64,000 bases of DNA from Mucilaginibacter sp. KACC 22063. GTDB taxonomy: Bacteria; Bacteroidota; Bacteroidia; Sphingobacteriales; Sphingobacteriaceae. The first letter of the stretch is position 1. Each line of letters opens with the position of its first letter. This document shows positions 1-64,000 of this stretch, one piece after another. The stretch spans positions 4,534,187-4,598,186 of the forward strand of contig NZ_CP117877.1 of the NCBI RefSeq assembly GCF_028736115.1. The letters are read 5' to 3'. Both the position numbers and the translations under genes were made by a program. The notes beneath the pieces were generated by a model that was not told the DNA's origin, did not search any database, and saw nothing but the letters and a program-made list of their open reading frames with translations.

Positions 1-1
1 C

Positions 2-1723
2 TTATTTTCCCTGTTATTGTCTGTATCTGTGTACGCGCAGCTAACGCCGTTTGAATTAAGTAAAGACAAGAACTATACGGCAAATTATGCCGAGGTGATG
101 GCCTACTATAAACAACTGGCAGCGCATTACCCGCAAATGAAATTGATCAGTTACGGCATGACGGATATTGGCAAACCATTAACCTTGGTTGTACTGTCAA
201 AAGATAAAGTGTTTGATCCGGTGCTGATTAAAAAGCAAAACAAACGAGTGCTGCTCATCAACAACGGTATCCACCCCGGAGAGCCCGAAGGTATTGACGC
301 CAGCATGATGCTGACGCGCGACCTGCTTAAAAATAATAAGCTGCCTAATGATGTGGTGCTTTGCTTTATAGCTGTATATAATATTGATGGTTGCCTTAAC
401 CGGGGTGTATCACGCATTAGCCAGAACGGTCCGCGCGCTTATGGTTTTAGAGGTAACTCACGTAACCTTGATCTTAACCGCGATTTTATAAAAGCCGATA
501 GCCGCAATGCTTTGGCTTTTATGCAAATCCTGAATACCTGGCAGCCGGAAGTTTTCCTGGATAATCATACCAGCGATGGTGCCGACTACCAGTATGTAAT
601 GACATTGATTGAAACACAAAAAGATAAGCAAAACCCGATACTGGCAAAATATACGTCAGAGACATTATCGCCTGAACTGTACCGACGCATGAAGAAAAGC
701 GGTTACGAAATGATCCCTTATGTAGAAAGCGAGAAAGGTACGCCGGATTCGGGCATTGTGGCATTCCTGGAAACACCGCGCTTTTCAACAGGTTACACTG
801 TGCAGCATAACATCATTAGCTATGTAACCGAAACACATATGCTGAAACCTTATGACAAGCGCGTGTATGCTACCTATGATTTTATGCAGCACCTGGTTGA
901 CATTTGCCAGCGCGACCACCAGTTGATTGGCCAGCTTAAACAGCAGGCAGACGCGCAGGTGGCAAAACAGCAAACCTTTGCATTGAACTGGGAACTTGAC
1001 GAGAAGCACCCTGATACCATTACTTTTAAAGGATACGAGGCTGGGCACAAACCAAGCGAAGTAAGTGGTTTGCCACGCTTGTATTATGACCGTAGCAAGC
1101 CTTATACTAAAACCATTAAATACTATAACACTTACGTTGCAACGGCAAACGCCACAAAGCCGGTAGCTTATATTATTCCGCAGGCTTGGGGAAAGGTGAT
1201 TGATCTGTTTAAACTTAACAAAGTAGTGATGCATCAGTTAAAGCATGATACTACTCTAAAAGTTGAGATGTACAGTATTGCCGATTATAAAACTTCAACC
1301 CGCCCGTATGAAGGCCATTACCTGCACAGTAACGTGACATTATCAGCCAAAGAAGCACCTATTAAGTTTTACGCGGGAGACTATGTAGTTTATACCAATC
1401 AGCCTATCAACCGTTATATTGTAGAAACGCTTGAGCCGCAGGGCGTGGATTCATTTTTCGCATGGAACTTTTTTGATTCGATGCTTGGGCAAAAGGAGCA
1501 TTATTCAGATTATGTATTTGAAGACACTGCTGCCGAATACCTGAAAAACAACCCCGAATTGCAAAAGAAACTGGAGCAGGAAAAGGCAGCTAATCCGAAA
1601 CTGGCTGCAAGCGCTGCCATGCAGCTCGAATTTGTGTATCGCAACTCACCATGGTTCGAAAAAACTTATCTTCGCTATCCGGTAGGGCGTTTACTTACCA
1701 ATGTTAAACTTGATTTAAACTAA
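2..1723 (+). CDS. M14-family zinc carboxypeptidase, 5' partial (signal peptide begins upstream of window)
   Basis: Frame is open from base 2 (LFSLLLSVSVYAQ looks like the end of a signal peptide; ATG at 17 is internal). The zinc-binding HxxE motif is in NNGIHPGEPEG. Length and composition fit an M14 peptidase. Confidence 0.8.
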   Translation, partial: LFSLLLSVSVYAQLTPFELSKDKNYTANYAEVMAYYKQLAAHYPQMKLISYGMTDIGKPLTLVVLSKDKVFDPVLIKKQNKRVLLINNGIHPGEPEGIDASMMLTRDLLKNNKLPNDVVLCFIAVYNIDGCLNRGVSRISQNGPRAYGFRGNSRNLDLNRDFIKADSRNALAFMQILNTWQPEVFLDNHTSDGADYQYVMTLIETQKDKQNPILAKYTSETLSPELYRRMKKSGYEMIPYVESEKGTPDSGIVAFLETPRFSTGYTVQHNIISYVTETHMLKPYDKRVYATYDFMQHLVDICQRDHQLIGQLKQQADAQVAKQQTFALNWELDEKHPDTITFKGYEAGHKPSEVSGLPRLYYDRSKPYTKTIKYYNTYVATANATKPVAYIIPQAWGKVIDLFKLNKVVMHQLKHDTTLKVEMYSIADYKTSTRPYEGHYLHSNVTLSAKEAPIKFYAGDYVVYTNQPINRYIVETLEPQGVDSFFAWNFFDSMLGQKEHYSDYVFEDTAAEYLKNNPELQKKLEQEKAANPKLAASAAMQLEFVYRNSPWFEKTYLRYPVGRLLTNVKLDLN

Positions 1724-2343
1724 TGCTCGAAATTATAAATGCTGCGCCGGTTGCTTCGGCCATATTTGCTATAACGCTTGTGCTATCGCTATTGGCCTTT
1801 TATAATGAAGACCTGTATCACCGCATGCTGCTGCAACCTTATGATGTTTACCGCGGCAAGCGTGTGTATACCGTCATCACCAGCGGATTGATACACAAAG
1901 ATTGGGGGCACCTGTTCTTTAACATGCTGTCTTTTTTCTTTTTTGCCTTCCCGCTCGAGATCAACTACATAGGTCACTGGCAATTTGGAGTGTTGTATGT
2001 GGTAAGCTTAATCTTAAGCGACATGCCTTCAGTAGTGAAGCACAAGGACGATATATGGTATCGCAGCCTTGGTGCATCGGGTGCTATCAGTGCGGTTATC
2101 TTTAGTTTTATACTATTTAACCCGCTAACCAAGCTATATATCATGTTCATTCCTATAGGAATATATGCAATTATATTTGGTGTATTATACCTCATTTACA
2201 GCGCTTATGCTTCAAAGAATTCGCATGATGCCATTAATCATGATGCTCACTTTTTTGGGGCTATCAGCGGTATTGTAATTACGATTATCCTTAATCATCA
2301 GGCGATAAACATTTTTTTACAGCAGTTAGGTATTGGCGGTTAA
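1723..2343 (+). CDS. rhomboid-family intramembrane serine protease
   Basis: Polytopic membrane protein. GASGAISAV (rhomboid GxSG serine motif) and a downstream His in a TM helix (AHFFGAISG). Start overlaps the stop of the upstream gene (TAATG). Confidence 0.8.
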   Translation: MLEIINAAPVASAIFAITLVLSLLAFYNEDLYHRMLLQPYDVYRGKRVYTVITSGLIHKDWGHLFFNMLSFFFFAFPLEINYIGHWQFGVLYVVSLILSDMPSVVKHKDDIWYRSLGASGAISAVIFSFILFNPLTKLYIMFIPIGIYAIIFGVLYLIYSAYASKNSHDAINHDAHFFGAISGIVITIILNHQAINIFLQQLGIGG

Positions 2344-2347
2344 GCAA

Positions 2348-4453
2348 TTACGAAATCTTATCCCAGCTTAAGCCGGCATTCTTAACCTGCAGCAGTTGAT
2401 GTATGGGCAGGTTTTCGGGATGAGTTAGCTGCGGGTCTTTTTCAAATATGGATTCTACCAACTCGCGAACCTGCATCAGTAGTTGCTGGTCGGTAGCCAG
2501 GTTGGCAATTTTTAAATCCATCACACCGCTTTGCTGTGTGCCCTCAATATCACCAGGGCCGCGCAGTTCAAGATCGATTTCAGAAATTTTAAAGCCGTCG
2601 TTAGTTGATACCATCGTATCCAGCCTGATCCTGCCTTCGCGGCTTAATTTATGGCTGCTCATTAAAATACAGTAAGATTGCTCGGCACCCCGGCCAACCC
2701 TACCGCGAAGCTGATGCAGCTGAGAGAGCCCGAAGCGCTCGGCATTTTCAATGATCATGACCGAGGCATTTGGTACGTTAACGCCAACCTCAATCACAGT
2801 AGTAGCTACCATAATATGCGTTTCGCCTTTTACAAAGCGTTGCATCTCTTCTTCTTTGTCGGCGGCAGAAAGCTTACCATGTACAATGCTGATACGGTAC
2901 TGCGGTAACGGAAACTCGCGCGACATGATCTCTACACCATCTTCCAGGTTTTTCAGATCCAGTTTTTCACTTTCTTTAATCAGCGGGTAAACCACATACA
3001 CCTGGCGGCCTTTGGCAATCTCGCGCTTCATGAAACCAAACATCGGCAGCCGCTGATTTTCATAATAGTGGATAGTCTCTATCGGCTTACGCCCGGCAGG
3101 CAGTTCATTAATTACCGATACATCAAGATCGCCGTAAAGCGTCATAGCTAAAGTACGCGGTATGGGTGTAGCCGTCATGACCAGTACGTGTGGTGGTAAT
3201 ATATTTTTCTTCCAGAGCTTAGCGCGCTGCTCTACCCCGAAACGGTGCTGTTCGTCTATCACTACCAGCCCCAGGTTTTTAAACTGGACCTTATCTTCCA
3301 GTAGGGCGTGAGTACCAATGAGTAATTGCAGGCTGCCGTTTTCCAGTTTCTCGTGCAGCACTTTACGGGCTTTTGCCCTGGTTGAACCGGTAAGCAGTTC
3401 AACATCTAAAAAGTCATCGCCTACCAGGCTTTTAATAGAGTGGTAATGCTGCGTTGCTAAGATCTCGGTTGGTGCCATAATACAAGCCTGAAAGCCGTTG
3501 TCAATAGCCAGCAACACATTCATTAAAGCAACCACCGTTTTACCGCTGCCTACGTCGCCCTGTAACAGGCGGTTCATTTGCACGCCGCGCTGTGTATCTG
3601 TGCGTATCTCTTTCAGTACACGTTTCTGCGCATTGGTTAAATCAAACGGTAATTTCTCCTGGTAAAAGGTATTAAAATAATGGCCGACCTTCTCAAATAC
3701 AAATCCCTTAAACTTTTGGTTACGCAGCAGTTTATTCTTTAATAATTTGAGCTGTATCAGAAATAACTCATCAAATTTTAACCGCCGTTGTGCCTCATAC
3801 AGCATGTTGGCATCTTCGGGGAAGTGGATGCATTGAAAAGCCATCTTCCTGCCCATGAGGCCAAACTTATTAATGATGTACTGCGGCAGCGTTTCAGTGA
3901 TATGTTTGCTGTACCCTTTCAGCAGGGTTGCGGTCAGTTTTTGTATGCCTTTAGTATCAAGCGAAAACTGCTTTAGCCTTTCAGTAGAGTTGTAAGCTGG
4001 TTGTAGTGTAAGGTTTCCCTGACGCTTTAAAGCCTCCGGCGAATAAGGCTCAATCTCGGGGTGTGCCATTTGAGCCTTGCCATTGAACGTGCCAGGTTTG
4101 CCGAAAATGATATAAGCCCTGCCTGGTATTAGTGTTTTTTCTATCCACTTTACACCCTGAAACCAGGCCAGTTCCATCGAAGCGGTATCATCCTGTACAA
4201 TGGCTATCAGGCGCCGGGTATGCTTTTCACCAACAATTTCTTTGTGTTTAAGCCGGGCTATTACTTGCACATGTGGCAGTTCGGGGTTAATATCCCGAAT
4301 CTTATAAAAACGGGTGCGATCAATATACTTAAACGGGTAATAGCGCAGCAGGTCTTCAAACGTAAAAATACCGAGTTCTTTTTTTAAGATCTCGGCACGC
4401 GAAGTGCCTACTCCTTTTAAATAGTCGATAGATGTTTTAAATACCTCGTCCAA
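2348..4453 (-). CDS. recG: ATP-dependent DNA helicase RecG
   Basis: 701 aa. Walker A GDVGSGKT, DEQHRFGV (DEQH box), helicase C motifs QLHQLRGRVGRG, and an N-terminal wedge/OB region. Size is typical for RecG. Confidence 0.9.
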   Translation of the reverse strand: MDEVFKTSIDYLKGVGTSRAEILKKELGIFTFEDLLRYYPFKYIDRTRFYKIRDINPELPHVQVIARLKHKEIVGEKHTRRLIAIVQDDTASMELAWFQGVKWIEKTLIPGRAYIIFGKPGTFNGKAQMAHPEIEPYSPEALKRQGNLTLQPAYNSTERLKQFSLDTKGIQKLTATLLKGYSKHITETLPQYIINKFGLMGRKMAFQCIHFPEDANMLYEAQRRLKFDELFLIQLKLLKNKLLRNQKFKGFVFEKVGHYFNTFYQEKLPFDLTNAQKRVLKEIRTDTQRGVQMNRLLQGDVGSGKTVVALMNVLLAIDNGFQACIMAPTEILATQHYHSIKSLVGDDFLDVELLTGSTRAKARKVLHEKLENGSLQLLIGTHALLEDKVQFKNLGLVVIDEQHRFGVEQRAKLWKKNILPPHVLVMTATPIPRTLAMTLYGDLDVSVINELPAGRKPIETIHYYENQRLPMFGFMKREIAKGRQVYVVYPLIKESEKLDLKNLEDGVEIMSREFPLPQYRISIVHGKLSAADKEEEMQRFVKGETHIMVATTVIEVGVNVPNASVMIIENAERFGLSQLHQLRGRVGRGAEQSYCILMSSHKLSREGRIRLDTMVSTNDGFKISEIDLELRGPGDIEGTQQSGVMDLKIANLATDQQLLMQVRELVESIFEKDPQLTHPENLPIHQLLQVKNAGLSWDKIS

Positions 4454-4460
4454 AACCAGT

Positions 4461-5396
4461 TTAAGTAAGTTGACTGTTTAATCGGCTTCGTCTGCTAAAT
4501 AAGCTACCTATAATTTCCCAGTTAAATACAATTACCGAGAATAGCAAAAGCAAGTAGCCCGATAACTGCGAGCCTTCAAAGCCCTCGTTAAAATATACAA
4601 AAGCGACTACAAAGGCAATGATGGGATTTATATAAATGGTGATACCAAGCGTTGATGATGGGATACCCGTTAACGCATACAGGCTAAGCAATAACGGCAC
4701 AAGCGTAAACAGAACTGCCACAACAGTAATGTTGGCCCAAAATTCAAGCGATGTTGGGAACCCGTTATAATCATGTATGTAAAACGGCAGCAATAGCACC
4801 GCAGCAATAATCAGCTGCACGGCCAGCATATTGATTTTATCAAAGTGGGTAAGCACCCGTTGTATGACCAGGTAAATGGCATAAAATATAGCAACTACAA
4901 ATGCCCATGCTACGTTAATAACAGAACCGGTTGATAATATGCAGATACTGACCAACGCTATCATCAAGCCTGCTACCTTTAATTTAGTTACAGGCTCTTT
5001 TAATATCAGAAAACCGCCACATGCGGTTAGTAAAGGACAAATAAAATAGGCGGATGCCGCTACTTTAACGCTAATGTGATTAACTACATAGATGTATGTA
5101 AACCAATTGAGCATAATGGCTGCGCCCGTAAAAAATAGAAGCAATAAGGTTTTGTTTCTCTTTTTAGGTGATAAGCCCGAAAGGATGTTCAGGTCTGTCC
5201 TGATCGCCTTTCTGTGTAACGCCAGGTTGTAGATCCAGATAATGACCAGTGAAGCCAACACCCGGTAATATAATATCTGCTGCGAACTGTAATTGAGGTG
5301 ATGCAGCCGCTTTAAAGGTATAGTAAGAAAACCCCAGATAAATGCTGCGCCGATGGCAGCCAGCAGGTATATAGCTGAGGCTTTCTTTTGTGCCAT
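4461..5396 (-). CDS. EamA/DMT-family transporter
   Basis: About 10 TM segments with two EamA-like halves. Hydrophobic throughout. Confidence 0.7.
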   Translation of the reverse strand: MAQKKASAIYLLAAIGAAFIWGFLTIPLKRLHHLNYSSQQILYYRVLASLVIIWIYNLALHRKAIRTDLNILSGLSPKKRNKTLLLLFFTGAAIMLNWFTYIYVVNHISVKVAASAYFICPLLTACGGFLILKEPVTKLKVAGLMIALVSICILSTGSVINVAWAFVVAIFYAIYLVIQRVLTHFDKINMLAVQLIIAAVLLLPFYIHDYNGFPTSLEFWANITVVAVLFTLVPLLLSLYALTGIPSSTLGITIYINPIIAFVVAFVYFNEGFEGSQLSGYLLLLFSVIVFNWEIIGSLFSRRSRLNSQLT

Positions 5397-5777
5397 TTAA
5401 CCAAGTACGGCAATTACAGAAATTTCTACGTTTACGTTTTTAGGTAAAGCAGCGGCCTGTACGGTTTCGCGTGCCGGAAACTTCTCTGTAAAGTAAGATC
5501 CGTAAACTTCGTTTACAGTTGCAAAGTTACCCATGTCTTTCAGGAAAATGGTAGTTTTAACAATGCTGGTAAAGTCGGTTCCGGCTTCTGTTAAAATAGC
5601 TTTAAGGTTTTCCATTACCTTTTTTGTTTCTGTGGTAATGTCATCAAGCACAAGTTCACCGGTTTTGGCGTCAAGCGCAATCTGTCCCGAAACAAATAAT
5701 AAGTTACCTGCAACAACAGCCTGGCTGTACGGGCCTATAGGTGCAGGGGCGTTAGATGTATTGATAATAGTTTTCAT
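5397..5777 (-). CDS. RidA/YjgF-family reactive-intermediate deaminase
   Basis: 126 aa. YSQAVVAGNLLFVSGQIA and C-terminal NVEISVIA are typical RidA family. Abuts the EamA gene (operon). Confidence 0.85.
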   Translation of the reverse strand: MKTIINTSNAPAPIGPYSQAVVAGNLLFVSGQIALDAKTGELVLDDITTETKKVMENLKAILTEAGTDFTSIVKTTIFLKDMGNFATVNEVYGSYFTEKFPARETVQAAALPKNVNVEISVIAVLG

Positions 5778-5988
5778 TTCTTGATAATAAATACGTCAAT
5801 CAGTTTCCAGATGATCCCGCCAAGGAACATAATAATAGCCACTGCATTGATAATATGCATTACTTTAAGGTTAAAGCTTGTTGGCCTGTTCGGATCCTTT
5901 TTTCGAAAGAAGTACATAAAACAAAGTTAAACAAAAAAGGCGTCCCAATTGGAACGCCTTTTCTGGTATACTAATTTTGTTTAGAAAA

Positions 5989-7368
5989 TTATTGTTGGAA
6001 CTCAACACGACGGTTTTGTACACGTCCTTCTTCAGTTGAGTTATCAGCAATTGGGTGAGTTTCACCGTAAGCTTTAACTTTTAAGCGACGAGCTTCAACA
6101 CCAGAGTTAACTAAGTAAGTTTTTACTGAGTTAGCACGGTCTTTAGACAGACGCATGTTGTGAGCAGCAGTACCTTCAGAAGAAGCATAACCTTTTAAAG
6201 TTACAACTTTGCTTGTGTTAGCACGTAAGTCAGAAGAAACTGCATCAAGAGTTGGGTAAGATGAAGTTCTTAATACTGAGCTGTCAAAGTCAAATTGGAT
6301 GTTAGTGTAAGCAGCTGGAGTAGCAGCACCACCTACTTGTACTGTATCTTTTTTCAATGGGCAACCTGCACCATCAACTACAGTACCAGCTGGAGTGTTA
6401 GGGCATTTGTCAAATTGATCAGATACACCGTCACCGTCAGAATCTTTTTTCAGGTCGTTAACAGCGTTTTCAACGTTAGTAACACGGCCTTTTAAAGCTT
6501 CAACTTCTTGACGTAAAGCTGCATCATACAACTCATCATACATCATAGCAACTGGGTTCACCCAATCCAGGTTTGGTTTTGATTTTGAACCAATAGTCCA
6601 CTCTAAACCAGCATAACCGTAAGAGTATTTGTCTTTAGTAGGGTAGCCACGTTGTAAAGCATCTAACCAATCATCATCGGTGAAGTTTTCAGTGTAGCCT
6701 AAGTTAAGAGCCCAAGCATCAGATAGACGGAATTTAACACCTACGCCTACAGGGATTACTAAGCTTTTTACGTAATGGTTGCTACCATCAGAGTTTTGGA
6801 AAGCATAGCTGTTACCGTTAGCAGTTACATAAGTAGGGTTATACCATACTAAACCAGCACCTGCTTTAACGAAGAAGTTAATTGCGTTTTTACGACGTAA
6901 GTAGTCGATAGTAGCAACGTTAACAACGCCGCTGATAGTACCGCTGTAGAAATCGGTTTGGAAAGAGCGACGGTCGTCACGGAAACCACCTACTGCGTCT
7001 TGGTTGTTACCTTTCAAACGTCCACCATTGAAATCACCTTGGATACCAAATGAGTGTGCAAGTTGCCATCTTAACGAAGCACCGTAGCCATAGCTTGCTT
7101 TCCAGTTAGTGTAGTCATTGCTACCACCGGTTGCATTAACAGGAGCAGTTACGCCACCGTTGATACCGATGCTGAAAGTTTTGTACTGACCTCTGCCGCC
7201 AAATACCTTAGCGTTAGTGGTTTCAGAAGTTTTCATGGTAGAGTCGGTAGTGGAAGTAGTGGTGGTTGAAGTTTGCGCTTTCACCATCCCTACAGCCAAA
7301 ACAGATGCCACTGATAAAGCGACTGTTTTCTTTAATGTAGAATAGTTCATAGTTTTAAGATTAAACAA
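5989..7368 (-). CDS. OmpA-family outer-membrane protein with thrombospondin type-3 (calcium-binding) repeat
   Basis: Signal peptide plus Thr-rich linker, beta-barrel-like N-terminal half, DSDGDGVSDQFDKCPNTPAG (TSP3 repeat), and a C-terminal OmpA domain (NxxLSxxRAxxV, RRVEF). Confidence 0.8.
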   Translation of the reverse strand: MFNLKTMNYSTLKKTVALSVASVLAVGMVKAQTSTTTTSTTDSTMKTSETTNAKVFGGRGQYKTFSIGINGGVTAPVNATGGSNDYTNWKASYGYGASLRWQLAHSFGIQGDFNGGRLKGNNQDAVGGFRDDRRSFQTDFYSGTISGVVNVATIDYLRRKNAINFFVKAGAGLVWYNPTYVTANGNSYAFQNSDGSNHYVKSLVIPVGVGVKFRLSDAWALNLGYTENFTDDDWLDALQRGYPTKDKYSYGYAGLEWTIGSKSKPNLDWVNPVAMMYDELYDAALRQEVEALKGRVTNVENAVNDLKKDSDGDGVSDQFDKCPNTPAGTVVDGAGCPLKKDTVQVGGAATPAAYTNIQFDFDSSVLRTSSYPTLDAVSSDLRANTSKVVTLKGYASSEGTAAHNMRLSKDRANSVKTYLVNSGVEARRLKVKAYGETHPIADNSTEEGRVQNRRVEFQQ

Positions 7369-7501
7369 TTTTTAATTGTGATTTTTTTTCAAAATTAGTA
7401 ATTATGTTTGAAACGTTTACCAAACACCGTTCCAAACTTGACACTTTTTGAGACAAATAGAAGAATAATTTGTTTAAAAAATTGATAATAACTTTTCAAG
7501 C

Positions 7502-8791
7502 ATGAAATATCTACCCATCGATAAAGAATTATTTACTTATAATAGAAATAATTTCTTTTTGCGATTAAAGCCCCGCTCGCTGGCCATTTTCCATTCAAAT
7601 GACGAGTTTCCGCGAAGTGGCGACCAAAGCTTTATATTTAAACAAAATGCTGACTTTTTTTACCTGACAGGTATTGACCAGGAGCAAAGCATCCTGCTGT
7701 TATTTCCAGATTGTCCTAATCCGTTGTACAGAGAAGTACTTTTTTTAAGACAAACCAGCGAATTAATAGCCATTTGGGAAGGACATAAATATACTAAAGA
7801 AGAAGCACAGGCCGCATCAGGTATTAAAACCATATTCTGGCTGGATAATTTTGACAACATATTACATAGTATTATTCATTATGCAGAAAACATATATATT
7901 AATACGAATGAAAATGACCGCTATGTACCGGGAGTAGAATACCGAGATCTGCGAATGTTTAAACAGCTTAAGGAGCGTTACCCTTTACACAATTACCTGC
8001 GGGCTGCAACTATTATGCGCGACCTGCGCGTAGTAAAATCAGACATTGAAGTTGAACTGACCAAAAAAGCATGCAGTATTACCAGGGATGCCTTTGTACG
8101 TGTACTTAAATTTGTAAAGCCTGGTGTTGCAGAGTATGAAATTGAAGCCGAGATCATACACGAGTTTTTGCGCCAGCGTGCAACAGGCCATGCCTACAAC
8201 CCTATCATAGCATCGGGCAGTAATGCCAACGTATTACATTATATAGATAATAACCAGGTTTGTAAAGACGGCGATGTGATCCTTTTTGATTTTGGGGCCG
8301 AGTACGCAAATTATAATGCCGACATGAGCCGTTCTATACCGGTAAATGGCCGCTTTACGCCGCGCCAGAAGGCAGTATATAATGCTGTACTTAATGTTAT
8401 GCGCGAAGCGACTAAACTTTTACAGGCCGGTACCATCTGGAATGAATACCATGACGAAGTGGGTAAAATAATGACCAGCGAACTTATTGGACTTGGTTTG
8501 CTGGATAAAACAGATGTTAAAAACCAGGACCCTACGGCACCTTTATATAAGAAGTATTTTATGCATGGCACATCACACCATTTAGGTATTGATGTACATG
8601 ATTTTGCCAGCCGCTACAAACCATTTGAGGCTGGTAATATTTTAACCTGCGAACCTGGTATCTATATCCAGCAAGAAGGCTTAGGTATACGTATTGAAAA
8701 TAATATATTAATTACTGACGGCGGTAATATTGACTTGATGGCTGATATCCCTGTGGAGGCCGACCATATCGAAGATATTATGAATTCATAG
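7502..8791 (+). CDS. Xaa-Pro aminopeptidase (M24B)
   Basis: Creatinase-like N-terminal domain plus a pita-bread C-terminal domain. Metal ligands in DFGAEY..D and HGTSHHLGIDVHD, with E..E near the C-terminus. Confidence 0.8.
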   Translation: MKYLPIDKELFTYNRNNFFLRLKPRSLAIFHSNDEFPRSGDQSFIFKQNADFFYLTGIDQEQSILLLFPDCPNPLYREVLFLRQTSELIAIWEGHKYTKEEAQAASGIKTIFWLDNFDNILHSIIHYAENIYINTNENDRYVPGVEYRDLRMFKQLKERYPLHNYLRAATIMRDLRVVKSDIEVELTKKACSITRDAFVRVLKFVKPGVAEYEIEAEIIHEFLRQRATGHAYNPIIASGSNANVLHYIDNNQVCKDGDVILFDFGAEYANYNADMSRSIPVNGRFTPRQKAVYNAVLNVMREATKLLQAGTIWNEYHDEVGKIMTSELIGLGLLDKTDVKNQDPTAPLYKKYFMHGTSHHLGIDVHDFASRYKPFEAGNILTCEPGIYIQQEGLGIRIENNILITDGGNIDLMADIPVEADHIEDIMNS

Positions 8792-9033
8792 GGCGCCGTC
8801 CTTTTCACCTCTTTCTCTGCTCCAAAGGCTTCCTCCGGAGCAGAGAATTGTTGACTTACACCTTACTTAAATATCCCCCAACACAATTCCATATTTTAAC
8901 AATGCTCCTGCGCATCTGATAAGTATAGGCGGCAATAATCTTTACTGTCAACAGCGGTAACTTTTTCATATCCTTTATTGAATTTAAGGCTTAAAGCCCT
9001 AAATTGGGGCTGCAACATATCCCTGCTTTACAA

Positions 9034-10419
9034 ATGAACTTTAAATCCATATTTACTACTGTGGCTTTAGCTGCAACAACATTAGTTTCAAACGCTCAAA
9101 CCGATTCTGTAATGATGCGCCACATATTTGATGAGGCGCTGGTTAATGGCAAGTGCTACGAAAACCTGCATTATCTGTGTAAAAATATTGGCCAGCGTTT
9201 AAGCGGCTCAGCCAATGCGCAAAAAGCGGTGGACTGGAGCAAAAAGTTAATGCAGGATTATGGATTTGACAGGGTTTACCTGCAGGAAGTAATGGTACCG
9301 CATTGGGTACGCGGCGCAAAAGAGCAGGGTTATATCATTGATGGAAAAACTAAAACACCGGTAGCTTTATGTGCTTTGGGTATGTCGGTAGCTACACCTG
9401 CCAATGGTGTTACTGCTAATGTTATAGAAGTACATAGCCTTAAACAATTGGATACTTTAGGTGAAGCAGGCATAAAGGGAAAGATTGTGTTTTTCAATCG
9501 CCCGTTTGATGAGCGTTTTATTGAACAGGGCACGGCTTATGGAACCGCGGGTGACCAGCGCAATGCCGGTCCGGGAGCAGCATCTAAATACGGGGCAGTT
9601 GCTGTAATTGTGCGTTCGCTTACCAGCGCCTTAGACAATTACCCGCATACCGGGGCAACTAACTATGGTAAAAACAAGCCTATACCTGCCGCTGCTATCT
9701 CTACCATTGCGGCTAACCAATTAAGTGAGTTACTTAAAAAGAACAAGTCGGTACAGTTTTACCTTAAGGATAACTGCGAAATGCTGCCTGATGTATTATC
9801 CTACAATGTTGTTGGCGAGTTAACCGGCTCGGTGAATCCTAACCAGATTATTACCGTTGGTGGCCACCTCGACTCATGGGACCTGGCAGAAGGCGCGCAT
9901 GATGATGGTACAGGCGTAATGCAGTCAGCCGAAGTCCTACGTATATTTAAAGCATTAGACTATCGCCCTAAACATACTTTACGTGCCGTATTTTTTATGA
10001 ACGAAGAAAACGGCGACAGGGGCGGCTTAAAATATGCCGAGCTTGCTGCAAAAAACAAAGAAGAACATATTGCAGCTATAGAAACAGACGAAGGCGGCTT
10101 TACGCCGCGAGGTTTCAGTTTTGAGAAAGCATCACCGGCATTTTTAAAGAACATTAATGCACAGTGGAAAAGCCTGTTTGAAACTTATGAAGCCGGTCGT
10201 TTAGTGGAAGGCGGCAGCGGTACAGATATCGGCCCGCTGCGCGAAACTGTTCCGTCTGTTATGCTCATCGGCTTCCGCCCCGATTCACAACGGTACTTTA
10301 ATATACATCATACCCCTAATGATGTATTTGAGAACGTGAATAAACGCGAGTTAGAACTGGGTGCAGGTACCATCGCTTCGCTGGTGTATCTGATTGATCA
10401 GCACGGATTGAATTTTTAA
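9034..10419 (+). CDS. M28-family peptidase with PA domain (secreted)
   Basis: Signal peptide MNFKSIFTTVALAATTLVSNAQ (an alternative ATG lies at 9004). GGHLDSWD, EENGDRGG and a C-terminal His are typical M28 metal ligands. Confidence 0.75.
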   Translation: MNFKSIFTTVALAATTLVSNAQTDSVMMRHIFDEALVNGKCYENLHYLCKNIGQRLSGSANAQKAVDWSKKLMQDYGFDRVYLQEVMVPHWVRGAKEQGYIIDGKTKTPVALCALGMSVATPANGVTANVIEVHSLKQLDTLGEAGIKGKIVFFNRPFDERFIEQGTAYGTAGDQRNAGPGAASKYGAVAVIVRSLTSALDNYPHTGATNYGKNKPIPAAAISTIAANQLSELLKKNKSVQFYLKDNCEMLPDVLSYNVVGELTGSVNPNQIITVGGHLDSWDLAEGAHDDGTGVMQSAEVLRIFKALDYRPKHTLRAVFFMNEENGDRGGLKYAELAAKNKEEHIAAIETDEGGFTPRGFSFEKASPAFLKNINAQWKSLFETYEAGRLVEGGSGTDIGPLRETVPSVMLIGFRPDSQRYFNIHHTPNDVFENVNKRELELGAGTIASLVYLIDQHGLNF

Positions 10420-10481
10420 TTAATCTGAAGAATTTTAAACTATGGGTTGTAAATTTGCGGCTCATTATCTTATTGTAAAAC

Positions 10482-11795
10482 GTGTCAGACGACGGAAATA
10501 GTCAACCTCAAAAACCAGATTCGTTTGCAGCCCTGCGCTACAAAGACTTTCGCTCTTATATCGGTATGCGTTTCTTCTTTACGTTCGCGTACCAGATGCA
10601 AACCACCATACTTGGTTTTTACATTTACGAGCTTACGCACAGCAAAGTAGCTATTGCCTTTATCGGCCTCAGCGAAGCCATACCGGCAGTTGGTATAGCG
10701 CTTTATGGCGGCTACATTGCTGATAAGTATGAAAAGCGAAAAATGCTGCTGCTCATATTCGGCGGGGTATTTTTATCGTCGCTGGTAATGGGTACGGTTA
10801 CGCTCAATAGTATGGCCACTTATATGCACGGCTGGATACTGCCTGTTTTGTATGCCATGATATTTTGTAATGGTATTGCACGCGCCTTTTACGGGCCTGC
10901 AACTTTTACCATTTATGCACACAGTATCCCAAAAGAAATTTATCCTAATGGCAGCAGCTGGAGCAGTTCCAGCTGGCAGGTAGCCTCTATATTAGGCCCG
11001 CTTACCGGTGGTTTGCTATATGGTTATGCACATCATATCAACCCGGCACTAAGCGGTATCAGCACCACGTTTGCTGCTATCCTTATTTTCCTGTTTATAT
11101 CGCAGATCCTGGTTTACCGCCTGCGTAAATATCCGCCTGTATTTATACCAAAAGAAAGCATTTGGGTTAGCCTCAAAGAGGGGCTTAACTTTGTATTTAC
11201 TAATAAAATGATGTTCTATGCCATGAGCCTCGACCTGTTTTCAGTATTCTTTGGCGGCGTAGTAGCATTGTTGCCCGTTTATGCACTGGACATTTTAAAA
11301 GTAGGGTCAGAAGGATTAGGCCTTATGCGTATGGCTTCCTCATTAGGGGCAGCGCTGACCATGATCGCTATGGTGCGATTCTCACCTATGAACCGCCCAT
11401 GGCGTAACCTGCTGATCGCCGTTGCCGGGTTTGGCGCAGCCATTATTGGATTTGGCTTATCGCGCACGTTTTATTTGTCGCTGGTATTCCTGTTTCTGCA
11501 AGGCGCTTTTGATAGTGTCAGTGTTATTATCCGCGGTACCGTTATGCAGTTACTCACGCCCGACCGTATGCGCGGCAGGGTATCAGCCGTAAACTCTATG
11601 TTCATCGGTTCATCAAATGAGATCGGCGACTTTGAGTCGGGCATAGCGGCAAAAATATTAGGCACCGTGCCCGCCGTTCTTTTCGGCGGTTGCATGACCA
11701 TGTTCATCGTAACTTTTACCTTCTTTAAAACACGGAGCCTTTTACCAAGCAAATTAAGCGATATCCACGCGGCTGGTATTAAAGAGAATGAGTAA
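10482..11795 (+). CDS. MFS transporter
   Basis: 12-TM topology and MFS-like loop motifs. 437 aa. Confidence 0.8.
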   Translation: MSDDGNSQPQKPDSFAALRYKDFRSYIGMRFFFTFAYQMQTTILGFYIYELTHSKVAIAFIGLSEAIPAVGIALYGGYIADKYEKRKMLLLIFGGVFLSSLVMGTVTLNSMATYMHGWILPVLYAMIFCNGIARAFYGPATFTIYAHSIPKEIYPNGSSWSSSSWQVASILGPLTGGLLYGYAHHINPALSGISTTFAAILIFLFISQILVYRLRKYPPVFIPKESIWVSLKEGLNFVFTNKMMFYAMSLDLFSVFFGGVVALLPVYALDILKVGSEGLGLMRMASSLGAALTMIAMVRFSPMNRPWRNLLIAVAGFGAAIIGFGLSRTFYLSLVFLFLQGAFDSVSVIIRGTVMQLLTPDRMRGRVSAVNSMFIGSSNEIGDFESGIAAKILGTVPAVLFGGCMTMFIVTFTFFKTRSLLPSKLSDIHAAGIKENE

Positions 11796-11895
11796 TAGTA
11801 ATACAATCTTCATCTAACTTATCCAAGGGCATCCTTAACATAATATAGTAAAGTGGCTTAAATGTGCATGCAAATGTGGTTTATTGATTGATAGG

Positions 11896-12420
11896 CTATT
11901 TGTTTCCTAACTTTTCTACTAAATAGTCCGCTACATTTTTAATTGTAAACATTAGTTCTCTAAACGCTTTTTCGTTATAGGAATATCGTTCTGTTGCGTT
12001 TTTATATCTAAGAAAACCTATTTCACCTTCGAACTTAATACCCAAATCTGTGGTGTCTAAAACTAAATGTGCAAATTTGTTCCTCTCCTCAATTATCCAA
12101 ATAATATCATTATTCATAGGTACCGATTTCTTATAATCCTTAATTCTTATAGGAGCATAAGAGTTATACCAATCTGCATGGTGCTTAATAGCAATATAGT
12201 CGAATATCTGCCTTTTATTTTCAAGGTTAAGCCTGTTATCGCCGAACAATAATAGTTGCATTTCAATAATTTTCAACTCGTCAGTCGTAAAATGATATAT
12301 AATGAAGTTGTCAATAAGTTTTTCGAGCCATGCTACATCATGCAATACTGAGCCGCGATACCTGATAGAAGTTTCTATCATTTGTTCTGGTGTCATAATT
12401 ATTAGATTTAAGTTTCTCAA
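11896..12420 (-). CDS. hypothetical protein
   Basis: 174-aa ORF in a local AT-rich patch, same strand and adjacent to the DUF4407 gene. No recognisable motif. Confidence 0.5.
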   Translation of the reverse strand: MRNLNLIIMTPEQMIETSIRYRGSVLHDVAWLEKLIDNFIIYHFTTDELKIIEMQLLLFGDNRLNLENKRQIFDYIAIKHHADWYNSYAPIRIKDYKKSVPMNNDIIWIIEERNKFAHLVLDTTDLGIKFEGEIGFLRYKNATERYSYNEKAFRELMFTIKNVADYLVEKLGNK

Positions 12421-12523
12421 ACCTAATGAAAAAATTTCCTGCGAAAATTTATAATTGTTATCACAGAAAGATATAATTGGGTTTTTAATAGAGGCCGATC
12501 ATTTATGCCTTGACATGAATTAC

Positions 12524-13642
12524 TTACTCATATCTGTACCGGCCCATATCATACTCCGACTGCCCGGTAATAATCTTCTTTCGCTGCTGTACATCGTTAT
12601 CAACCTGGTAATCGTACACCTGGTCTGTAACGGCTATATCGCGGTCTTTATCCTTCTCGGCAAAGTGCATATTTGCTTCTGCTGTTTTGGCAAGTGCCAC
12701 ATCATAAGGCCCACGCGGCGACATCAGCTTTACAAATACCGGCAAGCATTCAAACAAAATGAACAAATAACCGATAAACGATTGCGCCAGATAAGTATCT
12801 AGGTCGCGGGTGCCATTGGTATTGTATGAGATCTGGCCAAGCGCCCAATTGCGGTCGGCAAACCCGGCTACGTTGGCAAGGCTGTCTAATTGCTGGTCGG
12901 TAAATAGTCGCAGGTTATTTAAGCCTTCGTAATTTTTACGCTGCCCCAGGTAGTTGTCCATCTTACCCAGGTCGTCAGTCACCGTTTTCAGCCGGGCTTC
13001 CTTTTCTTCTAATACAGCTGCCTTTTGCTTGGCATAAGTACCATAGCCTGATATGCCCGATGTCTGGTTGGTTTTATCGCCAAAAACCTCCTGATTAAGC
13101 TGGTAACGCGAACGGTTAATATCCCGTTCCAACGAATCTTTTTCCTTTTTCAGATCGTTATTTTTACCGAGCTCCATTGCATACTTCTGGTTATACGTTT
13201 TCTGCAAGGTATCTATCTTACTGTGCTGGCCTTTAAGGTAAGCGGTTTTCAGTTTCTGGCGAATCTCTTTGTCAAAGATCTTTAACTCCAGCGGTCGCGA
13301 GATAACAATACCGATCATGATAGCAAGCAAAATACGCGGCGAAGCCTGCAAGATCTGCTGGTTGGTACTCCCCTGCTTATTAATACTTGACACGATGTAA
13401 CGGTCCATATTAAAAATAGCTGTGCCCCACAAAAGGCCGAATAAAATGGCAAACACAACTGCCAGCGGGCTGCCCGAAAATACAAAGTACATGGCATAGC
13501 CGCCCGATAACGAGGCAAACAACGCCGTGAAAAATATAGTGGCCCCTATGCCCACATACTTGTTGTGTTCAATAGGGTATTTTTTTAAAGTACCTATATG
13601 TGCGCCCGAACAAAACCAAAAGAAACGGGTAACTTTTTCCAT
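12524..13642 (-). CDS. DUF4407 domain-containing membrane protein
   Basis: N-terminus MEKVTRFFWFCSGAHIGTLKKYP plus TM helices, then a long coiled-coil region. Matches my recollection of the DUF4407 family. Confidence 0.65.
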   Translation of the reverse strand: MEKVTRFFWFCSGAHIGTLKKYPIEHNKYVGIGATIFFTALFASLSGGYAMYFVFSGSPLAVVFAILFGLLWGTAIFNMDRYIVSSINKQGSTNQQILQASPRILLAIMIGIVISRPLELKIFDKEIRQKLKTAYLKGQHSKIDTLQKTYNQKYAMELGKNNDLKKEKDSLERDINRSRYQLNQEVFGDKTNQTSGISGYGTYAKQKAAVLEEKEARLKTVTDDLGKMDNYLGQRKNYEGLNNLRLFTDQQLDSLANVAGFADRNWALGQISYNTNGTRDLDTYLAQSFIGYLFILFECLPVFVKLMSPRGPYDVALAKTAEANMHFAEKDKDRDIAVTDQVYDYQVDNDVQQRKKIITGQSEYDMGRYRYE

Positions 13643-13753
13643 TTAAATGTATTGTTTTACACTTTGTTATACATATAAAACGCCTGAACCCTATGTTTGT
13701 TACAAACTTTTGTATAACATAAAAAGCTTACCTTTGAATTATAATTTACGGAT

Positions 13754-14068
13754 ATGAAAGAAATCACTGTAGAAGAACTAAAAAACATGAAAGATAACGG
13801 CGAAGATTTTCAACTGATCGACGTGCGTGAAGATTTCGAATACCAGATGTCGAACCTTGACGGTGAAAACATTCCGTTAGGCGGCATTTTAATTGAAACT
13901 GATAAAATAAGCAAAGATAAACCAGTGGTTATTATGTGCCGCAGCGGCAAACGCAGTGCGGTTGCCCTTCACCAGTTAGAGGCACAAGGTTACACCAACC
14001 TGGCTAACCTGCAAGGTGGTATACTGGCCTGGCAACAGCAAATTGACCCAACCATTAGCGTGTACTAA
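13754..14068 (+). CDS. rhodanese-like domain protein
   Basis: 104 aa. Active-site loop CRSGKRS (CX5R-type Cys loop). Confidence 0.8.
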   Translation: MKEITVEELKNMKDNGEDFQLIDVREDFEYQMSNLDGENIPLGGILIETDKISKDKPVVIMCRSGKRSAVALHQLEAQGYTNLANLQGGILAWQQQIDPTISVY

Positions 14069-14070
14069 TT

Positions 14071-14271
14071 ATGAAGGGTAAAATTGCACTAAATACCCTT
14101 TACACGCTTGGCATTTTTTTATGTGGCATAACTGTTATCTGGGGAATTCAGCATAGCAGGTACGAGTTTGTGGTGGGTGCTGTACTGGTAGGCGCTATGT
14201 TTGTATGGCTAAAAATCAGCATCATTAAAGAGGTAAAAACCATTATCAACAACAGCAATAAAAAGAAATAA
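14071..14271 (+). CDS. small membrane protein (hypothetical)
   Basis: 66-aa ORF with two predicted TM helices. ATG overlaps the rhodanese stop (TAATTATG), and a terminator hairpin follows. Confidence 0.4.
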   Translation: MKGKIALNTLYTLGIFLCGITVIWGIQHSRYEFVVGAVLVGAMFVWLKISIIKEVKTIINNSNKKK

Positions 14272-14330
14272 TCTTTTCATTTAAAAGATTGCCCTACCGT
14301 CAACCTTTTTCAGGACATGACAAACAAAAT

Positions 14331-14366
14331 AAAAGCCCCGAAGCAGATGGGGCTTTTATTTTTTAC
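14331..14366 (+). terminator. rho-independent terminator hairpin
   Basis: aaaagccccg-aagcagat-ggggctttt followed by a T-run (tatttttt). Confidence 0.6.
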
Positions 14367-14825
14367 TTAATTAAACAAGCTAATAAAGAACGCATGTCTG
14401 GAATATCTGCTTCGCTGTATTCCAGGGGTTATCTTTGATCATTGCAGCTACCTGCTAATGATGATCTTAAATTTTATGCAACAAGGTTTAAGAGACGCAT
14501 TTTAACTACCATATCATCAACGGCAATAGCGGCGTTTTCTTGCCATTAAGTGCTGTTAATAATCAAACTTCAGGGGGCGCAATTATACGGACAATCGTAA
14601 ATTGTTGTTATACTGATATTCGTAAAATCTCTGATACATTTTGCTTTAAGCAACGGTAGTTACATCTAAAAATTTTCATTTTTTAACACTGAATTTCAGT
14701 TATTTAACTATTGAGCAAAGGTAAAGCAGGCAACATTTTGGCTCATTTTCAGTTTTTTAAATACAAACAGGCTGCAATAGCCTTACATCTACATTAAATT
14801 TTAAAACTTTAAATAGGAGTAATTT

Positions 14826-15410
14826 ATGAGAAAGCCTCTTTTAATAGCCGTAGCTTCAGTATTCATTTTCGCGGCGGGTAAGGTGTCGGCTCAAACACAA
14901 GACACCACCAAAAAATCGACCACTACAACTACAACCACCAGTACAACTACAGCTCCGGCAGCTACACTTGATGTGGCATCATTGCTGGCAGCAAGTTCAG
15001 ATTATTCAACAGCCGCTACTGCTGTAAAAGCTGCCGGGTTGGACGCTGCCTTAAAAACTGGTGGCCCGTATACCATATTTGCACCTAATAATGCTGCTTT
15101 CAGCAAGCTGCCTCAAGGCAAACTGGACAGCTTAACTAAAGACCCTGCTAAACTGGCCACATTCTTAAAAGGCCATGTAGTTACAGGTTCATACACAAAA
15201 GCAGATATCATTAAAGCTTTAACAGCAGGAAAAGGTAAAGCAACGTTGAATACCTTAGACGGGCAAACCCTTACTTTATCAGTTAGCCCTACTAAAACTT
15301 TGTTGCTTACCAATTCGGCAGGTAGCTCAGCAGAAGTTACCCTGTATGACCTGATGGCTACCAATGGTGTAATTAATGGTATTAACGGTGTGTTGGCACC
15401 CAAACAATAA
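14826..15410 (+). CDS. fasciclin (FAS1) domain protein, secreted
   Basis: Signal peptide plus Thr-rich linker. FAS1 motifs TIFAPNNAAFSKLP and ATNGVINGINGVL. Confidence 0.8.
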   Translation: MRKPLLIAVASVFIFAAGKVSAQTQDTTKKSTTTTTTTSTTTAPAATLDVASLLAASSDYSTAATAVKAAGLDAALKTGGPYTIFAPNNAAFSKLPQGKLDSLTKDPAKLATFLKGHVVTGSYTKADIIKALTAGKGKATLNTLDGQTLTLSVSPTKTLLLTNSAGSSAEVTLYDLMATNGVINGINGVLAPKQ

Positions 15411-15427
15411 TTGATATTTCCTTTCAA

Positions 15428-15465
15428 AACAAACAAGCCCCGCAATTGCGGGGCTTGTTTGTTTA
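15428..15465. terminator. bidirectional terminator hairpin between convergent genes
   Basis: caaacaagccccgc-aatt-gcggggcttgtttg. Perfect ~14-bp stem flanked by A/T runs. Confidence 0.6.
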
Positions 15466-16170
15466 TACGGTTTGCGTACCGACGGCAAAATAATTTTCCA
15501 AGTCAGTAAGCGTAGATGAGTCTGTGGCGATATCTTTTATAATCCTGCCCTTCTCCATCAGCAAGATACGGCTGCTTACATCTGTAACGTGGTTTAAATC
15601 GTGGCTGGATACAATAGTTGTTACACCTTTTGCACTCAGTTCTTTCAGTAAGTTCTTTAACCTGATCTGGGTACTCGGGTCAATATTGGCAAATGGCTCG
15701 TCCAGCATTAACAGATCGGGGCTTTGCATCAGGCAGGCTGCAACGCCAACCTTACACTGGTTACCTTTTGACAGGTCGCGGATGTATTTACCCTTTTTCA
15801 GGATCTCGCCGTTGAAAAACTCAGACAAGCCTGCAAGATGTTCGTCAACCTGGGCACGGCTCAGCTTATGTAAACCGCCTATGAAATAAAAATACTCTTC
15901 GGGTGTAAGATAATCGATCAGGAACCCCTCATCCAGATATGCGGCGGTATAGCTTTTCCATTTCTCTTTTCCGGCAACAGGTTCGCCTTGCGACAGTACC
16001 TCTCCCTCGTCAGGGCGGATAAGGTCTAACACCATACGAAACAGGGTAGTTTTACCTGCACCATTATTACCAACAAGGCCAATGCTTTCGCCTTTATTAA
16101 TCAGCAACGAGTCGATGTTAACGACGGTAACACCGGCATATATTTTTTTTAAGTCTTTTACTTCAATCAT
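15463..16170 (-). CDS. ABC transporter ATP-binding protein
   Basis: Walker A GNNGAGKTT, signature LSKGNQCKVGVA, Walker B LLMLDEP, H-loop. Confidence 0.85.
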   Translation of the reverse strand: MIEVKDLKKIYAGVTVVNIDSLLINKGESIGLVGNNGAGKTTLFRMVLDLIRPDEGEVLSQGEPVAGKEKWKSYTAAYLDEGFLIDYLTPEEYFYFIGGLHKLSRAQVDEHLAGLSEFFNGEILKKGKYIRDLSKGNQCKVGVAACLMQSPDLLMLDEPFANIDPSTQIRLKNLLKELSAKGVTTIVSSHDLNHVTDVSSRILLMEKGRIIKDIATDSSTLTDLENYFAVGTQTV

Positions 16171-16171
16171 T

Positions 16172-17659
16172 TTATTTTGCTCTGAAGCCTTCGGCTATGG
16201 TATATCTTCTTTCGTAAAAATCCTTCTCTAACTGTTTGATCCAGAAACTGCGGCTTAACACAAACACTAATCCTATAATGCCAAGTGCAATCAATCCAGC
16301 ATATTTATGTCCTAATGCAGAAAACGGCAGATAGATGACATAAGGGCCAAGCAGCAGCGGCAATGACAACAGCCACTGCGTACCGCCGACGCCTTCCCAG
16401 TTAAATGAGGCACCTTTTGACAGATCAATGCGCCTGTAATTCCGGTTGGCAAAAAACAGCACAATAGTTGTGCTTACACCAATATTCCACAGATACATCA
16501 CAAAATGGTTGAGCAATATATCCCAGCCGTAATAGACGTAAGGTATGGTGAGAATAAACAATACGGTTGATATGGTAGTAAACATCAGGAACTTCGCTTT
16601 AATAAAGTCCTCATATTTTACGTGACTTACCAAGATACCATCAAAGTGGCTGCCCTGCCAGGCAAACATAAACTGGCCATAGTTAATGATGAAAATACCG
16701 GTCATTAATAACGCCGGAATAAGCTGTATACCCGAGTTGTGTTTCAATTGGGGATTGTTGTAAAATATCAAACCATATCCCACAAAAAACAAAGACATCA
16801 CAATGCTGGAACGGGGCCGCTTGTTACGTAAGATCAGCTTTACTTCATTAGCTACCAGGTCGCCCACGCTTCCAAAGTATCCGAGGAACGGAATTTCGGT
16901 ACTGCTTTTATAGGCTGAAGCTTTTTTAGAACCCAGCTCTTCGAGGTAAAGGTTTGATTTCAGATAACTGAACGTAACTATAAACATCACCCCGGCTAAC
17001 AGAACAGGCAGTATGGCCCACACCGGCTGACTGATGACATGACCAAAGAAATAGCCTGACCATGTACGGATAGAAAACAGGTGCCATGAGAAATCGGCAA
17101 GGCCAATTAAGATGAGCACTGCCGCTGCTACCAGGAAAATCCAGCCGTTAAGATTGGATTTACGCTTAATGTAAAGGGCCAGGTAATTATTGAATATGGT
17201 TAACCCGATGATGGCTACTATTACTGCCATTGCAGCGCCCGGGCCATTCTCATGTGCAATAATTTTACAGGTAAAAGGCACAAACAGGATAAGCGGCCAC
17301 AGATTAAATACCGTAAATAAACCCGTTGTAGTTAAGTAACCCACTACCGTATTGCGCTTTACAGGCAGCAACAGATAAGGCTGTACGCGTAAGGTAGGCA
17401 ATTCTTGCAATTGCAAACGTGTCAGCAAATCAAACAAATAGTAGTAAAGAATGATACCGCTGAAAGCCGGAATCATGTCCTGCTCGGGGAAAACCTCACT
17501 AAGTATCTTATCGAGAAAAAAGCCTACCACAAGCACATTGGCCAGAAGATATAAAATAAGCACGGCCATTACCACACGTACGGCAATGCTTTTGCCTGTG
17601 TTTTTCGACCGCCAGAAGGCTTTTAGCTCATGCTGTAAAAAAGTAGAGATCATATTCAA
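16172..17659 (-). CDS. polytopic membrane protein, putative permease partner of the ABC ATPase
   Basis: 495 aa, about 10-12 TM segments. Immediately upstream of and translationally abutting the ABC ATPase. Confidence 0.6.
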   Translation of the reverse strand: MNMISTFLQHELKAFWRSKNTGKSIAVRVVMAVLILYLLANVLVVGFFLDKILSEVFPEQDMIPAFSGIILYYYLFDLLTRLQLQELPTLRVQPYLLLPVKRNTVVGYLTTTGLFTVFNLWPLILFVPFTCKIIAHENGPGAAMAVIVAIIGLTIFNNYLALYIKRKSNLNGWIFLVAAAVLILIGLADFSWHLFSIRTWSGYFFGHVISQPVWAILPVLLAGVMFIVTFSYLKSNLYLEELGSKKASAYKSSTEIPFLGYFGSVGDLVANEVKLILRNKRPRSSIVMSLFFVGYGLIFYNNPQLKHNSGIQLIPALLMTGIFIINYGQFMFAWQGSHFDGILVSHVKYEDFIKAKFLMFTTISTVLFILTIPYVYYGWDILLNHFVMYLWNIGVSTTIVLFFANRNYRRIDLSKGASFNWEGVGGTQWLLSLPLLLGPYVIYLPFSALGHKYAGLIALGIIGLVFVLSRSFWIKQLEKDFYERRYTIAEGFRAK

Positions 17660-17868
17660 TAAGGCTGGTTTAACCTGGTTAAGTTTAAATTAAATACAGG
17701 TCAAGATAAATATAAAATTGCCTTTTTGCCAATTTTCACTGCTTTTTGGTAATTATTAGTTAAACAAGGGCTTCGGATATAAACCCATTATCAAAAAGTA
17801 AATATCCACAACAAACTAATTCCGAGTTGAAACTATTTATATTAGAATACGTTAACCATCACTCGCTA

Positions 17869-19599
17869 ATGTCCAGGAATTTAAAGTTATATTTTTCCGT
17901 TTTCATAAGCTTTTCGGCCTGGATGTTTTCTGCATGCCATAAGGCTGTTGAAGTTGACCCGGTTAACATCACCCATACGGATTCGCTTATCGTACGCGGT
18001 ACAGACCCTGACCCGGCAACCGCACAGGGATTTTTTCTTGATAGCTGGAAACCTAAGAAACTGATCGTACCTGCATTTACAGATGTACCTAAGCTGCCGG
18101 AAGAAGATGCTGATGTTACTGTAAGTATCGACCCAACCGCTATTATTACTAAGGTATCACCGTATATGTATGGCAATAACATCAATACGTATATGACACA
18201 GGTGGTTACCGAGCCTGTTCTCTTGAAACACATTGTTAACCTTTCCCCAGGCATACTACGTGCACCGGGTGGCAGCTTATCTGACCAGTTTTTCTGGAAT
18301 GCACTGAAAGACAAGCTTCCTGCTGATATTCCGGATAAGATCATTGATGCTACAGGTGCCATAGTTGACACCACCCGCTATTGGGTAGGTATGAACAATG
18401 AAAGCTGGACCTTAAGTATTGATAATTACTACAAGGTTTTACAAAGTACAGGCAGTGCAGGTATAGCTGTGATCAATTATGGTTACGCGCGCTATGGCAC
18501 AGGCAAAAACCCGGTGCAAACGGCGGCGCATTTAGCAGCAGATTGGGTACGATATGATAAAGGGCATATCAAGTACTGGGAAATAGGCAATGAGAATTAT
18601 GGAATATGGGAGCCGGGTTACCGCATTGATAAAACTAAGAATAAAGACGGACAGCCGGAGTTTTTAAACGGTACTTTATACGGAAAGCATTTTAAAATAT
18701 TTGCCGACTCGATGCGCAAGGCCGCAGCCGAAGTGCACACTACCATTAAAATAGGCGCGGTGATGACACCGAACGCTAACCTTGATGGCGTAATTATTCC
18801 CAACTGGAACGCCGACGTAATTGCGGCACTTGATGGGGCCGCCGATTTTTATGCATTGCACAGCTACTATACCAGATACAACGAAGATTCGGATATAAAA
18901 ACCATTATGGCCACGGCAGATCATGTTACAAACGATATGATGAGCTACATCGGCCGGTCCATGGCCCAGGCTCCGCGGCCAGTTGCACTTACCGAATGGA
19001 ATATACAGGCTACGGGCAGCAAGCAACAGGTATCAAACATTGCGGGCCTGCATGCCGCCATGACGCTTGGCGAATTGATACAGGCAAAATTTGGCCAGGC
19101 CATACGCTGGGATTTGGCCAATAGCTGGCAAAAAGGCGATGATATGGGTATGTTTAATGTTGGCGACGAACCGGATGGCGCTGTCAAATGGCAGCCACGA
19201 CCGGCATTTTACTACATGTATTACTTTCAAAAACTCTTCGGCGATCGCATGGTATCGTCAAAAGTTACAGGCAGTAACGATATTGTAAGCTATGCTTCAA
19301 CGTTTAGTAATGGCCCGGCAGGTACAGCATTAATTAACCGCAGTGCAAACAGCCACACAGTAACTATAAACATCAGCAACTTTAAATATGGTGTCCGCTA
19401 TTACTATTATACCATAACAGGCGGCACTGATGCTACTTTCTCAAGAAAGTGCTTTGTAAATGGCATCGGCCCTACGGGGGTTTCGGGCGGACCATCAAAT
19501 TATTCAACTATATTCCCCTATTCTGCCAATCCGGCAAAAGGCATTAAGCTTACCATACCGGCTTACAGTGCTGTTTATCTTACCGTTGAAGGAAAGTAG
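17869..19599 (+). CDS. glycoside hydrolase, clan GH-A (TIM-barrel) lipoprotein
   Basis: Lipoprotein signal ending ..WMFSAC (an alternative ATG lies at 17827). YWEIGNENYG (acid/base NEx motif) and ALTEWN (nucleophile Glu) are typical clan GH-A (GH5/30/39-like). Family not resolved. Confidence 0.65.
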   Translation: MSRNLKLYFSVFISFSAWMFSACHKAVEVDPVNITHTDSLIVRGTDPDPATAQGFFLDSWKPKKLIVPAFTDVPKLPEEDADVTVSIDPTAIITKVSPYMYGNNINTYMTQVVTEPVLLKHIVNLSPGILRAPGGSLSDQFFWNALKDKLPADIPDKIIDATGAIVDTTRYWVGMNNESWTLSIDNYYKVLQSTGSAGIAVINYGYARYGTGKNPVQTAAHLAADWVRYDKGHIKYWEIGNENYGIWEPGYRIDKTKNKDGQPEFLNGTLYGKHFKIFADSMRKAAAEVHTTIKIGAVMTPNANLDGVIIPNWNADVIAALDGAADFYALHSYYTRYNEDSDIKTIMATADHVTNDMMSYIGRSMAQAPRPVALTEWNIQATGSKQQVSNIAGLHAAMTLGELIQAKFGQAIRWDLANSWQKGDDMGMFNVGDEPDGAVKWQPRPAFYYMYYFQKLFGDRMVSSKVTGSNDIVSYASTFSNGPAGTALINRSANSHTVTINISNFKYGVRYYYYTITGGTDATFSRKCFVNGIGPTGVSGGPSNYSTIFPYSANPAKGIKLTIPAYSAVYLTVEGK

Positions 19600-19658
19600 G
19601 CCGCTTAATTTTTATTTCGCAGGATAAGCTTTAATTTAGGCTCATTACTTATCGTAGA

Positions 19659-21521
19659 ATGAAAAAACTTTTACTTGCATTTAGTGCATTGGGCTTATGC
19701 TTTGCAGCTGAGGCGCAAAACGCTGTTAATTATACATTTACTTTCCCGAACCTGGTGCACCATGAGGCCGAGGTAAGCATGGTGATACCACAGCTACCCG
19801 CAGGGCCGGTTAAGGTCCGCATGAGCCGTTCGTCGCCGGGGCGTTATGCCACGCACGAGTTTGGCAAAAACGTTTACAACGTTAAAGCCTTTGATGCCAA
19901 AGGAAAGCCGCTTGCTATTAACCAACTGGCCGGCGATGTTTACGAGATACCGCAGCATGGCAGCGAAATAAAGATTACCTATACCTTATTCGGTAACTGG
20001 ACTGATGGCACTTATGTAAGTATTGATGAAAGCCATGCCCACCTGAATATGCCGGGCAGCCTGATGTGGACCATAGGCATGGACAACCGCCCTATCCGTA
20101 TCTCGTTTCCGGACGTTAAAAAACATGGCTGGCGGGTGGCTACCCAATTAAAATCAGAAGGCAACAACACTTATTTTGGCCCGGGCCTGCAATATGTAAT
20201 GGACAGCCCGACAGAATTATCTGATTACAAGGAAACCAGCTGGGAAGTAACTAATACAGACGGCAAAAAGGAGCCTATCCATTTAACAATCCATTCTGAC
20301 GATAGCCAGGAAGTGATTGATAATTTCGGCAAAATGGTGCAGCGACTTGTGCTGGAAGAGAAAGCCGTATATGGAGAACTGCCTACTTATGATTATGGCA
20401 GTTATACTTTTCTTGACGATGTATATCCTACCAATAGCGGCGACGGTATGGAGCACCGCAACTCCACCTGCATTGTACAAACCACACCACGTGTAGCCGG
20501 GTATGAGAAACGCCTGCTGGGCACTTTTTCGCATGAGTATTTTCATAGCTGGAATGTAGAGCGCATTCGCCCCAAAACATTGGAGCCGTTTAATTTTGAG
20601 CATGCCAACATGAGTAACGAGCTTTGGTTTGCTGAAGGCTTTACTCAATACTATGGCGATCTGCTGCTGACCCGTGCTGGTTTTAACACAGATGAAGATT
20701 TTTATGACGATGCAGCGGGATTAATCAATTCTGTTTTAAACACGCCCGGCGCACGCGATTTTTCTGCCGTACAGGCCAGCCGTTATGCCGTATATGCCGA
20801 CGCAGGCGTAGCCATTGATGCGACCAACAAAGCCAATATTTTCAACAGCTACTACGTATATGGCGGTGCAATTGCCCTGGCGCTCGACCTGCACCTGCGT
20901 ACCGAGTTTAAGCTAACGCTCGATGATTATATGCGTGCAGTTTGGCTGGCACATGGCAAGGTTGAAAAAGCATATACCATTCCTGATCTGCAAAACATAT
21001 TGGCTAAACTTACAGGCAACCCGTCCTTTGCAGCCAACTTTTACAAAAAATATGTTTACGGATTGGATAAAAACGATTATGCGGCATTACTTGATAAAGC
21101 AGGTTTAGTATTGCGCCGCTGGCACCCGGGCAAGGCATGGGTCGGCCGCATAGGTGCGCAGGCTTTCCGCGGAAGCGAGGGTGCGGCACGTGGCAATAAT
21201 GCCGAGGGCGTGCTCATTGCATCTGCCATTGCTAAATATACCCCGGCTTATAAAGCCGGGCTTGATGCTGGCGATATTATCACCGCTGCAGACGGCAACA
21301 CCGTAAAAGATTATGCTGCGCTAACCGAGCTTATTAACAGCAAAAAGCCTGACGACAAACTTAAAATAGCTTATAAAAACCGCACAGGTGAGCACGAAAC
21401 AACACTGACCCTTGAAGAAGACCCGGCCTATGAAGTAGTCACCTACGAAAAGGCAGGCAAAACAGCTTCTGATGCACAACTGGCCATCCGTAAAGCATGG
21501 CTATCAACCAAAGTAAAATAA
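19659..21521 (+). CDS. M61-family glycyl aminopeptidase with C-terminal PDZ domain
   Basis: Signal peptide. FSHEYFHSWNVERIRP (M61 HExxH plus downstream E). C-terminal region GLDAGDIITAADGNTV is PDZ-like. Confidence 0.8.
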   Translation: MKKLLLAFSALGLCFAAEAQNAVNYTFTFPNLVHHEAEVSMVIPQLPAGPVKVRMSRSSPGRYATHEFGKNVYNVKAFDAKGKPLAINQLAGDVYEIPQHGSEIKITYTLFGNWTDGTYVSIDESHAHLNMPGSLMWTIGMDNRPIRISFPDVKKHGWRVATQLKSEGNNTYFGPGLQYVMDSPTELSDYKETSWEVTNTDGKKEPIHLTIHSDDSQEVIDNFGKMVQRLVLEEKAVYGELPTYDYGSYTFLDDVYPTNSGDGMEHRNSTCIVQTTPRVAGYEKRLLGTFSHEYFHSWNVERIRPKTLEPFNFEHANMSNELWFAEGFTQYYGDLLLTRAGFNTDEDFYDDAAGLINSVLNTPGARDFSAVQASRYAVYADAGVAIDATNKANIFNSYYVYGGAIALALDLHLRTEFKLTLDDYMRAVWLAHGKVEKAYTIPDLQNILAKLTGNPSFAANFYKKYVYGLDKNDYAALLDKAGLVLRRWHPGKAWVGRIGAQAFRGSEGAARGNNAEGVLIASAIAKYTPAYKAGLDAGDIITAADGNTVKDYAALTELINSKKPDDKLKIAYKNRTGEHETTLTLEEDPAYEVVTYEKAGKTASDAQLAIRKAWLSTKVK

Positions 21522-21522
21522 A

Positions 21523-22824
21523 ATGAAAAAGATATTTATCACCGCAGCACTTGTTGCCTGCACAGTAGGCCTGTTTGCACAGGATGTAAACAAACTGATT
21601 GACGCAAACGACGTTGACCGCATTATTAAAACTCTTACCGCTGATGATATGCAGGGCCGTGCAACCTTTACACCCGGTATTGAAAAAGCGGCACAGTTTA
21701 TAGAAAGCGAGTATAAAAAGGCAGGCTTACAGCCATTGCCCGGCAATAAAGACTTTCGCCAGAACTTTGCCATGACGCGGATTACACCTTCAAAAGTGCA
21801 ATTGACACTTAACGGCACCAACGTTGCAGGCGATCATGTATTAGCTTACACAAGCAGTGCTGTTAACTGGAATAATAACAGCGATGTTAAAATAGTTAAG
21901 ATTGGCGCAGATCAGAACATCCAGACAGAATTCAGGACTATACGCCGCAGCAATCAGAAAACCATTGTATTGATTGATCCGCATTTTGAGAGTTGGTTTA
22001 ACCTTGTACGCGGACAGCTTAGCAAAGGCATGACCACCTTAAAGCCAACCGAAGGGCCCCAGCCGGTGATTTTTGCCTTAGGAAACTTTGATAACGTAAC
22101 TTCTTTTCAAGCCAGTGTAGAAGTTGAAACAAAGCAACTACCGCTGTTTAACATTGCAGGAATGATCAAGGGCAAAACAAAGCCTGATGAGTATGTGATC
22201 TTCTCCGGCCATTATGATCACTTAGGCATCATTAAACCAATGGAAGGCGATAGTATTGCTAACGGTGCTGATGATGATGCCTCAGGCACTACAGCTGTGA
22301 TTACATTGGCAAAATATTTTAAAAAATTAAACAATAATGCCCGCAGTATCATATTTGTAGCGTTTACTGCCGAGGAGATCGGCGAATATGGCTCTGCTTA
22401 TTTTGCCACCCAGGTTGATCCTGCAAAAGTTTCGGCAATGTTCAATATCGAAATGATCGGCAAGGCTTCTAAATTCGGAGAGAACTCTGCCTTTATTACC
22501 GGTTATGAGCGTTCTGATTTTGGCAAGATCCTGCAAAAGAACCTGGAAGGCACAGCCTTTAAATTCTACCCGGATCCCTACACCGAACAGAACTTGTTCT
22601 ACCGCAGCGACAACGCTTCTTTAGCTAAGGTAGGTGTGCCTGCGCATACCATATCAACCGACCAGATTGATATCGACAAATATTACCATACCGTAAAAGA
22701 CGAATACAGTACGCTTGATGTGAAGAACATTGTGGCAACCATCCGTGCTATTGCGCTAAGCTGCAAAACCATTGTTGCCGGTACCGATACGCCAACACGT
22801 ATCCCGCCGCTTGAGCAGCGTTAA
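21523..22824 (+). CDS. M28-family peptidase
   Basis: Signal peptide. HYDHLG, GADDDASGTTAV and TAEEIGEYGS are M28 metal ligands. 1-bp gap from the M61 gene (operon). Confidence 0.8.
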   Translation: MKKIFITAALVACTVGLFAQDVNKLIDANDVDRIIKTLTADDMQGRATFTPGIEKAAQFIESEYKKAGLQPLPGNKDFRQNFAMTRITPSKVQLTLNGTNVAGDHVLAYTSSAVNWNNNSDVKIVKIGADQNIQTEFRTIRRSNQKTIVLIDPHFESWFNLVRGQLSKGMTTLKPTEGPQPVIFALGNFDNVTSFQASVEVETKQLPLFNIAGMIKGKTKPDEYVIFSGHYDHLGIIKPMEGDSIANGADDDASGTTAVITLAKYFKKLNNNARSIIFVAFTAEEIGEYGSAYFATQVDPAKVSAMFNIEMIGKASKFGENSAFITGYERSDFGKILQKNLEGTAFKFYPDPYTEQNLFYRSDNASLAKVGVPAHTISTDQIDIDKYYHTVKDEYSTLDVKNIVATIRAIALSCKTIVAGTDTPTRIPPLEQR

Positions 22825-22826
22825 CC

Positions 22827-23318
22827 TTACAACGGTTTTTGCATAATATAATCATTCATCCAAAATGGGCCGATGGCAATATCTTCTTCGCGAAGTATAC
22901 TGAAGCCCATTTTTTCGTAGAAGCTTTTTGCCTTGTTATAACGGTTTACATTGAGCAGCAGGTTTTGAGCGCCTGCCTTTTTAGCAATATCGGCAACCGT
23001 ATTAATTAATAGCTTACCATAACCTTTACCCTGCGTTTGTGGCAGGCAATATAATTTATGCAGCTTGTAATCATTGTCGCCATAAGCCGAGTACCCTGCA
23101 AAACCGACAGGGTTATCGTCTTCTTTGAGTATCAGGAAAGTCTGCTCGCCGGTAATTATTTGCTGCCTGAGTACTTCAACATCATAAATCTTATCCAGCA
23201 TAAACCTTATTTGCTCTTCGGTTAGTATAGGCGAATAAGTCGGCCACCAGGTATCCTCTGCTAACTGTTTAATAACATCGGCATATTGTTCGGTTGCTGT
23301 AACAATGGTTGTTTGCAT
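22827..23318 (-). CDS. GNAT-family N-acetyltransferase
   Basis: 163 aa with acetyl-CoA motif QGKGYGKLLI. Confidence 0.8.
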   Translation of the reverse strand: MQTTIVTATEQYADVIKQLAEDTWWPTYSPILTEEQIRFMLDKIYDVEVLRQQIITGEQTFLILKEDDNPVGFAGYSAYGDNDYKLHKLYCLPQTQGKGYGKLLINTVADIAKKAGAQNLLLNVNRYNKAKSFYEKMGFSILREEDIAIGPFWMNDYIMQKPL

Positions 23319-23485
23319 AGTGCAAAGGTAATATTATCAAGCCTCACCCCAACCCCTCTCCAGAAGAGAGGGGCTTATCCTTGCTCGTTAAAGTCCTCCC
23401 TACTGGGAAGGATTGACAATTACTAAATATAATAAGCACTCGATTAAGTAATTACTTACAACAATCTCTCCTTATCTTCGTCGCA

Positions 23486-24166
23486 ATGCTTGATATTCTT
23501 TACCGCGATGATGTGCTGATTGCTATTAACAAGCCGCACGGACTAATGGTACACCGTTCTAAAATTGCGGATGACACCGATGTGTTTGCCTTACAGTTGT
23601 TGCGTGATCAAATCGGTCAGACGGTTTACCCTGTGCATCGCCTCGACCGTAAAACAGGTGGCGCATTGCTGTTTGCCCTAAACAAGGAAACGGAGAAAAC
23701 CATGCAGCAACAGTTTATGAACAAAGAGGTAACTAAAAAATACCTGGCTATTGTGCGTGGTTATACAGAACCACAAGGCGAAATAGATTATCCTTTGCGT
23801 AAAGAGAATGGCACTTTGCAGGATGCCTTTACGGCTTACACTACACTAAAGCAGGCTGAGCTACCCATAGCATTCGGCAAATTTGAAACCTCAAGATATT
23901 CGCTTATAGAGGCTATGCCTACCACAGGGCGTATGCACCAGTTACGCAAGCACTTTAAACATATCTTCCACCCTATTATAGGCGACCGCACCCACGGCTG
24001 CAATAAGCAGAACAAACTTTGGTGGGAACAATGGCAAATGGACACCATGTTGCTTCATGCATCGGAGCTGACATTCAGCCATCCGGCAAGCCGGGAAAAT
24101 ATTAGTATAACCGCCCCGCTAAGGCCAGAGTTTGAGCATGTAATGCGCCTACTCAGCTGGTTGTAG
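23486..24166 (+). CDS. RluA-family pseudouridine synthase (TruC-like)
   Basis: Catalytic Asp motif HRLDRKTGGALLFA. No S4 domain, 226 aa. Confidence 0.85.
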   Translation: MLDILYRDDVLIAINKPHGLMVHRSKIADDTDVFALQLLRDQIGQTVYPVHRLDRKTGGALLFALNKETEKTMQQQFMNKEVTKKYLAIVRGYTEPQGEIDYPLRKENGTLQDAFTAYTTLKQAELPIAFGKFETSRYSLIEAMPTTGRMHQLRKHFKHIFHPIIGDRTHGCNKQNKLWWEQWQMDTMLLHASELTFSHPASRENISITAPLRPEFEHVMRLLSWL

Positions 24167-25036
24167 CCGGGCTTGCACCTGTTCTAAAATATCAGCAATT
24201 GCCTGCTCGTTCTTTAATACCCTTTCGTGCCCTGCACCATTATAAGGCACAGCTTCTACAGACGGATGGGCAGCTATAAATTCTTTCAGATAACTAAACG
24301 GCGCTATGGCATCGTCTTCATCGTAGATCAGATAATGCGGTAATTCGTTATTGTACTTATAAAGTGTAGTGAGATTAAAATAAGAAAAGCGGTTACTGAA
24401 CTTCACCCTGAACTGCTGAAAAAATTCCTCCTGTACAGCTTTATCAATACCGATGCCGTCCATTGTGGCAATAAAGTTTTCTTTCAGTTTTACTAAAGGC
24501 GTCAAACTGATCAGCTTGCCGGGAAGTACGCCCGAATCATTTATGGCCATCACATTAGCCATTACACCCAAAGAATGACCAATCAGCACATCAGGTGCTC
24601 CATATTCGGCAAATATTGCTTTAAGAGCCTCTACATACAGCAACAGGTTTGACAGGTCACCTTCAGAACTGCCATTACCTGGCGCGTCAAACGCTATAAT
24701 CTGCACATCGGGCAGGTTACGCAAGGCATTAATCAAATCCACAAAATCTAAGGCCTTTGAACTCCAACCGTGTGTAAGCACAATCTTTTTGCTGCCGGTT
24801 CCCCAGGTAAAAATGTTAACGTTAAGTTGCCCACCACTAAAGTATTGATCCTTTACCATTAATGATGATTTTGCAGCATCGGCTAATAATTCTTTTTGCG
24901 GCAGCCACAAAGGCATCTTGGGCGAATAACAAATCAGTTCCCACAACAATGGCTTTATATCCGTTTCGGCTGTTGCCTCTTTAATATTCTTAACAATGCC
25001 GCGCATTCTTTTCATAAGACAGATAGATTGTAACAC
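24149..25036 (-). CDS. alpha/beta-fold hydrolase
   Basis: Nucleophile elbow GHSLG plus a downstream Asp/His. 295 aa. Confidence 0.7.
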   Translation of the reverse strand: MLQSICLMKRMRGIVKNIKEATAETDIKPLLWELICYSPKMPLWLPQKELLADAAKSSLMVKDQYFSGGQLNVNIFTWGTGSKKIVLTHGWSSKALDFVDLINALRNLPDVQIIAFDAPGNGSSEGDLSNLLLYVEALKAIFAEYGAPDVLIGHSLGVMANVMAINDSGVLPGKLISLTPLVKLKENFIATMDGIGIDKAVQEEFFQQFRVKFSNRFSYFNLTTLYKYNNELPHYLIYDEDDAIAPFSYLKEFIAAHPSVEAVPYNGAGHERVLKNEQAIADILEQVQARLQPAE

Positions 25037-25131
25037 AAAGCTAAAACATTAGCCCGCCTTTAGTCACTATCCAAACTTTTCTTACAAACTACTGAGATTG
25101 AAGTCCTCCCCTCGGGAGGATTTAGGAGGGT

Positions 25132-25341
25132 TTAATCCAATAGCTTAATCATAAAGCCTTTTTCAGTAACAATCTGCATGATCTTATGAGGGCAAAAGTT
25201 GCTGCCCTGTATGCGCAGTATTTTATCACAATCTTCCAGGTCGAAGTTGATGCGGCTTTCCGGGAAATGTTTGCTTAGCAAGGCTAACAAGCTCCGCGCC
25301 TGCGACCGTCGCTTTACATCTGTTTTAAACACCTCGACCAT
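25132..25341 (-). CDS. hypothetical small protein
   Basis: 69-aa ORF 5 bp downstream of the DoxX gene on the same strand. No motif. Confidence 0.4.
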   Translation of the reverse strand: MVEVFKTDVKRRSQARSLLALLSKHFPESRINFDLEDCDKILRIQGSNFCPHKIMQIVTEKGFMIKLLD

Positions 25342-25346
25342 AGTGG

Positions 25347-25799
25347 TTAAATCTTTTCAGCTTTTATTTTGTGGAAATAGACGTATGAGATCAGTAAAAT
25401 AGCAAAGGCTACAACCGGGAACAGCAACATTGGCGAAATTCCATCAACCGCTGCGTTTGCGATAAATGCGGAGATAATAGATATGCCATAGCCTACATAA
25501 GCCCATTCTTTGTAACGCGGCGGAATAAATGGAATGATTAACAATAGTCCGCCAATGATTTTTCCGTAAGACAACTCAAGCCTGAACCATTCGGGTAAAC
25601 CTGTGTGCCTTATCCCTTGCTTTGCCATTTCAGAATTGAAAGTCAGTGCGGGTATTAAACCATCGAGCAGAAAGAAGATAGTGGTGAAGATCCAGTAAAT
25701 GATCTTGTCTTTTTTAGCGGCAGTTGCGCTGATAAATGTTGTCATAAATGTAAAGTGATTGAGTGAGTGATGTTTAAATTTAGTTATTCTGCAGCACAC
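25347..25799 (-). CDS. DoxX-family membrane protein
   Basis: 150 aa, 4 TM helices, DoxX-like composition. Confidence 0.65.
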   Translation of the reverse strand: MCCRITKFKHHSLNHFTFMTTFISATAAKKDKIIYWIFTTIFFLLDGLIPALTFNSEMAKQGIRHTGLPEWFRLELSYGKIIGGLLLIIPFIPPRYKEWAYVGYGISIISAFIANAAVDGISPMLLFPVVAFAILLISYVYFHKIKAEKI

Positions 25800-26166
25800 T
25801 TAAAATATTGCCTGCCGAGTCTTTAAACCAGGCAATCAAAGGCCCGCCTTGCCGCATTATACCTTTTTCATCTGTTTTAAACTCAGGGAAATCATAATGC
25901 TCCATTTGTACACCTTTATCGTTAAGCTGCTGTACGGCATCGTCTATATCATCAACAATGATATTAAGCACCGTGAATGTGGCAGGAACAAAATCAGGTT
26001 TAGGATAAATAATAGTATGACTGCCATTTGCAAATTGCAGGGTGAGAATGCCGCCCATGTCATTATCCTGGCTTACACTTAAGCCTAATGTTTCGGCATA
26101 AAAGCTTTTCGCTTTTTCAACATCATTAGTAGCAAAGCTGCTGAATACTTTATTGTCTTTAAACAT
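25780..26166 (-). CDS. VOC/glyoxalase-family protein
   Basis: 128 aa with a paired beta-alpha-beta-beta-beta module (FYAETLGL). Overlaps the DoxX start by 20 bp. Confidence 0.7.
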   Translation of the reverse strand: MFKDNKVFSSFATNDVEKAKSFYAETLGLSVSQDNDMGGILTLQFANGSHTIIYPKPDFVPATFTVLNIIVDDIDDAVQQLNDKGVQMEHYDFPEFKTDEKGIMRQGGPLIAWFKDSAGNILSVLQNN

Positions 26167-26284
26167 ATTGGTTTTATTTTATTGGTTTAACAAACTTAAC
26201 ACTCTGCATTAAAACCTGCAGGGTGTAAATACGACAACTTGAGGGGTTGTTTACGCCACCAGCTTTACTTACCTTTATTATACC

Positions 26285-27271
26285 ATGAAACATATCTCTA
26301 TCCTTATCCCACAGGGCACCAGTAGTTTAAGCAACATTGAAGGGGCCTATCAGATACTTAACGAGGTAAATAACATCCTGATGGATATGGATAAGCCGCC
26401 GGTGTTTGAAGTGCAGCTGGTAGGCATTGCACCCGAGGCTCGTCAGCGCAATGGCTTGTTCACTGTTAGGTCGGGAGTATTGTTTAATGAGGTAGAGGAA
26501 ACAGACCTGATCATTATTCCTGCCATGCAGGATAACCCGTTAAAGGCCCTTGATCTTAATCATGATTTTATCCCCTGGGTGATTAAGCAATACCAGAACG
26601 GCGCCGAAGTAGCCAGCTTTTGCGTTGGTGCATTCTTTTTGGCGGCTACCGGGTTGCTTAAAGGTAAACAATGCGCAACTCATTGGCGACTGGCAGGCGA
26701 GTTCAGGCAGATGTACCCTGATGTAAACCTGGTAGATGATAAGATAATGACGGCCGAAGATGGTATCTATACCAGCGGCGGTGCATACTCTTACCTAAAC
26801 CTTGTGTTGTATCTGGTTGAGAAATATGCGGGCAGGGATATGGCTATCCTGATTGCAAAAACCTTCATGATTGATATTGACCGCAACACACAATCGCCGT
26901 TTATCATATTCAAAGGACAGAAAACGCACGACGACGAGCAGATTATCCGTGCGCAGGAATACATTGAAGAAAATTACCAGGAAAAGATCACAGTAGACCA
27001 GTTGGCAGACCTGCTTGCACTTGGCCGCCGCAACCTGGAACGCCGCTTTAAAAAAGCCACATCGAATACTGTCATAGAATACATACAACGTGTAAAAATT
27101 GAGGCCGCTAAAAAAAGGTTTGAAAGCAGCCGCAAAAACATAAACGAGGTAATGTATGAGATCGGCTATTCAGATACAAAGGCCTTCCGTACTATTTTCC
27201 GCAAGGTTACTGGACTTTCCCCTGTTGAGTACCGCAATAAATATAATAAAGAAGGAGCCTTGTTAAATTAA
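26285..27271 (+). CDS. AraC-family transcriptional regulator with N-terminal DJ-1/PfpI (GlxA-like) domain
   Basis: N-terminal DJ-1/PfpI fold (FCVGAFFLAATGLL around the Cys elbow). C-terminal dual HTH (ITVDQLADLLALGRRNLERRFKK...GYSDTKAFRTIFRKVTGLSP). Confidence 0.8.
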   Translation: MKHISILIPQGTSSLSNIEGAYQILNEVNNILMDMDKPPVFEVQLVGIAPEARQRNGLFTVRSGVLFNEVEETDLIIIPAMQDNPLKALDLNHDFIPWVIKQYQNGAEVASFCVGAFFLAATGLLKGKQCATHWRLAGEFRQMYPDVNLVDDKIMTAEDGIYTSGGAYSYLNLVLYLVEKYAGRDMAILIAKTFMIDIDRNTQSPFIIFKGQKTHDDEQIIRAQEYIEENYQEKITVDQLADLLALGRRNLERRFKKATSNTVIEYIQRVKIEAAKKRFESSRKNINEVMYEIGYSDTKAFRTIFRKVTGLSPVEYRNKYNKEGALLN

Positions 27272-27384
27272 CACATCGCATTAGTCGTTGACTGATATGA
27301 TTGTAAGTACAGTAACATTTGTATTTCTTACTTGCTAATATCAAATTTAGCCTATACCTTAACCCCATATTGCGTACCTAAATT

Positions 27385-28086
27385 ATGAATATGAAAAACG
27401 TTTTATCACTATGTGCAGCATTGCTTATTACAGCAACTGTTTTTGCACAAAACACCTTAACCAAACAAGAGCAAAAACAAGGCTGGCACTTACTGTTCGA
27501 CGGAAAAACTACCAATGGCTGGCACACTTACCTTAAACCGCAGGCCGGCAGTGCTTGGGTGGTAACCAATGGCGTGTTAGAACTTGACCCTAAAGGACAA
27601 GGCCGCGGCGATCTGGTTACCGATAAAGAATACGAGAATTATGAGTTGAGTGTAGACTGGAACATTTCGCCAGAAGGCAACAGCGGTATTATTTTCGGTG
27701 TGCATGAGGATAGTACCTACAGGCAAACCTATTTAACCGGTGTAGAAATGCAGGTACTTGATGATAAACAAGCCGAGGATAATAAAAAGGCTAATCACCT
27801 TGCCGGTTCTTTATATGATATGAAGGCACCGTCAGCAAATGTGGCTAAACCAGCCGGCGAATGGAACACTGCCAAAATCATGAAAAATAATGGCCATTTA
27901 ACTTTTTGGCTTAATGGCACTAAAGTTATTGATGTTCAAATGGGCAGCCCCGAGTGGCAGGAGCTGATCAACAACAGTAAGTTTAAAACCTGGCCGGGGT
28001 TTGCTAAATATGCTAAAGGCAAAATAGCGCTTCAAGATCATGGCCATAAAGTATCCTTCCGCAACGTTAAGATAAAAGAATTGTAA
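27385..28086 (+). CDS. DUF1080 (3-keto-disaccharide hydrolase-like) secreted protein
   Basis: Signal peptide. GWHLLFDGKTTNGW...FRNVKIKEL is typical DUF1080/LamG-like. Confidence 0.8.
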   Translation: MNMKNVLSLCAALLITATVFAQNTLTKQEQKQGWHLLFDGKTTNGWHTYLKPQAGSAWVVTNGVLELDPKGQGRGDLVTDKEYENYELSVDWNISPEGNSGIIFGVHEDSTYRQTYLTGVEMQVLDDKQAEDNKKANHLAGSLYDMKAPSANVAKPAGEWNTAKIMKNNGHLTFWLNGTKVIDVQMGSPEWQELINNSKFKTWPGFAKYAKGKIALQDHGHKVSFRNVKIKEL

Positions 28087-28155
28087 GCAGGAATATCAGC
28101 TGATTAAACCTTTTCATTCCTTTCATGGTCATATCCTAAAACTAAGAAACGACTT

Positions 28156-28449
28156 ATGAAAAGAATGTTCAAAGCATTAATAATTGCGGCCATGCTGGCA
28201 TTCACCGCCGCAGAAAGTCACGCACAAGTTATAGTACGTGTACGCCCTGTACCTCAAAGAGTGGTTGTAGTTCCGCGCCCGGGACCAAGGCATGTTTGGG
28301 TACGAGAAGAATGGGTCCCTGTTAACGGACGCTATGTTTGGCATGGTGGTTACTGGGCAGCCCCTCCGCGCCCAAGAGCGATATATGTACAGGGGCACTG
28401 GCGCCATGGATACCGCGGCTGGGTTTGGGTACCTGGCTACTGGAGATAA
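28156..28449 (+). CDS. small secreted YXWGXW-repeat protein
   Basis: Signal peptide, then W/Y/R/G/P-rich repeats (GGYWAAPP, GHWRHGYRGWVWVPGYW). Confidence 0.6.
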   Translation: MKRMFKALIIAAMLAFTAAESHAQVIVRVRPVPQRVVVVPRPGPRHVWVREEWVPVNGRYVWHGGYWAAPPRPRAIYVQGHWRHGYRGWVWVPGYWR

Positions 28450-28504
28450 ACAAAAAAGCATCGGTTTTTGCCGATGCTTTTTTGTTTATGATATAATTGT
28501 ATCG

Positions 28505-28906
28505 CTAATTAACATTCATTTCGTCAAGTATTTCTACCAGGTTTTGGCGTGTTACGGGTTTCACATAAAAATGTGATACCTCTTTGTAAGTTGCAGCCCG
28601 GTCATGGTCGGCTTGGTCAATAGAAGAGCTTACAATGTAAACCGTAACTTTTTTACTGATATTAAACTTGGTAAACTCGTCCAAAAACTGCCATCCATCC
28701 ATTACAGGCATATTTAGATCAAGCAAAATTACGTCGGGCAAGATATCCGGTGATTCCAGTATAGGTTTAAGGTACTTTAAGGCTTCAAGTCCATTGTGAA
28801 ATACAAGAAGGGTCTCACAAAAATCAATTACCTTCATCTGGCGTGATAAAATGTAGGTGTACATTGGATCATCATCAATGATGCAGGCAATGTCAAGTTT
28901 TTTCAT
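28505..28906 (-). CDS. response regulator receiver (single-domain)
   Basis: 133 aa. DD...D (phospho-acceptor in ILLDLNMP)...K. CheY-like fold. Confidence 0.8.
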   Translation of the reverse strand: MKKLDIACIIDDDPMYTYILSRQMKVIDFCETLLVFHNGLEALKYLKPILESPDILPDVILLDLNMPVMDGWQFLDEFTKFNISKKVTVYIVSSSIDQADHDRAATYKEVSHFYVKPVTRQNLVEILDEMNVN

Positions 28907-28917
28907 AGTGCGGCTTT

Positions 28918-30786
28918 TTAAATAATTTCAACTTTAAATGTAGTACCCGCACCCGGCTTGCTATTAGCTGTTATTTTACCGCCCATGGCCTCTACCTGAT
29001 TTTTTACCATAAACAGGCCAATACCACGGGCATCACTGTTACCATGAAATGTTTTATACATACCAAATAGCTTATGCCCATACATTTTCATGTCAAGGCC
29101 TAAACCATTATCGCTTATTTCGAGTACCAAATTCCCTGAAATATACGAAGCCGCAATTGAAATTTTCAATTGCCTGTCGTGCTGGCGGTATTTTATACTA
29201 TTACTGATAAGGTTAAGCAGAATACTTTCGAGATAAGCTGCATTGTAATTAACTGTGATACCGACATTTATGTCAATAGCTACATCAGCATCAACGTTAC
29301 GTAACGATTCTGATAGAATTTCAAGGGTACGGACTACTTCGTTGTGCAAATTTAACGACTTTTTGTTCTGCTGCCCATTTTCCTGAACTTTTACTATCTC
29401 ATTTAAATGAGTAAGGGTTTGTTGCAGGTTTGCGGCATTAACAACCAGCATGTTTATAATCTTGTCTTTCTCCTTATCATCATCCTCCTCAATCATCAAA
29501 TCAAGCAGCATTTGTATGTTGCCTGTATGTGAACGCAGGTTATGCGACACGATGTGTGCAAAGTTGAGTAAACGGCTGTTTTGCGCACTGATAATCTCTA
29601 ATGTTCGCCTGCGTTCCTGGTCAGCAAGCTTACGTTCATTGATATCTGCAATGGTACCAAACATCAATAGTGGCTGCCCCTCGGCAGACCATTCAACCAC
29701 TTTACCTCTCGACTCTATCCACATCCACTTGCCGCTCTTATGTTTCATGCGGTACTCGCATGCATAAAACTTAGATTGCCGGGTAAAGCAGATATTCAAT
29801 TGCCGCTCATTCTCCTCCTGGTCTTCCGGCTTCCGCAGGCTTTGCCATGACTGATAAAAATCGGGACCTAATTCGTCCAATTCATACCCAATGATACGCC
29901 CTGCCTTGGCGTTAAAAATCATATTGTTAGTATCTATATGCCACTCCCAGGTACCAACCCCAGTACTTTTAATAATATTATCAAGCCTTTGGCGCTCGCG
30001 GATTAAAATTTCTGCCTGTTGCTTTCTTTCTGTAATATTCTTGATCTGCGACACAAAATATTGAGGCACTCCAACATCATTCCTTACTAAGGATACGGCC
30101 AGTAACACCCATATAATGTGGCCATTTTTATGGAAATAGCGCTTCTCCATGGTATAACTATTGGTTTCCCCGTTCATTAGCTGCTGCATTTGCATCAGGT
30201 CTAAGTCCAGGTCATCCGGGTGCGTTATAGTTTGGAAATCTATTTTTAACAGGTCTGCCGCATCATAGCCAACAATATTGCACAGGCTTTTATTCACCTT
30301 TAACCAATGCCCGTTAAGCGAAACCAGGGCCATGCCGATAGGGGCATTATCAAATGCCTGGTGAAAGCGTTCTTCCTGGTGTTGTAAGCTATCAAGTGTT
30401 TCTTTTTTTACAGTGATATCCTGTAAAATGCCATATAGGTAACCTTTTTTATCCCCTTCAAAACTTGATTGTACAATGATGTGTATCCACTTTACATTTC
30501 CGCGTTCAGTAGTAATCTGAAAATCTCCGCTGCCAGCCTCGCCCGTTTCCCTGCATCTGCAAAAAAGCTGCGAAAGACCTTCTTTATCATGGTAATAGCT
30601 TAATGATTTATCGTCAGATGGTACATAATCTTCATCTACTTCATATATCTCCCGCATCACGGGGTTCCAGAAAATCTCGCCAGTAACCAGGTTACGTTCC
30701 CATATTCCTAACTGTGCCAGTGGGGCTACCTTCTGGTATAATTCGAGCTTGGTATGCATTAATGGTTGTGATAGTTCAGCAATCAA
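28918..30786 (-). CDS. PAS-domain sensor histidine kinase
   Basis: Multiple PAS/PAC segments. H-box IVSHNLRSHTGNI. HATPase_c (N, G1 DNGLGLD, G2 GIGLF). Confidence 0.85.
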   Translation of the reverse strand: MIAELSQPLMHTKLELYQKVAPLAQLGIWERNLVTGEIFWNPVMREIYEVDEDYVPSDDKSLSYYHDKEGLSQLFCRCRETGEAGSGDFQITTERGNVKWIHIIVQSSFEGDKKGYLYGILQDITVKKETLDSLQHQEERFHQAFDNAPIGMALVSLNGHWLKVNKSLCNIVGYDAADLLKIDFQTITHPDDLDLDLMQMQQLMNGETNSYTMEKRYFHKNGHIIWVLLAVSLVRNDVGVPQYFVSQIKNITERKQQAEILIRERQRLDNIIKSTGVGTWEWHIDTNNMIFNAKAGRIIGYELDELGPDFYQSWQSLRKPEDQEENERQLNICFTRQSKFYACEYRMKHKSGKWMWIESRGKVVEWSAEGQPLLMFGTIADINERKLADQERRRTLEIISAQNSRLLNFAHIVSHNLRSHTGNIQMLLDLMIEEDDDKEKDKIINMLVVNAANLQQTLTHLNEIVKVQENGQQNKKSLNLHNEVVRTLEILSESLRNVDADVAIDINVGITVNYNAAYLESILLNLISNSIKYRQHDRQLKISIAASYISGNLVLEISDNGLGLDMKMYGHKLFGMYKTFHGNSDARGIGLFMVKNQVEAMGGKITANSKPGAGTTFKVEII

Positions 30787-31055
30787 TCGTTTAGTAAGTT
30801 AATAGTAATCAATACATTCACTTGAGATGTTACCAACATCCGTTTATAAAAATGGTGTTGCCACGAAGCGGGATTTTTTATACCTTAAGGGAGTAATTTC
30901 TAAACCTTAAAAAAATTGCTGCATGTATTGTAACAAACTTATGATGTTGTCATCTAATATAACGTTAATAGCTAAGGTACTACAAAAAAGCTATTCAATT
31001 TTGTGAGGAGCCCGCACCTTAAGGACTCCGTTAAAGCAAAAAATCCAACAACAAA

Positions 31056-32945
31056 ATGGCTGATTTAATTTTTAAACTCTGGTGGGTGCTGCCTGTGCTT
31101 GCAGCTCTGCTGATGTACAAATTTGTACTTCGTGTATTTTTTGGTATGATCATCGTTCCTGACGACCGTATCGGGCTTGTGGTTAAAAAGTTTTCGCTTT
31201 ACGGCGGCGACCGCCGCCTGCCTGACGGGCGTATTATTGCTACCAAAGGCGAGGCTGGTATGCAGGCCAAACCCCTTGCACCGGGCTTGTACTGGCGCAT
31301 GTGGCCATGGCAATATGCCATTACTATGGAACCTTTTACCATTATTGAACAAGGCAAGCTGGGGCTTGTAAAAGCTAAAGACGGCGCTGCGCTTGATACC
31401 GGGCGGGTGTTGGGCAAACCTGTAGAGTGCGACAAGTTTCAGGATGCACAGGCATTTTTAGACAGCAATGGTCAAAAAGGCCCGCAGGCTGCATTTTTAA
31501 CGCCAGGTAGCTATCGTATCAATACCTTTTTGTTCGAAATAGAAAAGGTGCCGGTAACGCAGATCCATGAAAACAAAGTGGGTATTATCACCACGTTAGA
31601 TGGTGAACCGCTTGATAAAGGAGAAATTGCCGGCGGCTCGGTTGCCGGGCACCGTAACTACCAGGACCCGATGGCATTTATAAGCGCAGGCGGTAAAAAG
31701 GGGTTACAGGAAGATGTTATACTGGCAGGTACCTATTACCTTAACCCCTGGTTTGTAATTGTTGAACAGGTTGAAATGATTCACATCCCTATCGGTTATG
31801 TGGGTGTAGTAAACTCGTTTGTTGGCCCTGAAGGTAAAGACACCAGCGGCGAAAGCTTTAAACATGGTAACATTGTTAAGAAAAACGAGAAAGGTGTTTG
31901 GGAAGAACCATTAGACCCAGGCAAGCATCCGGTAAACATTTATACCCATGCGGTTGAAGTTGTACCAACAACCAACATCGTTTTAAACTGGGCTAACAGC
32001 CGCAGCGAAGCGCATGAACTTGACAAGAACCTGTGTACCATCAGTGTACGTTCTTCTGACGGTTTTACATTTAACCTCGACGTTTCCCAGATCATACATA
32101 TCCCAAGGAACGAAGCACCTAAAGTAATTGCCCGCTTTGGTAACATGAAAAACCTGGTATCCCAGGTGTTGGAGCCTACCATTGCCAACTACTTCCGCAA
32201 CTCGGCACAAAAAAGCGACGTGATCGAATTTTTGAGTAACCGTTCACAACGCCAGGATGATGCTAAGGGACACATCAGTAAAGTACTTGGCGACTATAAC
32301 GTAGTAGGTGTGGATACGCTGATTGGCGACATTGTGCCGCCAGAGGCATTGATGAAAACCCTTACCGACCGTAAGATTGCCGAGCAGGAACGTGTAACCT
32401 ACGAAATTCAAAAAAGCGCACAGATTGAGCGTAAAGAGTTTGAAAGTGCAAAAGCCGGTGCCGATATGCAGCCCGAGATTGTTAAATCAACCCGCCAGGT
32501 AGAGATCAACACGCAAATGGCTGCTGCAAAAGTTGCCGCTGCTAAGGGTGATGCAGAATCAAGGGTGATTAACGCAAAAGCCGATGCAGAAAACCGCACC
32601 ATCAATGCAAAAGCAGATGCCGAAGCAAAAACAATTATTGCCAAAGCAGATGCCTCTGCAACCGAGGTCAATGGTACTGCAGAAGCCGGTAAAATAAAAG
32701 CCATCGGTTTGGCTGAAGCCGAAGTAACCAAACAAAAAACCGAAGCAATGGGTACCGAGCAATATGCGATAGTGCGTGTAGCTGAAGCATTAGCCAGCAA
32801 CGGTATTAAACTGGTGCCTGAGATTTTGGTTAGCGGTAAAGACGGCGGCAACAGCGGGATTGTGGATGCGCTGATCGGCACCGAGTTGTTTAAAAAACTA
32901 CAACAGGACAATAACAACAAACCCGGCAGCGAAAACTTGAATTAA
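31056..32945 (+). CDS. SPFH/band-7 (flotillin-like) membrane protein with C-terminal coiled-coil repeats
   Basis: N-terminal TM helices, an SPFH-like core, and a C-terminal Ala/Lys/Glu-rich coiled coil with tandem INAKADAE repeats. Confidence 0.7.
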   Translation: MADLIFKLWWVLPVLAALLMYKFVLRVFFGMIIVPDDRIGLVVKKFSLYGGDRRLPDGRIIATKGEAGMQAKPLAPGLYWRMWPWQYAITMEPFTIIEQGKLGLVKAKDGAALDTGRVLGKPVECDKFQDAQAFLDSNGQKGPQAAFLTPGSYRINTFLFEIEKVPVTQIHENKVGIITTLDGEPLDKGEIAGGSVAGHRNYQDPMAFISAGGKKGLQEDVILAGTYYLNPWFVIVEQVEMIHIPIGYVGVVNSFVGPEGKDTSGESFKHGNIVKKNEKGVWEEPLDPGKHPVNIYTHAVEVVPTTNIVLNWANSRSEAHELDKNLCTISVRSSDGFTFNLDVSQIIHIPRNEAPKVIARFGNMKNLVSQVLEPTIANYFRNSAQKSDVIEFLSNRSQRQDDAKGHISKVLGDYNVVGVDTLIGDIVPPEALMKTLTDRKIAEQERVTYEIQKSAQIERKEFESAKAGADMQPEIVKSTRQVEINTQMAAAKVAAAKGDAESRVINAKADAENRTINAKADAEAKTIIAKADASATEVNGTAEAGKIKAIGLAEAEVTKQKTEAMGTEQYAIVRVAEALASNGIKLVPEILVSGKDGGNSGIVDALIGTELFKKLQQDNNNKPGSENLN

Positions 32946-32952
32946 GGATTAT

Positions 32953-33066
32953 TACGCTTAAATCAAACGTCATTGCGATCCGCTTTATGGCGGAGAAGCA
33001 ATCCCAAACTTTGCAAACGATAATGCATTTTAGTGATTGCTTCGTGCCTCGCAATGACGTTTTGTA
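32953..33066. repeat. nested inverted-repeat (palindromic) intergenic element
   Basis: Outer arms AAACGTCATTGCGA (32965-32978) and TCGCAATGACGTTT (33049-33062). Inner arms GAAGCAATC and GATTGCTTC. A further hairpin TCCGC-tttatg-GCGGA sits in the left half. Confidence 0.5.
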
Positions 33067-33173
33067 TCTTAGATCAACCAGGGTGAGGCTCATCTTGTAA
33101 CAATCGGCATATAATTCAAATTATACTATCTGCAATTCATCAGCGTTTTTTATGTTTACACAAACATTTCAAC

Positions 33174-33704
33174 ATGACTACTAAAACCTATTTTTATCCA
33201 GTTTTAATTGCGGCTGTAATTATTTCCATGACGGCTTGTAAAAGCAAAAAGATGGTTGCCAAACCACAGGAACCAACCCCAGTAGCGACCACACCTCCGC
33301 CAACCGAAACAAAACCGGTAGAACAACCTACTTCTAAAGAAGAAGAACCGGCACCCGCGCCAAAACCATCGTTAAAGTTCAGCAATATCCAGTTTGAATT
33401 TAACTCTGGAGTGCTGCGCACAGATGCTTATCCTGTTTTAGATCAGGCTGCCGCTGCCATTAAGCAGTATCCTGATGTTAAATTTATGATCAACGGCCAC
33501 TCAAGTGCCGAGGGCAGTACTGAGCATAATCAGCAGTTATCAGAAGAACGTGCAAATGCCGTAAAAACTTATTTGGTAAATGCAGGTGTAAGCGGTGATG
33601 CGCTTACCACCAAAGGCTATGGCGAAAGCAAACCCATTGCACCAAATGATACCGAAGCTGGCCGTGCGCTTAACCGCCGGGTAGAAATAAAACCAATACA
33701 ATAA
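33174..33704 (+). CDS. OmpA-family lipoprotein
   Basis: Lipobox ISMTAC. Pro/Thr-rich linker. C-terminal OmpA domain (FEFNSGVL...NRRVEIK). Confidence 0.8.
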   Translation: MTTKTYFYPVLIAAVIISMTACKSKKMVAKPQEPTPVATTPPPTETKPVEQPTSKEEEPAPAPKPSLKFSNIQFEFNSGVLRTDAYPVLDQAAAAIKQYPDVKFMINGHSSAEGSTEHNQQLSEERANAVKTYLVNAGVSGDALTTKGYGESKPIAPNDTEAGRALNRRVEIKPIQ

Positions 33705-33720
33705 TATTATTGCAAACATA

Positions 33721-33750
33721 CAGCCCCGGTTTATCCGGGGTTTTTTGTTT
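33721..33750 (+). terminator. rho-independent terminator
   Basis: cagccccgg-ttta-tccgggg followed by tttttt. Confidence 0.6.
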
Positions 33751-33760
33751 ACTTTAAATT

Positions 33761-34645
33761 GTGTCTGCGCAATCCACATATCAGCTAACGCGTATTGCCC
33801 CTACTCCGAGTGGGTATTTACATATCGGCAATGTATTGTCGTTTGCTATTACTGCTGCATTGGCCGAACGCTCTGGCGCGAAAATCTTATTGCGCATTGA
33901 CGATCTTGACCAGCAGCGGGTAATGCCCCAATATGTTCAGGATATTTTTGACACGCTTAATTTCTTAGAAATCCAGTGGCATATGGGGCCTCGAAATTAC
34001 CAGGAATACAAAAGCGATTGGTCGCAACTGCACAGGCTCGATAGCTACCAGAAAGCATTGCAACAACTGAAAGATGAAGGCCATGTATTTGCATGTACCT
34101 GCTCACGGTCGCTGATTAAAAAGCTGACTGCAGACGAAACCTATCCCGGCATTTGCCTTGATAAAAATATTCCGTTTGATACCGGGGGTGCGTGCTGGCG
34201 AATAAAAACTGATGAAAGGCAACTAAGTGTAAATACATTTAACGGTGTAGTACAGGCGCATCTCACGGCAGACGCTAATTATTTTATAGTACGCAAGAAA
34301 GATGGCTTCGCGGCTTACCAGTTAGCTTCGGTGATTGACGATATAAACTTTGGCGTCGATCTTATTGTTCGCGGTCAGGATTTATGGTCATCCACACTGG
34401 CGCAGCTTTTCCTGGCTGAAAAGCTAAAAAAGCAGGGCTTATTAAATAACGTTTTCCATCACCATGCCCTGCTTACCAATTTGAACGGCGATAAGCTTTC
34501 TAAGTCGGCAGGCGACACTTCCATACAAAGCCTTCGTAAGCAAGGCAAAACGGCTGCCGATATTTATACGGCTATAGCAACTGCGATGGGTTTTAATGAT
34601 CCGGTCAATAGTTGGCAGCAGCTTGCTCAGTTGATTAATGTCTAA
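33761..34645 (+). CDS. gluQ: tRNA glutamyl-Q(34) synthetase GluQRS
   Basis: 294 aa, truncated GluRS catalytic domain without an anticodon-binding domain. HIGN motif PSGYLHIGNVLS. KLSKS-like motif present. Confidence 0.85.
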   Translation: MSAQSTYQLTRIAPTPSGYLHIGNVLSFAITAALAERSGAKILLRIDDLDQQRVMPQYVQDIFDTLNFLEIQWHMGPRNYQEYKSDWSQLHRLDSYQKALQQLKDEGHVFACTCSRSLIKKLTADETYPGICLDKNIPFDTGGACWRIKTDERQLSVNTFNGVVQAHLTADANYFIVRKKDGFAAYQLASVIDDINFGVDLIVRGQDLWSSTLAQLFLAEKLKKQGLLNNVFHHHALLTNLNGDKLSKSAGDTSIQSLRKQGKTAADIYTAIATAMGFNDPVNSWQQLAQLINV

Positions 34646-34677
34646 AACATTTTTGAAGCGTAGCATATTTTAATTGT

Positions 34678-35436
34678 ATGCTTGATGAACAAAAAGGCCA
34701 ATTTTACTCCGGAACCAGCGGTTTGCTAACGCCCATACCTAAACGAGATTTCCCGGAAGAGTTTAAAGATAAAAGCCGCCTTTGCTTCTATAGCAGCCTG
34801 TTCAACAGCATCGAGATCAACAGCTCGTTTTATAAACTCCCCCTGGCCAAAACACTTTCAAAATGGGCAGGCGAGGTAAACGATAATTTTCGCTTTACCT
34901 TCAAACTGTGGAAAGAGATCACCCACAACAAAGGGCTTGAGTTTAAGCCTGATGACGTAAAGCTCTTTATGGATGCCATTAACAGCGTAGGGCATAAGAA
35001 AGGAAGCCTGCTGGTGCAGTTTCCACCAAGCTTACAGGTAAGCCATAAACAACAGTTAAATGTATTACTTGATGTTTTGCGCGAAACCGACCATGAGCAG
35101 CAATGGGACATTGCCATTGAATTCAGGCACAAATCATGGTACCGCGACGATGTTTATGAGCTTCTTGAAAATAACAAGATGGCTCTGGTCCTTCAAGACA
35201 TCCCTGCTTCTGCCACGCCGATGCTTGATCAATCTTTAAACTTCGTTTACGTACGCTATCATGGGCCTAATGGTGGCTATCGTGGTAGCTATGAAGATGA
35301 CTTCCTTTCAGAATACGCCTACTACATTAACGACTGGTGCAACGAAGGCAAAACTGTTTATGCCTACTTCAATAATACCATAGGCTCGGCTTTAGCCAAT
35401 CTCCAATCGCTTAATGGCTATCTGCTAAATTTCTAA
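34678..35436 (+). CDS. DUF72-family protein
   Basis: 252 aa. YSGTSGLL...F...ELN(I)SFY pattern is typical of DUF72. Confidence 0.75.
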   Translation: MLDEQKGQFYSGTSGLLTPIPKRDFPEEFKDKSRLCFYSSLFNSIEINSSFYKLPLAKTLSKWAGEVNDNFRFTFKLWKEITHNKGLEFKPDDVKLFMDAINSVGHKKGSLLVQFPPSLQVSHKQQLNVLLDVLRETDHEQQWDIAIEFRHKSWYRDDVYELLENNKMALVLQDIPASATPMLDQSLNFVYVRYHGPNGGYRGSYEDDFLSEYAYYINDWCNEGKTVYAYFNNTIGSALANLQSLNGYLLNF

Positions 35437-35588
35437 TCAAATTTTTAAAGTCGATGAAGTTAATCGACAATTAAAAATCTTGTCACATTTACGTTACTCG
35501 GTTTAATTTGTTAATCTTTCATTAACAGAGCGTCATTTTTCTATATATTTAGTTTTTTAAACGCTTTTAATAAACTATTGAATTGCTT

Positions 35589-38500
35589 ATGAGGAAAACT
35601 CTACTCTTTTTCTTCACGCTAACTTGCTGCTGGGTGTTCAACGCAAATGCCCAGTCAATAAGAGTTACCGGCAAGGTAACTGCAGCAGAAGACGGTAGCC
35701 CAATGCCCGGCGTAACCGTAAAAATCAAGGGAACAACATCTGGCACACAAACCGACCTGGAAGGCGGTTACACTATTTCGGCAACTCCCGGCCAGGTGAT
35801 TACCTTCTCGTTTATTGGCACAGTGCCGCAAGAACGTACGGTAGGTGCAGCAACAACCATTAATGTGCAGCTTAAAGCTGATGCCAAAAGCTTGCAGGAA
35901 GTTGTGGTAACCGGCTTTAACGTAAAACAAGACAAACGCGACCTTACATCGTCAACCCAAACCATCAGTGGTTCGGTGCTTGCACAAACACAGCGCGAAA
36001 ACCTTGTAAACTCATTACAGGGCCGCATTGCCGGTGCTACCGTTACCAGTACCAGTGGTACACCGGGTGCTTCGGCATCCATTGTTTTACGTGGTATTAC
36101 TTCCATTGGCGGCAGCAACCAGCCGCTGTTTGTGGTGGACGGTATCCGTGTAAATAATGATGCTATGAGTCAAAGCGCATTGGCATCAAACGGCGATAAC
36201 CGCCGTCAGGATTTTACCAACCGTATTGCGGATATTAACCCTGACGATATTGAAACCCTAACCGTTTTAAAAGGTGCCGATGCAGCTGCGGTTTATGGTT
36301 CTGATGCCGCAGGTGGCGCCATTGTGATTACCACCAAAAAAGGTAAAAGCGGTGCAGGGTCAATCACTTACAATAATAACTTCAGTTTTTCTAACGAATA
36401 CCGTTTCCCTAAGATTCAAACCACCTTTGGCCCGGGTACCTCTGGTTATAATGATCCTACCACAAGGCTGGCTTACGGCCCCGCTTATGCACCGGGTACG
36501 CAAACCTTTAATAACCTGAAAAACTTTTTTCAGACTGGTTTTTCGCAATCGCATGACCTGGCTTTTCAGGGTGGTAATGACGAAGCAAGTTACCGTATTT
36601 CGGGCGAATACCGTCATACCGGCGGTGTAATCCCTGTGGTGTATAACAATAAGCTATCGTTGCGCATGGCGGGTCAGGCTAAGCTAACGCCTAAGTTAAC
36701 CAGCAGCGCTACATTCAACTATTTTAATATAGATAACCGCAAAACCAACAAAGGCGACGGCGGTACATACATCAACGCCTTATCATGGCCCACCAATGAT
36801 GATGTGCGCAACTATTTAAACCCGGATGGCAGCCGCAGAACCCTTTTGCCTGCTACTACCTCTGTTGCTGATGCTTCCATTGATTTTGATAATCCGTTAT
36901 GGGATGTGAACAACAATATCAGTCGCGACAAAACCAATCGCGTAATCGCTAACTTCGATCTGAATTATGATGCGACTAAGTGGTTAAATTTCCAGGGATT
37001 ATTTGGTGTTGATTATTATACTACTCAGGGTAATAACTTAGTTAGCCAGTATAGTAACTCTTATCAAAATGCTATATCATCCAGCTTTCAACCAGCAAGC
37101 GGTTTAAGCAAAGGCGGTATCATTGATAATTATGATGATAACAACCTGCTGCTAAACGGGTCTTTATTTGCTACTGTAAAGAAAAATTTTGGCGATTTCA
37201 GGACAACTCTTGCCGTAGGTGCCGAAATTTATGATGGTAAAGACATTACCAACGGCCAGTATGGCGAAGCGTTTTTACAGCCGGATTTCAACACCATCAA
37301 CAATACTACACCAACTACCCAACGTGCTACAACTGCCTATGCAGAAACCCGCCGTATTGGTGAAATTGCCCGTTTAAGTGTAGTTTACAAGGAGTTAATT
37401 ACTTTAAACGCCACTGCCCGGAACGATTATTCATCACGTTTAGCCGGCACTACCAAAAACTCCTATTTCTATCCATCAGCAGGTGTCGGGTTTAACTTCA
37501 GCGAATTACCTGCCTTAAAAGGCAACAAGGTTTTATCATTCGGTAAAATCCGCTTCTCTTATGCAGGTGTTGGTAAAGACCCATTTGCACCTTACAAAAT
37601 CCTGTCAAGCGTAATTCAGCAATCAACCACCGGTGGTGGCTATGCGTATGACGTTACCGGTAACAACCCATCTCTTAAACCTGAGAAAGACTACCAGATG
37701 GAGTTAGGTACCGAGCTGCAATTTTTTAACGGCCGCTTAGGTGCAGAGATCAATGTTTATAAATACCGTGCAACCAACCAGATCTTTGATCCGCGTATCA
37801 GCTATGCATCTGGTTATATCCTGGAGCTTGTTAATGGCGGCGAAATTCAGAATAAAGGTTTGGAGATTGAGCTGAACGGCACCCCGGTAAGAACAAAAGA
37901 TTTCAGCTGGAAACCATTCGTAAACTTCTTCCTGAACCGTGGCAAGGTGATTAACCTTGGCGACCTGCCAGAATATTATAATTCTGACACCTGGATTTAT
38001 GCCAATGCCAGATCAAGCATTTTCCCGGGCAGCAGTTTAATGAACATTGCTTCTTTCAGCTATGCACGTAACAACAAAGGCCAAATACTGGTTGACCCAA
38101 CAACAGGTTTGCCTATCTCAAATTCGACATTTGTAACCGTGGGCGACCGCCAGCCTAAATTTACAATTGGCTTTGGCAACAGCTTTACTTATAAATCTTT
38201 AGCGTTATCATTCCTGCTCGATTTCCGCAAGGGTGGCGACGTATTTAACGGCAACGAGCTGTTCCTTACCCGTTATGGCTTAAGCCAGCGTACCGTTAAC
38301 AGGCAAACTCCTATTGTTGTACCGGGCGTTTTGAAAGACGGTAACGAAAACTCGGCTAATCCTACGGTTAATACCATACAGGTAACACCTTATTATCAAA
38401 ACGATTATTACAAAAACGCCATCGAGTCTGACTTTGTGGAGCATAATATTAATGTGCTAAGGATGAGAGACATCACTCTTAGCTACAATCTGCCACAATC

Positions 38501-38705
38501 TATACTTGCCAAACAAAAGGTGTTTAAATCTGCAGGCGTATATGTAACCGCGACAGATCTGTTCATGATTACCAACTACACCGGCGCCGATCCCGAAGTT
38601 AACGGCACCAACTCCTCTACCAGGGGTTCTGGCGCTGCCGGATTTGACTATGGCACATTAGCCAGGCCACGCACGTTCTCATTTGGTATAAGTGTAAAAT
38701 TATAA
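35589..38705 (+). CDS. SusC/RagA-family TonB-dependent outer-membrane transporter
   Basis: Signal peptide. N-terminal carboxypeptidase-regulatory-like domain (IRVTGKVTAAEDGSPMPGVTVKIKGTT). Plug domain. ~1000-aa barrel ending in a C-terminal aromatic (an alternative ATG lies at 35583). Followed by a SusD gene. Confidence 0.9.
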   Translation: MRKTLLFFFTLTCCWVFNANAQSIRVTGKVTAAEDGSPMPGVTVKIKGTTSGTQTDLEGGYTISATPGQVITFSFIGTVPQERTVGAATTINVQLKADAKSLQEVVVTGFNVKQDKRDLTSSTQTISGSVLAQTQRENLVNSLQGRIAGATVTSTSGTPGASASIVLRGITSIGGSNQPLFVVDGIRVNNDAMSQSALASNGDNRRQDFTNRIADINPDDIETLTVLKGADAAAVYGSDAAGGAIVITTKKGKSGAGSITYNNNFSFSNEYRFPKIQTTFGPGTSGYNDPTTRLAYGPAYAPGTQTFNNLKNFFQTGFSQSHDLAFQGGNDEASYRISGEYRHTGGVIPVVYNNKLSLRMAGQAKLTPKLTSSATFNYFNIDNRKTNKGDGGTYINALSWPTNDDVRNYLNPDGSRRTLLPATTSVADASIDFDNPLWDVNNNISRDKTNRVIANFDLNYDATKWLNFQGLFGVDYYTTQGNNLVSQYSNSYQNAISSSFQPASGLSKGGIIDNYDDNNLLLNGSLFATVKKNFGDFRTTLAVGAEIYDGKDITNGQYGEAFLQPDFNTINNTTPTTQRATTAYAETRRIGEIARLSVVYKELITLNATARNDYSSRLAGTTKNSYFYPSAGVGFNFSELPALKGNKVLSFGKIRFSYAGVGKDPFAPYKILSSVIQQSTTGGGYAYDVTGNNPSLKPEKDYQMELGTELQFFNGRLGAEINVYKYRATNQIFDPRISYASGYILELVNGGEIQNKGLEIELNGTPVRTKDFSWKPFVNFFLNRGKVINLGDLPEYYNSDTWIYANARSSIFPGSSLMNIASFSYARNNKGQILVDPTTGLPISNSTFVTVGDRQPKFTIGFGNSFTYKSLALSFLLDFRKGGDVFNGNELFLTRYGLSQRTVNRQTPIVVPGVLKDGNENSANPTVNTIQVTPYYQNDYYKNAIESDFVEHNINVLRMRDITLSYNLPQSILAKQKVFKSAGVYVTATDLFMITNYTGADPEVNGTNSSTRGSGAAGFDYGTLARPRTFSFGISVKL

Positions 38706-38718
38706 GAGAGAAACCGAT

Positions 38719-40296
38719 ATGAAAAAACTCATATATACGATAACAGCACTGTTAGCCATTGGCACGGTAAGCAGCTGCAAAAAATTTGTTGATATTAACA
38801 CCAATCCTAACGCACCTACCAGTGTAGATGCTGCCAGTTTATTACCGCCAATGCTGGCCGGTATGGAAAGAGGGGTTTGGTATGACAGCCGATATATTGG
38901 CCAATATGCCCAGATCTGGGGATCAACTGCTGCAAACAATGTTTGGGACCAGGAAGGATATGCACCAGGCTCAGACTCAAACGGCGAAATGTGGCGTACC
39001 ATTTACTTTAGCCTTGGGCAAAATATTAACCTGATGATTGCCGATGCTACAGCTCATAACAAATATGAATATTTAGGCGTTGCACATGCACTGCGCGCTT
39101 GGGGATGGCAGTATGGTGGCGACATTTATAACTACATGATTGTTAAAGAAGCTTATGACCCCACTAAGCTGACCTTCAATTATGATGACCCGCAAACGGT
39201 TTATGCCGCAGCAGTATCAGAATGCCGCCTGGCATTGCAATATTTTAACCAGGCAATTAAAGCTGATGGAAATTCGGGCGTATCTACAACACTGCAGAAA
39301 GGCGACTACCTGTACAATGGTAACCGCAGCCAGTGGATCAAATTCGTTTATTCGATACTTGCGCAAAATGCAATGCACATGAGCAACAAGTCGACTTTTC
39401 AGCCCGATTCTGTGGCTAAGTTTGTTGACCTTTCTTTTGCCGGTAATCAAGACAATGCAAGCGTTCAAAACACAGCGTCTAACTCTACCGATGCTAACTT
39501 CTGGGGACCTACACGCGGTAACCTGAATAGCTATCGCCAGTCTGATTTTATTGTACGTTTGCTTGATGGCCGTATTTTAGCCGGAGCTGCAAATCAGGAT
39601 ACCCTTGCCGACCCTCGCTTACCTTTGTTTCTTAATATTAGTAAAGACAGAGTGTATCGTGGTGTGATTGCTCCGCTGGGCGACCCTAACACGGCTGATC
39701 CCAATACTGCAATACCCGCATGGGCTGGTTTTAATAACGTTAAACAAACCGGTACAGCTAAATATCTTTTCAATGATAACGCACGTGGCGTACTGATGAC
39801 CTATCCGGTACTTCAATTTATGAAGGCTGAAGCTTTGTACAAAAAAGGCGATATAGCTGGTGCGTATAACTCGTTTAAAACCGGCGTTTCAGCTGCGCTT
39901 GATTTTGCAAGCAATCCGCCGGTAGGTACAACCATTGTTGGTCCGCAAAACTATATATCTGCAACAGCCAAGGCTAAATATCTTGCCGGTCCAAGTGTTC
40001 CGCAATCGGCAGCAGCATTAAAACTAAGCGACATCTTGCAGCAAAAATTCATCGCCCTGTATTTATGGAACCCAATAGAGGCATGGACAGACGAGCGCCG
40101 TTACAGCTACGATGCTACAATTTTTCAGGGTTTTACCAAACCAGGCACATTATATCCGGATAATGCCGGCAAACAGGTTTATGTTGTACGCCCGCGCTAT
40201 AATTCAGAGTACATCTGGAACATTCCGGCATTGCAAAAAATTGGTGCAACAGCTCCGGATTATCATACCACAAAACCATGGTTTGTTTTACCATAA
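38719..40296 (+). CDS. SusD/RagB-family nutrient-binding outer-membrane lipoprotein
   Basis: Lipobox VSSC. TPR-like SusD architecture. 525 aa immediately after SusC. Confidence 0.85.
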   Translation: MKKLIYTITALLAIGTVSSCKKFVDINTNPNAPTSVDAASLLPPMLAGMERGVWYDSRYIGQYAQIWGSTAANNVWDQEGYAPGSDSNGEMWRTIYFSLGQNINLMIADATAHNKYEYLGVAHALRAWGWQYGGDIYNYMIVKEAYDPTKLTFNYDDPQTVYAAAVSECRLALQYFNQAIKADGNSGVSTTLQKGDYLYNGNRSQWIKFVYSILAQNAMHMSNKSTFQPDSVAKFVDLSFAGNQDNASVQNTASNSTDANFWGPTRGNLNSYRQSDFIVRLLDGRILAGAANQDTLADPRLPLFLNISKDRVYRGVIAPLGDPNTADPNTAIPAWAGFNNVKQTGTAKYLFNDNARGVLMTYPVLQFMKAEALYKKGDIAGAYNSFKTGVSAALDFASNPPVGTTIVGPQNYISATAKAKYLAGPSVPQSAAALKLSDILQQKFIALYLWNPIEAWTDERRYSYDATIFQGFTKPGTLYPDNAGKQVYVVRPRYNSEYIWNIPALQKIGATAPDYHTTKPWFVLP

Positions 40297-40310
40297 TTTA
40301 AAAGATTAGC

Positions 40311-41255
40311 ATGAAGAAGATATCTCCATTCATATTTGCCTTACTGCTGTCTGCAGCCGTAGGGTGCAAAAAAGATACGCCCACACAGGAGGGCGACCCG
40401 GCAAACGGAGCATTAGTTAAATTTTTGCATACTGCTCCCGGTACCCCTGCTATCGATGGTTACATCAATACAACCAAAATTACCCCGCAAGCGTCTGTTT
40501 CTGTAACAGATAATGCACTGGTTACCTCGATAACTACCGGCATCACTTATAACTATCTGGGTTCTGTTACATCTTACCTTGGTCAGTTTCCGGGTAATAA
40601 CTATGCTGTAGTACCTGCAGGCAATACTACTATTAAAGTTGTCGCATCAACTCCTGCACCTGCATTAATTAGCCAGCAAACAAGTACCCCTGGTGCAATT
40701 ATCGGCAGTGTTACGCAAAACACTACCAGCGGGACAGCATATTCTGTATTTACGATGGGATTACCCGGCTCTACAACTACGCCTTTAAGTGTAAAAGTGG
40801 TTGAAGACAAGTTTCCGGCTGCGGCAAGTGGCAAGGCTTATATCCGCTTTGCCCATATGATACCCAATGGCGCCCCGGTTGATGTAACAGGCACATACAC
40901 CCCTACCGGCGGAGCAGCCACAACCAGTCCATTGGTTACAGGCACCGCTTATGGTACAGTAACCGACTTTGTAGCGGTACCTGTAAATGCTGTCAGTACC
41001 TCATCTTATACATTCCAGATGTACCTGGCCGGCACGCAAACTAAATTGGGCGCAGTTTCCGGAACGGTAACTGTAGCCCCGGGAAGATACTACACCATAA
41101 TTGGCCGTGGATTAGCTGCTAATTACGTTGTGCCCGGAATTAATGTTACGCTACGGTCGACCGCAAGGCCTTCCCTACCGGTAACTGACCCCACTACCAA
41201 ATTACCTGAGATTTATTTTAATCCGCCGGGTATTGTATTTTATACCAACAAATAA
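40311..41255 (+). CDS. DUF4397-domain lipoprotein (third gene of the SusCD locus)
   Basis: Lipobox AVGC. Two Thr/Gly-rich beta-sandwich-like repeats (KFLHTAPGTPAIDGY.. / IRFAHMIPNGAPVDV..). Confidence 0.7.
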   Translation: MKKISPFIFALLLSAAVGCKKDTPTQEGDPANGALVKFLHTAPGTPAIDGYINTTKITPQASVSVTDNALVTSITTGITYNYLGSVTSYLGQFPGNNYAVVPAGNTTIKVVASTPAPALISQQTSTPGAIIGSVTQNTTSGTAYSVFTMGLPGSTTTPLSVKVVEDKFPAAASGKAYIRFAHMIPNGAPVDVTGTYTPTGGAATTSPLVTGTAYGTVTDFVAVPVNAVSTSSYTFQMYLAGTQTKLGAVSGTVTVAPGRYYTIIGRGLAANYVVPGINVTLRSTARPSLPVTDPTTKLPEIYFNPPGIVFYTNK

Positions 41256-41262
41256 TTTTGTA

Positions 41263-41297
41263 ACAAAGAAGCCTGCAAATTGCAGGCTTCTTTGTTT
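41263..41297. terminator. bidirectional terminator hairpin
   Basis: aaagaagcctgca-aat-tgcaggcttcttt. Perfect 13-bp stem between convergent genes. Confidence 0.6.
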
Positions 41298-41298
41298 A

Positions 41299-42202
41299 TC
41301 AGGCTCTGAAAGCAAGCGGCGTAAAGCTGGTTTGCTTTTTAAAGTAATTAGAAAAATGCGCCACATCATCAAACCCTAAAGTATAAGCAACATCTGCCAC
41401 GCTCCAATCGGTTTGTTTGAGCAGGATACGGGCTTCCTGTATAACCCGGTTACTGATCAGTTCAGTAGTGGTATGCCCCGTTGCTTCTTTTAAAACTTTA
41501 TTAAGATGATTTACATGCAGCCAGCCTGTCGGCGTAATCTTTTGCTGATCGCAAGCTCAACCGCTGGTCCGCCGATGCTAAAGGAAACTGCCTTTCGAGC
41601 AACTCGATAAACAATGATGATATCCGCTGCGATGCATTTTGCGTTGTGCTTAATGCCGACATGGGTTGCAGTTTCTGCCCGTAATGAATCAACTCGAGCA
41701 CCAGGTTGCGCAACAAATCATATTTGTATTTATAATCGGAACTCAGTTCTTTCAGCATTTTCCTGAAGATATACTCTATCTCGGTAACTTCTTCATCAGA
41801 AAGCTGGAAGGCGGGTATTTGCCCCGGCTGAAATATCGGCAAGTCATCGAGCACTACGCCAGACTTACTTTGTGCCAAAAAATCTGGCGTAAATATGCAG
41901 AACATACCGGTTTGATCGTCTTCCGGGATCCAGTGATATGGGATTTTTGGAGTTGCAAAAAGCAAAGCATTAGCTGCCAGATCAATTACCTTGTCTGCAT
42001 ATTCTGCCCTGCTTTTTCCCTTTATCCAACTGATCTTATAATAGTCGCGGCGGCTGTAAGGCATGGTACGTTTACCCGTAGCTTTATCGAAAAGCTTTTC
42101 CGCTTCAAAAACATTAAAATGCCCTATTTCCTTAGCGATACCATTGGGCAGCGCAGCGGCAGTTTGTTTGTAAAAATCTTCGAGCGATGTGTGGGAAAAC
42201 AT
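41299..42202 (-). pseudogene. AraC-family transcriptional regulator, frameshifted
   Basis: The 233-aa N-terminal ORF (41501-42202) stops at 41501-41503. The canonical AraC HTH (WLHVNHLNKVLKEATGHTTTELISNRVIQEARILLKQTDWSVADVAYTLGFDDVAHFSNYFKKQTSFTPLAFRA) continues in a different frame down to stop 41299-41301. The two frames overlap only in 41504-41556, so an indel lies there. Confidence 0.7.
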
Positions 42203-42217
42203 ACCTTAATTTATTAA

Positions 42218-42982
42218 TTATAATGCCATACCACCGGCAGCTTCAATACGCTGTCCGTTTACCCAGCGGGCATCCTCTGTACACAAAAATGCTACTACGC
42301 CACCAATATCCTCGGCAACACCAGGTCTGCCCAAAGCTGTAAAACTGCTTACCATTTTTTGTAATTGCTCATCATTTCTTAAATGACCGCCGCCAAAGTC
42401 AGTCATGATGGCACCCGGCGCAACCACATTAGCCCTGATCTTTCTTTCGCCAAGTTCTTTTGCCAGATAACGTGTAAATGTTTCTACCGCAGTTTTCAAT
42501 GAAGCATATACCGAAGAACCGGGTATAGCTACACGTGTAAGTCCGGATGATATATTTACGATACCGCCGCCTTCGTTAATTAAAGGCAAAACTTTCTGCG
42601 TTAAAAAGTACACACCTTTAAAGTGGACATTCAGCAATTCGTCAAAAAATGCTTCTGTAACATCTGTAATTGGCGAATAACCACCTATGCCCGCATTATT
42701 AACCAGGAAGTCGATGTGATCAGTTCCGAATTTAGCATGAAGTACATCTTTAAGCTGATTAATAAAATTATCAAAGCTACTAACTGCTCCTGTATTCAGT
42801 TGTAATGCTGCAGCCTGCAACCCTTTCTGCTCTATTTCATTAATCACGTTTTGTGCATCATCAGCTTTGCTGTTGTAAGTGATGATGACGTTAATACCTT
42901 TATCAGCAAGGCGCAATGCCATGTCTTTACCCAGTCCGCGGCTGCCGCCGGTTACAAGGGCTATCTTCTTAGTGTTTTCCAT
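42218..42982 (-). CDS. SDR-family oxidoreductase
   Basis: TGGSRGLGK (TGxxxGxG), NNAG, S...YxxxK catalytic triad. Confidence 0.85.
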   Translation of the reverse strand: MENTKKIALVTGGSRGLGKDMALRLADKGINVIITYNSKADDAQNVINEIEQKGLQAAALQLNTGAVSSFDNFINQLKDVLHAKFGTDHIDFLVNNAGIGGYSPITDVTEAFFDELLNVHFKGVYFLTQKVLPLINEGGGIVNISSGLTRVAIPGSSVYASLKTAVETFTRYLAKELGERKIRANVVAPGAIMTDFGGGHLRNDEQLQKMVSSFTALGRPGVAEDIGGVVAFLCTEDARWVNGQRIEAAGGMAL

Positions 42983-43079
42983 TGCTCTATTTTATGATAC
43001 AAAGTTTGTACATAAAACAGTGCCAGCGTTAGCTGCAATCAATCCATTATTTGTAAAATTCAAATAATTAGCATCATCT

Positions 43080-43655
43080 TTACACTTTTAACACACCCCT
43101 GAAACCCCGTGCAGCATAATAAGATTCGGCACCGTTGTGGTAAACAAATACGGTATCATAACGGCGGTCGCAAAATATAGCACCGCCAAGCTTGCGGATA
43201 TGATCTGGCGTTTTCACCCAGTTTGATGTTTTTAAATCAAACTCCCCTAATTGTTGCAATTGCCGGTATTGTTCTTCTGTTAGTAATTCTACCCCCATAG
43301 CTGAAGCAGATTCTACAACATTATTTCTTGGCTTATTTTCTTTTCTCGAATCCAGGGCTTTACGATCATAGCAGAAACTCCTGCGGCCTTTAGGGCTTTC
43401 GGGCGAGCAATCATAAAATACGAATTCACCGGTGTTAGCATCGTACCCCACCACATCGGGCTCGCCTTCGGTTATTTCCATTTGATTTAACGACCAAAGC
43501 TTTTCCGGGTTAGCTTCAAGCCTTGCCTGCACATCTGCCCATTTAAGGCCTCCGTGTCGACTCATGTTCTTCCCGAATCTTTCTTTTAATACGCTTAGCA
43601 GTTGCTCAGTTTCTTGTATGGATAATTGTTTGCTCATTGCTTTAGGTTCTACCAT
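43080..43655 (-). CDS. DUF4256-family protein
   Basis: 191 aa. N-terminus MSKQLSIQETEQLLSVLKERF...HGGLKWADVQARLEANPEKLWSLNQME matches the DUF4256 pattern as I recall it. Confidence 0.65.
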   Translation of the reverse strand: MVEPKAMSKQLSIQETEQLLSVLKERFGKNMSRHGGLKWADVQARLEANPEKLWSLNQMEITEGEPDVVGYDANTGEFVFYDCSPESPKGRRSFCYDRKALDSRKENKPRNNVVESASAMGVELLTEEQYRQLQQLGEFDLKTSNWVKTPDHIRKLGGAIFCDRRYDTVFVYHNGAESYYAARGFRGVLKV

Positions 43656-43794
43656 AAATCTAAGATATTTTATTGGTTGTTATTGCCCAAAAACCTGTCG
43701 GAGGCATTTAAAATGACCAACAAGACTATAAATTTAAAGCTTATTAAAGATAGCTTAATAAAGACCGGTTAGCTTTACATTTTCAACCCACTTT

Positions 43795-44610
43795 ATGAAA
43801 ATTACGCTGCTACTTTCTTTTATATGCTTTTCAACTGGAGTTACGCTTGCACAGCCCAATCCGCTTCCTAAACCCCGGCATGCGTTCACCGTAGTTGCAC
43901 ACAGGGGCGACCACGTTAAATACCCCGAAAACTCTTTAGCGGCTTATGCGGAGGGTATAAAAAATGGCGTAGATTATGTAGAGATTGATCTGCGCACAAC
44001 CAAAGACAGTGTGCTGGTAAGCATGCATGACGGATCTGTAACCCGCATGACGGGTGCAACCGGAAACATCAGAGACCTGACGCTTGCCCAGGTTAAACAA
44101 CTGCGTTTAAAAAGCCGCGACACCAGCGACACCACTGTTTATCACGTACCGACATTCGAAGAAATCCTGAATTTGTGCAAGGATAAAATTTACATCTATC
44201 TTGATTTTAAGGAGGCATCGGTTGCTGCTACCTATGCCATGTTGCGCAAACATCACATGGAAAAGCAGGTGATTGTTTACATTAACAGCGAACAGCAATT
44301 AACCGATTGGAAACATGTGGCACCGCATATGCCCTTAATGCTGAGCCTGCCCGAGAATGAAAAAGACCTTGCCGCTATCAAAGCCTTTATTGACCTGCAC
44401 CACCCCGACTTATTAGATGGCAACTGGAAGGACTACAATAAAGAAATATTGACATATTTACAGGAAAAGCACTTATTAGCCTGGCCGGATATACAAAGCG
44501 CCGACGAAGACAAAAACTGGAAAGCTGCACTGGGCTTAGGATTTCACGGCTTGCAGACCGACCACCCGGCAGCACTGATTAATTATTTGGAAGAAAAGAG
44601 GATCAGATAG
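43795..44610 (+). CDS. glycerophosphodiester phosphodiesterase family protein (secreted)
   Basis: Signal peptide. VVAHRGD (HR(G) catalytic His) and EIDLRTTKD (E..D). Confidence 0.8.
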   Translation: MKITLLLSFICFSTGVTLAQPNPLPKPRHAFTVVAHRGDHVKYPENSLAAYAEGIKNGVDYVEIDLRTTKDSVLVSMHDGSVTRMTGATGNIRDLTLAQVKQLRLKSRDTSDTTVYHVPTFEEILNLCKDKIYIYLDFKEASVAATYAMLRKHHMEKQVIVYINSEQQLTDWKHVAPHMPLMLSLPENEKDLAAIKAFIDLHHPDLLDGNWKDYNKEILTYLQEKHLLAWPDIQSADEDKNWKAALGLGFHGLQTDHPAALINYLEEKRIR

Positions 44611-44632
44611 CGATTGAAAATTTGTGTTTGAC

Positions 44633-44824
44633 TTAAAAATCCTCAATTTTAAGACCATCAGAACTCAATACAGCTTTTATATTTTCCCTACCCAACTCTA
44701 CATATTCAAGAATTAAAGCAGCCTTATTTATATCTTTCTCTTTAATAGCCTCACGATACTTATCCATCAACCCACTTACATACAGACGCTCATTAACTGT
44801 CATTCCCAAGTACTTATTTGCCAT
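44633..44824 (-). CDS. hypothetical small protein
   Basis: 63-aa ORF at the island edge. No motif. Confidence 0.35.
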   Translation of the reverse strand: MANKYLGMTVNERLYVSGLMDKYREAIKEKDINKAALILEYVELGRENIKAVLSSDGLKIEDF

Positions 44825-45139
44825 GTTAATTATTACATAATAAGTTTAATTGCAGTTATCTTGTTGAGCCACCCAAATGATCTATAAATATAATTTCACC
44901 CATATACCTACTATAATTAAAATTATAATATACTCAGTCCACATATTCCTATTGTCCTACTTAGAATTAATTTGTCTTCGCAATCCCCCTCTGAATCCAT
45001 GTAGCACCCAATAAAAAAATGCTCCTATCCACAAGCATGTTAGCCTTGCTGCAAACGGTTCCTTTGCCATTATTTAAATTTCTTTCCCTTCAGACCTGCC
45101 TAGTAGTATCATTAAAACAATATATTTAATTACATGCTT

Positions 45140-45634
45140 CTAATTAACAACTTTATGCTCTTTGTTAAAATCATCCCAGCTCATTACCTGGTGATCATCA
45201 AAATAGCTTGCTACAAGTTCAATATTAAAAAGTTTAGGCTCTTCTCTAATGTTTAGCTTATTCAAGTACTTTTTATAATCTTGGTACTTACTAAATCCTT
45301 TTTCCAAACGCTTAGATGGTATAATTATGTGCCATGATTGTTTTTCATCTTTACCATCGAGAATAGTATTTATATTATAAAGAAAAATCGCATCATCTTT
45401 TACTGCTACCTTAACCGTATTTGGAAGGCCAGTATCCCCGTTTCCGAATAGATTCACACACCATCCAAATTCTTTAGAGGTTAGTATTGCTTCATAGGGC
45501 TTTAACAACGGTATTCGTGCTGAATCCCATTCTCCTTTCTCGGTATAAAACGAATCTGTTGTCGATTGTTTATTAGAATACTGTAAACAAGAAGTTAATA
45601 TCAATGATAATATAAAAAGGTACAGTTTTTTCAT
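45140..45634 (-). CDS. hypothetical lipoprotein
   Basis: Lipobox LILTSC. 164 aa. Confidence 0.5.
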   Translation of the reverse strand: MKKLYLFILSLILTSCLQYSNKQSTTDSFYTEKGEWDSARIPLLKPYEAILTSKEFGWCVNLFGNGDTGLPNTVKVAVKDDAIFLYNINTILDGKDEKQSWHIIIPSKRLEKGFSKYQDYKKYLNKLNIREEPKLFNIELVASYFDDHQVMSWDDFNKEHKVVN

Positions 45635-45720
45635 CGTTTTATATTTTTCACGTCAACTTTCATAAAGTCCCGATAATCTATTATTCACTTACGACTTAGA
45701 AAGGACTTAAAACAGTATTA

Positions 45721-46077
45721 TTAAGCCTGTCCCGGTTCTTTGATTCGACTTCTTTTAAAATTACTAAATAACATTAATCCATAACTTAGTATAATAAAGC
45801 TTTTAACTATCAATTTTTTTGTAAAGTCAGCTTGATTAAAGTACACGTCAATTTTAGAAATGGACTTACCTAATATTGTCACATTAAATAAAAAAAAGAG
45901 CAGTATAGGAATACCGACAGGAGTGTTCGTTCTGAACTCAATAAAAGGAAACACATAAGCAACTATTAAAAGCAATCCCATTTCAAGGACAGGCAAATAA
46001 TACGATTCATTGTAAATGAAATGTAAAATCAGCCAAATGATTAATATTATCGCTGTGCTATAAAATCTGAATTTCAT
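45721..46077 (-). CDS. hypothetical membrane protein
   Basis: 118 aa, 3-4 TM helices. Confidence 0.45.
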   Translation of the reverse strand: MKFRFYSTAIILIIWLILHFIYNESYYLPVLEMGLLLIVAYVFPFIEFRTNTPVGIPILLFFLFNVTILGKSISKIDVYFNQADFTKKLIVKSFIILSYGLMLFSNFKRSRIKEPGQA

Positions 46078-46223
46078 TGTAGTAACTGCATTCTAAAATT
46101 GACTAAAAATTTAATAAATACCCCGTCAGTTCTCGTTCCACTTGAGTATTGATCATCGATGGATTGTTTATAACCAGATGTTCAGAATATACTAGTATCG
46201 TGAGAGCGACTCTGAAAATCTTC

Positions 46224-46670
46224 TCAGTTTGTAATACCTAAAAAAGTTTTCAAATCATCTACATTATATAGTTCCAATGCCTTAAAAAAATAAACAGCAT
46301 GTTGTTTTCCCCTATAGTTAAATTTCATTTTATAAGAGAATCTTGCTGGTTTTCGCGCTAAGCTAAAAGCCTTTTTTAAATCAATGATTTCTGAAAGAGG
46401 CACTGTTATTTCATCTTTAGAAAAATAAGTTTTTATAGTAAGGCTCTTTGAGCTATACGACACCTTTCTATATTTCAATTGCTTGTAAGACTGCACTAAT
46501 ACAAGTATTATTAACAGAAAGTAAATAATTATAATGATGTTATCCGTGAAACTTTGAGCCCAGAAAATTCTAACAAAGATTATTATCAATATAGGTCCTA
46601 TAAATAATCCCACTAATGACCTATAGTATAAAACATCTGACGATAATTTTTTCATCTCCTTAGCTAACAC
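46224..46670 (-). CDS. hypothetical membrane protein
   Basis: 148 aa, 2 N-terminal TM helices. Confidence 0.45.
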   Translation of the reverse strand: MLAKEMKKLSSDVLYYRSLVGLFIGPILIIIFVRIFWAQSFTDNIIIIIYFLLIILVLVQSYKQLKYRKVSYSSKSLTIKTYFSKDEITVPLSEIIDLKKAFSLARKPARFSYKMKFNYRGKQHAVYFFKALELYNVDDLKTFLGITN

Positions 46671-46771
46671 TAATAGCTATATAATCCATCTTGTAAAGAC
46701 AACAGGCAATATTGATCTAAAATGCGAGATTGAGTGATCTTTAGTTAGATTAAATGTAAGAAAAATAAATC

Positions 46772-47179
46772 CTAGTGGATACCTGTAATTTGCTCCATTA
46801 TATGAAAAGCAAGCGCAAGGCTACCAATAACAAATGCTATCAAGGCTATTACTAAAAATGTACCTGCCAAATTTATATTTGGTTGCATCTTGTCAAATTC
46901 ACGTATATATTTTTTCCAATTTGAATTATGAATAAATGCAAAGTAATTAATTAAGAATACCACTAAAAGTGATATTAAAGTTTGAAATGAAAAAAAGGTA
47001 AACGCATCTTCTTGATCAATGAATTCGATGTAGTAAAATTTTAAAGATATTAAAAACAATACTTCTAAACACGAAATCGAAAATGCAGCTGTAAAATCAC
47101 TTGGAAAAATGGACGGCGACCATTCACCGAACTTATAAAATTTATAAAATAAATAATAGTATGCCCTTTTCATACTCAC
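46772..47179 (-). CDS. hypothetical membrane protein
   Basis: 135 aa, 3-4 TM helices. Confidence 0.45.
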   Translation of the reverse strand: MSMKRAYYYLFYKFYKFGEWSPSIFPSDFTAAFSISCLEVLFLISLKFYYIEFIDQEDAFTFFSFQTLISLLVVFLINYFAFIHNSNWKKYIREFDKMQPNINLAGTFLVIALIAFVIGSLALAFHIMEQITGIH

Positions 47180-47346
47180 TTTTTAATAATGATTTATAAA
47201 TCAAAAACAGGCCATAACACCCGCTATTAAAGCTACCAATCCAATTAAGAATTGGATAAGACTATCTATTTTCACTTTGACATGTAAAATAATAAGTTTT
47301 CAATTTAATTGATATAGAATAAAAAACGCAGCTCCGTTTACGCCGG

Positions 47347-47853
47347 TTATTTCATCATTATCCTTTTACGATAAACATGCCGTGATACAAGCACATTTAT
47401 AGTCTCAAAACTGATTATGATGTTGCTTTCGGAGGTGTTAAAGTACACGTTCACAAATACAGGCGTATCTATTCTGCAGGTCTTGCAAGTAATTCTATGA
47501 GATGCAGACCATCTGTACTTTTTAAAAGTAGTGTTAAAATACTTACACAGGGAGTTGAATATAGATTGATTAGGCGTTTTCATTGCATTTATGATACCAG
47601 TCCTCTTCACATCAAACCAACCTCTGTAAATCATCTCAGAATTACTGGCTTTTAGATTGAAATATATCCTATCTAGAATCTTGGATTTGATCAAATCTTT
47701 TTCAAAAGCCGCGCTATCTAAAAAAATCGTGCTTGTAAATTTAATTTTAGGTTTTAAGGCAGGAGCAGCACAGCAATCGTTTTGTGCATGGAGTTCCTTA
47801 CTTATGGTTACAAAAAATCCAATAAGCAGCAAAAGTATAAGCTTGTTCATCAC
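47347..47853 (-). CDS. hypothetical secreted protein
   Basis: Signal peptide MMNKLILLLLIGFFVTISKELHA. Cys-containing. 168 aa. Confidence 0.5.
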   Translation of the reverse strand: MMNKLILLLLIGFFVTISKELHAQNDCCAAPALKPKIKFTSTIFLDSAAFEKDLIKSKILDRIYFNLKASNSEMIYRGWFDVKRTGIINAMKTPNQSIFNSLCKYFNTTFKKYRWSASHRITCKTCRIDTPVFVNVYFNTSESNIIISFETINVLVSRHVYRKRIMMK

Positions 47854-48291
47854 TTTACTATGTTTATAGCAATTAATAAATATTAAATGAATTCTGGTTC
47901 AAACTTTATCCATTCAGCATCACTTAGATTTTACCTACTGCTCGCCCCTTAACAAAAAAACGCAGTCCTTATATGTAAGAGCTGCGTTTTTAGTACCCCC
48001 GACGAGAATATTAATACAGGCTTTTTACAGCGTTTCTGGCTCATTTTGGCTCAAATCGACTCATTTAAAATGCAAAAAAGTCCATTTGTATTTTACCTAT
48101 TATACGACTTGTAAGTGAATATGAGACGGTGGTTTATAATAGCACATAATAAGCTTTGTATTCCTCTAAGCTAATAATGTCAAATAACAACATTAAAATT
48201 AATCTAAACTTTTTCTTTTCTTGCTATGATACAATTGTCGATTATTTGAAAATACAAAAGGTATTTTATACATTAACAACAAATCTTTCAC

Positions 48292-49254
48292 ATGCCTAAG
48301 CTTAATACAAATACATTTAAAACTCTTGACGATTTACTTACGGCGGTTTATCAAGACTTAATGGAACGACCGAGTTCTATTCCAACTACAAGAAGCAAGA
48401 AAGGGGGAGACACTTGTGAAATTATTGGAGTAAGTTTGACTTTAGCCAACCCTCGTGCCCGCTTAAGTCGCTCTGAAGTTAAAGGCAAAGCATTTAGTCC
48501 TGTAGGCGAACTACTTTGGTATTTGTCTGGAAGTAATACATTAGAATTTATACAACCCTATATTTCGCATTACAAAGATGAGACAGATGATGGCAACACA
48601 ATTTATGGCGCATATGGCCCAAGGCTATTAAACATGCATAATAAATATAACCAGGTCAATAATATCATAAAATTATTAGGGCAAAAGCCCACATCTCGAC
48701 GTGCAGTTATACAACTTTTTGATGCATCAGACTTAGTTGGAACACATAAAGAAATTCCTTGTACTTGCACCTTACAATTTCTTTTGCGAGACAATCAATT
48801 AAATCTACATGTATCGATGCGCTCTAATGATGCATACATGGGCTTACCACATGACGTATTTGCCTTCACAATGTTGCAAGAAATAATGGCAAATATACTC
48901 GGTGTGGATATGGGGGCTTATCACCATTCAGTTGGGAGTCTACACCTTTATGATAATGATAGGAATCTTGTCGAACAATATTTATATGAAGGTTACCAAC
49001 CAACGAAATTTTATATGCCAGCTATGCCGAAAGTTGATCCTCGGCCAGCGATTAAGCAAATAATTAAACTTGAAGAGCTTATCCGAACGGATCAATCCTT
49101 TTGTCTTGATGGCCTTGATCCATATTGGGTTGATATCATAAAAATGGTACATATTCATTTTCTGAGTAAGAAAAAAGATATCACTGGCATCAGAAATGTT
49201 ATGGCTGGCATGAATGACATTTACAAAATGTATATTGAAAAAAAGATTTGTTAA
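48292..49254 (+). CDS. thymidylate-synthase-family enzyme (ThyA fold), predicted deoxycytidylate-type pyrimidine C5 hydroxymethylase/methylase
   Basis: Aligned from memory with E. coli ThyA: ELLWYLSGSNTL vs ELLWFLQGDTNI; TSRRAVIQLFD vs DSRRIIVSAWN; catalytic Cys in IPCTCTLQF vs APCHAFFQF; MRSNDAYMGLPHDVFAF vs QRSCDVFLGLPFNIASY; GSLHLYDN vs GDTHLYSN. The specificity Asn (ThyA N177) is replaced by Asp (PHD), as in dCMP hydroxymethylase. Confidence 0.8.
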   Translation: MPKLNTNTFKTLDDLLTAVYQDLMERPSSIPTTRSKKGGDTCEIIGVSLTLANPRARLSRSEVKGKAFSPVGELLWYLSGSNTLEFIQPYISHYKDETDDGNTIYGAYGPRLLNMHNKYNQVNNIIKLLGQKPTSRRAVIQLFDASDLVGTHKEIPCTCTLQFLLRDNQLNLHVSMRSNDAYMGLPHDVFAFTMLQEIMANILGVDMGAYHHSVGSLHLYDNDRNLVEQYLYEGYQPTKFYMPAMPKVDPRPAIKQIIKLEELIRTDQSFCLDGLDPYWVDIIKMVHIHFLSKKKDITGIRNVMAGMNDIYKMYIEKKIC

Positions 49255-49272
49255 TTCGCGCTTTTAAATATT

Positions 49273-50070
49273 ATGGTCGACGAAATAACAGAATTAGTTG
49301 AACGACTTTCAAATCCAAATCTCGCGGAATTAGATGTAATTACATGGGGAGCTCCTGTGCCTACATTTGGTAACTTAGAAGGCGCTAAAATTGCTACACT
49401 GGGTTTAAATCCAAGTAACAAAGAATTTGTAGACAATTCTGGTAATGAATTAATAGGTAACGCAAGACGCTTTCATACCTTAAGCTCATTAGGATTGGAG
49501 GCTTGGGAAGACGTACAACCTTGTCATCTCAACTCAATTGTTGAGTTATGTAATGAGTATTTTTTAAGAAATCCTTATGATGGTTGGTTTAAACGATTAG
49601 ACTATCTAATATCAGGTACATCTTTATCATATTATTTCCCCTCATCAGGGGCTTGTCATTTGGATTTAATACCTTACGCAACAACCACTAAATGGGGAGA
49701 ATTGACTAATTGGCAAAGAAATACGCTACTGAAAGAATATGGAGACATACTTGGTGAATTATTACGGAAGTCATCCATAAGATTATTAGTTCTTAATGGT
49801 AAAAGTGTCTTGGATAACTTCAATAAAATTTCAGATGTTAATTATGAAATTACATTGATGGAAGATTGGTGTTTACCAAGAAAAGACAGTACAGGAGTTC
49901 CTGGGTTTTCTTATGAAGGCATTTGCAGAAATATTGGAGGTGTATCTTTAGATGAACCTCTTTGTGTACTTGGATTTAATCATAATATTCAAAGTAGCTA
50001 CGGTATAACAACTGCAATTCAAGAATCAATTAGAAAATGGATAGCCACCAAATCGGCCAGCTTTTTATGA
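49273..50070 (+). CDS. hypothetical protein co-operonic with the TS-like enzyme (weak UDG-superfamily-like motif)
   Basis: 265 aa, 19 bp after the TS-like gene. GLNPS resembles uracil-DNA-glycosylase superfamily motif A (GxNPG/GINPG). No P-loop. Assignment is tentative. Confidence 0.5.
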   Translation: MVDEITELVERLSNPNLAELDVITWGAPVPTFGNLEGAKIATLGLNPSNKEFVDNSGNELIGNARRFHTLSSLGLEAWEDVQPCHLNSIVELCNEYFLRNPYDGWFKRLDYLISGTSLSYYFPSSGACHLDLIPYATTTKWGELTNWQRNTLLKEYGDILGELLRKSSIRLLVLNGKSVLDNFNKISDVNYEITLMEDWCLPRKDSTGVPGFSYEGICRNIGGVSLDEPLCVLGFNHNIQSSYGITTAIQESIRKWIATKSASFL

Positions 50071-50993
50071 GACTTTCAAGGGATATAGAGTTAGAAACTT
50101 CGTTAGTAAGTAGTCTTAAAGCTTTTCAAAACACAACCCCCTTATTAGGAATTGCGAATCAGCCAGAGCTTGACTGCTTTGTAAAACAGCTTGTGGATAG
50201 TGTACGTAGGATACAATATGTAACAACTATACGTGATAAAATAAATACACCGAGTTGTGTTAATCCTAACCTTGGCGGATTTAACCCCATTAAAGCGGCT
50301 GCGTTTCATCATGCTAATGGAAATTCGGAAGAAGCTTCTTGGCTTGTATTTTTAGCCACACATTTTGGCAAAAATAAAGCATCGGGATGGCAATTACTAC
50401 AAGATGTCTACGGTACTTTGGGAATGGGCATATTCGATTGGCAACAAGCATGTCAGTCTCCTCGAGGACTCGGAATATGGATTGATAATAATAAGAATCA
50501 GTTAAAAGCAAATGGTGGCAACTTTGGTAACCATCGAAAATATCAAAGCCTTAAAGTAAATAATACCGGCCAAACTATTTCGAGCTATATTGATTGGATT
50601 GGCAAAACCAAATCTCATTTAGTTAAATTTTTACAACTTGAACCAAACCAAGCTAATCCCAAAATACGATTTAGGGCATTTTATAATTCAATGTTACAAG
50701 TATATGGATTTGGAAGAACTGCTGTATTTGACTATTTAACCATGATGGGCAAATTGCAGCTTATTGATGTAGAACCCGACTCTGTATACATGATCGGCGC
50801 CACGGGGCCATTTAAAGGAGGACGGCTCCTTTTTACTGGAAGTTGTAATGCCTCAATTACACGCCGCCAAATGGATCGAATGCTGTCTTCACTTAACCAA
50901 CATTTAGGTATACCATTTGGGATGCAAGTATTAGAGGATGCTTTATGTAATTGGCAGAAATCTCCTAATCAGTATATTTATTTTAGCGGTTAA
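50037..50993 (+). CDS. hypothetical protein, third gene of the TS-like operon
   Basis: 318 aa. Start overlaps the previous gene by 34 nt (translational coupling). No motif I can assign with confidence. Confidence 0.55.
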   Translation: MDSHQIGQLFMRLSRDIELETSLVSSLKAFQNTTPLLGIANQPELDCFVKQLVDSVRRIQYVTTIRDKINTPSCVNPNLGGFNPIKAAAFHHANGNSEEASWLVFLATHFGKNKASGWQLLQDVYGTLGMGIFDWQQACQSPRGLGIWIDNNKNQLKANGGNFGNHRKYQSLKVNNTGQTISSYIDWIGKTKSHLVKFLQLEPNQANPKIRFRAFYNSMLQVYGFGRTAVFDYLTMMGKLQLIDVEPDSVYMIGATGPFKGGRLLFTGSCNASITRRQMDRMLSSLNQHLGIPFGMQVLEDALCNWQKSPNQYIYFSG

Positions 50994-52080
50994 AATCAGG
51001 TATTGCCTCCCAAGTATATTTCCTTTTATAAGAATTGAATCTATTATATTCGATTTTTCCGAAATGCTGCATCTGACCAATCAAAATACCTGCAGAAACA
51101 CCAATTTTTGAGGCAAAACCGATAATAAGCCTTTTATTGCTCACTGGCAATTTCATCATATTTTCGCGATAAATAGAGGGTATTAATTGTTCAGCAGCAA
51201 ATTCATTGGCTTCCTTTTCTTCTTCGCTTGTAAGCCTGTTTCTGCTAATTTCTTCAACAAACACAGAGTTTTGCCCATGCAATAACAAGTGGCCAGCCTC
51301 ATGAAAAAAAGTAAACCAAAAGTGATCATCAGTCAGATAACGAAAGCTGAGCATTAATAAAGCTCTATTTGGACTCAAAAATTTAGTTACACCACTCGCC
51401 TGACAACCATTAGGAGTTCGAACAATCGCAATAGCAACTCCACATTTAGCACAAATCGCCTTTAGCTTAGGCAAGAAAATCTCAGGTTCTTTAATTTTTG
51501 TTAGTGAACGTATTTCTGTTAGTGATGCTGCAAACAGTGCGGCATTCCAGTCTTTACATTCTATCGATTGACTTTGTATTTCTCCCTGTCTAAGCCATGC
51601 CGCGACAGCAGCTGGCTGTTGTTTGAAACTGGAAGATGTCCGAAATGACACTTGCGCCATTTCTGCTTGATATTTATTATGCCACTCATTGATATCAGAG
51701 ACTCCGAAATAAAGTAGCAATGCGTCAACACTTTTAGCTACCTCTTCCTTTATCCACCCGAAGTTTATCATATCACGTATTGGCAAAAGCTTAAGCCATG
51801 ATTGTTCCGCAACCTTTTTCAACCTCACAAGCCCTTCTCTGTATTGAAATTCTCTTCTTAACCAAAAGTCGACAGATGCACCAAGTATTTCTGAGAGCTT
51901 TTGAGACGTTTCCTCTGTAATTACCGCAGTACCATTCAAAAGCTCATTTATAAAACCTATGGAACTATTCATTTGAGCTGCGAAATGATGTACAGATATC
52001 TTCTTTTCTTCCAGTAATTCAACAATTGTGTCTCCTGGTACTGAAATCCAATTAGGTTTAAATGTTTCTGTGGTTAACAT
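50983..52080 (-). CDS. XRE-family HTH fused to ImmA/IrrE (COG2856) zinc metallopeptidase domain; HigA-like antitoxin/regulator
   Basis: N-terminal HTH (ISVHHFAAQMNSSIGFINELLNGTAVITEETSQKLSEILGASVDFW). C-terminal FTFFHEAGHLLLHG (HExxH of ImmA/IrrE). Starts 2 nt after the HigB-like ORF. Confidence 0.8.
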   Translation of the reverse strand: MLTTETFKPNWISVPGDTIVELLEEKKISVHHFAAQMNSSIGFINELLNGTAVITEETSQKLSEILGASVDFWLRREFQYREGLVRLKKVAEQSWLKLLPIRDMINFGWIKEEVAKSVDALLLYFGVSDINEWHNKYQAEMAQVSFRTSSSFKQQPAAVAAWLRQGEIQSQSIECKDWNAALFAASLTEIRSLTKIKEPEIFLPKLKAICAKCGVAIAIVRTPNGCQASGVTKFLSPNRALLMLSFRYLTDDHFWFTFFHEAGHLLLHGQNSVFVEEISRNRLTSEEEKEANEFAAEQLIPSIYRENMMKLPVSNKRLIIGFASKIGVSAGILIGQMQHFGKIEYNRFNSYKRKYTWEAIPDFNR

Positions 52081-52082
52081 AA

Positions 52083-52400
52083 TTATTGGATTTTTACAAT
52101 TTTAATACGATTAACTTTATTCCAATCTAACTGATCTTCCTTATTTAACGGCTGATGTTGATGAACAGAAAGAAAAATAAGAAAATGTGACGGCAATATT
52201 TCAATTTGGTAAGCAGGCCGACCTTCCAAAACTACTTCCTTTGGAGAACCCGTAGGAATATCCATTACACAATTTGCAGCCATAATATCAGCTAATCGTG
52301 TTTTAAGCTTTTTAGCAAAAACACTACCCAGTTGATCCTGAGCAAATTCCTCATTTTCACAAATCATGCGCAATGTTGGATCTGAAAAAGAGATGTGCAA
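52083..52400 (-). CDS. HigB-like (RelE/ParE superfamily, plasmid-maintenance killer-type) toxin
   Basis: 105 aa. Resembles HigB from memory (KKLKTRLADIMAANCVMDI vs HVKKLRMRLDVLDAAECLHDL; PAYQIEILPSHFLIF vs HSIRINDQWRICFVW). Toxin-first order with an HTH partner downstream. Confidence 0.6.
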   Translation of the reverse strand: MHISFSDPTLRMICENEEFAQDQLGSVFAKKLKTRLADIMAANCVMDIPTGSPKEVVLEGRPAYQIEILPSHFLIFLSVHQHQPLNKEDQLDWNKVNRIKIVKIQ

Positions 52401-52595
52401 CGCTTATTATATACTTAAAAGTCAATGATAAAGTTTGGGATCTCTGAATGAAATCATCGACAAAACTATTAAAAAATACTTTATTTAGAATTGATTAAAG
52501 GGTTTAATGTATGAATTGTTGATAAAATTAACAGTTGTTGAAAGTATAAAACGCATGATATATATTAAGCCCGTTAAAAAGCCTATTTTGTATCA

Positions 52596-52976
52596 ATGAT
52601 CATCCCAGTTGCTGCTGCCATAATAATAAAGGACAATAAGATTATGATTGCCAAACGATCACAACATAAGCATTTGGGTGGCTTTTGGGAGTTTCCTGGC
52701 GGTAAAATAGAGGCTAACGAGACTGCTGAAAACTGTTTGTTACGCGAACTAAATGAAGAGCTCAAAATAAAAATAAAAGTAATTAGCTATTTGGCTGAAA
52801 ATACATACGATTATGGCTCAATAAAAATTTTGCTTAAGGCATTTATATGTCATTTTATAAGTGGGCAATTTACACTAATTGACCACGATGAAGTAAGATG
52901 GGTGACTACTAAACAACTGCAAGATTACAATATGGCTCCTGCGGACATTCCATTCCTGAAATTACTTACCAACTAA
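52596..52976 (+). CDS. Nudix hydrolase, MutT/NudG-like (8-oxo-dGTP / (d)CTP pyrophosphohydrolase family)
   Basis: 126 aa. Nudix box GGFWEFPGGKIEANETAENCLLRELNEELKI. Confidence 0.85.
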   Translation: MIIPVAAAIIIKDNKIMIAKRSQHKHLGGFWEFPGGKIEANETAENCLLRELNEELKIKIKVISYLAENTYDYGSIKILLKAFICHFISGQFTLIDHDEVRWVTTKQLQDYNMAPADIPFLKLLTN

Positions 52977-53291
52977 TAGAATGAGCAATGTAAGATTCTT
53001 GATATATCCTTCTAACTACGTTTCTTAACCTATGTAATAAATCGATCTTATTTAATCGATACCATATTTAGTTGAAATCAGGTACAAGTGTTCGCTTTAG
53101 TGGAATTCCCCAAAAAATAGGCATTAAAAACACAGGTTCGATTCCTATCCGAAATAATATAAAAATGTCAACCTTACAGAAATTCGTCAATTACTAGCCT
53201 CTTATCGTTGCTTAGGTAAAGCAGTAGGTAAAATTTTAGATGTTTTTAGTATAATAAATATTAAAAACATCTCTCTAAATTGTGGCGACGA

Positions 53292-55286
53292 TTAGATTAC
53301 TACTAACAACCGTCGTTTTAGCAATTCTACAACTTGTTGTGTAAACAGATTTTTTAATTTATGATTTTCTTGTGCGCCATTTTGCTGAAATAAATCACAA
53401 AATTTTCTGAATCCCTCATTCATATTATTTCTGCCGTCAAACACCATTATAATGTAATAGGCTAGAGAGCTTATCTCAAAATGAATGACTTCATAAACTG
53501 AATGTATCTCAAAAAGAAAATGAGATTTGCCTTTCAAGTTTTTTGATGGCAAATGCAACGGGACATCTATCTGGTTAATATTCCAATTTGACTTGTAAAT
53601 TTTACAATATGGATTTAATCTAAGTATGACATTTTCATCGATACAATCATTCAAAATCTTGTTACCTAAAAAACTTAAATTTCTTCTTTCAACGTAGCGT
53701 TGATATTCAAAAATAAAATTATTATAGTCATTGCAATCACTCAAAAATTGGTGTTTACTCAATTCAAAGTCAAAAACTGCCTTTATAAGTTTATTTTTCA
53801 AATCGTGAGATTTCAGTCTATATAGGTCTTTAATCATTTTCTTGACAAAGAAAGACGGATGCTTATTGACTTGTTCGATTTCAAGGGATCTCAATGCGTA
53901 AATATGATTACCTACATGTTTTATTAAAGCAATAGTTTTTGGAAAGGCTTTTGAAAACATCTTATCTCGGATGTTCGAAAGTTCTAAATTAAATCTTTTA
54001 ACAGGCGAAGGGCTTTCGGGAATTAATATGTCCATCATCTTACTTTCTTTACGAAGTGATATCAAATAAAAATAACCAACACCGGCAAGGCCATTAAATA
54101 AACCTAAATTATTCTCAGGGAGTGCGGTTGGAGCAACTAGTCCTAAGACTCCTATTCTCTTTGCCTGCGATGATGCAGCTATTGCTATATTTTCGATCAA
54201 TTCTTCTTGGTAAGTATTGGGAAACATTTCTACGAATTGACGCAGCAAGTAGGCATTTCCTCCTACAGCATGGCATAAAGTATAATTACTATAATTATTT
54301 TTTATTTTACTTATTGAAGCGATTGTTGCATTTAATGCAATCGTCGCATCTTTAAGATATTTCTTGTCTCTAAAAAACTCATACATCTTCAATCTACACA
54401 TTCCAATTCCTGCTGCACCATGGCACCATGCGATCATCAATCCAGGTTCATTAAGTTTACTCATCTGAGCGCGATAACCGCTTTCACTCAAACTTTCGCT
54501 GTATTCAGAAGTGTCCTCAGAACGAAAATCAGGCCAGTTATCATGTGACTTATCAAATAGTTGATCTTCATACAAGTAGGCTTTGTCGATTAGGTATTTA
54601 ATATCAGGGTTTCCAAAAAACTTATAAAGTTCCGTTAATACCCATAACATGCCGGATACTCCATGTGCAAAACCACATAGACCAGCCATATAAATTTTTG
54701 ATTTCTCCCAATAAATTGATCCATTGGCTGACAGACAATGATTTTCAATTAGATCATTTGTAAAAAATTCAATTTGTTTTACAATTTTGATATCTTCTGT
54801 GATCGAGTATAAATTTAAAAGTGCCAAAATAGCACCGCCCGTTCCAGAAATCACATCTTTATTTTCCATCCAGTGAAACTGATTGTCAGTATCACAGTCC
54901 TTCATTACCCTTCTAGCTTGCGCTAAGAGATAGTTATCACCTGTGATCTTGTAAACCTTAGTAAGTACATAGGATACCCCCCCTCTCCCAGAATAAAAAC
55001 CGTAATTATTTGCTGAGTTATTTTCGCAAAAATGAATTAACCAGTTAGCGGCTTTTAAAATTACGTCTAAAATTTCCTGATGCTTGAAGAATAAATAAGC
55101 CTCAGACAAAAACAATATTATCCCAGCATTACCTGCATAAATACTATCGCCAACAATCTTATCATAACATTTTGTCAACCTATTATAGTTAATTGTCTCC
55201 CAATAATAGCCTTGCTCATCTTTTAACTTACTAGCAATTATTAGGTTTAATATTTCATTAAGCGTGTAATGTGTCTCGGAATCCAT
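53292..55286 (-). CDS. LanC-like lanthipeptide cyclase with ~240-aa C-terminal extension of unknown function
   Basis: LanC motifs SGTGGAI, GFAHGVSG (GxAHGxxG), AWCHGAAGIG (WCxG) and LCHAVGG (CH Zn ligands) in residues ~30-430. Residues ~430-664 unassigned. Confidence 0.8.
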   Translation of the reverse strand: MDSETHYTLNEILNLIIASKLKDEQGYYWETINYNRLTKCYDKIVGDSIYAGNAGIILFLSEAYLFFKHQEILDVILKAANWLIHFCENNSANNYGFYSGRGGVSYVLTKVYKITGDNYLLAQARRVMKDCDTDNQFHWMENKDVISGTGGAILALLNLYSITEDIKIVKQIEFFTNDLIENHCLSANGSIYWEKSKIYMAGLCGFAHGVSGMLWVLTELYKFFGNPDIKYLIDKAYLYEDQLFDKSHDNWPDFRSEDTSEYSESLSESGYRAQMSKLNEPGLMIAWCHGAAGIGMCRLKMYEFFRDKKYLKDATIALNATIASISKIKNNYSNYTLCHAVGGNAYLLRQFVEMFPNTYQEELIENIAIAASSQAKRIGVLGLVAPTALPENNLGLFNGLAGVGYFYLISLRKESKMMDILIPESPSPVKRFNLELSNIRDKMFSKAFPKTIALIKHVGNHIYALRSLEIEQVNKHPSFFVKKMIKDLYRLKSHDLKNKLIKAVFDFELSKHQFLSDCNDYNNFIFEYQRYVERRNLSFLGNKILNDCIDENVILRLNPYCKIYKSNWNINQIDVPLHLPSKNLKGKSHFLFEIHSVYEVIHFEISSLAYYIIMVFDGRNNMNEGFRKFCDLFQQNGAQENHKLKNLFTQQVVELLKRRLLVVI

Positions 55287-55494
55287 TATAAAATTTGATG
55301 TTTAGCTTCCTGTTCAATATTTCATTAACTTCCAATATAGTAAACTTGGCAAACTAACAACTACAGGCCTTAAATTTTGACATTTTCAGTTCCATGTCTA
55401 AAAAATTCATTAAATAAAATTCATATAAAACCTACTTTGAATATGAAAAAAATTTATCTTAGAGAAGATTTATAACCTGTAAATAAATTTTATC

Positions 55495-55785
55495 ATGAAA
55501 AAAAAATTAGACCTAAGTGAACTCAAAGTTCAGTCCTTTATCACATCTCTCGACGAAGCTCAAACAAAATCTGTCAAAGGCATGAGTACAGGTACCGACC
55601 CAACATCTCAAACAAACTATGTGGAATGTTGCAATACCACATTTGATCCGTGGAATACTTCTGCTACGTGTTCGGTTGCATATTGTGCCACGACAGTTCC
55701 AAGAGAATGTGATGCAACAGGAATGTACTACGCAACTTGTGACGGAAGTTGTCCAACTCAAACTCCTGGCTATGGCGATTGCTAA
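55495..55785 (+). CDS. lanthipeptide precursor peptide (LanA-like)
   Basis: 96 aa. Leader MKKKLDLSELKVQSFITSLDEAQTKSVKG carries an LDL box like the class I FNLD motif. The C-terminal ~66-aa core has 8 Cys, 14 Thr and 5 Ser. Sits between the LanC and LanB-C genes. Confidence 0.75.
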   Translation: MKKKLDLSELKVQSFITSLDEAQTKSVKGMSTGTDPTSQTNYVECCNTTFDPWNTSATCSVAYCATTVPRECDATGMYYATCDGSCPTQTPGYGDC

Positions 55786-55850
55786 TTGATAAACGGGTCA
55801 TTCCGACTTTACAGAATGACCCGTTTATCAATCAGCGATTTTAAGCATAA

Positions 55851-56768
55851 TTAAAAACCACCTATCCCTATCAGTAACATATAATAAAGATAGCTTTCAT
55901 CATGATTACTTATTCCCAGCCGGTTGTTTGTCATGTGCAATAAACTTCCAAGTATTCTCCACGTATCTGGCACTTTTGTCTTTTCCAAGCTAGTATCTAT
56001 GATAGAATTAAAGTTTGTTTTGAGTGCGATATAATCATTGTAAAAATTCTTTGCGTGATTATTCCAAGATTTTATGAGCTCATCATCAAACATTCCCGAT
56101 ATGCACTGATCCCAAATTAACTTTAATTTTAATTTTAAAAGTTCTTTATTTGCTTGTATAGCTTCACTAAATTTACTTTTGCATACCTCTACTACAGTGT
56201 CCTTTTGTAATTGTAGATTTTCATTTTTATTTATAATACGCCACGCATGTAAAATCCAAGATTCTATTTGAAAATTCAGAAACTGTCTCAACGATTCTTT
56301 ATCCAAGTTCATATTAACCAGAAAAATCAAATGCATTTCAAAACCACACATCATCTTTTGGTTATAATTATCTAATCTTTCCTTTTTGAATAGAGACAAT
56401 ATTATCTTTGAAGATTCGAAGAAATTTTTTTCGGCCAATCTAATTACTTTGTCTCCACCATATCGCTCTATCTCTGGAACGTATGGAACGGCCTGAACCA
56501 TTTCACCTGGTCTCTCAGTTATACCAAATTCACTTTTTAAAAATTCACTGTATTTGCTTTTTAAAACCTCATTAAAATCGAATTGAGACTTACTGCCAGA
56601 TAAAAACCGCAATCTGACATGTGGTCCCCCCTCAAAATATCGAATGAAAAAAAATTCCCCGTTTGTAGTCAGGTTCAGGTCATTAACTAACGGTTCTACA
56701 AACTTATGTATCAAAAAGTCAAGCGGCTTCAATGTAAAATATATATATACCGATTTCCAGTTTCTCAT
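55851..56768 (-). CDS. lanthipeptide dehydratase C-terminal (glutamate-elimination) domain protein, split LanB
   Basis: 305 aa. FFIRYFEGGPHVRLRF matches the hallmark of the Lant_dehydr_C / thiopeptide-type bacteriocin biosynthesis domain. Stand-alone size is typical of split LanB. Confidence 0.75.
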   Translation of the reverse strand: MRNWKSVYIYFTLKPLDFLIHKFVEPLVNDLNLTTNGEFFFIRYFEGGPHVRLRFLSGSKSQFDFNEVLKSKYSEFLKSEFGITERPGEMVQAVPYVPEIERYGGDKVIRLAEKNFFESSKIILSLFKKERLDNYNQKMMCGFEMHLIFLVNMNLDKESLRQFLNFQIESWILHAWRIINKNENLQLQKDTVVEVCKSKFSEAIQANKELLKLKLKLIWDQCISGMFDDELIKSWNNHAKNFYNDYIALKTNFNSIIDTSLEKTKVPDTWRILGSLLHMTNNRLGISNHDESYLYYMLLIGIGGF

Positions 56769-56903
56769 ACTGTAAAAATACTTTTTAAATTAATTCTAGG
56801 GCACATTCAAATGTGCTTGTAGACTATATTTGTATTAGATTAAAATATTGACTTATTTGCTTAAAAAGTTAGATATACGTCTAATGACCTATTAAACTTT
56901 ATC

Positions 56904-58208
56904 ATGACATATTGCCTTACCATTTTTAAATTAAAAAGCCTGCCGTTAGCGCTAGCTTTAGGATTCATCTCATTTTCTTTGCCAGGAAAACATAGAATAA
57001 TGTCAAATCGCTTTATTTCTTTTGAAGTTTATTCCTTATTAATTCAAGATCAAAGTGGCAGTCCGATACCATTTGCCACATTAACCAACACATCGCAGAA
57101 TTATTCACGTCCATTTGATAATACCGGGAAAATGGAACTGGAATCGAAAGATTTAAAAGCTGATGATAACATTATAATAAGTTGTCTAGGCTATCAGACA
57201 AAAAATCTTAAAGGGCTAGACATTATGTCTGTAAAATCACTTGCTGTAACACTAAAAGATGATATCGTCTCCTTACATGAGGTAAAGATTATACCTAGTA
57301 AATACGACTTAATATTTAAAAACATTCAAGCTCTACCGTTTCCACTCTATTATCAAGCTTACGCAACCGATGGTCGGTATGCTTACACTATTGGCGGGGA
57401 ATCCGGTGCTACAGTATGTACACAAGCACTAAAGTTTGACCCGCATTCTAATACGTGGAGCCTGTTAGCTAACCATTTAAAACCTACAATTCAATCAACT
57501 GCTACTTATTTACCGATTTCAAATAAAATTTATGTTTTTGGAGGAATAACCTCGCTTGTCAATTTTACATATTTTGAAAACGTTGAAACAATTGATGTCA
57601 ACACAGGGAAAGTAGAGATATTAAATGTAAAAAATCCGATGCCATCAGCATATGGTGGATCGGATACTTGGGCTAATAAAATTTATCTATTTGGAGGCTG
57701 CAGTGATATTAACAACTATACATCCAGCAAAGCAACCAACGATTTTTATGAATATGATCCCGTGACCAATGTGTTTACAAGGCTCCCGAACATGCCAGAA
57801 AAATTACAGACAAGTGGTCGAATTATAAATGGCATTTTATATATATTAGGTGGATTTAACCCGCAGAATGCACATATAAGTAGAAATATCTACAGTTACA
57901 ACATTAGAGAAAAATACTGGAAATTATTAGGAAAATTACCAGAAGAAGTTTCAGGAAACGGTCTTTCTGCTATAGGTAATTTGATATTTGTTTCGGGAGG
58001 TTATGAAAAAGAAACATTCTTAGGCTTCCTAAATACGCAAACTGGAGAGTTCACAAAGCTCAAGTCTAACATGACGGGTCGAAGACACTCAGCTTCTGTC
58101 ATTTTATATAATCATTTAATGATAATTGGGGGGAAAGGTGACGGTAATATTACCGGACTAAACAATGTCCAGGTTGCAAACTTGGAAAGTTTGATAACTA
58201 ATCAGTAA
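56904..58208 (+). CDS. Kelch-repeat beta-propeller protein
   Basis: Six repeats with xGG ends (YAYTIGG, KIYVFGG, KIYLFGG, ILYILGG, LIFVSGG, LMIIGG). N-terminal hydrophobic segment. Confidence 0.7.
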   Translation: MTYCLTIFKLKSLPLALALGFISFSLPGKHRIMSNRFISFEVYSLLIQDQSGSPIPFATLTNTSQNYSRPFDNTGKMELESKDLKADDNIIISCLGYQTKNLKGLDIMSVKSLAVTLKDDIVSLHEVKIIPSKYDLIFKNIQALPFPLYYQAYATDGRYAYTIGGESGATVCTQALKFDPHSNTWSLLANHLKPTIQSTATYLPISNKIYVFGGITSLVNFTYFENVETIDVNTGKVEILNVKNPMPSAYGGSDTWANKIYLFGGCSDINNYTSSKATNDFYEYDPVTNVFTRLPNMPEKLQTSGRIINGILYILGGFNPQNAHISRNIYSYNIREKYWKLLGKLPEEVSGNGLSAIGNLIFVSGGYEKETFLGFLNTQTGEFTKLKSNMTGRRHSASVILYNHLMIIGGKGDGNITGLNNVQVANLESLITNQ

Positions 58209-58225
58209 AAGTATAAAGTCTACTT

Positions 58226-59284
58226 GTGAATATCAGAATTACACTTTGCAGTCGTCCAGACGATCAAGAAGTCATAGATTTAAGGAAAAGAATTAAGGAT
58301 ACAAGCGGATACTCCACTTTTAGAAGCGAAGATTCTAAAAGGGAATTTACATACATTACCATTTCAAATATTGAAGAAGTCATAAATGACTCTGCCATTA
58401 AGATTTTAAGTAATCGATTTTATCACTTATTATTGAGACCCAATACTTCGAAAAGTATCCAAACCAATCAGTCGAAAATTTTTAACTGGCTAATTGAAAT
58501 TCCAATTTATGAATCAATTATTGACAAAAGAATCAAACTTACACTTGATATGTTTACGAACTATCATAAGATAAATTTCACAGTTCTTAAATCATCAAGT
58601 AGTAAAATATTATCAATAAGTCTTCTCAATCAAATACCTGAATTTTTAAGTAATTTATACACTTTACTGCTTTCTTTAACCGGCCCAGTAGATGCGCATC
58701 AAGCAAGGCACGAGATCGTATTGCAAGAGATTATTGCAAAAAAATCACGATTTGTACTTGAATTAGGATGTGGAAAAGGCAACTTTATTACACGTTTAAA
58801 TCGTGCATTGCCTGACATTCAAATCTGTGGTATTGAAATAAATCTTGATGATTTTCAACATGCGACAGCATATTTCGAACGACAAATTCATTCAGGACTA
58901 ATTTCTATGGTCAATGATTCGATATGCTGTTTTGAAAAATGGCCGCCGGGAGTTGACTGCATCACTTTAAATGAAGTAATCGAACATCTTACAGAACAAG
59001 AACTAAACCAGACCATCAAGCATATTTTTAACAACGTAAAACCGGAAGTAGTTATTATCACAACTCCCAATAAGAACTATAATAAATATCTCAAGCTTAC
59101 AGAAGAAGGGTTCCGACATCCCGATCATCGTTTTGAGCTCAGTCGCGAAGAATTTTCCAGGTTCGCAGCTAGAGTGATCAATGATCATGAATATGGATTT
59201 GAAATACTTCCTCATTGGTGGATTCGGGATGGTTTGGAATCATTGTCAACTATAGCCATTTTCACAAAATATTCTTGCACTTGA
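58226..59284 (+). CDS. class I SAM-dependent methyltransferase (C-terminal half) with unassigned N-terminal domain
   Basis: Motif I VLELGCGKGNF, acidic residue after beta-2 (GIEIN), motif IV-like DCITLNEVIEHL. Confidence 0.65.
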   Translation: MNIRITLCSRPDDQEVIDLRKRIKDTSGYSTFRSEDSKREFTYITISNIEEVINDSAIKILSNRFYHLLLRPNTSKSIQTNQSKIFNWLIEIPIYESIIDKRIKLTLDMFTNYHKINFTVLKSSSSKILSISLLNQIPEFLSNLYTLLLSLTGPVDAHQARHEIVLQEIIAKKSRFVLELGCGKGNFITRLNRALPDIQICGIEINLDDFQHATAYFERQIHSGLISMVNDSICCFEKWPPGVDCITLNEVIEHLTEQELNQTIKHIFNNVKPEVVIITTPNKNYNKYLKLTEEGFRHPDHRFELSREEFSRFAARVINDHEYGFEILPHWWIRDGLESLSTIAIFTKYSCT

Positions 59285-59307
59285 TATCTATTGGTAATTA
59301 TCTAAAG

Positions 59308-59835
59308 TCACTGAGGGTATAAGGTTTTTAATCTCATACCCACAGAGTCGACTATTTTTTCTAAAACTGAGGTTCTCTTTACAACAACCGACAAATGTAA
59401 TTTTAAGTGTGGATTTTGTCTTAGAAGTCTTTTTATTGAGGAATCGATTTTGAATTTTACAAGCGTTTCGGTTTCGGTTATAGGCGTTACGTTTAACAGC
59501 TTCAAACTTAAGGCAGCATTGCGCTTTAATTTAACATCGTAGGCTTTAATGATGATATCTTTCTCGAGCCTGTCGTCTATCGGTTTCCTTATAGGAATAA
59601 TTATAGATGAATAATAATAGCAATTATTACCTTCAGAACAATTGATTAATGTATTTGATTCAATTGTCTTTATAACCGGATAATCGATTAGAGATAACAA
59701 TAATAGTGTGAAAAATAAGAATAAAGATGATAGAAAAATTCCCCACCGTATCGCCCATGGCGGGCTGGAAAGAATTATATTATCGATTTCAACTGTATGC
59801 TTTTTAGCGTACTTTTTAGAATTTAAGTTTTTCAT
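59308..59835 (-). CDS. short HlyD-like membrane-anchored accessory protein
   Basis: N-terminal TM then IDYPVIKTIESN, like the HlyD N-terminus. Only 175 aa. Overlaps the ABC exporter stop by 4 nt. Confidence 0.45.
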   Translation of the reverse strand: MKNLNSKKYAKKHTVEIDNIILSSPPWAIRWGIFLSSLFLFFTLLLLSLIDYPVIKTIESNTLINCSEGNNCYYYSSIIIPIRKPIDDRLEKDIIIKAYDVKLKRNAALSLKLLNVTPITETETLVKFKIDSSIKRLLRQNPHLKLHLSVVVKRTSVLEKIVDSVGMRLKTLYPQ

Positions 59836-62012
59836 GTACCTAGTTCCAATTGATTTTGCACAAGCGCGTAGTATTGGCCTTTTGAGGCTACTAACTGGGA
59901 ATGCGTACCTTGTTCAACGATACAACCGTTCTCTAAAACAATAATATTATTAGCATTTTTTACTGTACTCAACCGATGAGCTACTATAACTACCGTTTTC
60001 CCGCGAAAAAAATCGTTTAAGTTTTCGATGATAATTTTTTCATTCGTACTGTCAAGCGCATTTGTCGCCTCATCAAAGAAAATGTAAGATGGATTTTTGT
60101 AAATAGCTCTTGCAATTAATATTCTTTGACGCTGTCCCTGACTAAGACCAGTGCCCTCGGCACCTATTTTTGTATCAATTCCAATGGGCAATGAGGATAC
60201 AAAATCTTCTATGTTGGCCATTATCAATGCTCTTTTTATCTTTGCATCATCGGGATCAGGATCTGCTAATGTTATATTTTTCCTGATTGTATCTGAGAAG
60301 ATGAAGCCGTCCTGCATAACAACGCCACATTCCGCTCTCCAAGTTTCAAAAGATATTGATGACAGCGAATGATCTCCAATTTTGATTACTCCAAGATTGA
60401 CTTCATAAAATCTTAGTAGAAGTTTTAATATTGTCGTCTTCCCACTACCGCTCATACCTACGATAGCAGTAACCTTACCCTCTGGAATCGACAGATTCAG
60501 ATTTTTAAATAAAAAATTTTCAGAACTGCCTTGATATCTAAAACTTACATCTTCAAATTTGATGCTCTTTTCGGTAGGCAATTCAGATGAAAGATCTGAC
60601 CCCAGAGATTCTTCATCGTCAAGTTCAAATATCTCGTTGAGTCTTTCTAGACTTATCTTTGCATCTTGGAAAGATTGAGCAAAAGAAATAAACTGCTGAA
60701 TTGGCATATTTAACTGCCCAATTATGTACTGTATTGCAACCATAGTACCCAGCGTAATTTCATTGTTAATTACTGCCTGCGCACTCAAAAATGTAATCAG
60801 CAAACCGGTTGATTCATTAATTAATATGGAACCACCTTGCTGAAATTGATTTAATGACAGAGCTTTTATACTAAACTTAAAAGTTCTTGCCTGCAAAGTT
60901 TCCCACTCCCACCTCTTTTCATTTTCATAATTATTTAACTTAATTTCTTGCATACCGTTTACGATTTGAATCATCGTACTTTGATTAGTAGATGAAATAT
61001 CAAATCTTTGATAATCAATAGTCCTTCTGCGCTTCAAAAAACTAATTATCCATATTGTGTATAGAAAATTTCCTATCATAAATACGATAAAAACTTTAAC
61101 GCTATACATAATAAGGACTACTGTGAATACAATTAAGTTAAATACAGAAAAAATAGTTGTTAATGTTGACCCTGTCAAAAAGCTTTCGATTCTTCTTTGA
61201 TCAGTTGTCCTTTGTAGTATGTCCCCGACCTTTTTCGAGTCAAAGAAATTTATGGGTAACCTCATCAGTTTAATTAGAAAATCTGTCAGTATAGAAATAT
61301 TTATCCGCGTACTTATATGCAGTAATATCCAAGACCTTATAAAATTAATACTAGACCTGCCTATTATTAACGTTGCCTGTGCCAGAATGACGAGATAAAT
61401 AAATGTAAAATTTCCAGTTCCGATACCCACATCAATAATAGATTGGGTTAAAAAGGGAATAATTAATTGTATAAGGCTTCCCACAAGCAGGCCAAGAATT
61501 AGCTGCGAAAAAAGCTTTTTATAAGGCGTAAGATACTTGCTTAGTAAACGCCAGTTGATCTTATCGCTCTCTTCACCGCTATCTGCACAAAATTCTGGTA
61601 AAGGATTAAAAAACAAGGCCAATCCCTTATCTGATGAAAATTTCTTTGACTGCCAAGAAACAAGAAAATCAGATTCTTTCATTTTAACTAAGCCATTTAA
61701 TGGGTCAGCCAAAAAGAAGTTATTTTTTTTTATTTTATATAAAACGATAAAATGATTTCCACGCCAATGCAATATGCAGGGAAGTTTAACCTGATACAAC
61801 CCTTCAAGTGAAATTTGACAACTAAATCCATCGAGTCCTATCTTTTTAGCACCTTTCAAGATATTGTTAAATGAGACGCCCTCAGGTCCTATTTCTGTGA
61901 TTTGCCTCATTGTGTTGAGGCTGTAGCTGCGTCCATAAAATTTTGCAATCATACGCAAGCAGGTTGGGCCGCAGTCTGTCTGGTCGTGCTGCTTATAGAA
62001 TGGGAATTTCAT
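59832..62012 (-). CDS. bacteriocin/lanthipeptide-processing ABC transporter with N-terminal C39 peptidase domain (LanT/SunT-type)
   Basis: C39 catalytic Cys in QHDQTDCGPTCLRMIAKFYG. 6-TM domain. Walker A GMSGSGKTT, signature LSQGQRQRILIARA, Walker B FFDEAT. Confidence 0.9.
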   Translation of the reverse strand: MKFPFYKQHDQTDCGPTCLRMIAKFYGRSYSLNTMRQITEIGPEGVSFNNILKGAKKIGLDGFSCQISLEGLYQVKLPCILHWRGNHFIVLYKIKKNNFFLADPLNGLVKMKESDFLVSWQSKKFSSDKGLALFFNPLPEFCADSGEESDKINWRLLSKYLTPYKKLFSQLILGLLVGSLIQLIIPFLTQSIIDVGIGTGNFTFIYLVILAQATLIIGRSSINFIRSWILLHISTRINISILTDFLIKLMRLPINFFDSKKVGDILQRTTDQRRIESFLTGSTLTTIFSVFNLIVFTVVLIMYSVKVFIVFMIGNFLYTIWIISFLKRRRTIDYQRFDISSTNQSTMIQIVNGMQEIKLNNYENEKRWEWETLQARTFKFSIKALSLNQFQQGGSILINESTGLLITFLSAQAVINNEITLGTMVAIQYIIGQLNMPIQQFISFAQSFQDAKISLERLNEIFELDDEESLGSDLSSELPTEKSIKFEDVSFRYQGSSENFLFKNLNLSIPEGKVTAIVGMSGSGKTTILKLLLRFYEVNLGVIKIGDHSLSSISFETWRAECGVVMQDGFIFSDTIRKNITLADPDPDDAKIKRALIMANIEDFVSSLPIGIDTKIGAEGTGLSQGQRQRILIARAIYKNPSYIFFDEATNALDSTNEKIIIENLNDFFRGKTVVIVAHRLSTVKNANNIIVLENGCIVEQGTHSQLVASKGQYYALVQNQLELGT

Positions 62013-62096
62013 ATTTACGATGTTCTTAAAGTAATTAAATAGCGCTGTAAAACGAAAAAAAAGTTTTATTTTACCGGAAATATAATTACCTCAACC

Positions 62097-64000
62097 TTGA
62101 AATTATTTAATCATGTACTTACCAGAACTTGTGGTCTTTCATTTGAAACGGCATGTCAGAGTTCGGAACTATTACTGGCCGCAGCCATAAAGTATATCAA
62201 TATTAAAGATGAGCTCACAAAAATTAAAATAATTCTTCTTGAAGAATTACACGACCACAACCAAGCACTTACAAACCATGGCTTACAACAGAAAATTCAA
62301 AACATAAGAAGAAAGATTTTTCAGGATAAGGACTTAAATGAAAGTGACAAGAATTTAATATTGGAAGCTTCTCCTCAAATAGCTTTTACTTATAAGAGAT
62401 TTCAGTCCATTTTTTTAACTCTGGAAGATGAAAATCAAAAAGGCCAATACATCTTTTCCAAAACAATTCTACATGAACGACAATCGCTGCGTATACAAGT
62501 TCAAAATGATACTTTTAAAAATGCTGTAGCGCAGTCAAGTCACCTATTATTAAGTCAAATCGAGAAGATAGGCAAACAACAATCTATAACAATTGATAAG
62601 AAATATTCACAAGCAGAAAAAAGCTTAATTAAATATTTATCTAGAGCAAGTACAAAAACATCACCATTCAGCACCTTCACCAATCTTACAATTTCGAAGT
62701 TAGTACAGAGTGATGATGCAAATCCTTATGTCAAAGTTGAAAAAAAACCAATAAAAATAATAAAATATACAAAAGTTAACAATTTACTTCAGTTAATTTT
62801 CATTGAGGTCTTGCTTACTTATGAGGAAGTTTTTATCGACTTAAATTTAAAGTTGAATTCTACTTTTCGAAAAGACAGTAAGGGGTACAGTTTTTTGGTA
62901 AACTTAAAGAATATTGATCATTTCCAGACTGTTGACTCAAACGCATTATGTGAACTGATAATTTCCCTTTTGATTTATGGTAACTTGAAATTTATTGATA
63001 TAATTAACAAAATTACAGAAGAATTTGATATTGAGAAGAACTATCTGATTGACTTTTTAAAGAACTGCATAAAAATTGGACTATTGGAAATTGATTTAGG
63101 ATACTCTCCCCTAGACGCACAATGGCTGGTTAGCATGTTAAATGTCATAAACAAGGTCAACTCATCCAAATTAGATAAGTTTGGTGAAATCCTCAAAAAA
63201 CTAGCATATGAACAATCAAGATATCATCTAGTCTCACTATCCCAAAAAATCATTATTCAAAGTGAATGCTATCAGCAAATAGAAAATTTCTTAACCAATG
63301 ATTATGCACAACCATTAACCGTTGATACCGAATATTATTTAAAATTTTTCCAAAATGCCATCAAAAAAGAAAGCTTGTTTTTTGAAGATGTTAAATCCAA
63401 CATTGAAATAGAAATAGGCGGCGCTGGAATTGAGGAGGATTTTCAATTATTACTAAAAGCGATACGTAAATTAAGCTTCTTAGATGGCAGGAGGCACGAC
63501 AAAATCAAAACATTCAACTTTTATAAAAATTTCTACCCTCATAAGACAACGGTTCCTCTTATCGAGTATTATCAGGATTATTATAAATTTTTGAAAAGGA
63601 CTTCGAAATCTCAAGCAACACCCGAGGAAGATCAAAATAAGGATTTAAAAGATGCTTATCAAAACCATTTATTAAAATATGACAGATGGAAAGATAAACT
63701 AATATCCTTATTAGATTTAGATTATTTCAACGACGATAAAAATGAAATTAGAATCACTTCAGAAATTTTAGATGCTTGTAATAATGAAGTCGAATTTTAT
63801 CCTGAAAATGTAGGAAACAAGTCTTACGCTGGTTTTTTTCAAATGACACTAGCGCCTAAAAACGAGAAGTACATCTGCGAAAAATTGATAGTCAACTCAT
63901 TCTATTCTGGATATGGCAAAATGTTCTCACGTTTTCTACATATGTTTGATGATGAAGTTACAACTGAGATTAAAAAACAAAATGATAATTTAAGACCGGT
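62097..64000 (+). CDS. lanthipeptide dehydratase N-terminal (glutamylation) domain protein, split LanB, 3' partial; start codon uncertain
   Basis: Frame open from 62040 to the window end. Hallmark KYLSRASTKTSPFSTFTNL (LanB RxTPFG motif) and later VNSFYSGYGKMFSRFL. No in-frame ATG in the first ~230 codons. Candidate TTG start at 62097. An ATG at 62113 is in the +1 frame. Confidence 0.7.
   Translation, partial: MKLFNHVLTRTCGLSFETACQSSELLLAAAIKYINIKDELTKIKIILLEELHDHNQALTNHGLQQKIQNIRRKIFQDKDLNESDKNLILEASPQIAFTYKRFQSIFLTLEDENQKGQYIFSKTILHERQSLRIQVQNDTFKNAVAQSSHLLLSQIEKIGKQQSITIDKKYSQAEKSLIKYLSRASTKTSPFSTFTNLTISKLVQSDDANPYVKVEKKPIKIIKYTKVNNLLQLIFIEVLLTYEEVFIDLNLKLNSTFRKDSKGYSFLVNLKNIDHFQTVDSNALCELIISLLIYGNLKFIDIINKITEEFDIEKNYLIDFLKNCIKIGLLEIDLGYSPLDAQWLVSMLNVINKVNSSKLDKFGEILKKLAYEQSRYHLVSLSQKIIIQSECYQQIENFLTNDYAQPLTVDTEYYLKFFQNAIKKESLFFEDVKSNIEIEIGGAGIEEDFQLLLKAIRKLSFLDGRRHDKIKTFNFYKNFYPHKTTVPLIEYYQDYYKFLKRTSKSQATPEEDQNKDLKDAYQNHLLKYDRWKDKLISLLDLDYFNDDKNEIRITSEILDACNNEVEFYPENVGNKSYAGFFQMTLAPKNEKYICEKLIVNSFYSGYGKMFSRFLHMFDDEVTTEIKKQNDNLRP

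Follow-up and report, generated by a model that had tools for sequence, protein, structure and literature searches.

Several described systems bear on the locus reported here. Phage thymidine hypermodification combines a dUMP hydroxymethylase, a 5-hmdU DNA kinase and an aGPT-Pplase/amino-acid:DNA transferase; its characterised aGPT-Pplases belong to clade 2, in which a Cys/Glu pair is essential and is used for C5-methylene chemistry (PMC8989533). Two hydroxymethylases act on cytosine nucleotides: MilA on CMP and T4 gp42 on dCMP, the latter in a phage that also has a kinase and glucosyltransferases. Abortive infection by PD-λ-2 (Vassallo et al. 2022), in which a HigB-like protein is paired with an HTH-peptidase, has been validated by experiment (PMC9519451); the system has three genes, is toxin–antitoxin-like and requires its third component, P4 antitoxin-like, for defence. 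Glycosylases of the UDG fold (Brig1, Brig2 and Brig3) and the HhH fold (Dag) are proven anti-phage effectors located in AT-rich regions; they are single-gene effectors (Brig3–BapA has two genes) and attack bases made by the phage. An aGPT-Pplase system is listed by DefensePredictor as predicted, unvalidated defence (PMC13092281). Finally, a pinensin-type architecture of lanthipeptide clusters has been described in Bacteroidetes (Mohr et al. 2015; Walker et al. 2020, PMC7268733).

Genes that recall these systems lie close together in the window, a stretch of 64,000 nucleotides from Mucilaginibacter sp. KACC 22063. We think it likely that the DNA from 44611 to 64000, together with at least about 0.77 kb beyond, is a horizontally acquired mosaic of foreign composition, made up of three cargo blocks, and that the cassette forming its middle block serves in defence. 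Conflict with phages or with other microbes seems to be the theme of all three blocks. Taken as a whole, the island is ordinary. Its cassette, portable and uncharacterised, is predicted to hydroxymethylate deoxycytidine nucleotides and usually lies among anti-phage defence genes; it is a testable candidate defence system, with a function that we infer. The features that frame the island are:

43795–44610, + strand: GDPD, glycerophosphodiester phosphodiesterase (PF03009, 3.9e-28)
44611–64000, no strand: visible part of the AT-rich island, defined by composition; continues to at least about 64766
44633–47853: block A, small membrane and lipoprotein ORFs
48278–52976, no strand: block B, a portable six-gene cassette, defined by DNA shared with a copy elsewhere (L034) and by conserved gene order
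53292 to about 64766: block C, a pinensin-family class I lanthipeptide cluster with a split LanB

An AT-rich accessory island following the GDPD gene, with a sharp and sustained fall in GC, had been proposed from the letters of the sequence, and measurement confirmed it. In 1-kb windows GC drops from 0.431±0.024 (1–44000, n=44) to 0.334±0.021 (44611–63610, n=19; Mann–Whitney p=4e-10). Windows of 400 nt place the step at about 44400–44800, immediately past the GDPD stop codon at 44610; it is abrupt, and GC stays low from there to the window end. GDPD (GC 0.457, GC3 0.511) is the final gene of host composition and the left anchor of the island. Codon usage, checked as GC3, shifts as well, with 0.23–0.39 in island genes against 0.36–0.51 in the nine host-side genes scored (33761–44610). 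The soluble cassette enzymes are as AT-rich as the membrane ORFs. Moreover, composition-normalised tetranucleotide log-odds correlate at r=0.93–0.95 among three host segments, at r=0.45–0.62 between host and island, and at r=0.66 between the two halves of the island. The last ORF of the window encodes the first 634 residues of an 889-residue LanB, so this gene should end near 64766, and the low-GC region runs on for about 0.77 kb or more beyond the window.

The sharp shift in composition, the conflict-type cargo and a content that varies between close relatives are features shared with defence and competition genomic islands, as is the recurrence of modules elsewhere beside R-M, Shedu-type, Abi and type IV restriction genes. 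This island differs from them in combining a RiPP cluster with a defence-type cassette, and in having no recombinase, tRNA target or flanking repeats within the window, its right border lying outside. Indeed, the absence of a visible mobilisation gene noted in the original prediction is borne out: the window holds no tRNA or tmRNA, a search for Rfam families found none, and integrase and transposase Pfam domains are missing from the island ORFs and from most of the larger ORFs scanned at 22.8–44.6 kb. Across about 20 kb of island there is no gene for conjugation, replication, a capsid or a recombinase. There is no convincing flanking direct repeat, and the left junction is not repeated within the window. 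Because no mobility gene or repeat is visible and the right end lies outside, the case for acquisition is one of composition and comparison. The expected inventory (hypotheticals, a toxin–antitoxin-like pair, nucleotide-modification genes and a RiPP cluster) proved essentially right.

Block A adjoins GDPD directly:

44633–44824, − strand: 63-aa hypothetical protein (WDF55237), convergent with GDPD, whose stop codon lies 22 nt away
45140–45634, − strand: 164-aa predicted lipoprotein with a signal peptide ending in Cys; present or absent between close relatives
45721–46077, − strand: 118-aa multi-pass membrane ORF, its DNA 95% conserved in L071
46224–46670, − strand: membrane ORF, annotated as 143 aa from an internal ATG (WDF55239)
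46772–47179, − strand: membrane ORF (133 aa as annotated) with weak, full-length similarity to the Bfi1 immunity family
47347–47853, − strand: ORF of 168 aa, with a signal peptide, for which the collection has no exact-sequence match

The 118-aa ORF has no exact-sequence match in the collection and is therefore probably unannotated in the NCBI record; the 164-aa lipoprotein has no Pfam, PHROG or PADLOC match. The similarity of 46772–47179 to the Bfi1 model NF053699 (E=4.6e-6) scores 26.6 bits, far under the cut-off of 100. The array possibly consists of orphan immunity genes.

A near-conspecific lineage with a host flank 96% identical (L071–L073) has the same junction between GDPD and island, and a 637-bp indel inside block A. 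Nucleotide identity of GDPD to L072 and L073 is 96.4%. The 63-aa protein has members at 90% identity or more in Logan assemblies, and the junction is conserved in all three loci; a cluster mate of WDF55239 is present on L071. In L071 the segment 45078–45714, which spans the lipoprotein gene, is replaced by 38 nt. The island is thus not strain-specific, its left part being carried already by a close lineage, and the gene content of block A still differs between close relatives. The wider comparison with related genomes was run: among species representatives even the nearest GDPD orthologues do not exceed 65% identity and have non-syntenic flanks, which leaves this genus-level test uninformative. 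None of the 33 GDPD loci of related species has an island gene. Neither the species representatives nor the one close lineage offers a clean empty site.

The cassette of block B comprises six genes:

48292–49254, + strand: TS-superfamily enzyme, predicted dCMP 5-hydroxymethylase (Cys157, Glu154, Arg136, Ser178, Asp188)
49273–50070, + strand: 265-aa protein of UDG/TDG-superfamily glycosylase fold; no Pfam family, unannotated
50037–50993, + strand: aGPT-Pplase clade 3/ADDT protein (PF18746, 1e-90; PF18724, 4e-67)
50983–52080, − strand: HigA-type HTH fused to an M78 (ImmA/IrrE) peptidase (PF06114, 4e-10; HTH_3; TIGR02607, 4.7e-9)
52083–52400, − strand: 105-aa ORF, placed where a HigB-like partner would be, immediately upstream of the HTH-M78 gene
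52596–52976, + strand: MutT/NudG-type Nudix hydrolase, predicted pyrimidine (d)NTP pyrophosphatase (PF14815, PF00293)

Despite the Pfam names of its members, the predicted target of this "modification cassette" is deoxycytidine and not thymidine. Its TS-like enzyme is probably a dCMP hydroxymethylase because it is closest to MilA and has both cytosine-type and deoxy-type residues. MilA is the best PDB match (1.2e-49, against 9e-22 for true TS), and the similarity runs full length, taking in the C-terminal extension, the catalytic Cys and the cytosine-specifying Asp. Using residue rules for the TS superfamily from PMC5175136 and PMC6400193, we find Asp188, Ser178 and Cys157 in 36 of 36 copies and Arg136 in 34. 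Three positions ahead of the catalytic Cys, where an acidic residue activates water (Asp145 in T4 dCH), all 36 copies have Asp or Glu; Glu rather than Asp at position 154 is a caveat on the dCMP-hydroxymethylase pattern. Two other assignments were rejected. A dUMP hydroxymethylase does not fit, as 36/36 copies have the cytosine-type Asp188 where E. coli TS has Asn177. Nor does a MilA-type CMP hydroxymethylase: Lys133/Ala176 of MilA are replaced by Arg136/Ser178, as in dCMP enzymes, and by Pfam the cassette has no MilB-like glycosidase gene. The cassette also differs from T4 in lacking its kinase and glucosyltransferases.

In the 265-aa protein the GLN46PS motif is invariant (G44, N46, P47, S48), as are N236, N238, Q240, S241 and S242, and H237 is at least 90% conserved. 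We take the GLNPS motif to resemble the G-I/M-N-P-G of TDG/MUG/SMUG. A 5-hmdU DNA kinase was considered and rejected: this UDG-fold protein is the sole unassigned protein of enzyme size, and none of the cassette genes has a kinase domain.

The aGPT-Pplase3 gene starts 34 nt inside the gene upstream. Its protein has 2529 homologues and an invariant E300-D301-x-x-C304-N-W-x-K308 motif (E300, D301 and C304 in 30 sequences), and so would retain the Cys/Glu pair of the characterised clade 2 enzymes, provided that the residues are equivalent. Neither this protein nor the UDG-fold protein has a tblastn match in 50,697 phage records or a PHROG. The likeness to phage thymidine hypermodification lies in a TS-superfamily hydroxymethylase gene adjoining an aGPT-Pplase-family gene, and in the conserved Cys with a neighbouring acidic residue. 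However, the cassette's aGPT-Pplase is of the uncharacterised clade 3, its TS-like enzyme is cytosine-type (Asp188), there is no kinase, PLP or radical-SAM partner, the unit is coupled to an HTH-M78 gene, and no copy is found in sequenced phage genomes or PHROGs.

The HTH-M78 gene converges on the aGPT-Pplase3 gene with an 11-nt overlap. Its product matches the PADLOC profile PD-Lambda-2_B (PDLC03982) at 2.3e-24, residues 42–353 aligning with profile positions 86–388 of 402. The 105-aa ORF has no Pfam, PADLOC or PDB match; its hhalign alignment with a HigB-type toxin is collinear, at a probability of 12%. A small ORF followed by a HigA-type HTH-M78 peptidase is the arrangement of PD-λ-2, but the third component of that system is absent, and the convergent enzyme operon invariably stands in its place. 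The Nudix protein matches NF007834 at 4e-34, under the cut-off of that model, and the PADLOC candidate family PDC-S07 at 3.9e-50. In fold, the UDG/TDG-type and HhH-type proteins resemble Brig1–3 and Dag, and they share with them a location in an AT-rich mobile region among defence genes. Unlike Brig and Dag, the glycosylase-fold genes of the cassette are linked to the very enzyme predicted to make the modified nucleotide.

By its sequence distribution, the cassette moves between genomes as a unit. It shares 79% DNA identity with L034 across 48278–52972 only, and the homology stops at both edges. Gene order and orientation are kept in 37 other loci (GC 0.33–0.67), found in Bacteroidota, on plasmids of other phyla and on viral-database contigs. 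In L035 the cassette has a GC of 0.357 between flanks of 0.45–0.52, and in L045 integrase genes flank it on both sides. It also occurs on a phage-plasmid-like replicon. Since 26 homologous loci come from a viral-contig database (IMG/VR), a role for mobile elements themselves is possible; of two IMG/VR contigs examined, one is integrase-flanked and the other has no recognisable phage genes. The HTH-M78 peptidase gene and the small ORF are fixed parts (the 105-aa ORF is found by tblastn in 20/37 loci), whereas the UDG-fold and Nudix genes are accessory because they are missing from most four-gene cores.

Defence genes often adjoin the cassette across these loci. Its neighbours are GmrSD and type I R-M in L034, and Peptidase_U49, AbiC and AAA_5 in L040; in L038 an SduA_C gene is inserted within it. 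Plasmid copies adjoin a dsDNA nuclease, a restriction endonuclease, and Dcm with HNH. The cassette brings no exporter or tailoring genes with it, and only in this genome, compared with the 37 other loci, does it lie next to a RiPP cluster.

The role of the cassette is most likely anti-phage or anti-mobile-element defence of an abortive or replication-blocking type. Its substrates, reaction order and defence role are proposed as follows. The NudG-like Nudix enzyme would first convert dCTP to dCMP. Two base-flipping proteins, the TDG/UDG-fold glycosylase and the helix-hairpin-helix aGPT-Pplase3, would act later on C5-modified pyrimidines, most likely in DNA, and the convergent PD-λ-2-like pair (small ORF and HTH-M78 peptidase) would gate the system. 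The same genes could instead form a DNA self-modification module that puts 5-hydroxymethylcytosine or a derivative into host or mobile-element DNA against restriction. Characterised aGPT-Pplase relatives and TS-like hydroxymethylases do so in phages (PMC8989533; PMC6400193), and copies of the cassette lie on plasmids, on the phage-plasmid-like replicon and on IMG/VR contigs, and beside R-M systems. We nevertheless regard self-modification as rather unlikely, given that there is no dNMP kinase, 5-hmU/5-hmC DNA kinase or dedicated polymerase, that neither the aGPT-Pplase3 nor the UDG-fold protein has a match in the 50,697 phage genomes or in PHROGs, that rigid coupling to a toxic HTH-peptidase pair of PD-λ-2 type fits gated defence better, and that a TDG-like glycosylase in the same operon is expected to remove, not tolerate, C5-oxidised pyrimidines. 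We hold it very unlikely that the cassette is a small-molecule pathway (compare the MilA/MilB mildiomycin and bacimethrin genes) yielding free 5-hydroxymethylcytosine or a nucleoside antimetabolite, possibly together with the lanthipeptide cluster. MilA is by far the closest solved homologue (1e-49, full length), the Nudix enzyme could provide the monophosphate, the glycosylase-fold protein could free the base, and the cassette here adjoins an antimicrobial peptide cluster. However, the Lys133/Ala176 that give MilA its CMP preference are the deoxy-type Arg/Ser in nearly all copies, both partner enzymes belong to DNA glycosylase superfamilies and not to the MilB family, exporter and tailoring genes do not accompany the cassette, and its RiPP adjacency is unique to this genome, the recurrent neighbours being defence genes.

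The history of the island is open to similar weighing. Composition, gene families, fold, residue patterns, and the portability and neighbourhoods of the cassette are observed; the way in which the island was assembled is inferred, and its three blocks were probably gathered at one variable site. Separate acquisition of modules had been suggested in the original prediction, and this holds: the cassette is a discrete block found elsewhere without the RiPP cluster, and the island halves differ in oligonucleotide signature. The count of two modules does not hold, three blocks being found, and of the proposed insertion the foreign island stands, but a mosaic built at one site fits better than a single event. 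A single integrative element (an ICE, an integrative mobilisable element or a degraded prophage) making up the entire AT-rich stretch, inserted once beside GDPD and with its integrase and att site beyond the window, would suit the abrupt step at 44610, the right end that is out of sight because LanB runs off the window, the L045 cassette between tyrosine-recombinase genes and the 26 homologues on IMG/VR contigs. We think this unlikely, as the visible island is bare of conjugation, replication, capsid and recombinase genes, its left junction has no direct repeat inside the window, its halves differ in signature, sharp homology borders mark off the cassette, which is found elsewhere without blocks A or C, and block A varies independently between close relatives. 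Highly improbable, in our estimate, is that the low GC is not foreign at all, the region being ancestral and AT-rich through its gene types (membrane proteins, secondary metabolism) or a local mutational bias. The lineage with the 96% identical flank shares the junction and block A, so this strain did not gain the region recently on its own, and no mobility genes are visible; but the shift extends to GC3 and to mononucleotide-normalised tetranucleotide usage, beyond amino-acid-driven GC, and to the soluble cassette enzymes. Furthermore, a copy with 79% DNA identity to the cassette sits in other genomic surroundings (L034), the cassette is AT-rich relative to its host in L035 also, and 0/33 GDPD loci in related species have any island gene.

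Block C, the third part of the mosaic, matches the pinensin-type architecture:

53292–55286, − strand: LanC cyclase, 664 aa (PF05147, 8.9e-61; TIGR03897, C-terminal part of LanM, 6.4e-69)
55495–55785, + strand: 96-aa lanthipeptide precursor of the pinensin family, its core rich in Cys/Ser/Thr (NF038180, 1.9e-10)
55778–55839, no strand: strong hairpin with 26-nt arms, 92% complementary (inverted repeat I1)
55851–56768, − strand: stand-alone LanB elimination domain of the split LanB (PF14028, 1.2e-39; TIGR03891, 7e-27)
56904–58208, + strand: Kelch-repeat beta-propeller protein, hydrophobic at its N-terminus (Kelch family matches as low as 1e-30)
58226–59284, + strand: SAM methyltransferase, catalytic half like bacterial Hen1 (PF13489 and related; TIGR04074, 7.7e-37)
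59308–59835, − strand: 175-aa membrane protein (WDF55252), its start overlapping the transporter stop by 4 nt
59832–62012, − strand: C39-peptidase ABC exporter (PF03412, 3.5e-33; ABC_membrane, ABC_tran)
62097–64000, + strand: LanB glutamylation (dehydratase N-terminal) protein, residues 1–634 of 889, leaving the window (PF04738)

With a precursor, a split LanB, a LanC, a C39-ABC exporter and tailoring candidates, block C would make a secreted modified peptide. The precursor scores 40.5 bits against NF038180 (cut-off 24), in agreement with the NCBI annotation. The hairpin starts in its last codons and is likely a terminator or attenuator. The exporter, predicted to cleave the leader and export the product, matches TIGR01193 at 3.9e-115, under the cut-off of that model. 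WDF55252 has no family match.

The pinensin-family leader, the split LanB, the C39 ABC exporter and a LanC related to LanM cyclase domains are all shared with pinensin-type clusters. Here, by contrast, LanB is very divergent: the ORF is 100% identical to residues 1–634 of P0241, and its next best homologue is at 26%. The cyclase domain of LanC occupies residues 8–413, and residues ~415–664, an unexplained extension of about 250 aa, are without any family match. A further difference is the presence inside the cluster of the Kelch protein and of the Hen1-type methyltransferase, in which the TIGR04074 match covers the C-terminal half only.

The AT-rich part of this stretch of the Mucilaginibacter sp. 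KACC 22063 chromosome is an accessory island, probably built from separately acquired modules. The original prediction was right about separate acquisition and wrong about number, as there are three modules and not two. Taken as an island, the region is of a familiar, ordinary type. What deserves follow-up is a six-gene cassette of ~4.7 kb with sharp borders; its database names are misleading, and its function can be tested directly.

Features of the island and its left anchor
43795–44610, plus strand: glycerophosphodiester phosphodiesterase (GDPD) gene, last gene of host composition
44633–47853, minus strand: block A, six ORFs of 63–168 aa
46772–47179, minus strand: membrane ORF of block A, weakly similar over its whole length to the Bfi1 immunity-protein family NF053699 (E = 4.6e-6, far below cut-off)
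48278–52976: block B, the cassette; in order, thymidylate synthase (TS)-like (plus), 265-aa protein (plus), aGPT-Pplase3/ADDT (plus), HTH-M78 (minus), 105-aa ORF (minus), Nudix (plus)
53292 to ~64766: block C, lanthipeptide cluster
53292–55286, minus strand: LanC, 664 aa; residues ~415–664 (~250 aa) unmatched in Pfam, NCBIfam and PDB sequences
TTG start at 62097, plus strand, running off the window end: LanB, residues 1–634 of an 889-aa lantibiotic dehydratase

The composition shift at the island start is real, sharp and large. GC content is 0.39–0.47 in 2-kb windows until ~44 kb and 0.30–0.38 from there to the window end, and 400-nt windows place the step at 44400–44800, directly 3′ of the GDPD stop codon (44610). 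In non-overlapping 1-kb windows the GC content is 0.431 ± 0.024 on the host side (n = 44) and 0.334 ± 0.021 in the island (n = 19; Mann–Whitney p = 4e-10). Moreover, GC3 is 0.36–0.51 in the nine scored host-side genes (33761–44610) versus 0.23–0.39 in island genes. Tetranucleotide usage, normalised for base composition, correlates at r = 0.93–0.95 among three host segments. Host-to-island values are only 0.45–0.62, and the two halves of the island correlate at 0.66. The sustained GC drop after GDPD that had been predicted is confirmed.

The upstream flank (a SusC/SusD pair, DUF4397, SDR, DUF4256 and GDPD) is ordinary Bacteroidota chromosome. It had also been claimed that no integrase, transposase or full tRNA is visible, and our searches agree. 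Domain scans of the island ORFs and of most larger ORFs at 22.8–44.6 kb returned no integrase or transposase; the window holds no tRNA or tmRNA and no match to an Rfam family, and there are no tandem repeats between 40 and 64 kb. Counts from a scan for σ70 promoters and terminators equalled the shuffled expectation. Because only 634 of the 889 residues of LanB lie inside the window, the island extends to at least ~64766.

Using GDPD as a synteny anchor across 185,579 species genomes, we obtained 33 loci in species-representative genomes, the majority of them from Mucilaginibacter. None of the 33 has island genes within 10 kb of GDPD, but these orthologues are distant (≤65% identity) and their neighbours differ, so that the comparison speaks weakly for a sporadic distribution. 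With flanks not conserved, no empty site was found among these loci. A closer lineage came from three Logan assemblies. Two of them (L072 and L073) align collinearly to 43322–45025 of the window, at 96.4% identity in the host part and 90–92% in the island part. The island is therefore common to at least one close lineage, and the GDPD/island junction is older than the split of these lineages. In the third assembly (L071), window 44532–45077 is fused to 45715–46920 at 92–95% identity. The intervening 637 bp (45078–45714), which include the lipoprotein gene 45140–45634, are replaced by 38 unrelated nucleotides (1207–1244 of L071), with both sides 92–96% identical. This is an indel polymorphism within the island, and it indicates that gain or loss of genes in block A is continuing.

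Three of the six block A products are membrane proteins; the others are a lipoprotein, a secreted protein and a soluble protein of 63 aa. None of the six matched Pfam, PHROG or PADLOC. The weak Bfi1-like match hints at an orphan immunity-gene array, which is a reasonable guess for the block as a whole. For two of the ORFs, 45721–46077 and 47347–47853 (both minus strand), the protein collection contains no identical sequence, and adjacent genes have accession numbers that leave no slot for them; they probably lack annotation in the NCBI record. The DNA of the former is 95% conserved in L071.

The cassette is a discrete unit. A locus of another genome (L034) matches it at 79% DNA identity across window 48278–52972, with homology ending at both edges. 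Both ends fall short of the arms of an inverted repeat that flanks the cassette (47923–47942 and 53220–53239; 20 nt, 90% complementary), and we therefore rejected the repeat, which is probably due to chance, as a terminal repeat. Gene order and orientation were kept in all 37 further loci examined (locus GC 0.33–0.67), drawn from Bacteroidota genomes and metagenomes, plasmids of Alpha- and Gammaproteobacteria and Actinobacteria, and 26 IMG/VR contigs. Matches also occur on other plasmids, including Leptospira, that lay outside the gene-order comparison. The recurrent core consists of the TS-like, aGPT-Pplase3 and HTH-M78 genes; the genes for the Nudix protein and the 265-aa protein of uracil/thymine glycosylase (UDG/TDG) fold are additions, chiefly in Bacteroidota, and tblastn detects the 105-aa ORF in 20 of these 37 loci. 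In one locus (L035) the cassette has a GC content of 0.357 between flanks of 0.45–0.52, and in another (L045) tyrosine-recombinase genes lie on either side.

The database names “thymidylate synthase” and “thymine pyrophosphorylase” suggest thymidine chemistry; the residues indicate deoxycytidine. The TS-like protein (48292–49254) matches TS only partially in Pfam and NCBIfam. Among solved structures MilA, which is the CMP 5-hydroxymethylase that acts in mildiomycin biosynthesis, is far ahead of all others: it matches over the full length at 1.2e-49, versus 9e-22 for any true TS. Asp188 stands where TS has its uracil-specifying Asn, and MilA and T4 dCMP hydroxymethylase (dCH) likewise have Asp. 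The CMP preference of MilA rests on Lys133 and Ala176, and an A176S/K133R mutant prefers dCMP (PMC5175136); the window protein has Arg136 and Ser178 at these positions. In T4 dCH, Asp145, three residues before the catalytic Cys, activates the water that hydroxylates the methylene intermediate, and E. coli TS has Leu (PMC6400193); Glu154 occupies this position here. Cys157, Ser178 and Asp188 do not vary among 36 cassette copies; 34 of these have Arg136, and at position 154 there are 21 with Asp and 15 with Glu. On the strength of the MilA similarity and this residue pattern, we predict that the enzyme is a dCMP 5-hydroxymethylase. The Nudix protein is MutT-like; its best NCBIfam model, which scores below cut-off (4e-34), is the NudG-type pyrimidine (d)NTP diphosphatase, and the protein matches the PADLOC candidate family PDC-S07 (3.9e-50).

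The 265-aa protein matched nothing in Pfam, NCBIfam, PHROGs, PADLOC or PDB sequence searches, and fold search alone detected a UDG/TDG glycosylase fold. A single-sequence structure prediction (pLDDT 33) was discarded and the prediction repeated with a 51-sequence alignment. We are confident in the modelled glycosylase fold of this unannotated protein.

The third enzyme, aGPT-Pplase3, matches PF18746 (1e-90) and PF18724 (4e-67) and has 2529 homologous clusters. It has no PHROG and no tblastn match in 50,697 phage records, and its profile finds no meaningful match among PDB sequences; its helix-hairpin-helix (HhH) fold comes from the literature. The only characterised aGPT-Pplases, those of clade 2, are amino-acid:DNA transferases that act on kinase-phosphorylated 5-hmdU in DNA and need an essential Cys and a neighbouring Glu (PMC8989533). 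Clade 3 carries an invariant motif, E300-D301-x-x-C304-N-W-x-K308, whose residues we infer to be equivalent to those of clade 2. The cassette contains no kinase. We rejected phage-type thymidine hypermodification: Asp188 speaks against it, no kinase is present, and the phage records searched yielded no copy.

The HTH-M78 gene and the small ORF form a toxin–antitoxin-like pair that is integral to the cassette. The HTH-M78 protein (365 aa) joins an HTH of HigA type to an ImmA/IrrE peptidase and matches PADLOC PD-Lambda-2_B over almost its full length (2.3e-24); its gene is convergent with that of aGPT-Pplase3, with an 11-nt overlap. PD-λ-2 is an abortive-infection system of three proteins that has been validated by experiment: its HTH-peptidase fusion is toxic on its own, a HigB-like protein neutralises the fusion, and a third protein is required for defence (PMC9519451). 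In the cassette the 105-aa ORF sits in the HigB position; its assignment to that family lacks statistical support. A search for an operator common to both cassette promoter regions gave chance-level matches only.

The neighbours of the cassette are repeatedly defence genes. GmrSD and a type I restriction–modification system adjoin it in L034; Peptidase_U49 (Lit-like), AbiC and AAA_5 are neighbours in Chitinophaga; and plasmid copies have as neighbours a dsDNA nuclease, Dcm with HNH or, on a phage-plasmid-like replicon, a restriction endonuclease.

How might such a cassette work? The HTH-M78 and small-ORF pair would keep the system in check until a trigger, after which Nudix would turn dCTP into dCMP. 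The hydroxymethylase would then make 5hm-dCMP from dCMP, which by itself would deplete dCTP. Finally, C5-modified pyrimidines in DNA would be the target of the TDG-like and HhH enzymes, which would excise them or carry out C5-methylene transfer and so block replication. Three things weaken this mechanism: the cassette has no kinase, its Nudix and UDG-fold genes are optional, and the role given to clade 3 is conjectural. It is possible, if unlikely, that the cassette is a new kind of immune effector that turns “phage-style” base modification on invaders. Infection would cause a PD-λ-2-like HTH-peptidase switch to release a pathway draining dCTP into 5-hydroxymethyl-dC nucleotides, and the TDG-like and HhH enzymes would excise or derivatise the 5-hydroxymethyl-dC base in replicating DNA. 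If true, the cassette would encode the first 5hmC nucleotide pathway of cells rather than viruses, and clade 3 aGPT-Pplases would gain their first function. A cassette that serves defence would bring together three current themes: manipulation of nucleotide pools, the use of DNA glycosylases in immunity, and gating by TA-like pairs. Anti-phage activity is proven for glycosylases of the UDG fold (Brig1/2/3) and the HhH fold (Dag), which lie in AT-rich regions. DefensePredictor predicted an aGPT-Pplase-containing system, unvalidated, sometimes in defence islands and perhaps different from this cassette in architecture, and validated another E. coli system of TS, dNMP kinase and 5-hmdU kinase (PMC13092281).

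The same enzymes could serve constitutive modification of the host's own DNA. Against this, the cassette is rigidly coupled to a toxic-type regulator, and in L034 it adjoins GmrSD, a type IV restriction enzyme that recognises glucosyl-5hmC (PMC13160076), an odd pairing if the cassette places hydroxymethylcytosine in host DNA. A mildiomycin-like small-molecule pathway is the other reading that the MilA-like enzyme might bring to mind; the deoxy-type residues of the hydroxymethylase and the glycosylase folds of both partner proteins argue against it. Whether or not the immune-effector reading proves right, the cassette is a well-defined experimental target, being small, sharply bordered and represented by thousands of homologues, and its function is directly testable.

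Individual copies show further variation. The GmrSD-family gene of L034 (1417–3243, minus strand) is head-to-head with the hydroxymethylase gene. In Flavobacterium litorale (CP080429, L038) an SduA_C (Shedu nuclease) gene at 10930–12027 lies inside the cassette, between aGPT-Pplase3 and HTH-M78, and an IS1595 transposase and a PIN gene are nearby. The Nudix gene heads the enzyme operon, and does not follow the regulator pair, in Larkinella rosea (L039), Chitinophaga sp. S165 (L040/L041) and L045; the UDG-fold gene is absent from the Larkinella and L045 copies. One contig, IMGVR_UViG_3300025711_000239 (118,644 bp; L059 and L061), carries the cassette twice, near 12–29 kb and 106–119 kb, which may reflect terminal duplication or an assembly concatemer. 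On a GC-rich IMG/VR contig (L050) the cassette is flanked by ORFs of 1472 and 1359 aa (1481–5899 and 11010–15089, both minus strand) that have no Pfam domain and may be spurious in DNA so GC-rich; a second, stand-alone M78 peptidase gene is close by.

Block C has the architecture of Bacteroidetes family I-17 clusters (PMC7268733). It encodes a precursor with a pinensin-family leader, a split LanB (a stand-alone elimination domain and a separate glutamylation protein), a LanC with a cyclase domain similar to LanM C-termini, and an ABC exporter with a C39 peptidase. The glutamylation protein (62097–64000, plus strand; full-length P0241) has nothing above 26% identity among 5.8 billion proteins, and despite this divergence the leader is a standard pinensin leader. 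Such a divergent pinensin-type cluster from an under-explored phylum is a reasonable natural-product lead. Oddities of the cluster are a Kelch protein and a methyltransferase (58226–59284, plus strand) whose catalytic half is nearest to bacterial Hen1 (TIGR04074, 7.7e-37), an RNA 3′-end 2′-O-methyltransferase; class I clusters usually have an isoaspartate-type O-methyltransferase instead. A strong hairpin at 55778–55839 (26-nt arms, 92% complementary, 10-nt loop) begins in the last codons of the precursor gene; it is likely a terminator or attenuator and would set how much precursor transcript is made relative to enzyme transcripts.

Follow-up and report, generated by a model that had tools for sequence, protein, structure and literature searches.

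We analysed a window of 64,000 nt from Mucilaginibacter sp. KACC 22063 (NZ_CP117877.1, 4,534,187-4,598,186, forward strand), and all coordinates are positions in that window. Three plus-strand genes, A, B and C, all found where the initial annotation had placed them, converge tail-to-tail with the minus-strand genes E and D, and the conserved unit reaches 52400 on the minus strand. The features of the locus are as follows.

47870..48291, no strand assigned: non-coding region upstream of the A-B-C operon, with candidate control elements only
48292..49254, plus strand: gene A, 320 aa, MilA-like thymidylate-synthase-fold pyrimidine C5-hydroxymethylase, predicted substrate dCMP
49273..50070, plus strand: gene B, 265 aa, UDG-superfamily protein with a MUG/TDG-type Asn motif
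50037..50993, plus strand: gene C, 318 aa, aGPT-Pplase clade 3, AADT-type helix-hairpin-helix enzyme
50983..52080, minus strand: gene D, zinc metalloprotease of the M78 (ImmA/IrrE) type with a fused HigA-like HTH
52083..52400, minus strand: gene E, a small protein of 105 aa, encoded upstream of D within one operon and perhaps HigB/RelE-like
52596..52976, plus strand: accessory gene F, MutT/NudG-like NUDIX hydrolase, divergent from E

A spacer of 18 nt separates A from B, and in the ATGA at 50067-50070 the TGA stop of B runs into an ATG that is the probable true start of C. The stops of C and D overlap by 11 nt and the gap between E and D is 2 nt. The 420 bp upstream of A hold no plus-strand ORF of at least 50 aa and match no Rfam family; they contain a hairpin followed by a T-run (47956-47991), a tandem TTYTGGCTCA (48034-48053) and an inverted repeat (48066-48076 / 48085-48095). 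The genes had been described as lying in an AT-rich island, and G+C is indeed lower at the locus, 0.29-0.38, than over the window's first 44 kb, where it is about 0.42-0.47, but the low-GC stretch runs from ~45 kb to the window end and is therefore not an island limited to the cassette. This copy of the cassette adjoins a lanthipeptide cluster.

A conserved five-gene cassette of cellular genomes

Genes A-E form a conserved unit. Of the 72 loci with enough flank, which come from Bacteroidota, Acidobacteriota, Verrucomicrobiota, Proteobacteria, Chloroflexota, Planctomycetota, Spirochaetota and other phyla, 71 hold A-D and 66 hold all five genes. Order and orientation are identical in 67 of 68 complete modules, 71 of 74 loci have the stops of C and D next to each other (-33 to +20 bp), and B and C, present in 75-80 of the 80 loci, each have 40-61 residues that at least 97% of sequences share. 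The description of a three-gene operon of unknowns thus gives way to a five-gene unit that includes the convergent D and E, and in which C already belongs to a named Pfam family.

No other flanking gene recurs in most loci. The flanks vary, with defence or integrase genes in some, and the neighbours include integrases, transposases and, as scattered single cases, a type IIG R-M gene with an AAA_15/HNH pair, a Bub-like system, Kiwa, PD-Lambda-1 and TIR-TM. Three accessories alternate beside the module. Gene F matches Pfam NUDIX_4 (5e-21) and the PADLOC candidate PDC-S07 (3.9e-50), and scores 4e-34, below the cut-off, against the NCBIfam pyrimidine (d)NTP diphosphatase NF007834, so that it is possibly a (modified) dCTP pyrophosphatase; a homologous NUDIX adjoins the module in 12 of 80 other loci (about 15%), in three different positions. 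A DUF4031 gene accompanies 11 loci, in some of them lying between A and B, and 6 of 80 have an Mrr_cat nuclease. We read these accessories as a DNA-level and cytosine-nucleotide theme.

Relatives of B and C are absent from 50,697 phage genomes and the module occurs on only 4 of 2.9 million IMG/VR contigs, in keeping with the earlier placement outside a prophage. The cassette belongs to cellular genomes rather than to a phage pathway for genome modification, and it is self-contained and horizontally mobile. Our literature search returned no paper characterising it, as had been supposed, and the defence systems predicted by a machine-learning screen include an unvalidated one with aGPT-Pplase (PMC13092281).

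Predicted activities of A, B and C

Gene A matches Pfam Thymidylat_synt (7e-28), as expected of the ThyA-fold enzyme first recognised here, and the solved CMP hydroxymethylase MilA (5jnh) at 1.2e-49 over residues 5-315; the best true thymidylate synthase after MilA in the structure database reaches 9e-22. NCBIfam thyA equivalogs score 27-93 bits against cut-offs of 108-576 bits, the best of them 92.7 bits against 327, which agrees with the claim that A is no housekeeping thyA. By its sequence, A belongs to the MilA-like TS-fold enzymes, not to thyA. Public annotation names its homologues 'thymidylate synthase'. Across 71 homologues E73, Y108, R136, C157, R177, S178, D180, H187, D188, H218 and Y220 are invariant, as are the previously noted motifs P156-C157-T-C, R177-S178-N-D180 and G-L-P-H187-D188, but in the RR pair listed with them only R136 is invariant and R137 varies. 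D188 aligns with MilA Asp186, T4 dCH Asp179 and E. coli ThyA Asn177, and this uracil-selecting position is Asp, not Asn, in 71 of 71 homologues, bearing out the Asn-to-Asp cytosine switch that had been proposed.

The deoxyribose signature comprises the equivalents of S178 and R136, and the cytosine signature that of D188 (PMC5175136); MilA itself carries Ala176 and Lys133 in place of Ser178 and Arg136 of A, and engineering Ser and Arg into MilA shifts it from CMP to dCMP (PMC5175136). The hydroxymethylase signature Asp145 of T4 dCH (PMC6400193) has as its counterpart E154 of A, three residues before the catalytic Cys, a position that D or E occupies in 57 of 71 homologues. Such a set of residues marks a deoxycytidylate 5-hydroxymethylase, and A is predicted to have dCMP 5-hydroxymethylase activity. 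The comparison with T4 dCMP hydroxymethylase holds for the Asp switch, but the closest characterised relative is MilA. With both MilA and T4 gp42, A has in common the TS fold, the catalytic Cys, Glu and Tyr, the Asp in the place of ThyA Asn177 and the acidic residue three before the Cys. It aligns with MilA over the full length, C-terminal helical extension included; phage hydroxymethylases match the catalytic core only (33-42% identity). Unlike MilA, an enzyme of the mildiomycin pathway, A does not lie in an antibiotic cluster, and unlike T4 gp42 it has no partner dNMP kinase or glucosyltransferase.

Gene B has no family match in Pfam, NCBIfam, PHROGs or PADLOC. Its AF2 model (pLDDT 92.7) has a UDG fold, with human TDG as the top 18 Foldseek matches (E about 1e-5), in line with the suggested UDG likeness of its GLNPS motif. 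This motif (G44-x-N46-P47-S48) is invariant and directly follows the first core beta-strand (40-44) of the model, as the G-x-N-P-x motifs GINPG and GMNPG of MUG/TDG follow strand 1. In contrast to MUG/TDG, the second motif of B, after the last strand, is NHNxQSS (N236-H237-N238-x-Q240-S241-S242, invariant), ~100 highly conserved residues are added (roughly 50-125), and neither a Pfam UDG family nor a PDB chain is similar at the sequence level. Judged by its model, B is the first member of a so far unnamed family in the UDG superfamily, with a catalytic-Asn motif of MUG/TDG type, and is predicted to be a base-flipping DNA glycosylase on a 5-substituted pyrimidine. Its fold neighbours TDG and SMUG1 act on such pyrimidines; titles of PDB entries report that both excise 5hmU. 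The Brig1, Brig2 and Brig3 glycosylases of the same superfamily defend against phages by excising modified pyrimidines, Brig1 and Brig3 acting on the DNA of T-even phages, from which they remove glucosyl-5hmC and 5hmC, and Brig2 targeting hypermodified thymidine. B belongs to their superfamily by fold and differs in lying always inside a five-gene cassette, whereas Brig loci comprise one or two genes. B could also be a repair or sanitising enzyme instead of an effector.

Gene C matches Pfam aGPT-Pplase3 (1e-90), a family that the initial annotation had named as one to check, and ADDT (4e-67); NCBI annotation already calls it aGPT-Pplase clade 3. No PDB chain is found by the C-family profile. 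Among solved structures, its AF2 model (pLDDT 92.6, residues 1-11 disordered) best matches the phage 5-PmdU glycinyltransferase (PUGT), PaMx11 gp46, followed by QNG1. E300, D301, C304, N305, W306 and K308 are invariant, and hhalign pairs LEDALCNW of C with VETILCKW of gp46 (catalytic E243, T244, C247), giving a common E-x-x-x-C-x-W motif. By this alignment the catalytic Glu and Cys of the phage amino-acid:DNA transferases are retained in C, but Thr244 of gp46, which helps hold a thymine O4 metal site, is the invariant Asp301 in C, and the FGPW base clamp is FGRT. C is predicted to work by covalent catalysis (Cys to C6) and to exchange the C5-methyl substituent on a hydroxymethyl-pyrimidine. 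The known AADT reaction requires a phosphorylated hydroxymethyl group; direct displacement of the 5hmC hydroxyl is plausible from bisulfite and methyltransferase chemistry, though unproven for clade-3 aGPT-Pplases. QNG1 acts on a mononucleotide, and C might therefore not act on DNA at all.

The nearest known parallel is the phage thymidine-hypermodification pathway of a dUMP hydroxymethylase, the 5-HMUDK kinase and an aGPT-Pplase/AADT (M6 gp51, ViI gp247, PaMx11 gp46), which likewise pairs a TS-like hydroxymethylase with an HhH-fold aGPT-Pplase. The initial annotation had noted that TS-like enzymes of this kind open phage-type hypermodification pathways. However, C belongs to clade 3 and is tied to clade 2 through structure or profile comparison only, the hydroxymethylase signature is for cytosine rather than uracil, PLP, radical-SAM and FAD tailoring enzymes are absent, and the cassette is cellular rather than viral. 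Neither a base kinase, nor a 5-hydroxymethyl-base DNA kinase, nor a dNMP kinase was found in the cassette and flanks, and as the 5-hydroxymethyl-base DNA kinase is the hallmark of the phage pathway, a plain copy of it is unlikely.

A proposed switch-controlled conflict system and its alternatives

Gene D matches Pfam Peptidase_M78 (4e-10) and HTH_3 (9e-5), PADLOC PD-Lambda-2_B nearly end to end (2.3e-24) together with the RmrA and CapP models, and TIGR02607 HigA below the cut-off (4.7e-9); its HExxH (H260, E261, H264) is invariant in 71 homologues. As in PD-Lambda-2, CapH/CapP and ImmR/ImmA, an HTH is combined with an M78 protease, and by this analogy D is predicted to act as a switch or regulator of the cassette. 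Gene E is present in 66-71 loci and poorly conserved, with only L32 and D38 invariant and R11, C14, E15, H80 and W93 nearly so. The window copy has no family match in Pfam, PADLOC, NCBIfam or PHROGs, nor a PDB match by profile, but 5 of 42 homologues weakly match Pfam HigB-like_toxin (best E 0.0018), and E precedes D in the toxin-first order in which higB precedes higA; E is possibly, if weakly, HigB-like. The cassette differs from these switches and from HigB/HigA toxin-antitoxin pairs in that E has no convincing match to PD-Lambda-2_A or any toxin model, no PADLOC model, those of PD-Lambda-2 included, matches A, B, C or E, and E-D converges with its presumed target operon instead of lying upstream of it. 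No operator common to the regions upstream of A-B-C and of E was found, so control of A-B-C by D stays conjecture.

Most likely the cassette assembles components known until now from phage studies alone into an uncharacterised system for virus defence or DNA marking. We tentatively favour the model of an inducible conflict system that works through hydroxymethyl-cytosine, its mechanism unproven. The E/D pair would hold the cassette silent or inactive until a signal of infection or DNA stress, as ImmA/IrrE/CapP-type protease-repressors do. A would convert dCMP and methylene-THF to 5-hydroxymethyl-dCMP, with the optional NUDIX supplying dCMP from dCTP. The cassette has no nucleotide kinase, and the triphosphate of hm-dCMP may thus form mainly through the phage's own broad dNMP kinase; phage dNMP kinases are reported as triggers of a system using base-modified nucleotides (bioRxiv 2024.12.20.629578). 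Once hydroxymethyl-cytosine has entered replicating DNA, C would attack C6 and replace the hydroxyl with another nucleophile, yielding a bulky adduct, B would flip out and excise the modified or unprocessed base to leave abasic sites, and in some genomes an Mrr-type nuclease would cut the marked DNA, the net outcome being a block to phage or mobile-element replication. We infer every enzymatic step from residues and folds. The likeness of D to PD-Lambda-2_B, RmrA and CapP, the defence neighbours and the low GC of the window copy argue for a conflict-system context, and phage defence by the Brig glycosylases offers a precedent.

Self-DNA hypermodification, the option that the initial annotation put first, is a less probable reading. 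In this case 5hmC made through A and host kinases would take the place of part of the genomic C as an epigenetic mark, C would turn it into a further derivative protecting or marking the chromosome or island, B would clear mutagenic by-products (5hmU from deaminated 5hmC) or unprocessed intermediates, and D/E would time expression. A, B and C are all related to phage DNA-hypermodification or base-excision chemistry, the 5hmU-excising neighbours of B fit such clearance, and the cassette is island-borne and patchy, as are the Dnd and Dpd systems. However, neither a dNMP kinase for hm-dCTP nor a 5-hydroxymethyl-base DNA kinase accompanies it, there is no constant restriction partner, a toxin-antitoxin-like protease switch would be odd for a constitutive mark, and the adjoining Mrr-type enzymes, which usually attack modified DNA, would harm self.

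An attack on the nucleotide pool only, a depletion already raised in the initial annotation, is rather unlikely. A, with the NUDIX where present, would drain dCTP/dCMP into 5-hm-dCMP, a dead end that is no substrate for host CMP kinase, and so starve phage replication in parallel to dCTP-deaminase defence, with B and C cleaning up collateral hmC in host DNA. The dCMP signature of A and the missing kinase suit this, as does the recurrence of a NudG-like pyrimidine dNTP pyrophosphatase beside the module, which parallels the T4 pair of gp56 dCTPase and gp42. Yet B and C are as constant and conserved as A, more than clean-up accessories would predict, the NUDIX is confined to a minority of loci, and the Mrr-nuclease accessory points to a DNA target.

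Synthesis of a small molecule or signal on free nucleotides, in the style of MilA/MilB or BcmA/BcmB, is improbable. Here A would make hm-dCMP, and C and/or B would cleave or derivatise the mononucleotide into a free modified pyrimidine or nucleotide, either an antimetabolite or a second messenger that D/E would sense, E then being the toxin. MilA is the best full-length relative of A, QNG1, a nucleotide glycosylase with the HhH fold, is a structural neighbour of C, and the mildiomycin and bacimethrin pathways place an N-glycosidase after the hydroxymethylase (PMC4081090). Against this, A has the deoxy signature and not the ribo signature of MilA, the best match of C is a DNA-acting enzyme whose E-x-x-x-C motif it retains, although the DNA-kinking FGPW aligns only as FGRT, and the fold family of B is known on DNA only. 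The lanthipeptide neighbours beside the window copy would fit, but they are specific to it, and no biosynthetic gene recurs in the flanks.

Equally doubtful is a Brig-style defence against phages whose DNA already carries hydroxymethyl-pyrimidines, with B excising and C derivatising hmC or hmU and A secondary, for example as source of a competitor, decoy or priming substrate. The targets of Brig1-3 and the chemistry of C are suited to it, but it leaves an invariant, catalytically intact dCMP hydroxymethylase in every locus without a reason, and Brig systems occupy loci of one or two genes.

Finally, the reading of A as an ordinary thymidylate synthase replacing thyA beside two unrelated neighbours, for which the public names of its homologues and the Pfam match speak, has a negligible chance and was rejected, being contradicted by Asp188, the thyA scores below cut-off, the far closer match to MilA than to any TS and the strict linkage of A with B-E across phyla.

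A convergent five-gene unit

The thymidylate synthase homologue A belongs to a module of five genes, in which A, B and C lie on one strand and D and E converge on them from the other, with a NUDIX gene divergent from E in the window:

48292-49254, + strand: ORF A, TS-fold enzyme, predicted deoxycytidylate 5-hydroxymethylase
49273-50070, + strand: ORF B, UDG-fold protein
50037-50993, + strand: ORF C, aGPT-Pplase of clade 3; probable start at 50067
50983-52080, - strand: gene D, HigA-like HTH and M78 metalloprotease
52083-52400, - strand: gene E, small protein of 105 aa, possibly HigB-like
52596-52976, + strand: MutT/NudG-like NUDIX accessory gene

The initial annotation had A head an operon of three genes, and all three of its ORFs are borne out in position; the conserved unit, however, comprises five genes, as A, B, C and a D homologue occur in 71 of the 72 loci with enough flank and an E homologue is also detectable in 66 of the 72. 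This one layout is kept in 67 of 68 complete modules. A, B and C are real genes, each with hundreds to thousands of homologues at E-values to 1e-100 and beyond, and B and C match proteins of Mucilaginibacter sp. KACC 22063 at 100% identity. An 18-nt spacer separates A from B, and the TGA stop of B overlaps the ATG of C within the ATGA at 50067-50070; the median distance from B stop to C start is -4 across 75 loci. This ATG is probably the true start of C, because homologues start there and the structure model shows disorder over residues 1-11 of the longer ORF. C and D end against each other: in 71 of 74 loci their stop codons lie between -33 and +20 bp apart, with an 11-nt overlap in the window, so that terminators have no space between the convergent units.

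Patterns derived from B, run over 185,579 species at one genome per species, detected relatives in 157 stretches; 80 loci were then fetched. As one cassette, the genes occur on chromosomes of no fewer than 157 bacterial species of many phyla, the fetched loci coming from Bacteroidota, Acidobacteriota, Verrucomicrobiota, Alpha-, Beta-, Gamma- and Deltaproteobacteria, Chloroflexota, Planctomycetota, Gemmatimonadota and Leptospira, with B proteins 44-65% identical to the window copy. The loci are bacterial chromosomes plus one Leptospira plasmid, on which RefSeq labels the genes 'thymidylate synthase', hypotheticals, 'ImmA/IrrE family metallo-endopeptidase' and hypothetical, and where the C-like gene is split in two. 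Several loci have a split A, C or D, which was weighed as a sign of counter-selection and set aside, frameshift-prone assemblies being suspected. A phage or prophage origin, or a phage hypermodification cluster, was rejected: tblastn of B and C against 50,697 phage records gave no match, and among 2.9 million IMG/VR contigs only 4 hold the module. When every flanking ORF of the 80 loci was clustered, no further gene turned up in most loci, nor did a P-loop or base kinase, the extra ORF clusters inside the module being antisense artefacts; these loci also have, within the module or next to it, no nucleotide kinase, no glucosyltransferase and no PLP, radical-SAM or FAD tailoring enzyme.

Individual loci take other forms. 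An Azoarcus MAG (L053:7205-12356) shows the rare order A, C, DUF4031, B, then D, E, and a Verrucomicrobiota MAG (L010:2507-4284) has A and B only, with unrelated genes downstream. Two near-identical IMG/VR contigs, L084 and L085, hold a complete cassette between giant ORFs of 1121-1472 aa (910-8693 and 13804-17883), one of which carries a non-contractile tail-sheath TIM-barrel domain; a prophage or tailocin-like element may here carry the cassette as cargo.

Three predicted pyrimidine-directed enzymes and a protease/HTH pair

Matches to Pfam Thymidylat_synt (PF00303, 7e-28) and to PDB chains, together with its catalytic Cys, the equivalents of Glu58 and Tyr94 and the Arg residues that bind phosphate, place A in the thymidylate synthase/pyrimidine C5-hydroxymethylase superfamily. 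E73, Y108, R136, C157 and R177 are invariant among 71 homologues from other genomes, and variation is seen at R137, the RR pair's second Arg (R 31, Q 26, K 13). Among solved structures A is closest to MilA, a CMP 5-hydroxymethylase (1.2e-49, residues 5-315 including the C-terminal extension), against 9e-22 for the best true thymidylate synthase, and phage pyrimidine hydroxymethylases match over the catalytic core only, at 33-42% identity. In MilA, Asp186 (T4 dCH Asp179, ThyA Asn177) selects cytosine and Ala176 with Lys133' selects ribose, the Ser/Arg pair of ThyA and T4 dCH selecting deoxyribose instead, and an A176S/K133R double mutant loses activity on CMP and keeps that on dCMP (PMC5175136). 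The counterparts in A are D188, S178 and R136, each invariant in the 71 homologues, so that A carries Asp at the specificity site and the equivalents of Ser167/Arg126'. A further hydroxymethylase signature of T4 dCH is the acidic Asp145, three positions before the catalytic Cys, where it serves water activation and where ThyA has Leu143 (PMC6400193). The corresponding position 154 of A is Glu in the window and acidic in 57 of the 71 homologues (D 40, E 17, S 8, other 6). With these residues, the earlier alignment of an Asp with ThyA Asn177 proves right and the prediction sharpens to a deoxycytidylate 5-hydroxymethylase, which would form 5-hm-dCMP from dCMP and methylene-THF. The alternative raised with it, an ordinary thyA with Asn at the specificity site that converts dUMP to dTMP, was rejected, as Asp188 is found in 71 of 71 homologues and NCBIfam thyA equivalogs reach at most 92.7 bits, that model's cut-off being 327 and the cut-offs spanning 108-576.

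C is no protein of unknown family, as had been supposed: it matches Pfam aGPT-Pplase3 (PF18746) at 1e-90 and ADDT (PF18724) at 4e-67, NCBI already annotates it as aGPT-Pplase, and it falls within the aGPT-Pplase/AADT (amino-acid:DNA transferase) family with its HhH glycosylase-like fold. C304 and, four positions before it, E300 form a Cys/Glu pair that is invariant in two sets of homologues (74 and 42 sequences). At the sequence level C has no PDB relatives, its closest solved structure being gp46, the 5-PmdU glycinyltransferase of phage PaMx11; hhalign places L-E300-D301-A-L-C304-N-W of C on V-E-T-I-L-C-K-W of gp46 (E243, C247), at a weak score (E 0.065), and in a profile alignment FGRT of C falls on the DNA-kinking FGPW motif. 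The phage enzyme gp46 uses Cys247 to attack base C6 and the pair Glu243/Thr244 to keep a metal ion on thymine O4 (PMC11472151). Since the Glu/Cys motif aligns to that of gp46, the covalent-catalysis core is, judging by sequence, kept in C; the O4-side Thr244 of gp46, however, is the invariant Asp301 in C, and C has lost the FGPW Trp, which serves both to clamp the base and to bind glycine. One may speculate that this Thr-to-Asp change parallels the Asn-to-Asp switch of A. In characterised phage pathways the leaving group for AADT has to come from a DNA kinase (PMC8989533; PMC11472151), whereas no 5-hydroxymethyl-base DNA kinase lies in or beside the module in the 80 loci, so that we file C as an AADT homologue, probably of related chemistry, and not as a proven AADT.

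B has no family match in Pfam, NCBIfam or PHROGs (E up to 0.1) or in PADLOC, its profile finds no PDB chain and hence no PDB UDG, and by sequence it falls outside the known UDG families 1-6. Its AF2 model, built with 40 homologues, has a pLDDT of 92.7, and the top 18 Foldseek matches of this model are all human TDG, at a probability of 1.00, which assigns B the alpha/beta UDG fold. B therefore founds a new family inside the UDG superfamily, as neither a curated family nor, by profile, a UDG in the PDB matches it. An invariant G44-L-N46-P47-S48 follows the first core strand (40-44), and an invariant N236-H237-N238-x-Q240-S241-S242 follows the last strand (224-235), in the probable place of UDG motif B, both placements being judged from the order of secondary structure. 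GLNPS, so placed, resembles the GINPG of MUG/TDG, a motif that follows the first core strand and whose Asn is catalytic, and the initial annotation, which had been reminded of UDG motif A, is borne out at the level of the fold. About 100 extra residues of B are highly conserved.

D combines HTH_3 and Peptidase_M78 domains (Pfam), with a HigA-like HTH and an intact HExxH (H260, E261 and H264 invariant), and is thus an HTH-M78 protein of the ImmA/IrrE type. It matches PADLOC PD-Lambda-2_B (2.3e-24) and also RmrA and CapP. A PD-Lambda-2 system was rejected, since all three of its proteins are required and D alone matches; an already-known defence system was likewise rejected, there being no PADLOC model for A, B, C or E. 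E lies directly upstream of the HigA-type D, in an order and spacing that fit a HigB/HigA pair. It is poorly conserved, its family matches Pfam HigB-like_toxin in 5 of 42 homologues (E 0.0018 or weaker), and a profile search gives it no PDB relatives; E is possibly HigB-like.

A model for the cassette and its alternatives

We regard one coupling as solid: in the cassette, the predicted synthesis of a deoxycytidine nucleotide hydroxymethylated at C5 is joined, under a protease/HTH switch, with a pair of base-flipping enzymes directed at pyrimidines. To this extent the enzyme identities behind the first interpretation hold, its choice between self-modification and an anti-phage role being a separate matter. 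We tentatively favour a model in which the cassette is an inducible conflict system. Upon a trigger, A would drain dCMP into hm-dCMP, with help from the NUDIX protein where present. Hydroxymethyl-cytosine in replicating DNA would then lead to adducts through C and to abasic sites through B, and in some genomes an Mrr-type nuclease would cut the marked DNA. T4 requires its own dNMP kinase to use hm-dCMP. Phosphorylation of hm-dCMP is probably beyond the host, so that its incorporation may hinge on a dNMP kinase brought by a phage, and this dependence would give discrimination between self and non-self.

To our knowledge, all characterised aGPT-Pplase/AADT enzymes, and almost all characterised pyrimidine hydroxymethylases, come from phages that decorate their own DNA or from antibiotic pathways. 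The cassette differs from these characterised cases in that its chemistry appears tuned to deoxycytidine, against uracil or CMP, and it is without the kinase that phage pathways need; its further partners are a protease switch and a new family of the UDG superfamily.

We hold it to be rather improbable that the cassette confers a 'Trojan-horse nucleotide' immunity in which C is the first cytosine-directed member of the AADT class. Here the 5-hm-dCMP made by the host would not be phosphorylated by the host's own CMP kinase and would become hm-dCTP only via the broad-specificity dNMP kinase of an infecting phage, so that only actively replicating phage DNA would be hydroxymethylated. The mark would be turned into lethal lesions, through a C adduct formed without a base kinase, excision by B and, in some genomes, the Mrr-type nuclease, and nucleotide metabolism, not sequence, would separate self from non-self. 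Among the alternatives, marking of the host's own DNA is unlikely, and pure depletion of the dCTP pool, in which B and C would act as clean-up, quite unlikely.

Synthesis of a small molecule or signal on free nucleotides, as by MilA/MilB, is very unlikely; MilA is the nearest solved relative of A, and the sugar-discriminating pair of A is that of the deoxyribose-selecting enzymes. It is also highly improbable that the cassette attacks phages already carrying hydroxymethylated pyrimidines, in the manner of the Brig enzymes; Brig1, Brig2 and Brig3 show that enzymes of the UDG fold are able to act as defence effectors.

Each cassette protein belongs to a known superfamily. A literature search found no characterised counterpart of the three-enzyme combination or the convergent HTH-M78 pair, of the cytosine/deoxy signature, the kinase-less clade-3 aGPT-Pplase or the new UDG family, or of the cellular, pan-phylum distribution. 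The comparative-genomic study of Iyer et al. 2013 (NAR), reportedly the origin of the aGPT-Pplase clade names, may have drawn this neighbourhood already, and so may Burroughs et al. 2015 (NAR). The DefensePredictor paper (PMC13092281) describes a validated, different system of TS, dNMP kinase, 5-hmdU kinase and NMAD and also lists an unvalidated, machine-learning-predicted system with an aGPT-Pplase domain; as its figure legend defines HTH next after aGPT-Pplase, the latter system may be this cassette. The cassette is therefore experimentally uncharacterised and not categorically new. Compact and widespread as it is, it could reveal a new form of immunity in which cells turn a modified nucleotide on invaders, or the first bacterial DNA mark derived from 5hmC, along with new activities for three protein families. 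A first activity for clade-3 aGPT-Pplases, a role for DUF4031 and a new glycosylase specificity of use in 5hmC biotechnology are among the possible gains.

Accessory genes and surroundings

Three further genes accompany the cassette in some genomes. The MutT/NudG-like NUDIX is found in the window and in 12 of 80 other loci; the window copy matches the PADLOC candidate PDC-S07 at 4e-50 and an NCBIfam pyrimidine dNTP diphosphatase at 4e-34, below its cut-off. DUF4031, a protein of about 100 aa with the invariant motifs WCH..AD and ASYPHYD and no sequence-level PDB relatives, occurs in 11 loci, mostly of Beta-/Gammaproteobacteria (L012, L013, L043, L053, L057, L058, L060, L063, L067, L069 and L073; e.g. 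L057:8604-8933, L013:9641-9943), just 5' of A or sometimes between A and B, and never together with NUDIX. A homologous Mrr_cat nuclease of about 235 aa and restriction-endonuclease fold adjoins the cassette, at varying position and strand, in 6 loci of four phyla (L002:13829-14620, L035:8206-8913, L050:13230-13946, L006:367-882, L007:1487-2191 and L076:9326-9970) and may be an optional nuclease effector. That all three recur in minorities of loci at shifting positions argues for a functional linkage to the cassette.

Other neighbours vary and include integrases, transposases, a type IIG R-M gene with an AAA_15/HNH pair, Bub-like, Kiwa, PD-Lambda-1 and TIR-TM genes. For an anti-phage role, such neighbours and the PADLOC matches of D are hints from context. 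One metagenomic locus has a Multi_ubiq/ThiF/BubE (Bub-like) operon, a separate HTH and M78 pair and an IS21 element beside the cassette, and another an Eco57I-type R-M gene with an AAA_15/AAA_21 ATPase and an HNH nuclease of Septu-like appearance (conflict-system loci L082:14319-16624 and 17070-17955; L081:1-263 and 5030-6984).

In the 420-bp leader of A, a strong hairpin flanked by A and T runs at 47956-47991 could be a bidirectional terminator, and 3' of it, at 48034-48095, lie a tandem TTYTGGCTCA repeat and an 11-nt inverted repeat (TAAAATGCAAA / TTTGTATTTTA); the three are candidate control sites. A search of 47300-53300 found no riboswitch or other known RNA (E up to 1), promoter and terminator scans gave counts that did not differ from those in shuffles, and the longest words shared between the regions upstream of A and E in 67 loci are those expected by chance. 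From roughly 45 kb through the end of the window, the G+C content drops from about 0.42-0.47 to 0.29-0.38, and no tRNA was found within the window as a marker of an island border. The lowest-GC part (0.29-0.32) holds five consecutive small ORFs of 118-168 aa on the - strand (45140-47853), several of them hydrophobic and membrane-like; the four scanned, all but the 118-aa ORF at 45721-46077, have no Pfam match. On the other side, at 53292-62012, a lanthipeptide-type cluster that is not kept beside the cassette elsewhere directly adjoins it and encodes a 664-aa LanC-like protein, Lant_dehydr_C and Kelch-repeat proteins, a methyltransferase and a C39-peptidase ABC exporter.

What the first reader, a model, noticed from the sequence alone, without database searches (positions are those of the whole stretch)
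50983..52400. HigB-like toxin followed by an XRE-HTH-ImmA/IrrE protease fusion, convergent on the TS-like operon
Toxin-first gene order as in higBA, but the HTH partner carries a COG2856 HExxH metallopeptidase domain in the same polypeptide. ImmA/IrrE proteases normally cleave XRE repressors to derepress mobile-element or stress regulons. A fused HTH-protease next to a killer-type toxin suggests a signal-triggered self-cleaving switch. The 3' end of the pair overlaps the 3' end of the TS-like operon by 11 nt, so their transcription is physically coupled. That would fit a regulator or abortive-infection trigger for the adjacent cassette.
Basis: partly seen in the sequence, partly recalled or inferred. 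Interest (0 to 1): 0.55.

Follow-up and report, generated by a model that had tools for sequence, protein, structure and literature searches.

The report
HigB-like/HigA-protease pair tied to nucleotide-modification cassette
A small toxin-shaped protein and a DNA-binding protein fused to a zinc protease are real, already-recognised partners, but in this lineage they are always inherited together with a set of nucleotide-modifying enzymes, which suggests they act as the on/off switch of an uncharacterised, probably anti-phage, system.

Summary

The architecture is not new. RelE plus Xre-COG2856 fusions were catalogued in 2009, and E. coli PD-lambda-2 is a validated example. There the fusion protein was the toxic one and the HigB-like protein neutralised it. 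The large protein matches PD-Lambda-2_B (E 2e-24).

What was not appreciated is the linkage. Every close relative, in at least eight phyla and on plasmids, is convergent on the same cassette, with stops overlapping or within 30 nt in 40 of 41 loci. The cassette holds a MilA-like cytidylate hydroxymethylase (the 'TS-like' gene) and aGPT-Pplase3, sometimes with a 265-aa protein and a NudG-like NUDIX. These relatives form one clade. Cassette-less relatives form the other and carry different or no partners, one of them a bona fide PD-lambda-2 C gene.

The pair is most likely the signal-responsive control module of a 4-6-gene, probably defensive, system. Toxicity, cleavage and defence are all untested. 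I rate it a new variant of a known kind, of moderate interest.

The parts
52083..52400 (-). Small 105-aa protein with a RelE/HigB fold, corresponding to the 'A' component of the pair. It has a TTG start.
50983..52080 (-). 365-aa fusion of a HigA-type HTH and an M78 zinc peptidase, corresponding to the 'B' component.
   Evidence: Pfam PF06114 and HTH_3. TIGR02607 HigA E 4.7e-9. PADLOC PD-Lambda-2_B E 2.3e-24. AF2 pLDDT 85.5. In Foldseek the N-terminus matches HigA and the C-terminus matches CapP 7t5t.
51862..52020 (-). HigA-like helix-turn-helix domain, residues 21-73.
   Evidence: HTH_3 match. Foldseek hits to P. vulgaris and E. coli HigA at 28-36% identity and TM about 0.75.
51091..51387 (-). 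Peptidase_M78 core, residues 232-330. HEAGH lies at 51289-51303, followed by the EEKEANEFA third-ligand motif.
   Evidence: H260, E261 and H264 are invariant. E288, E290, A291 and N292 are at least 90% conserved.
52401..52595 (.). Intergenic region of 195 bp shared with the divergent NUDIX gene. It is the presumed promoter and operator region of the pair. The candidate operator TTCAACAACTGTTAATTTTATCAACAA lies at 52516-52542.
   Evidence: Sequence. Blocks are conserved with the 86%-identical relative L090. A CAACA/TGTTG half-site recurs in related promoters. The motif was chosen post hoc and binding is not shown.
50983..50993 (.). 11-nt overlap of the convergent stop regions of the HTH-M78 and aGPT-Pplase3 genes.
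   Evidence: Across 41 loci the stops overlap in 21 and lie 0-30 nt apart in 19. No terminator-like site was found nearby.
50037..50993 (+). aGPT-Pplase3/ADDT-family protein. It is the last gene of the convergent cassette.
   Evidence: PF18746 E 1e-90. No match in 50,697 phage records and none in PHROGs. It is always next to the HTH-M78 gene.
49273..50070 (+). Conserved 265-aa protein of unknown family. It is an accessory middle gene of the cassette.
   Evidence: No hit in Pfam, NCBIfam, PADLOC or PHROGs. No PDB sequence relative. Present in 14 of the 35 cassette loci counted.
48292..49254 (+). MilA-like (d)CMP 5-hydroxymethylase of the TS superfamily. It is the first gene of the cassette.
   Evidence: PF00303 E 7e-28. 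The best PDB hits are the CMP 5-hydroxymethylases 5jnh and 5b6d at E 1e-49 over the full length, against E no better than 9e-22 for true TS.
52596..52976 (+). NudG/MutT-like NUDIX pyrimidine (d)NTP diphosphatase, divergent from the pair. It is an accessory system component.
   Evidence: NF007834 E 4e-34. PADLOC PDC-S07 E 4e-50. It is divergent from the pair in L001-4, L009-11, L023 and L090, and sits inside the cassette operon in L014.

Best explanation
The two ORFs are a PD-lambda-2 A/B-type module. One is a HigB-fold small protein. The other is a HigA-type HTH fused to a catalytically intact M78 (ImmA/IrrE/CapP-like) zinc peptidase. They are co-transcribed from the 52401-52595 promoter.

In this lineage the module is not a free-standing toxin-antitoxin pair. 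It is an integral, co-inherited part of a 4-6-gene system. The other half of that system is a MilA-like cytidylate hydroxymethylase plus an aGPT-Pplase3 enzyme, with or without a 265-aa protein and a NudG-like NUDIX.

Proposed mechanism, all of it inferred:
(1) The HigA-like HTH dimer binds an operator in the shared intergenic region. It represses its own operon and the divergent NUDIX gene.
(2) The small RelE-fold protein binds the fusion protein, as HigB binds HigA, and keeps it in check, as PD-lambda-2A neutralises PD-lambda-2B.
(3) An infection or DNA-damage cue activates the M78 peptidase. Single-stranded DNA is a candidate, as for CapP and PprI.
(4) The peptidase cleaves the HTH or linker of itself or of a partner. 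This flips expression and/or releases a growth-arresting activity.
(5) The strictly conserved stop-to-stop convergence, with no room for a terminator, couples transcription of the pair inversely to that of the cassette.

The system as a whole is probably an anti-phage or anti-mobile-element system that manipulates cytosine nucleotides or DNA.

Shown here: folds, domains, an intact catalytic motif, family membership of the large protein, and obligate synteny. Inferred: protein-protein binding, the signal, the cleavage target, the direction of toxicity, and a defence role.
For: Folds and domains are established. The catalytic motif is invariant.

On PD-lambda-2 kinship, the B model hits at E 2.3e-24 over residues 42-353. 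Relative L065 has B at 4e-37 and C at 4e-60, with a small gene of the same family upstream.

Synteny is consistent in every test.
- The small gene lies upstream in 72 of 75 species loci.
- aGPT and TS are convergent in 35 of 67 loci, essentially all those at about 40% identity or more to the query.
- All cassette-linked HTH-M78 proteins fall in one NJ clade.
- The stops overlap or lie within 30 nt in 40 of 41 loci.
- The same arrangement is found on Pantoea, Leptospira and Arthrobacter plasmids.
- It is also found when starting from distant small-family members.
- Flanking genes differ between loci, so the unit moves as a block.

There are three published precedents.
- In PD-lambda-2, B is toxic, A neutralises it, and C is required for defence (PMC9519451).
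- CapH/CapP regulate defence operons and are activated by ssDNA. A DISARM system is preceded by a vapC-like gene plus a CapH-CapP fusion (10.1101/2022.04.27.489752; 10.64898/2026.05.16.725639).
- An aGPT-Pplase system containing a homolog of a known defence gene was predicted to be defensive by DefensePredictor (PMC13092281).

The NUDIX gene shares the pair's intergenic region and hits the PADLOC candidate PDC-S07.
Against: There is no experimental data for this clade. No operator-like motif is shared between the pair's promoter and the cassette's promoter in 11 loci, so direct repression of the cassette by the HTH is unsupported. That test had low power.

The pair is convergent on the cassette, not divergent and upstream as CapH/CapP are. 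The small protein is not recognised by the PD-Lambda-2_A model (0 of 110 members), and the window has no Beta-protein C gene.

This copy is not in an obvious defence island. It lies next to a lanthipeptide cluster, with no integrase or tRNA nearby. The conserved H80, R98 and K100 leave open that the small protein is an active RNase toxin and not a mere regulator.
Confidence: 0.5

Rival explanations
1. Reversed toxin-antitoxin with an accessory cassette, literally like PD-lambda-2. The HTH-M78 fusion is the toxic effector, a protease that arrests growth when unleashed. The small HigB-fold protein is its antitoxin or inhibitor. The hydroxymethylase/aGPT cassette takes the place of PD-lambda-2C as the component needed to sense or act on phage. 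Regulation of transcription would be secondary.
For: In PD-lambda-2, B alone is toxic, A rescues, and C is needed for defence. The large protein hits PD-Lambda-2_B at E 2.3e-24. L065 shows the same A and B families with a true C gene. The small family's conservation is concentrated in the helical hairpin (R11, C14, E15, R35, D38), with an invariant cysteine that could cap the zinc site. That last point is speculation.
Against: Toxicity of B was shown only on overexpression, in one E. coli system whose B family is a distant relative (model E 2.3e-24) and whose A belongs to a different Pfam (PF09907). Nothing here tests toxicity. The HigA-like HTH is strongly conserved, which argues that DNA binding matters.
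Confidence: 0.2
2. Classical higBA-type type II toxin-antitoxin module. The small protein is a ribosome-dependent mRNA endonuclease and the HTH-M78 protein is its antitoxin and autorepressor. The module sits next to the cassette as an addiction or stabilisation element of a mobile island.
For: The gene order is toxin-first and the two genes lie 2 nt apart. HigB is the best structural match. The N-terminal domain is HigA-like, with TIGR02607 at E 4.7e-9. H80, R98 and K100 are conserved on the sheet and could form an RNase site. Cassette-less relatives sometimes lie among unrelated housekeeping genes, as selfish TA modules do.
Against: A mere addiction module would not keep a fixed stop-to-stop convergent position next to one particular cassette through divergence to about 36% identity and transfer across at least eight phyla. 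The HigB C-terminal D-Y-H is absent. A 290-aa conserved extension carrying an intact protease is unexplained by simple antitoxin function.
Confidence: 0.15
3. Housekeeping-style controller of a self-DNA or nucleotide modification pathway, not a defence system. The cassette would install or salvage a modified pyrimidine in the host. The pair would act like a C-protein or ImmR/ImmA circuit that times its expression, for example after horizontal transfer or DNA damage.
For: The cassette enzymes belong to nucleotide and DNA modification families. The M78/Xre circuits ImmA/ImmR and IrrE/DdrO control non-defence regulons. The window copy is not in a defence island.
Against: The distribution is patchy, spans several phyla and includes plasmids. 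Flanks often contain defence genes such as NACHT, BilD, Fic and a restriction endonuclease. There are PADLOC hits (PD-Lambda-2_B, PDC-S07) and a DefensePredictor prediction.
Confidence: 0.1

Closest known systems
PD-lambda-2 (E. coli three-gene abortive-infection system; Vassallo et al. 2022, PMC9519451)
   Same: An upstream HigB-like small gene is followed by a HigA-type HTH fused to a C-terminal M78 peptidase. The large protein hits the PADLOC PD-Lambda-2_B model (E 2.3e-24). A cassette-less relative (L065) has recognisable B and C genes plus a small gene of this same family.
   Different: The window has no Beta-protein (PF14350) C gene. In its place is a convergent hydroxymethylase/aGPT-Pplase3 cassette. 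The small protein is not recognised by the PD-Lambda-2_A model (0 of 110). It is nearest to PF05015, whereas E. coli A is PF09907. The cassette-linked proteins form their own clade.
HigBA type II toxin-antitoxin (P. vulgaris Rts1 HigB/HigA)
   Different: The antitoxin homolog carries about 290 extra residues with an intact zinc peptidase. This protein gives no direct PF05015 hit. The HigB C-terminal D-Y-H is missing. The pair is obligately linked to a further operon.
CapH/CapP, ImmR/ImmA and DdrO/IrrE(PprI): Xre repressor plus M78 peptidase switches
   Same: They combine an Xre-type HTH with an M78 HExxH peptidase. The C-terminal part superposes on Thauera CapP (7t5t), and the capP model hits at E 3.4e-8. 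These circuits derepress an attached operon on a DNA-damage signal, and CapH-CapP fusions preceded by a toxin-like (vapC) gene exist.
   Different: HTH and peptidase are in one chain, in HTH-then-peptidase order. There is no GAF domain and no cysteine-switch loop between HExxH and the third ligand. The pair is convergent with the associated operon, not divergent and upstream. It has an extra RelE-fold partner.
Xre-COG2856 fusions in operons with RelE/PIN toxins (Makarova, Wolf and Koonin 2009, PMC2701414)
   Same: This is exactly the architecture class described there, predicted to be a three-component TA or a regulator of a further component.
   Different: That survey did not link any subclass to hydroxymethylase/aGPT-Pplase cassettes, as far as the text retrieved shows.
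Phage thymidine hypermodification pathways (Lee et al. 2021, PMC8989533)
   Same: The neighbouring cassette contains an aGPT-Pplase/ADDT-family protein and a TS-superfamily hydroxymethylase.
   Different: This aGPT clade has no match in 50,697 phage genomes or in PHROGs. The cassette has no 5-hmU DNA kinase. The hydroxymethylase is closest to CMP hydroxymethylase MilA. The cassette is chromosomal or plasmid-borne and comes with the HigB-like/HTH-M78 pair.

Membership tests
RelE/ParE superfamily, HigB-like toxin (PF05015) | RelE/ParE alpha-beta fold | tested here: met
RelE/ParE superfamily, HigB-like toxin (PF05015) | Sequence match to the family HMM at or above threshold | tested here: not met
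   This protein has no Pfam hit at E<=0.1. Only 9 of 110 relatives hit PF05015, with a best E of 8.4e-6. hhalign against one PF05015 toxin gives probability 55% and E 1.2e-4. The family is a remote relative, not a member by HMM.
RelE/ParE superfamily, HigB-like toxin (PF05015) | HigB catalytic residues. The H54 and C-terminal D90-Y91-H92 of P. vulgaris HigB are quoted from my own knowledge of the published structures. | tested here: inconclusive
   The sequence ends ...RIKIVKIQ with no C-terminal D-Y-H. H80 (89%), R98 (92%) and K100 (84%) are conserved near the last strands and could form a different site. No residue-level structural alignment was available.
RelE/ParE superfamily, HigB-like toxin (PF05015) | Growth inhibition and ribosome-dependent mRNA cleavage, neutralised by the partner | not testable with these tools
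   This needs expression and cleavage assays.
HigA antitoxin (TIGR02607 / Xre HTH) | HigA-type HTH domain | tested here: met
   The top Foldseek hits are P. vulgaris and E. coli HigA at 28-36% identity and TMt 0.74-0.77. TIGR02607 gives E 4.7e-9 but 36 bits against a 47.7 cut-off. HTH_3 gives 22.9 bits against 23.
Peptidase M78 (ImmA/IrrE, COG2856) | Family HMM above the gathering score, with HExxH and a downstream Glu ligand | tested here: met
   PF06114 gives 40 bits against a cut-off of 22. H260, E261 and H264 are invariant and the EEANxFA motif is at least 90% conserved. The C-terminal part matches the CapP structure.
Peptidase M78 (ImmA/IrrE, COG2856) | Signal-dependent cleavage of an Xre-family repressor | not testable with these tools
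   This needs cleavage assays with wild-type and E261Q protein, with and without ssDNA.
PD-lambda-2 defence system | B component: HigA-HTH fused to a peptidase | tested here: met
   PADLOC PD-Lambda-2_B hits at E 2.3e-24, covering residues 42-353 of the protein and positions 86-388 of the 402-position model.
PD-lambda-2 defence system | A component recognised by the PD-Lambda-2_A model (PF09907 HigB_toxin) | tested here: not met
   None of 110 family members, including this protein, hits PD-Lambda-2_A. PD-Lambda-2_A is PF09907. The component is the same fold and sits in the same position.
PD-lambda-2 defence system | C component: P4 Beta-protein-like gene (PF14350) downstream | tested here: not met
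   There is no such gene in the window. The downstream position is occupied by the convergent aGPT gene. Relative L065 does have a C gene.
PD-lambda-2 defence system | Abortive-infection protection against phage | not testable with these tools
   This needs phage challenge of a cloned system.
CapH/CapP regulator module | Separate CapH and CapP genes, divergent and upstream of the regulated operon, with a GAF domain in CapP | tested here: not met
   HTH and peptidase are fused. The pair is convergent with the cassette in 41 of 41 loci. No beta-rich domain follows the peptidase and the protein ends at residue 365. It is divergent only from the NUDIX gene.
Phage-type thymidine hypermodification cluster | 5-hmU DNA kinase plus aGPT-Pplase plus dUMP hydroxymethylase | tested here: not met
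   aGPT-Pplase3 is present. No kinase domain was found in any cassette gene. The hydroxymethylase is closest to CMP hydroxymethylase. This clade has no phage homologs.

The most novel reading that the evidence does not exclude
The HigB-fold/HigA-M78 pair is a portable infection sensor. In this clade it gates a host-encoded, phage-style pyrimidine hypermodification pathway used as a weapon. On a phage cue, the switch would unleash a cytidylate hydroxymethylase, a NUDIX and an aGPT-Pplase3 glycosylase-like enzyme. These would deplete or corrupt the (d)CTP pool, or mark and break replicating DNA. That would be a new class of nucleotide-based immunity built from enzymes so far known only from phage counter-defence and nucleoside-antibiotic biosynthesis.
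Probability: 0.2. Interest if true: 0.8.

Novelty: new variant of a known kind. Interest (0 to 1): 0.55.

Why it matters
The RelE/PIN plus Xre-M78 fusion architecture has been a puzzle since 2009. The one validated case, PD-lambda-2, behaved in an unexpected way, with the 'antitoxin' being toxic, and nobody has explained the protease.

This clade offers a natural experiment. The same two-gene module is welded to a defined enzymatic cassette across many phyla, including a Pantoea plasmid that should be tractable in enterobacterial hosts. That gives the module measurable outputs, namely cassette and NUDIX expression, nucleotide pools and DNA modification, and so makes its switching mechanism directly testable.

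It also flags aGPT-Pplase clade 3 and a MilA-like hydroxymethylase as cellular rather than phage enzymes. They appear to sit in a probable conflict system whose chemistry is unknown.

Tried and rejected
(1) I ran direct HMM assignment of the small ORF in Pfam, NCBIfam, PADLOC and PHROGs. There was no hit. A word-based homolog search found only 3 relatives. The exhaustive profile search was needed.

(2) A profile of the small family against PDB sequences gave nothing below E 0.8. Only fold comparison worked.

(3) I asked whether the small family is PD-Lambda-2_A. None of 110 members hit the model.

(4) I tested for an operator shared by the pair's promoter and the cassette promoter, using 11-mers with up to 1 mismatch in 11 loci against shuffles. 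Nothing exceeded chance. The CAACA/TGTTG motif was found post hoc and I do not claim it.

(5) By eye the 265-aa protein looked UDG-like.

(6) I asked whether the cassette is phage-derived. The aGPT protein has no match in the phage collection or in PHROGs, so I rejected this.

(7) I considered chance adjacency of a selfish TA module to the cassette. I rejected it on synteny and on the tree.

(8) I asked whether cassette-less relatives share one alternative partner. They do not. Their neighbours are heterogeneous: Beta protein, DUF4238, SMEK/REase, Hypoth_Ymh, an RM S subunit, a methylase, a STAND-like NTPase, or plain housekeeping genes.

(9) I could not retrieve the paper that first defined the aGPT-Pplase clades, which I recall as Iyer et al. 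2013. I therefore could not check whether that neighbourhood was already noted there.
Full report
**What is there.**
The window comes from Mucilaginibacter sp. KACC 22063. The two predicted proteins are 100% identical to its annotated proteins. On the minus strand, a 105-aa ORF (52083-52400, TTG start) is followed after 2 nt by a 365-aa ORF (50983-52080). The large ORF's stop region overlaps by 11 nt the stop region of a plus-strand gene ending at 50993.

**The large protein.**
- Pfam gives Peptidase_M78 at residues 232-330 (E 4e-10, above threshold) and HTH_3 at residues 21-73, a hair under threshold.
- NCBIfam's HigA model hits the N-terminus at E 4.7e-9.
- In an alignment of 34 homologs at 48-86% identity, H260, E261 and H264 of HEAGH are invariant. 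The downstream EEANxFA motif, the usual third zinc ligand region, is at least 90% conserved. The peptidase therefore looks active.
- An AlphaFold model (pLDDT 85.5) matches solved structures in two pieces. The first ~80 residues match P. vulgaris and E. coli HigA (28-36% identity, TM about 0.75). The C-terminal part matches Thauera CapP, the ssDNA-activated M78 peptidase that regulates CBASS.
- PADLOC's PD-Lambda-2_B model matches residues 42-353 at E 2.3e-24.

**The small protein.**
No library names it, and a word-seeded search found only three relatives. An exhaustive profile search found 1,251 cluster representatives at E<=1e-3, mostly 104-112 aa, matching from position 1. That result, together with F5 and R11 being conserved at 95% or more, supports the long TTG start.

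The C-terminal D-Y-H of HigB is absent. The conserved polar residues are R11, C14 (invariant) and E15 in helix 1, and R35 (invariant) and D38 in helix 3. H80, D92, W93, R98 and K100 lie near the last strands. That pattern fits either a partner-binding protein or a variant RNase, and I cannot decide between them.

**The architecture is known.**
Makarova et al. 2009 listed Xre-COG2856 fusions in operons with RelE or PIN toxins. They predicted a three-component TA or a regulator of another component (PMC2701414).

Vassallo et al. 2022 validated PD-lambda-2. Its A is HigB-like, its B is a HigA-HTH plus peptidase, and its C is related to a P4 protein. Unexpectedly, B alone was toxic, A neutralised it, and C was needed for defence (PMC9519451).

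Lau et al. 2022 showed that CapH/CapP derepress defence operons when ssDNA activates CapP. They also noted a DISARM operon preceded by a vapC-like gene and a CapH-CapP fusion.

**The new element is the linkage.**
- Homologs of the large protein were looked up in Pedobacter, Flavobacterium, a Desulforhabdus MAG, an Acidobacteriota genome and several metagenome contigs. In every case a small no-Pfam ORF plus the HTH-M78 gene is convergent on aGPT-Pplase3, a ~265-aa protein and a TS-like gene. The flanks are unrelated.
- A scan of one genome per species found at least 533 species with a relative.
- In the best 80 loci, a member of the small family lies directly upstream in 72 of the 75 that have sequence there.
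- aGPT and TS are convergent downstream in 35 of the 67 that have enough sequence. These are essentially all those at about 40% identity or more to the query.
- Across 41 non-redundant cassette loci the two stops overlap in 21 and lie 0-30 nt apart in 19.
- A neighbour-joining tree puts every cassette-linked HTH-M78 in one clade and every cassette-less one in the other.
- The reverse also holds. All eight plasmid aGPT loci I checked, among them Pantoea, Leptospira and Arthrobacter, have the ImmA/IrrE gene convergent next to aGPT. The small gene is present there but often unannotated.
- Two distant small-family members chosen arbitrarily sit in the same arrangement.
- The aGPT clade has no match in 50,697 phage genomes or in PHROGs.

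**Cassette-less relatives.**
Their neighbours are heterogeneous. One of them, L065, is a bona fide PD-lambda-2 locus, with B at 4e-37 and C at 4e-60. Others are followed by DUF4238, an SMEK/REase-PNTD protein, Hypoth_Ymh, a type I RM S subunit, a DNA methylase or a STAND-like NTPase. Some have ordinary housekeeping neighbours. The pair therefore behaves as a portable module with exchangeable partners, and the window's clade has a fixed one.

**What the partner cassette is.**
The 'TS-like' protein is far closer to the CMP 5-hydroxymethylase MilA (E 1e-49, full length) than to any thymidylate synthase (E no better than 9e-22, core only). The divergent NUDIX is NudG/MutT-like (pyrimidine (d)NTP diphosphatase, E 4e-34) and hits the PADLOC candidate PDC-S07. 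In Larkinella it sits inside the cassette operon instead, so it belongs to the system. No kinase is present.

DefensePredictor lists an unvalidated predicted defence system that contains an aGPT-Pplase domain and a homolog of a known defence gene. It may be this one, but I could not see the figure.

**Mechanism.**
I commit to the reading that the pair is the signal-responsive control module of this 4-6-gene system (confidence 0.5).
1. The HTH autorepresses the pair and controls the divergent NUDIX gene.
2. The small protein binds and restrains the fusion protein.
3. A cue activates the M78 peptidase.
4. Cleavage flips the state.
5. Stop-to-stop convergence couples the two operons.

Only the anatomy and the synteny are shown. 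The rest is inferred from PD-lambda-2, CapH/CapP and HigBA.

One weakness is that no operator is shared by the pair's and the cassette's promoters. A CAACA/TGTTG element recurs in the pair's promoters, but I found it post hoc.

The rival readings are a literal PD-lambda-2-like reversed TA (0.2), a classical HigBA addiction module (0.15) and a non-defence regulator of self-modification (0.1).

**Verdict.**
The architecture is already known. Its fixed marriage to a cytidylate-hydroxymethylase/aGPT-Pplase3 cassette is a new variant that has not been characterised in the literature I could search.

Noticed in passing
window 48292-49254 (+): The 'TS-like' gene is much closer to the CMP 5-hydroxymethylase MilA (PDB 5jnh and 5b6d, E 1e-49, full length) than to thymidylate synthases (E no better than 9e-22). 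The cassette may therefore act on cytidine nucleotides and not on thymidine or uridine nucleotides.
   Followed up: partly
window 49273-50070 (+): This is a conserved 265-aa protein with no hit in Pfam, NCBIfam, PADLOC, PHROGs or PDB sequences. Invariant motifs include GLNPS, CHLDLIPYAT and GFNHNIQSS. It is present in only about 40% of the cassettes. By eye it resembles a UDG-like enzyme, but this was not tested.
   Followed up: partly
window 52596-52976 (+); L014 about 10095-10496: The NudG/MutT-like NUDIX gene hits the PADLOC candidate PDC-S07 (E 4e-50). It is divergent from the pair in Bacteroidota, Acidobacteriota and Planctomycetota loci, but sits downstream of the hydroxymethylase in Larkinella. 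That points to it being a movable component of the system.
   Followed up: partly
window 44400-57000+: GC content drops from about 0.42 to 0.28-0.39 at about 44.4 kb and stays low through the cassette, the pair and the lanthipeptide genes. The window contains no tRNA and no integrase was seen nearby.
   Followed up: partly
window 53292-62012: This is a lanthipeptide-type biosynthetic cluster. It holds a 664-aa LanC-like protein, a Lant_dehydr_C protein (55851-56768), a Kelch-repeat protein, a methyltransferase and a C39-peptidase ABC exporter. A Cys/Thr/Ser-rich 96-aa ORF at 55495-55785 could be the precursor.
   Followed up: no
window 45140-47853 (-): A run of five small ORFs (118-168 aa) lies in the lowest-GC stretch (0.28-0.30). 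The two that were scanned have no Pfam hit. Several look like membrane proteins by eye.
   Followed up: no
L003 8018-8667 and L004 7921-8570: In these two metagenome loci, a canonical PF05015 HigB-like toxin plus a short HTH_3 gene lies about 4 kb from the system, next to a resolvase. So a classical higBA pair and the HigB-fold/HTH-M78 pair coexist on the same element.
   Followed up: no
L092 (Leptospira interrogans plasmid NZ_CP043895.1) 4950-5886: The aGPT-Pplase3 gene is split into two ORFs, annotated as two hypothetical proteins. This suggests a frameshift or decay of the cassette in this pathogen's plasmid.
   Followed up: no
P0002, P0003; L091 7005-7457; L093 6966-7313: The small gene is often mis-started, being called from the internal Met12, or not annotated at all in public records and plasmid tables. 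Automated surveys will therefore under-count it.
   Followed up: partly
L069 8130-9629: One cassette-less relative of the pair is followed by an SMEK-domain protein that matches PADLOC Aga_REase-PNTD1-PNTD2 at E 1e-169. This is another defence-type partner for the same two-gene module.
   Followed up: no
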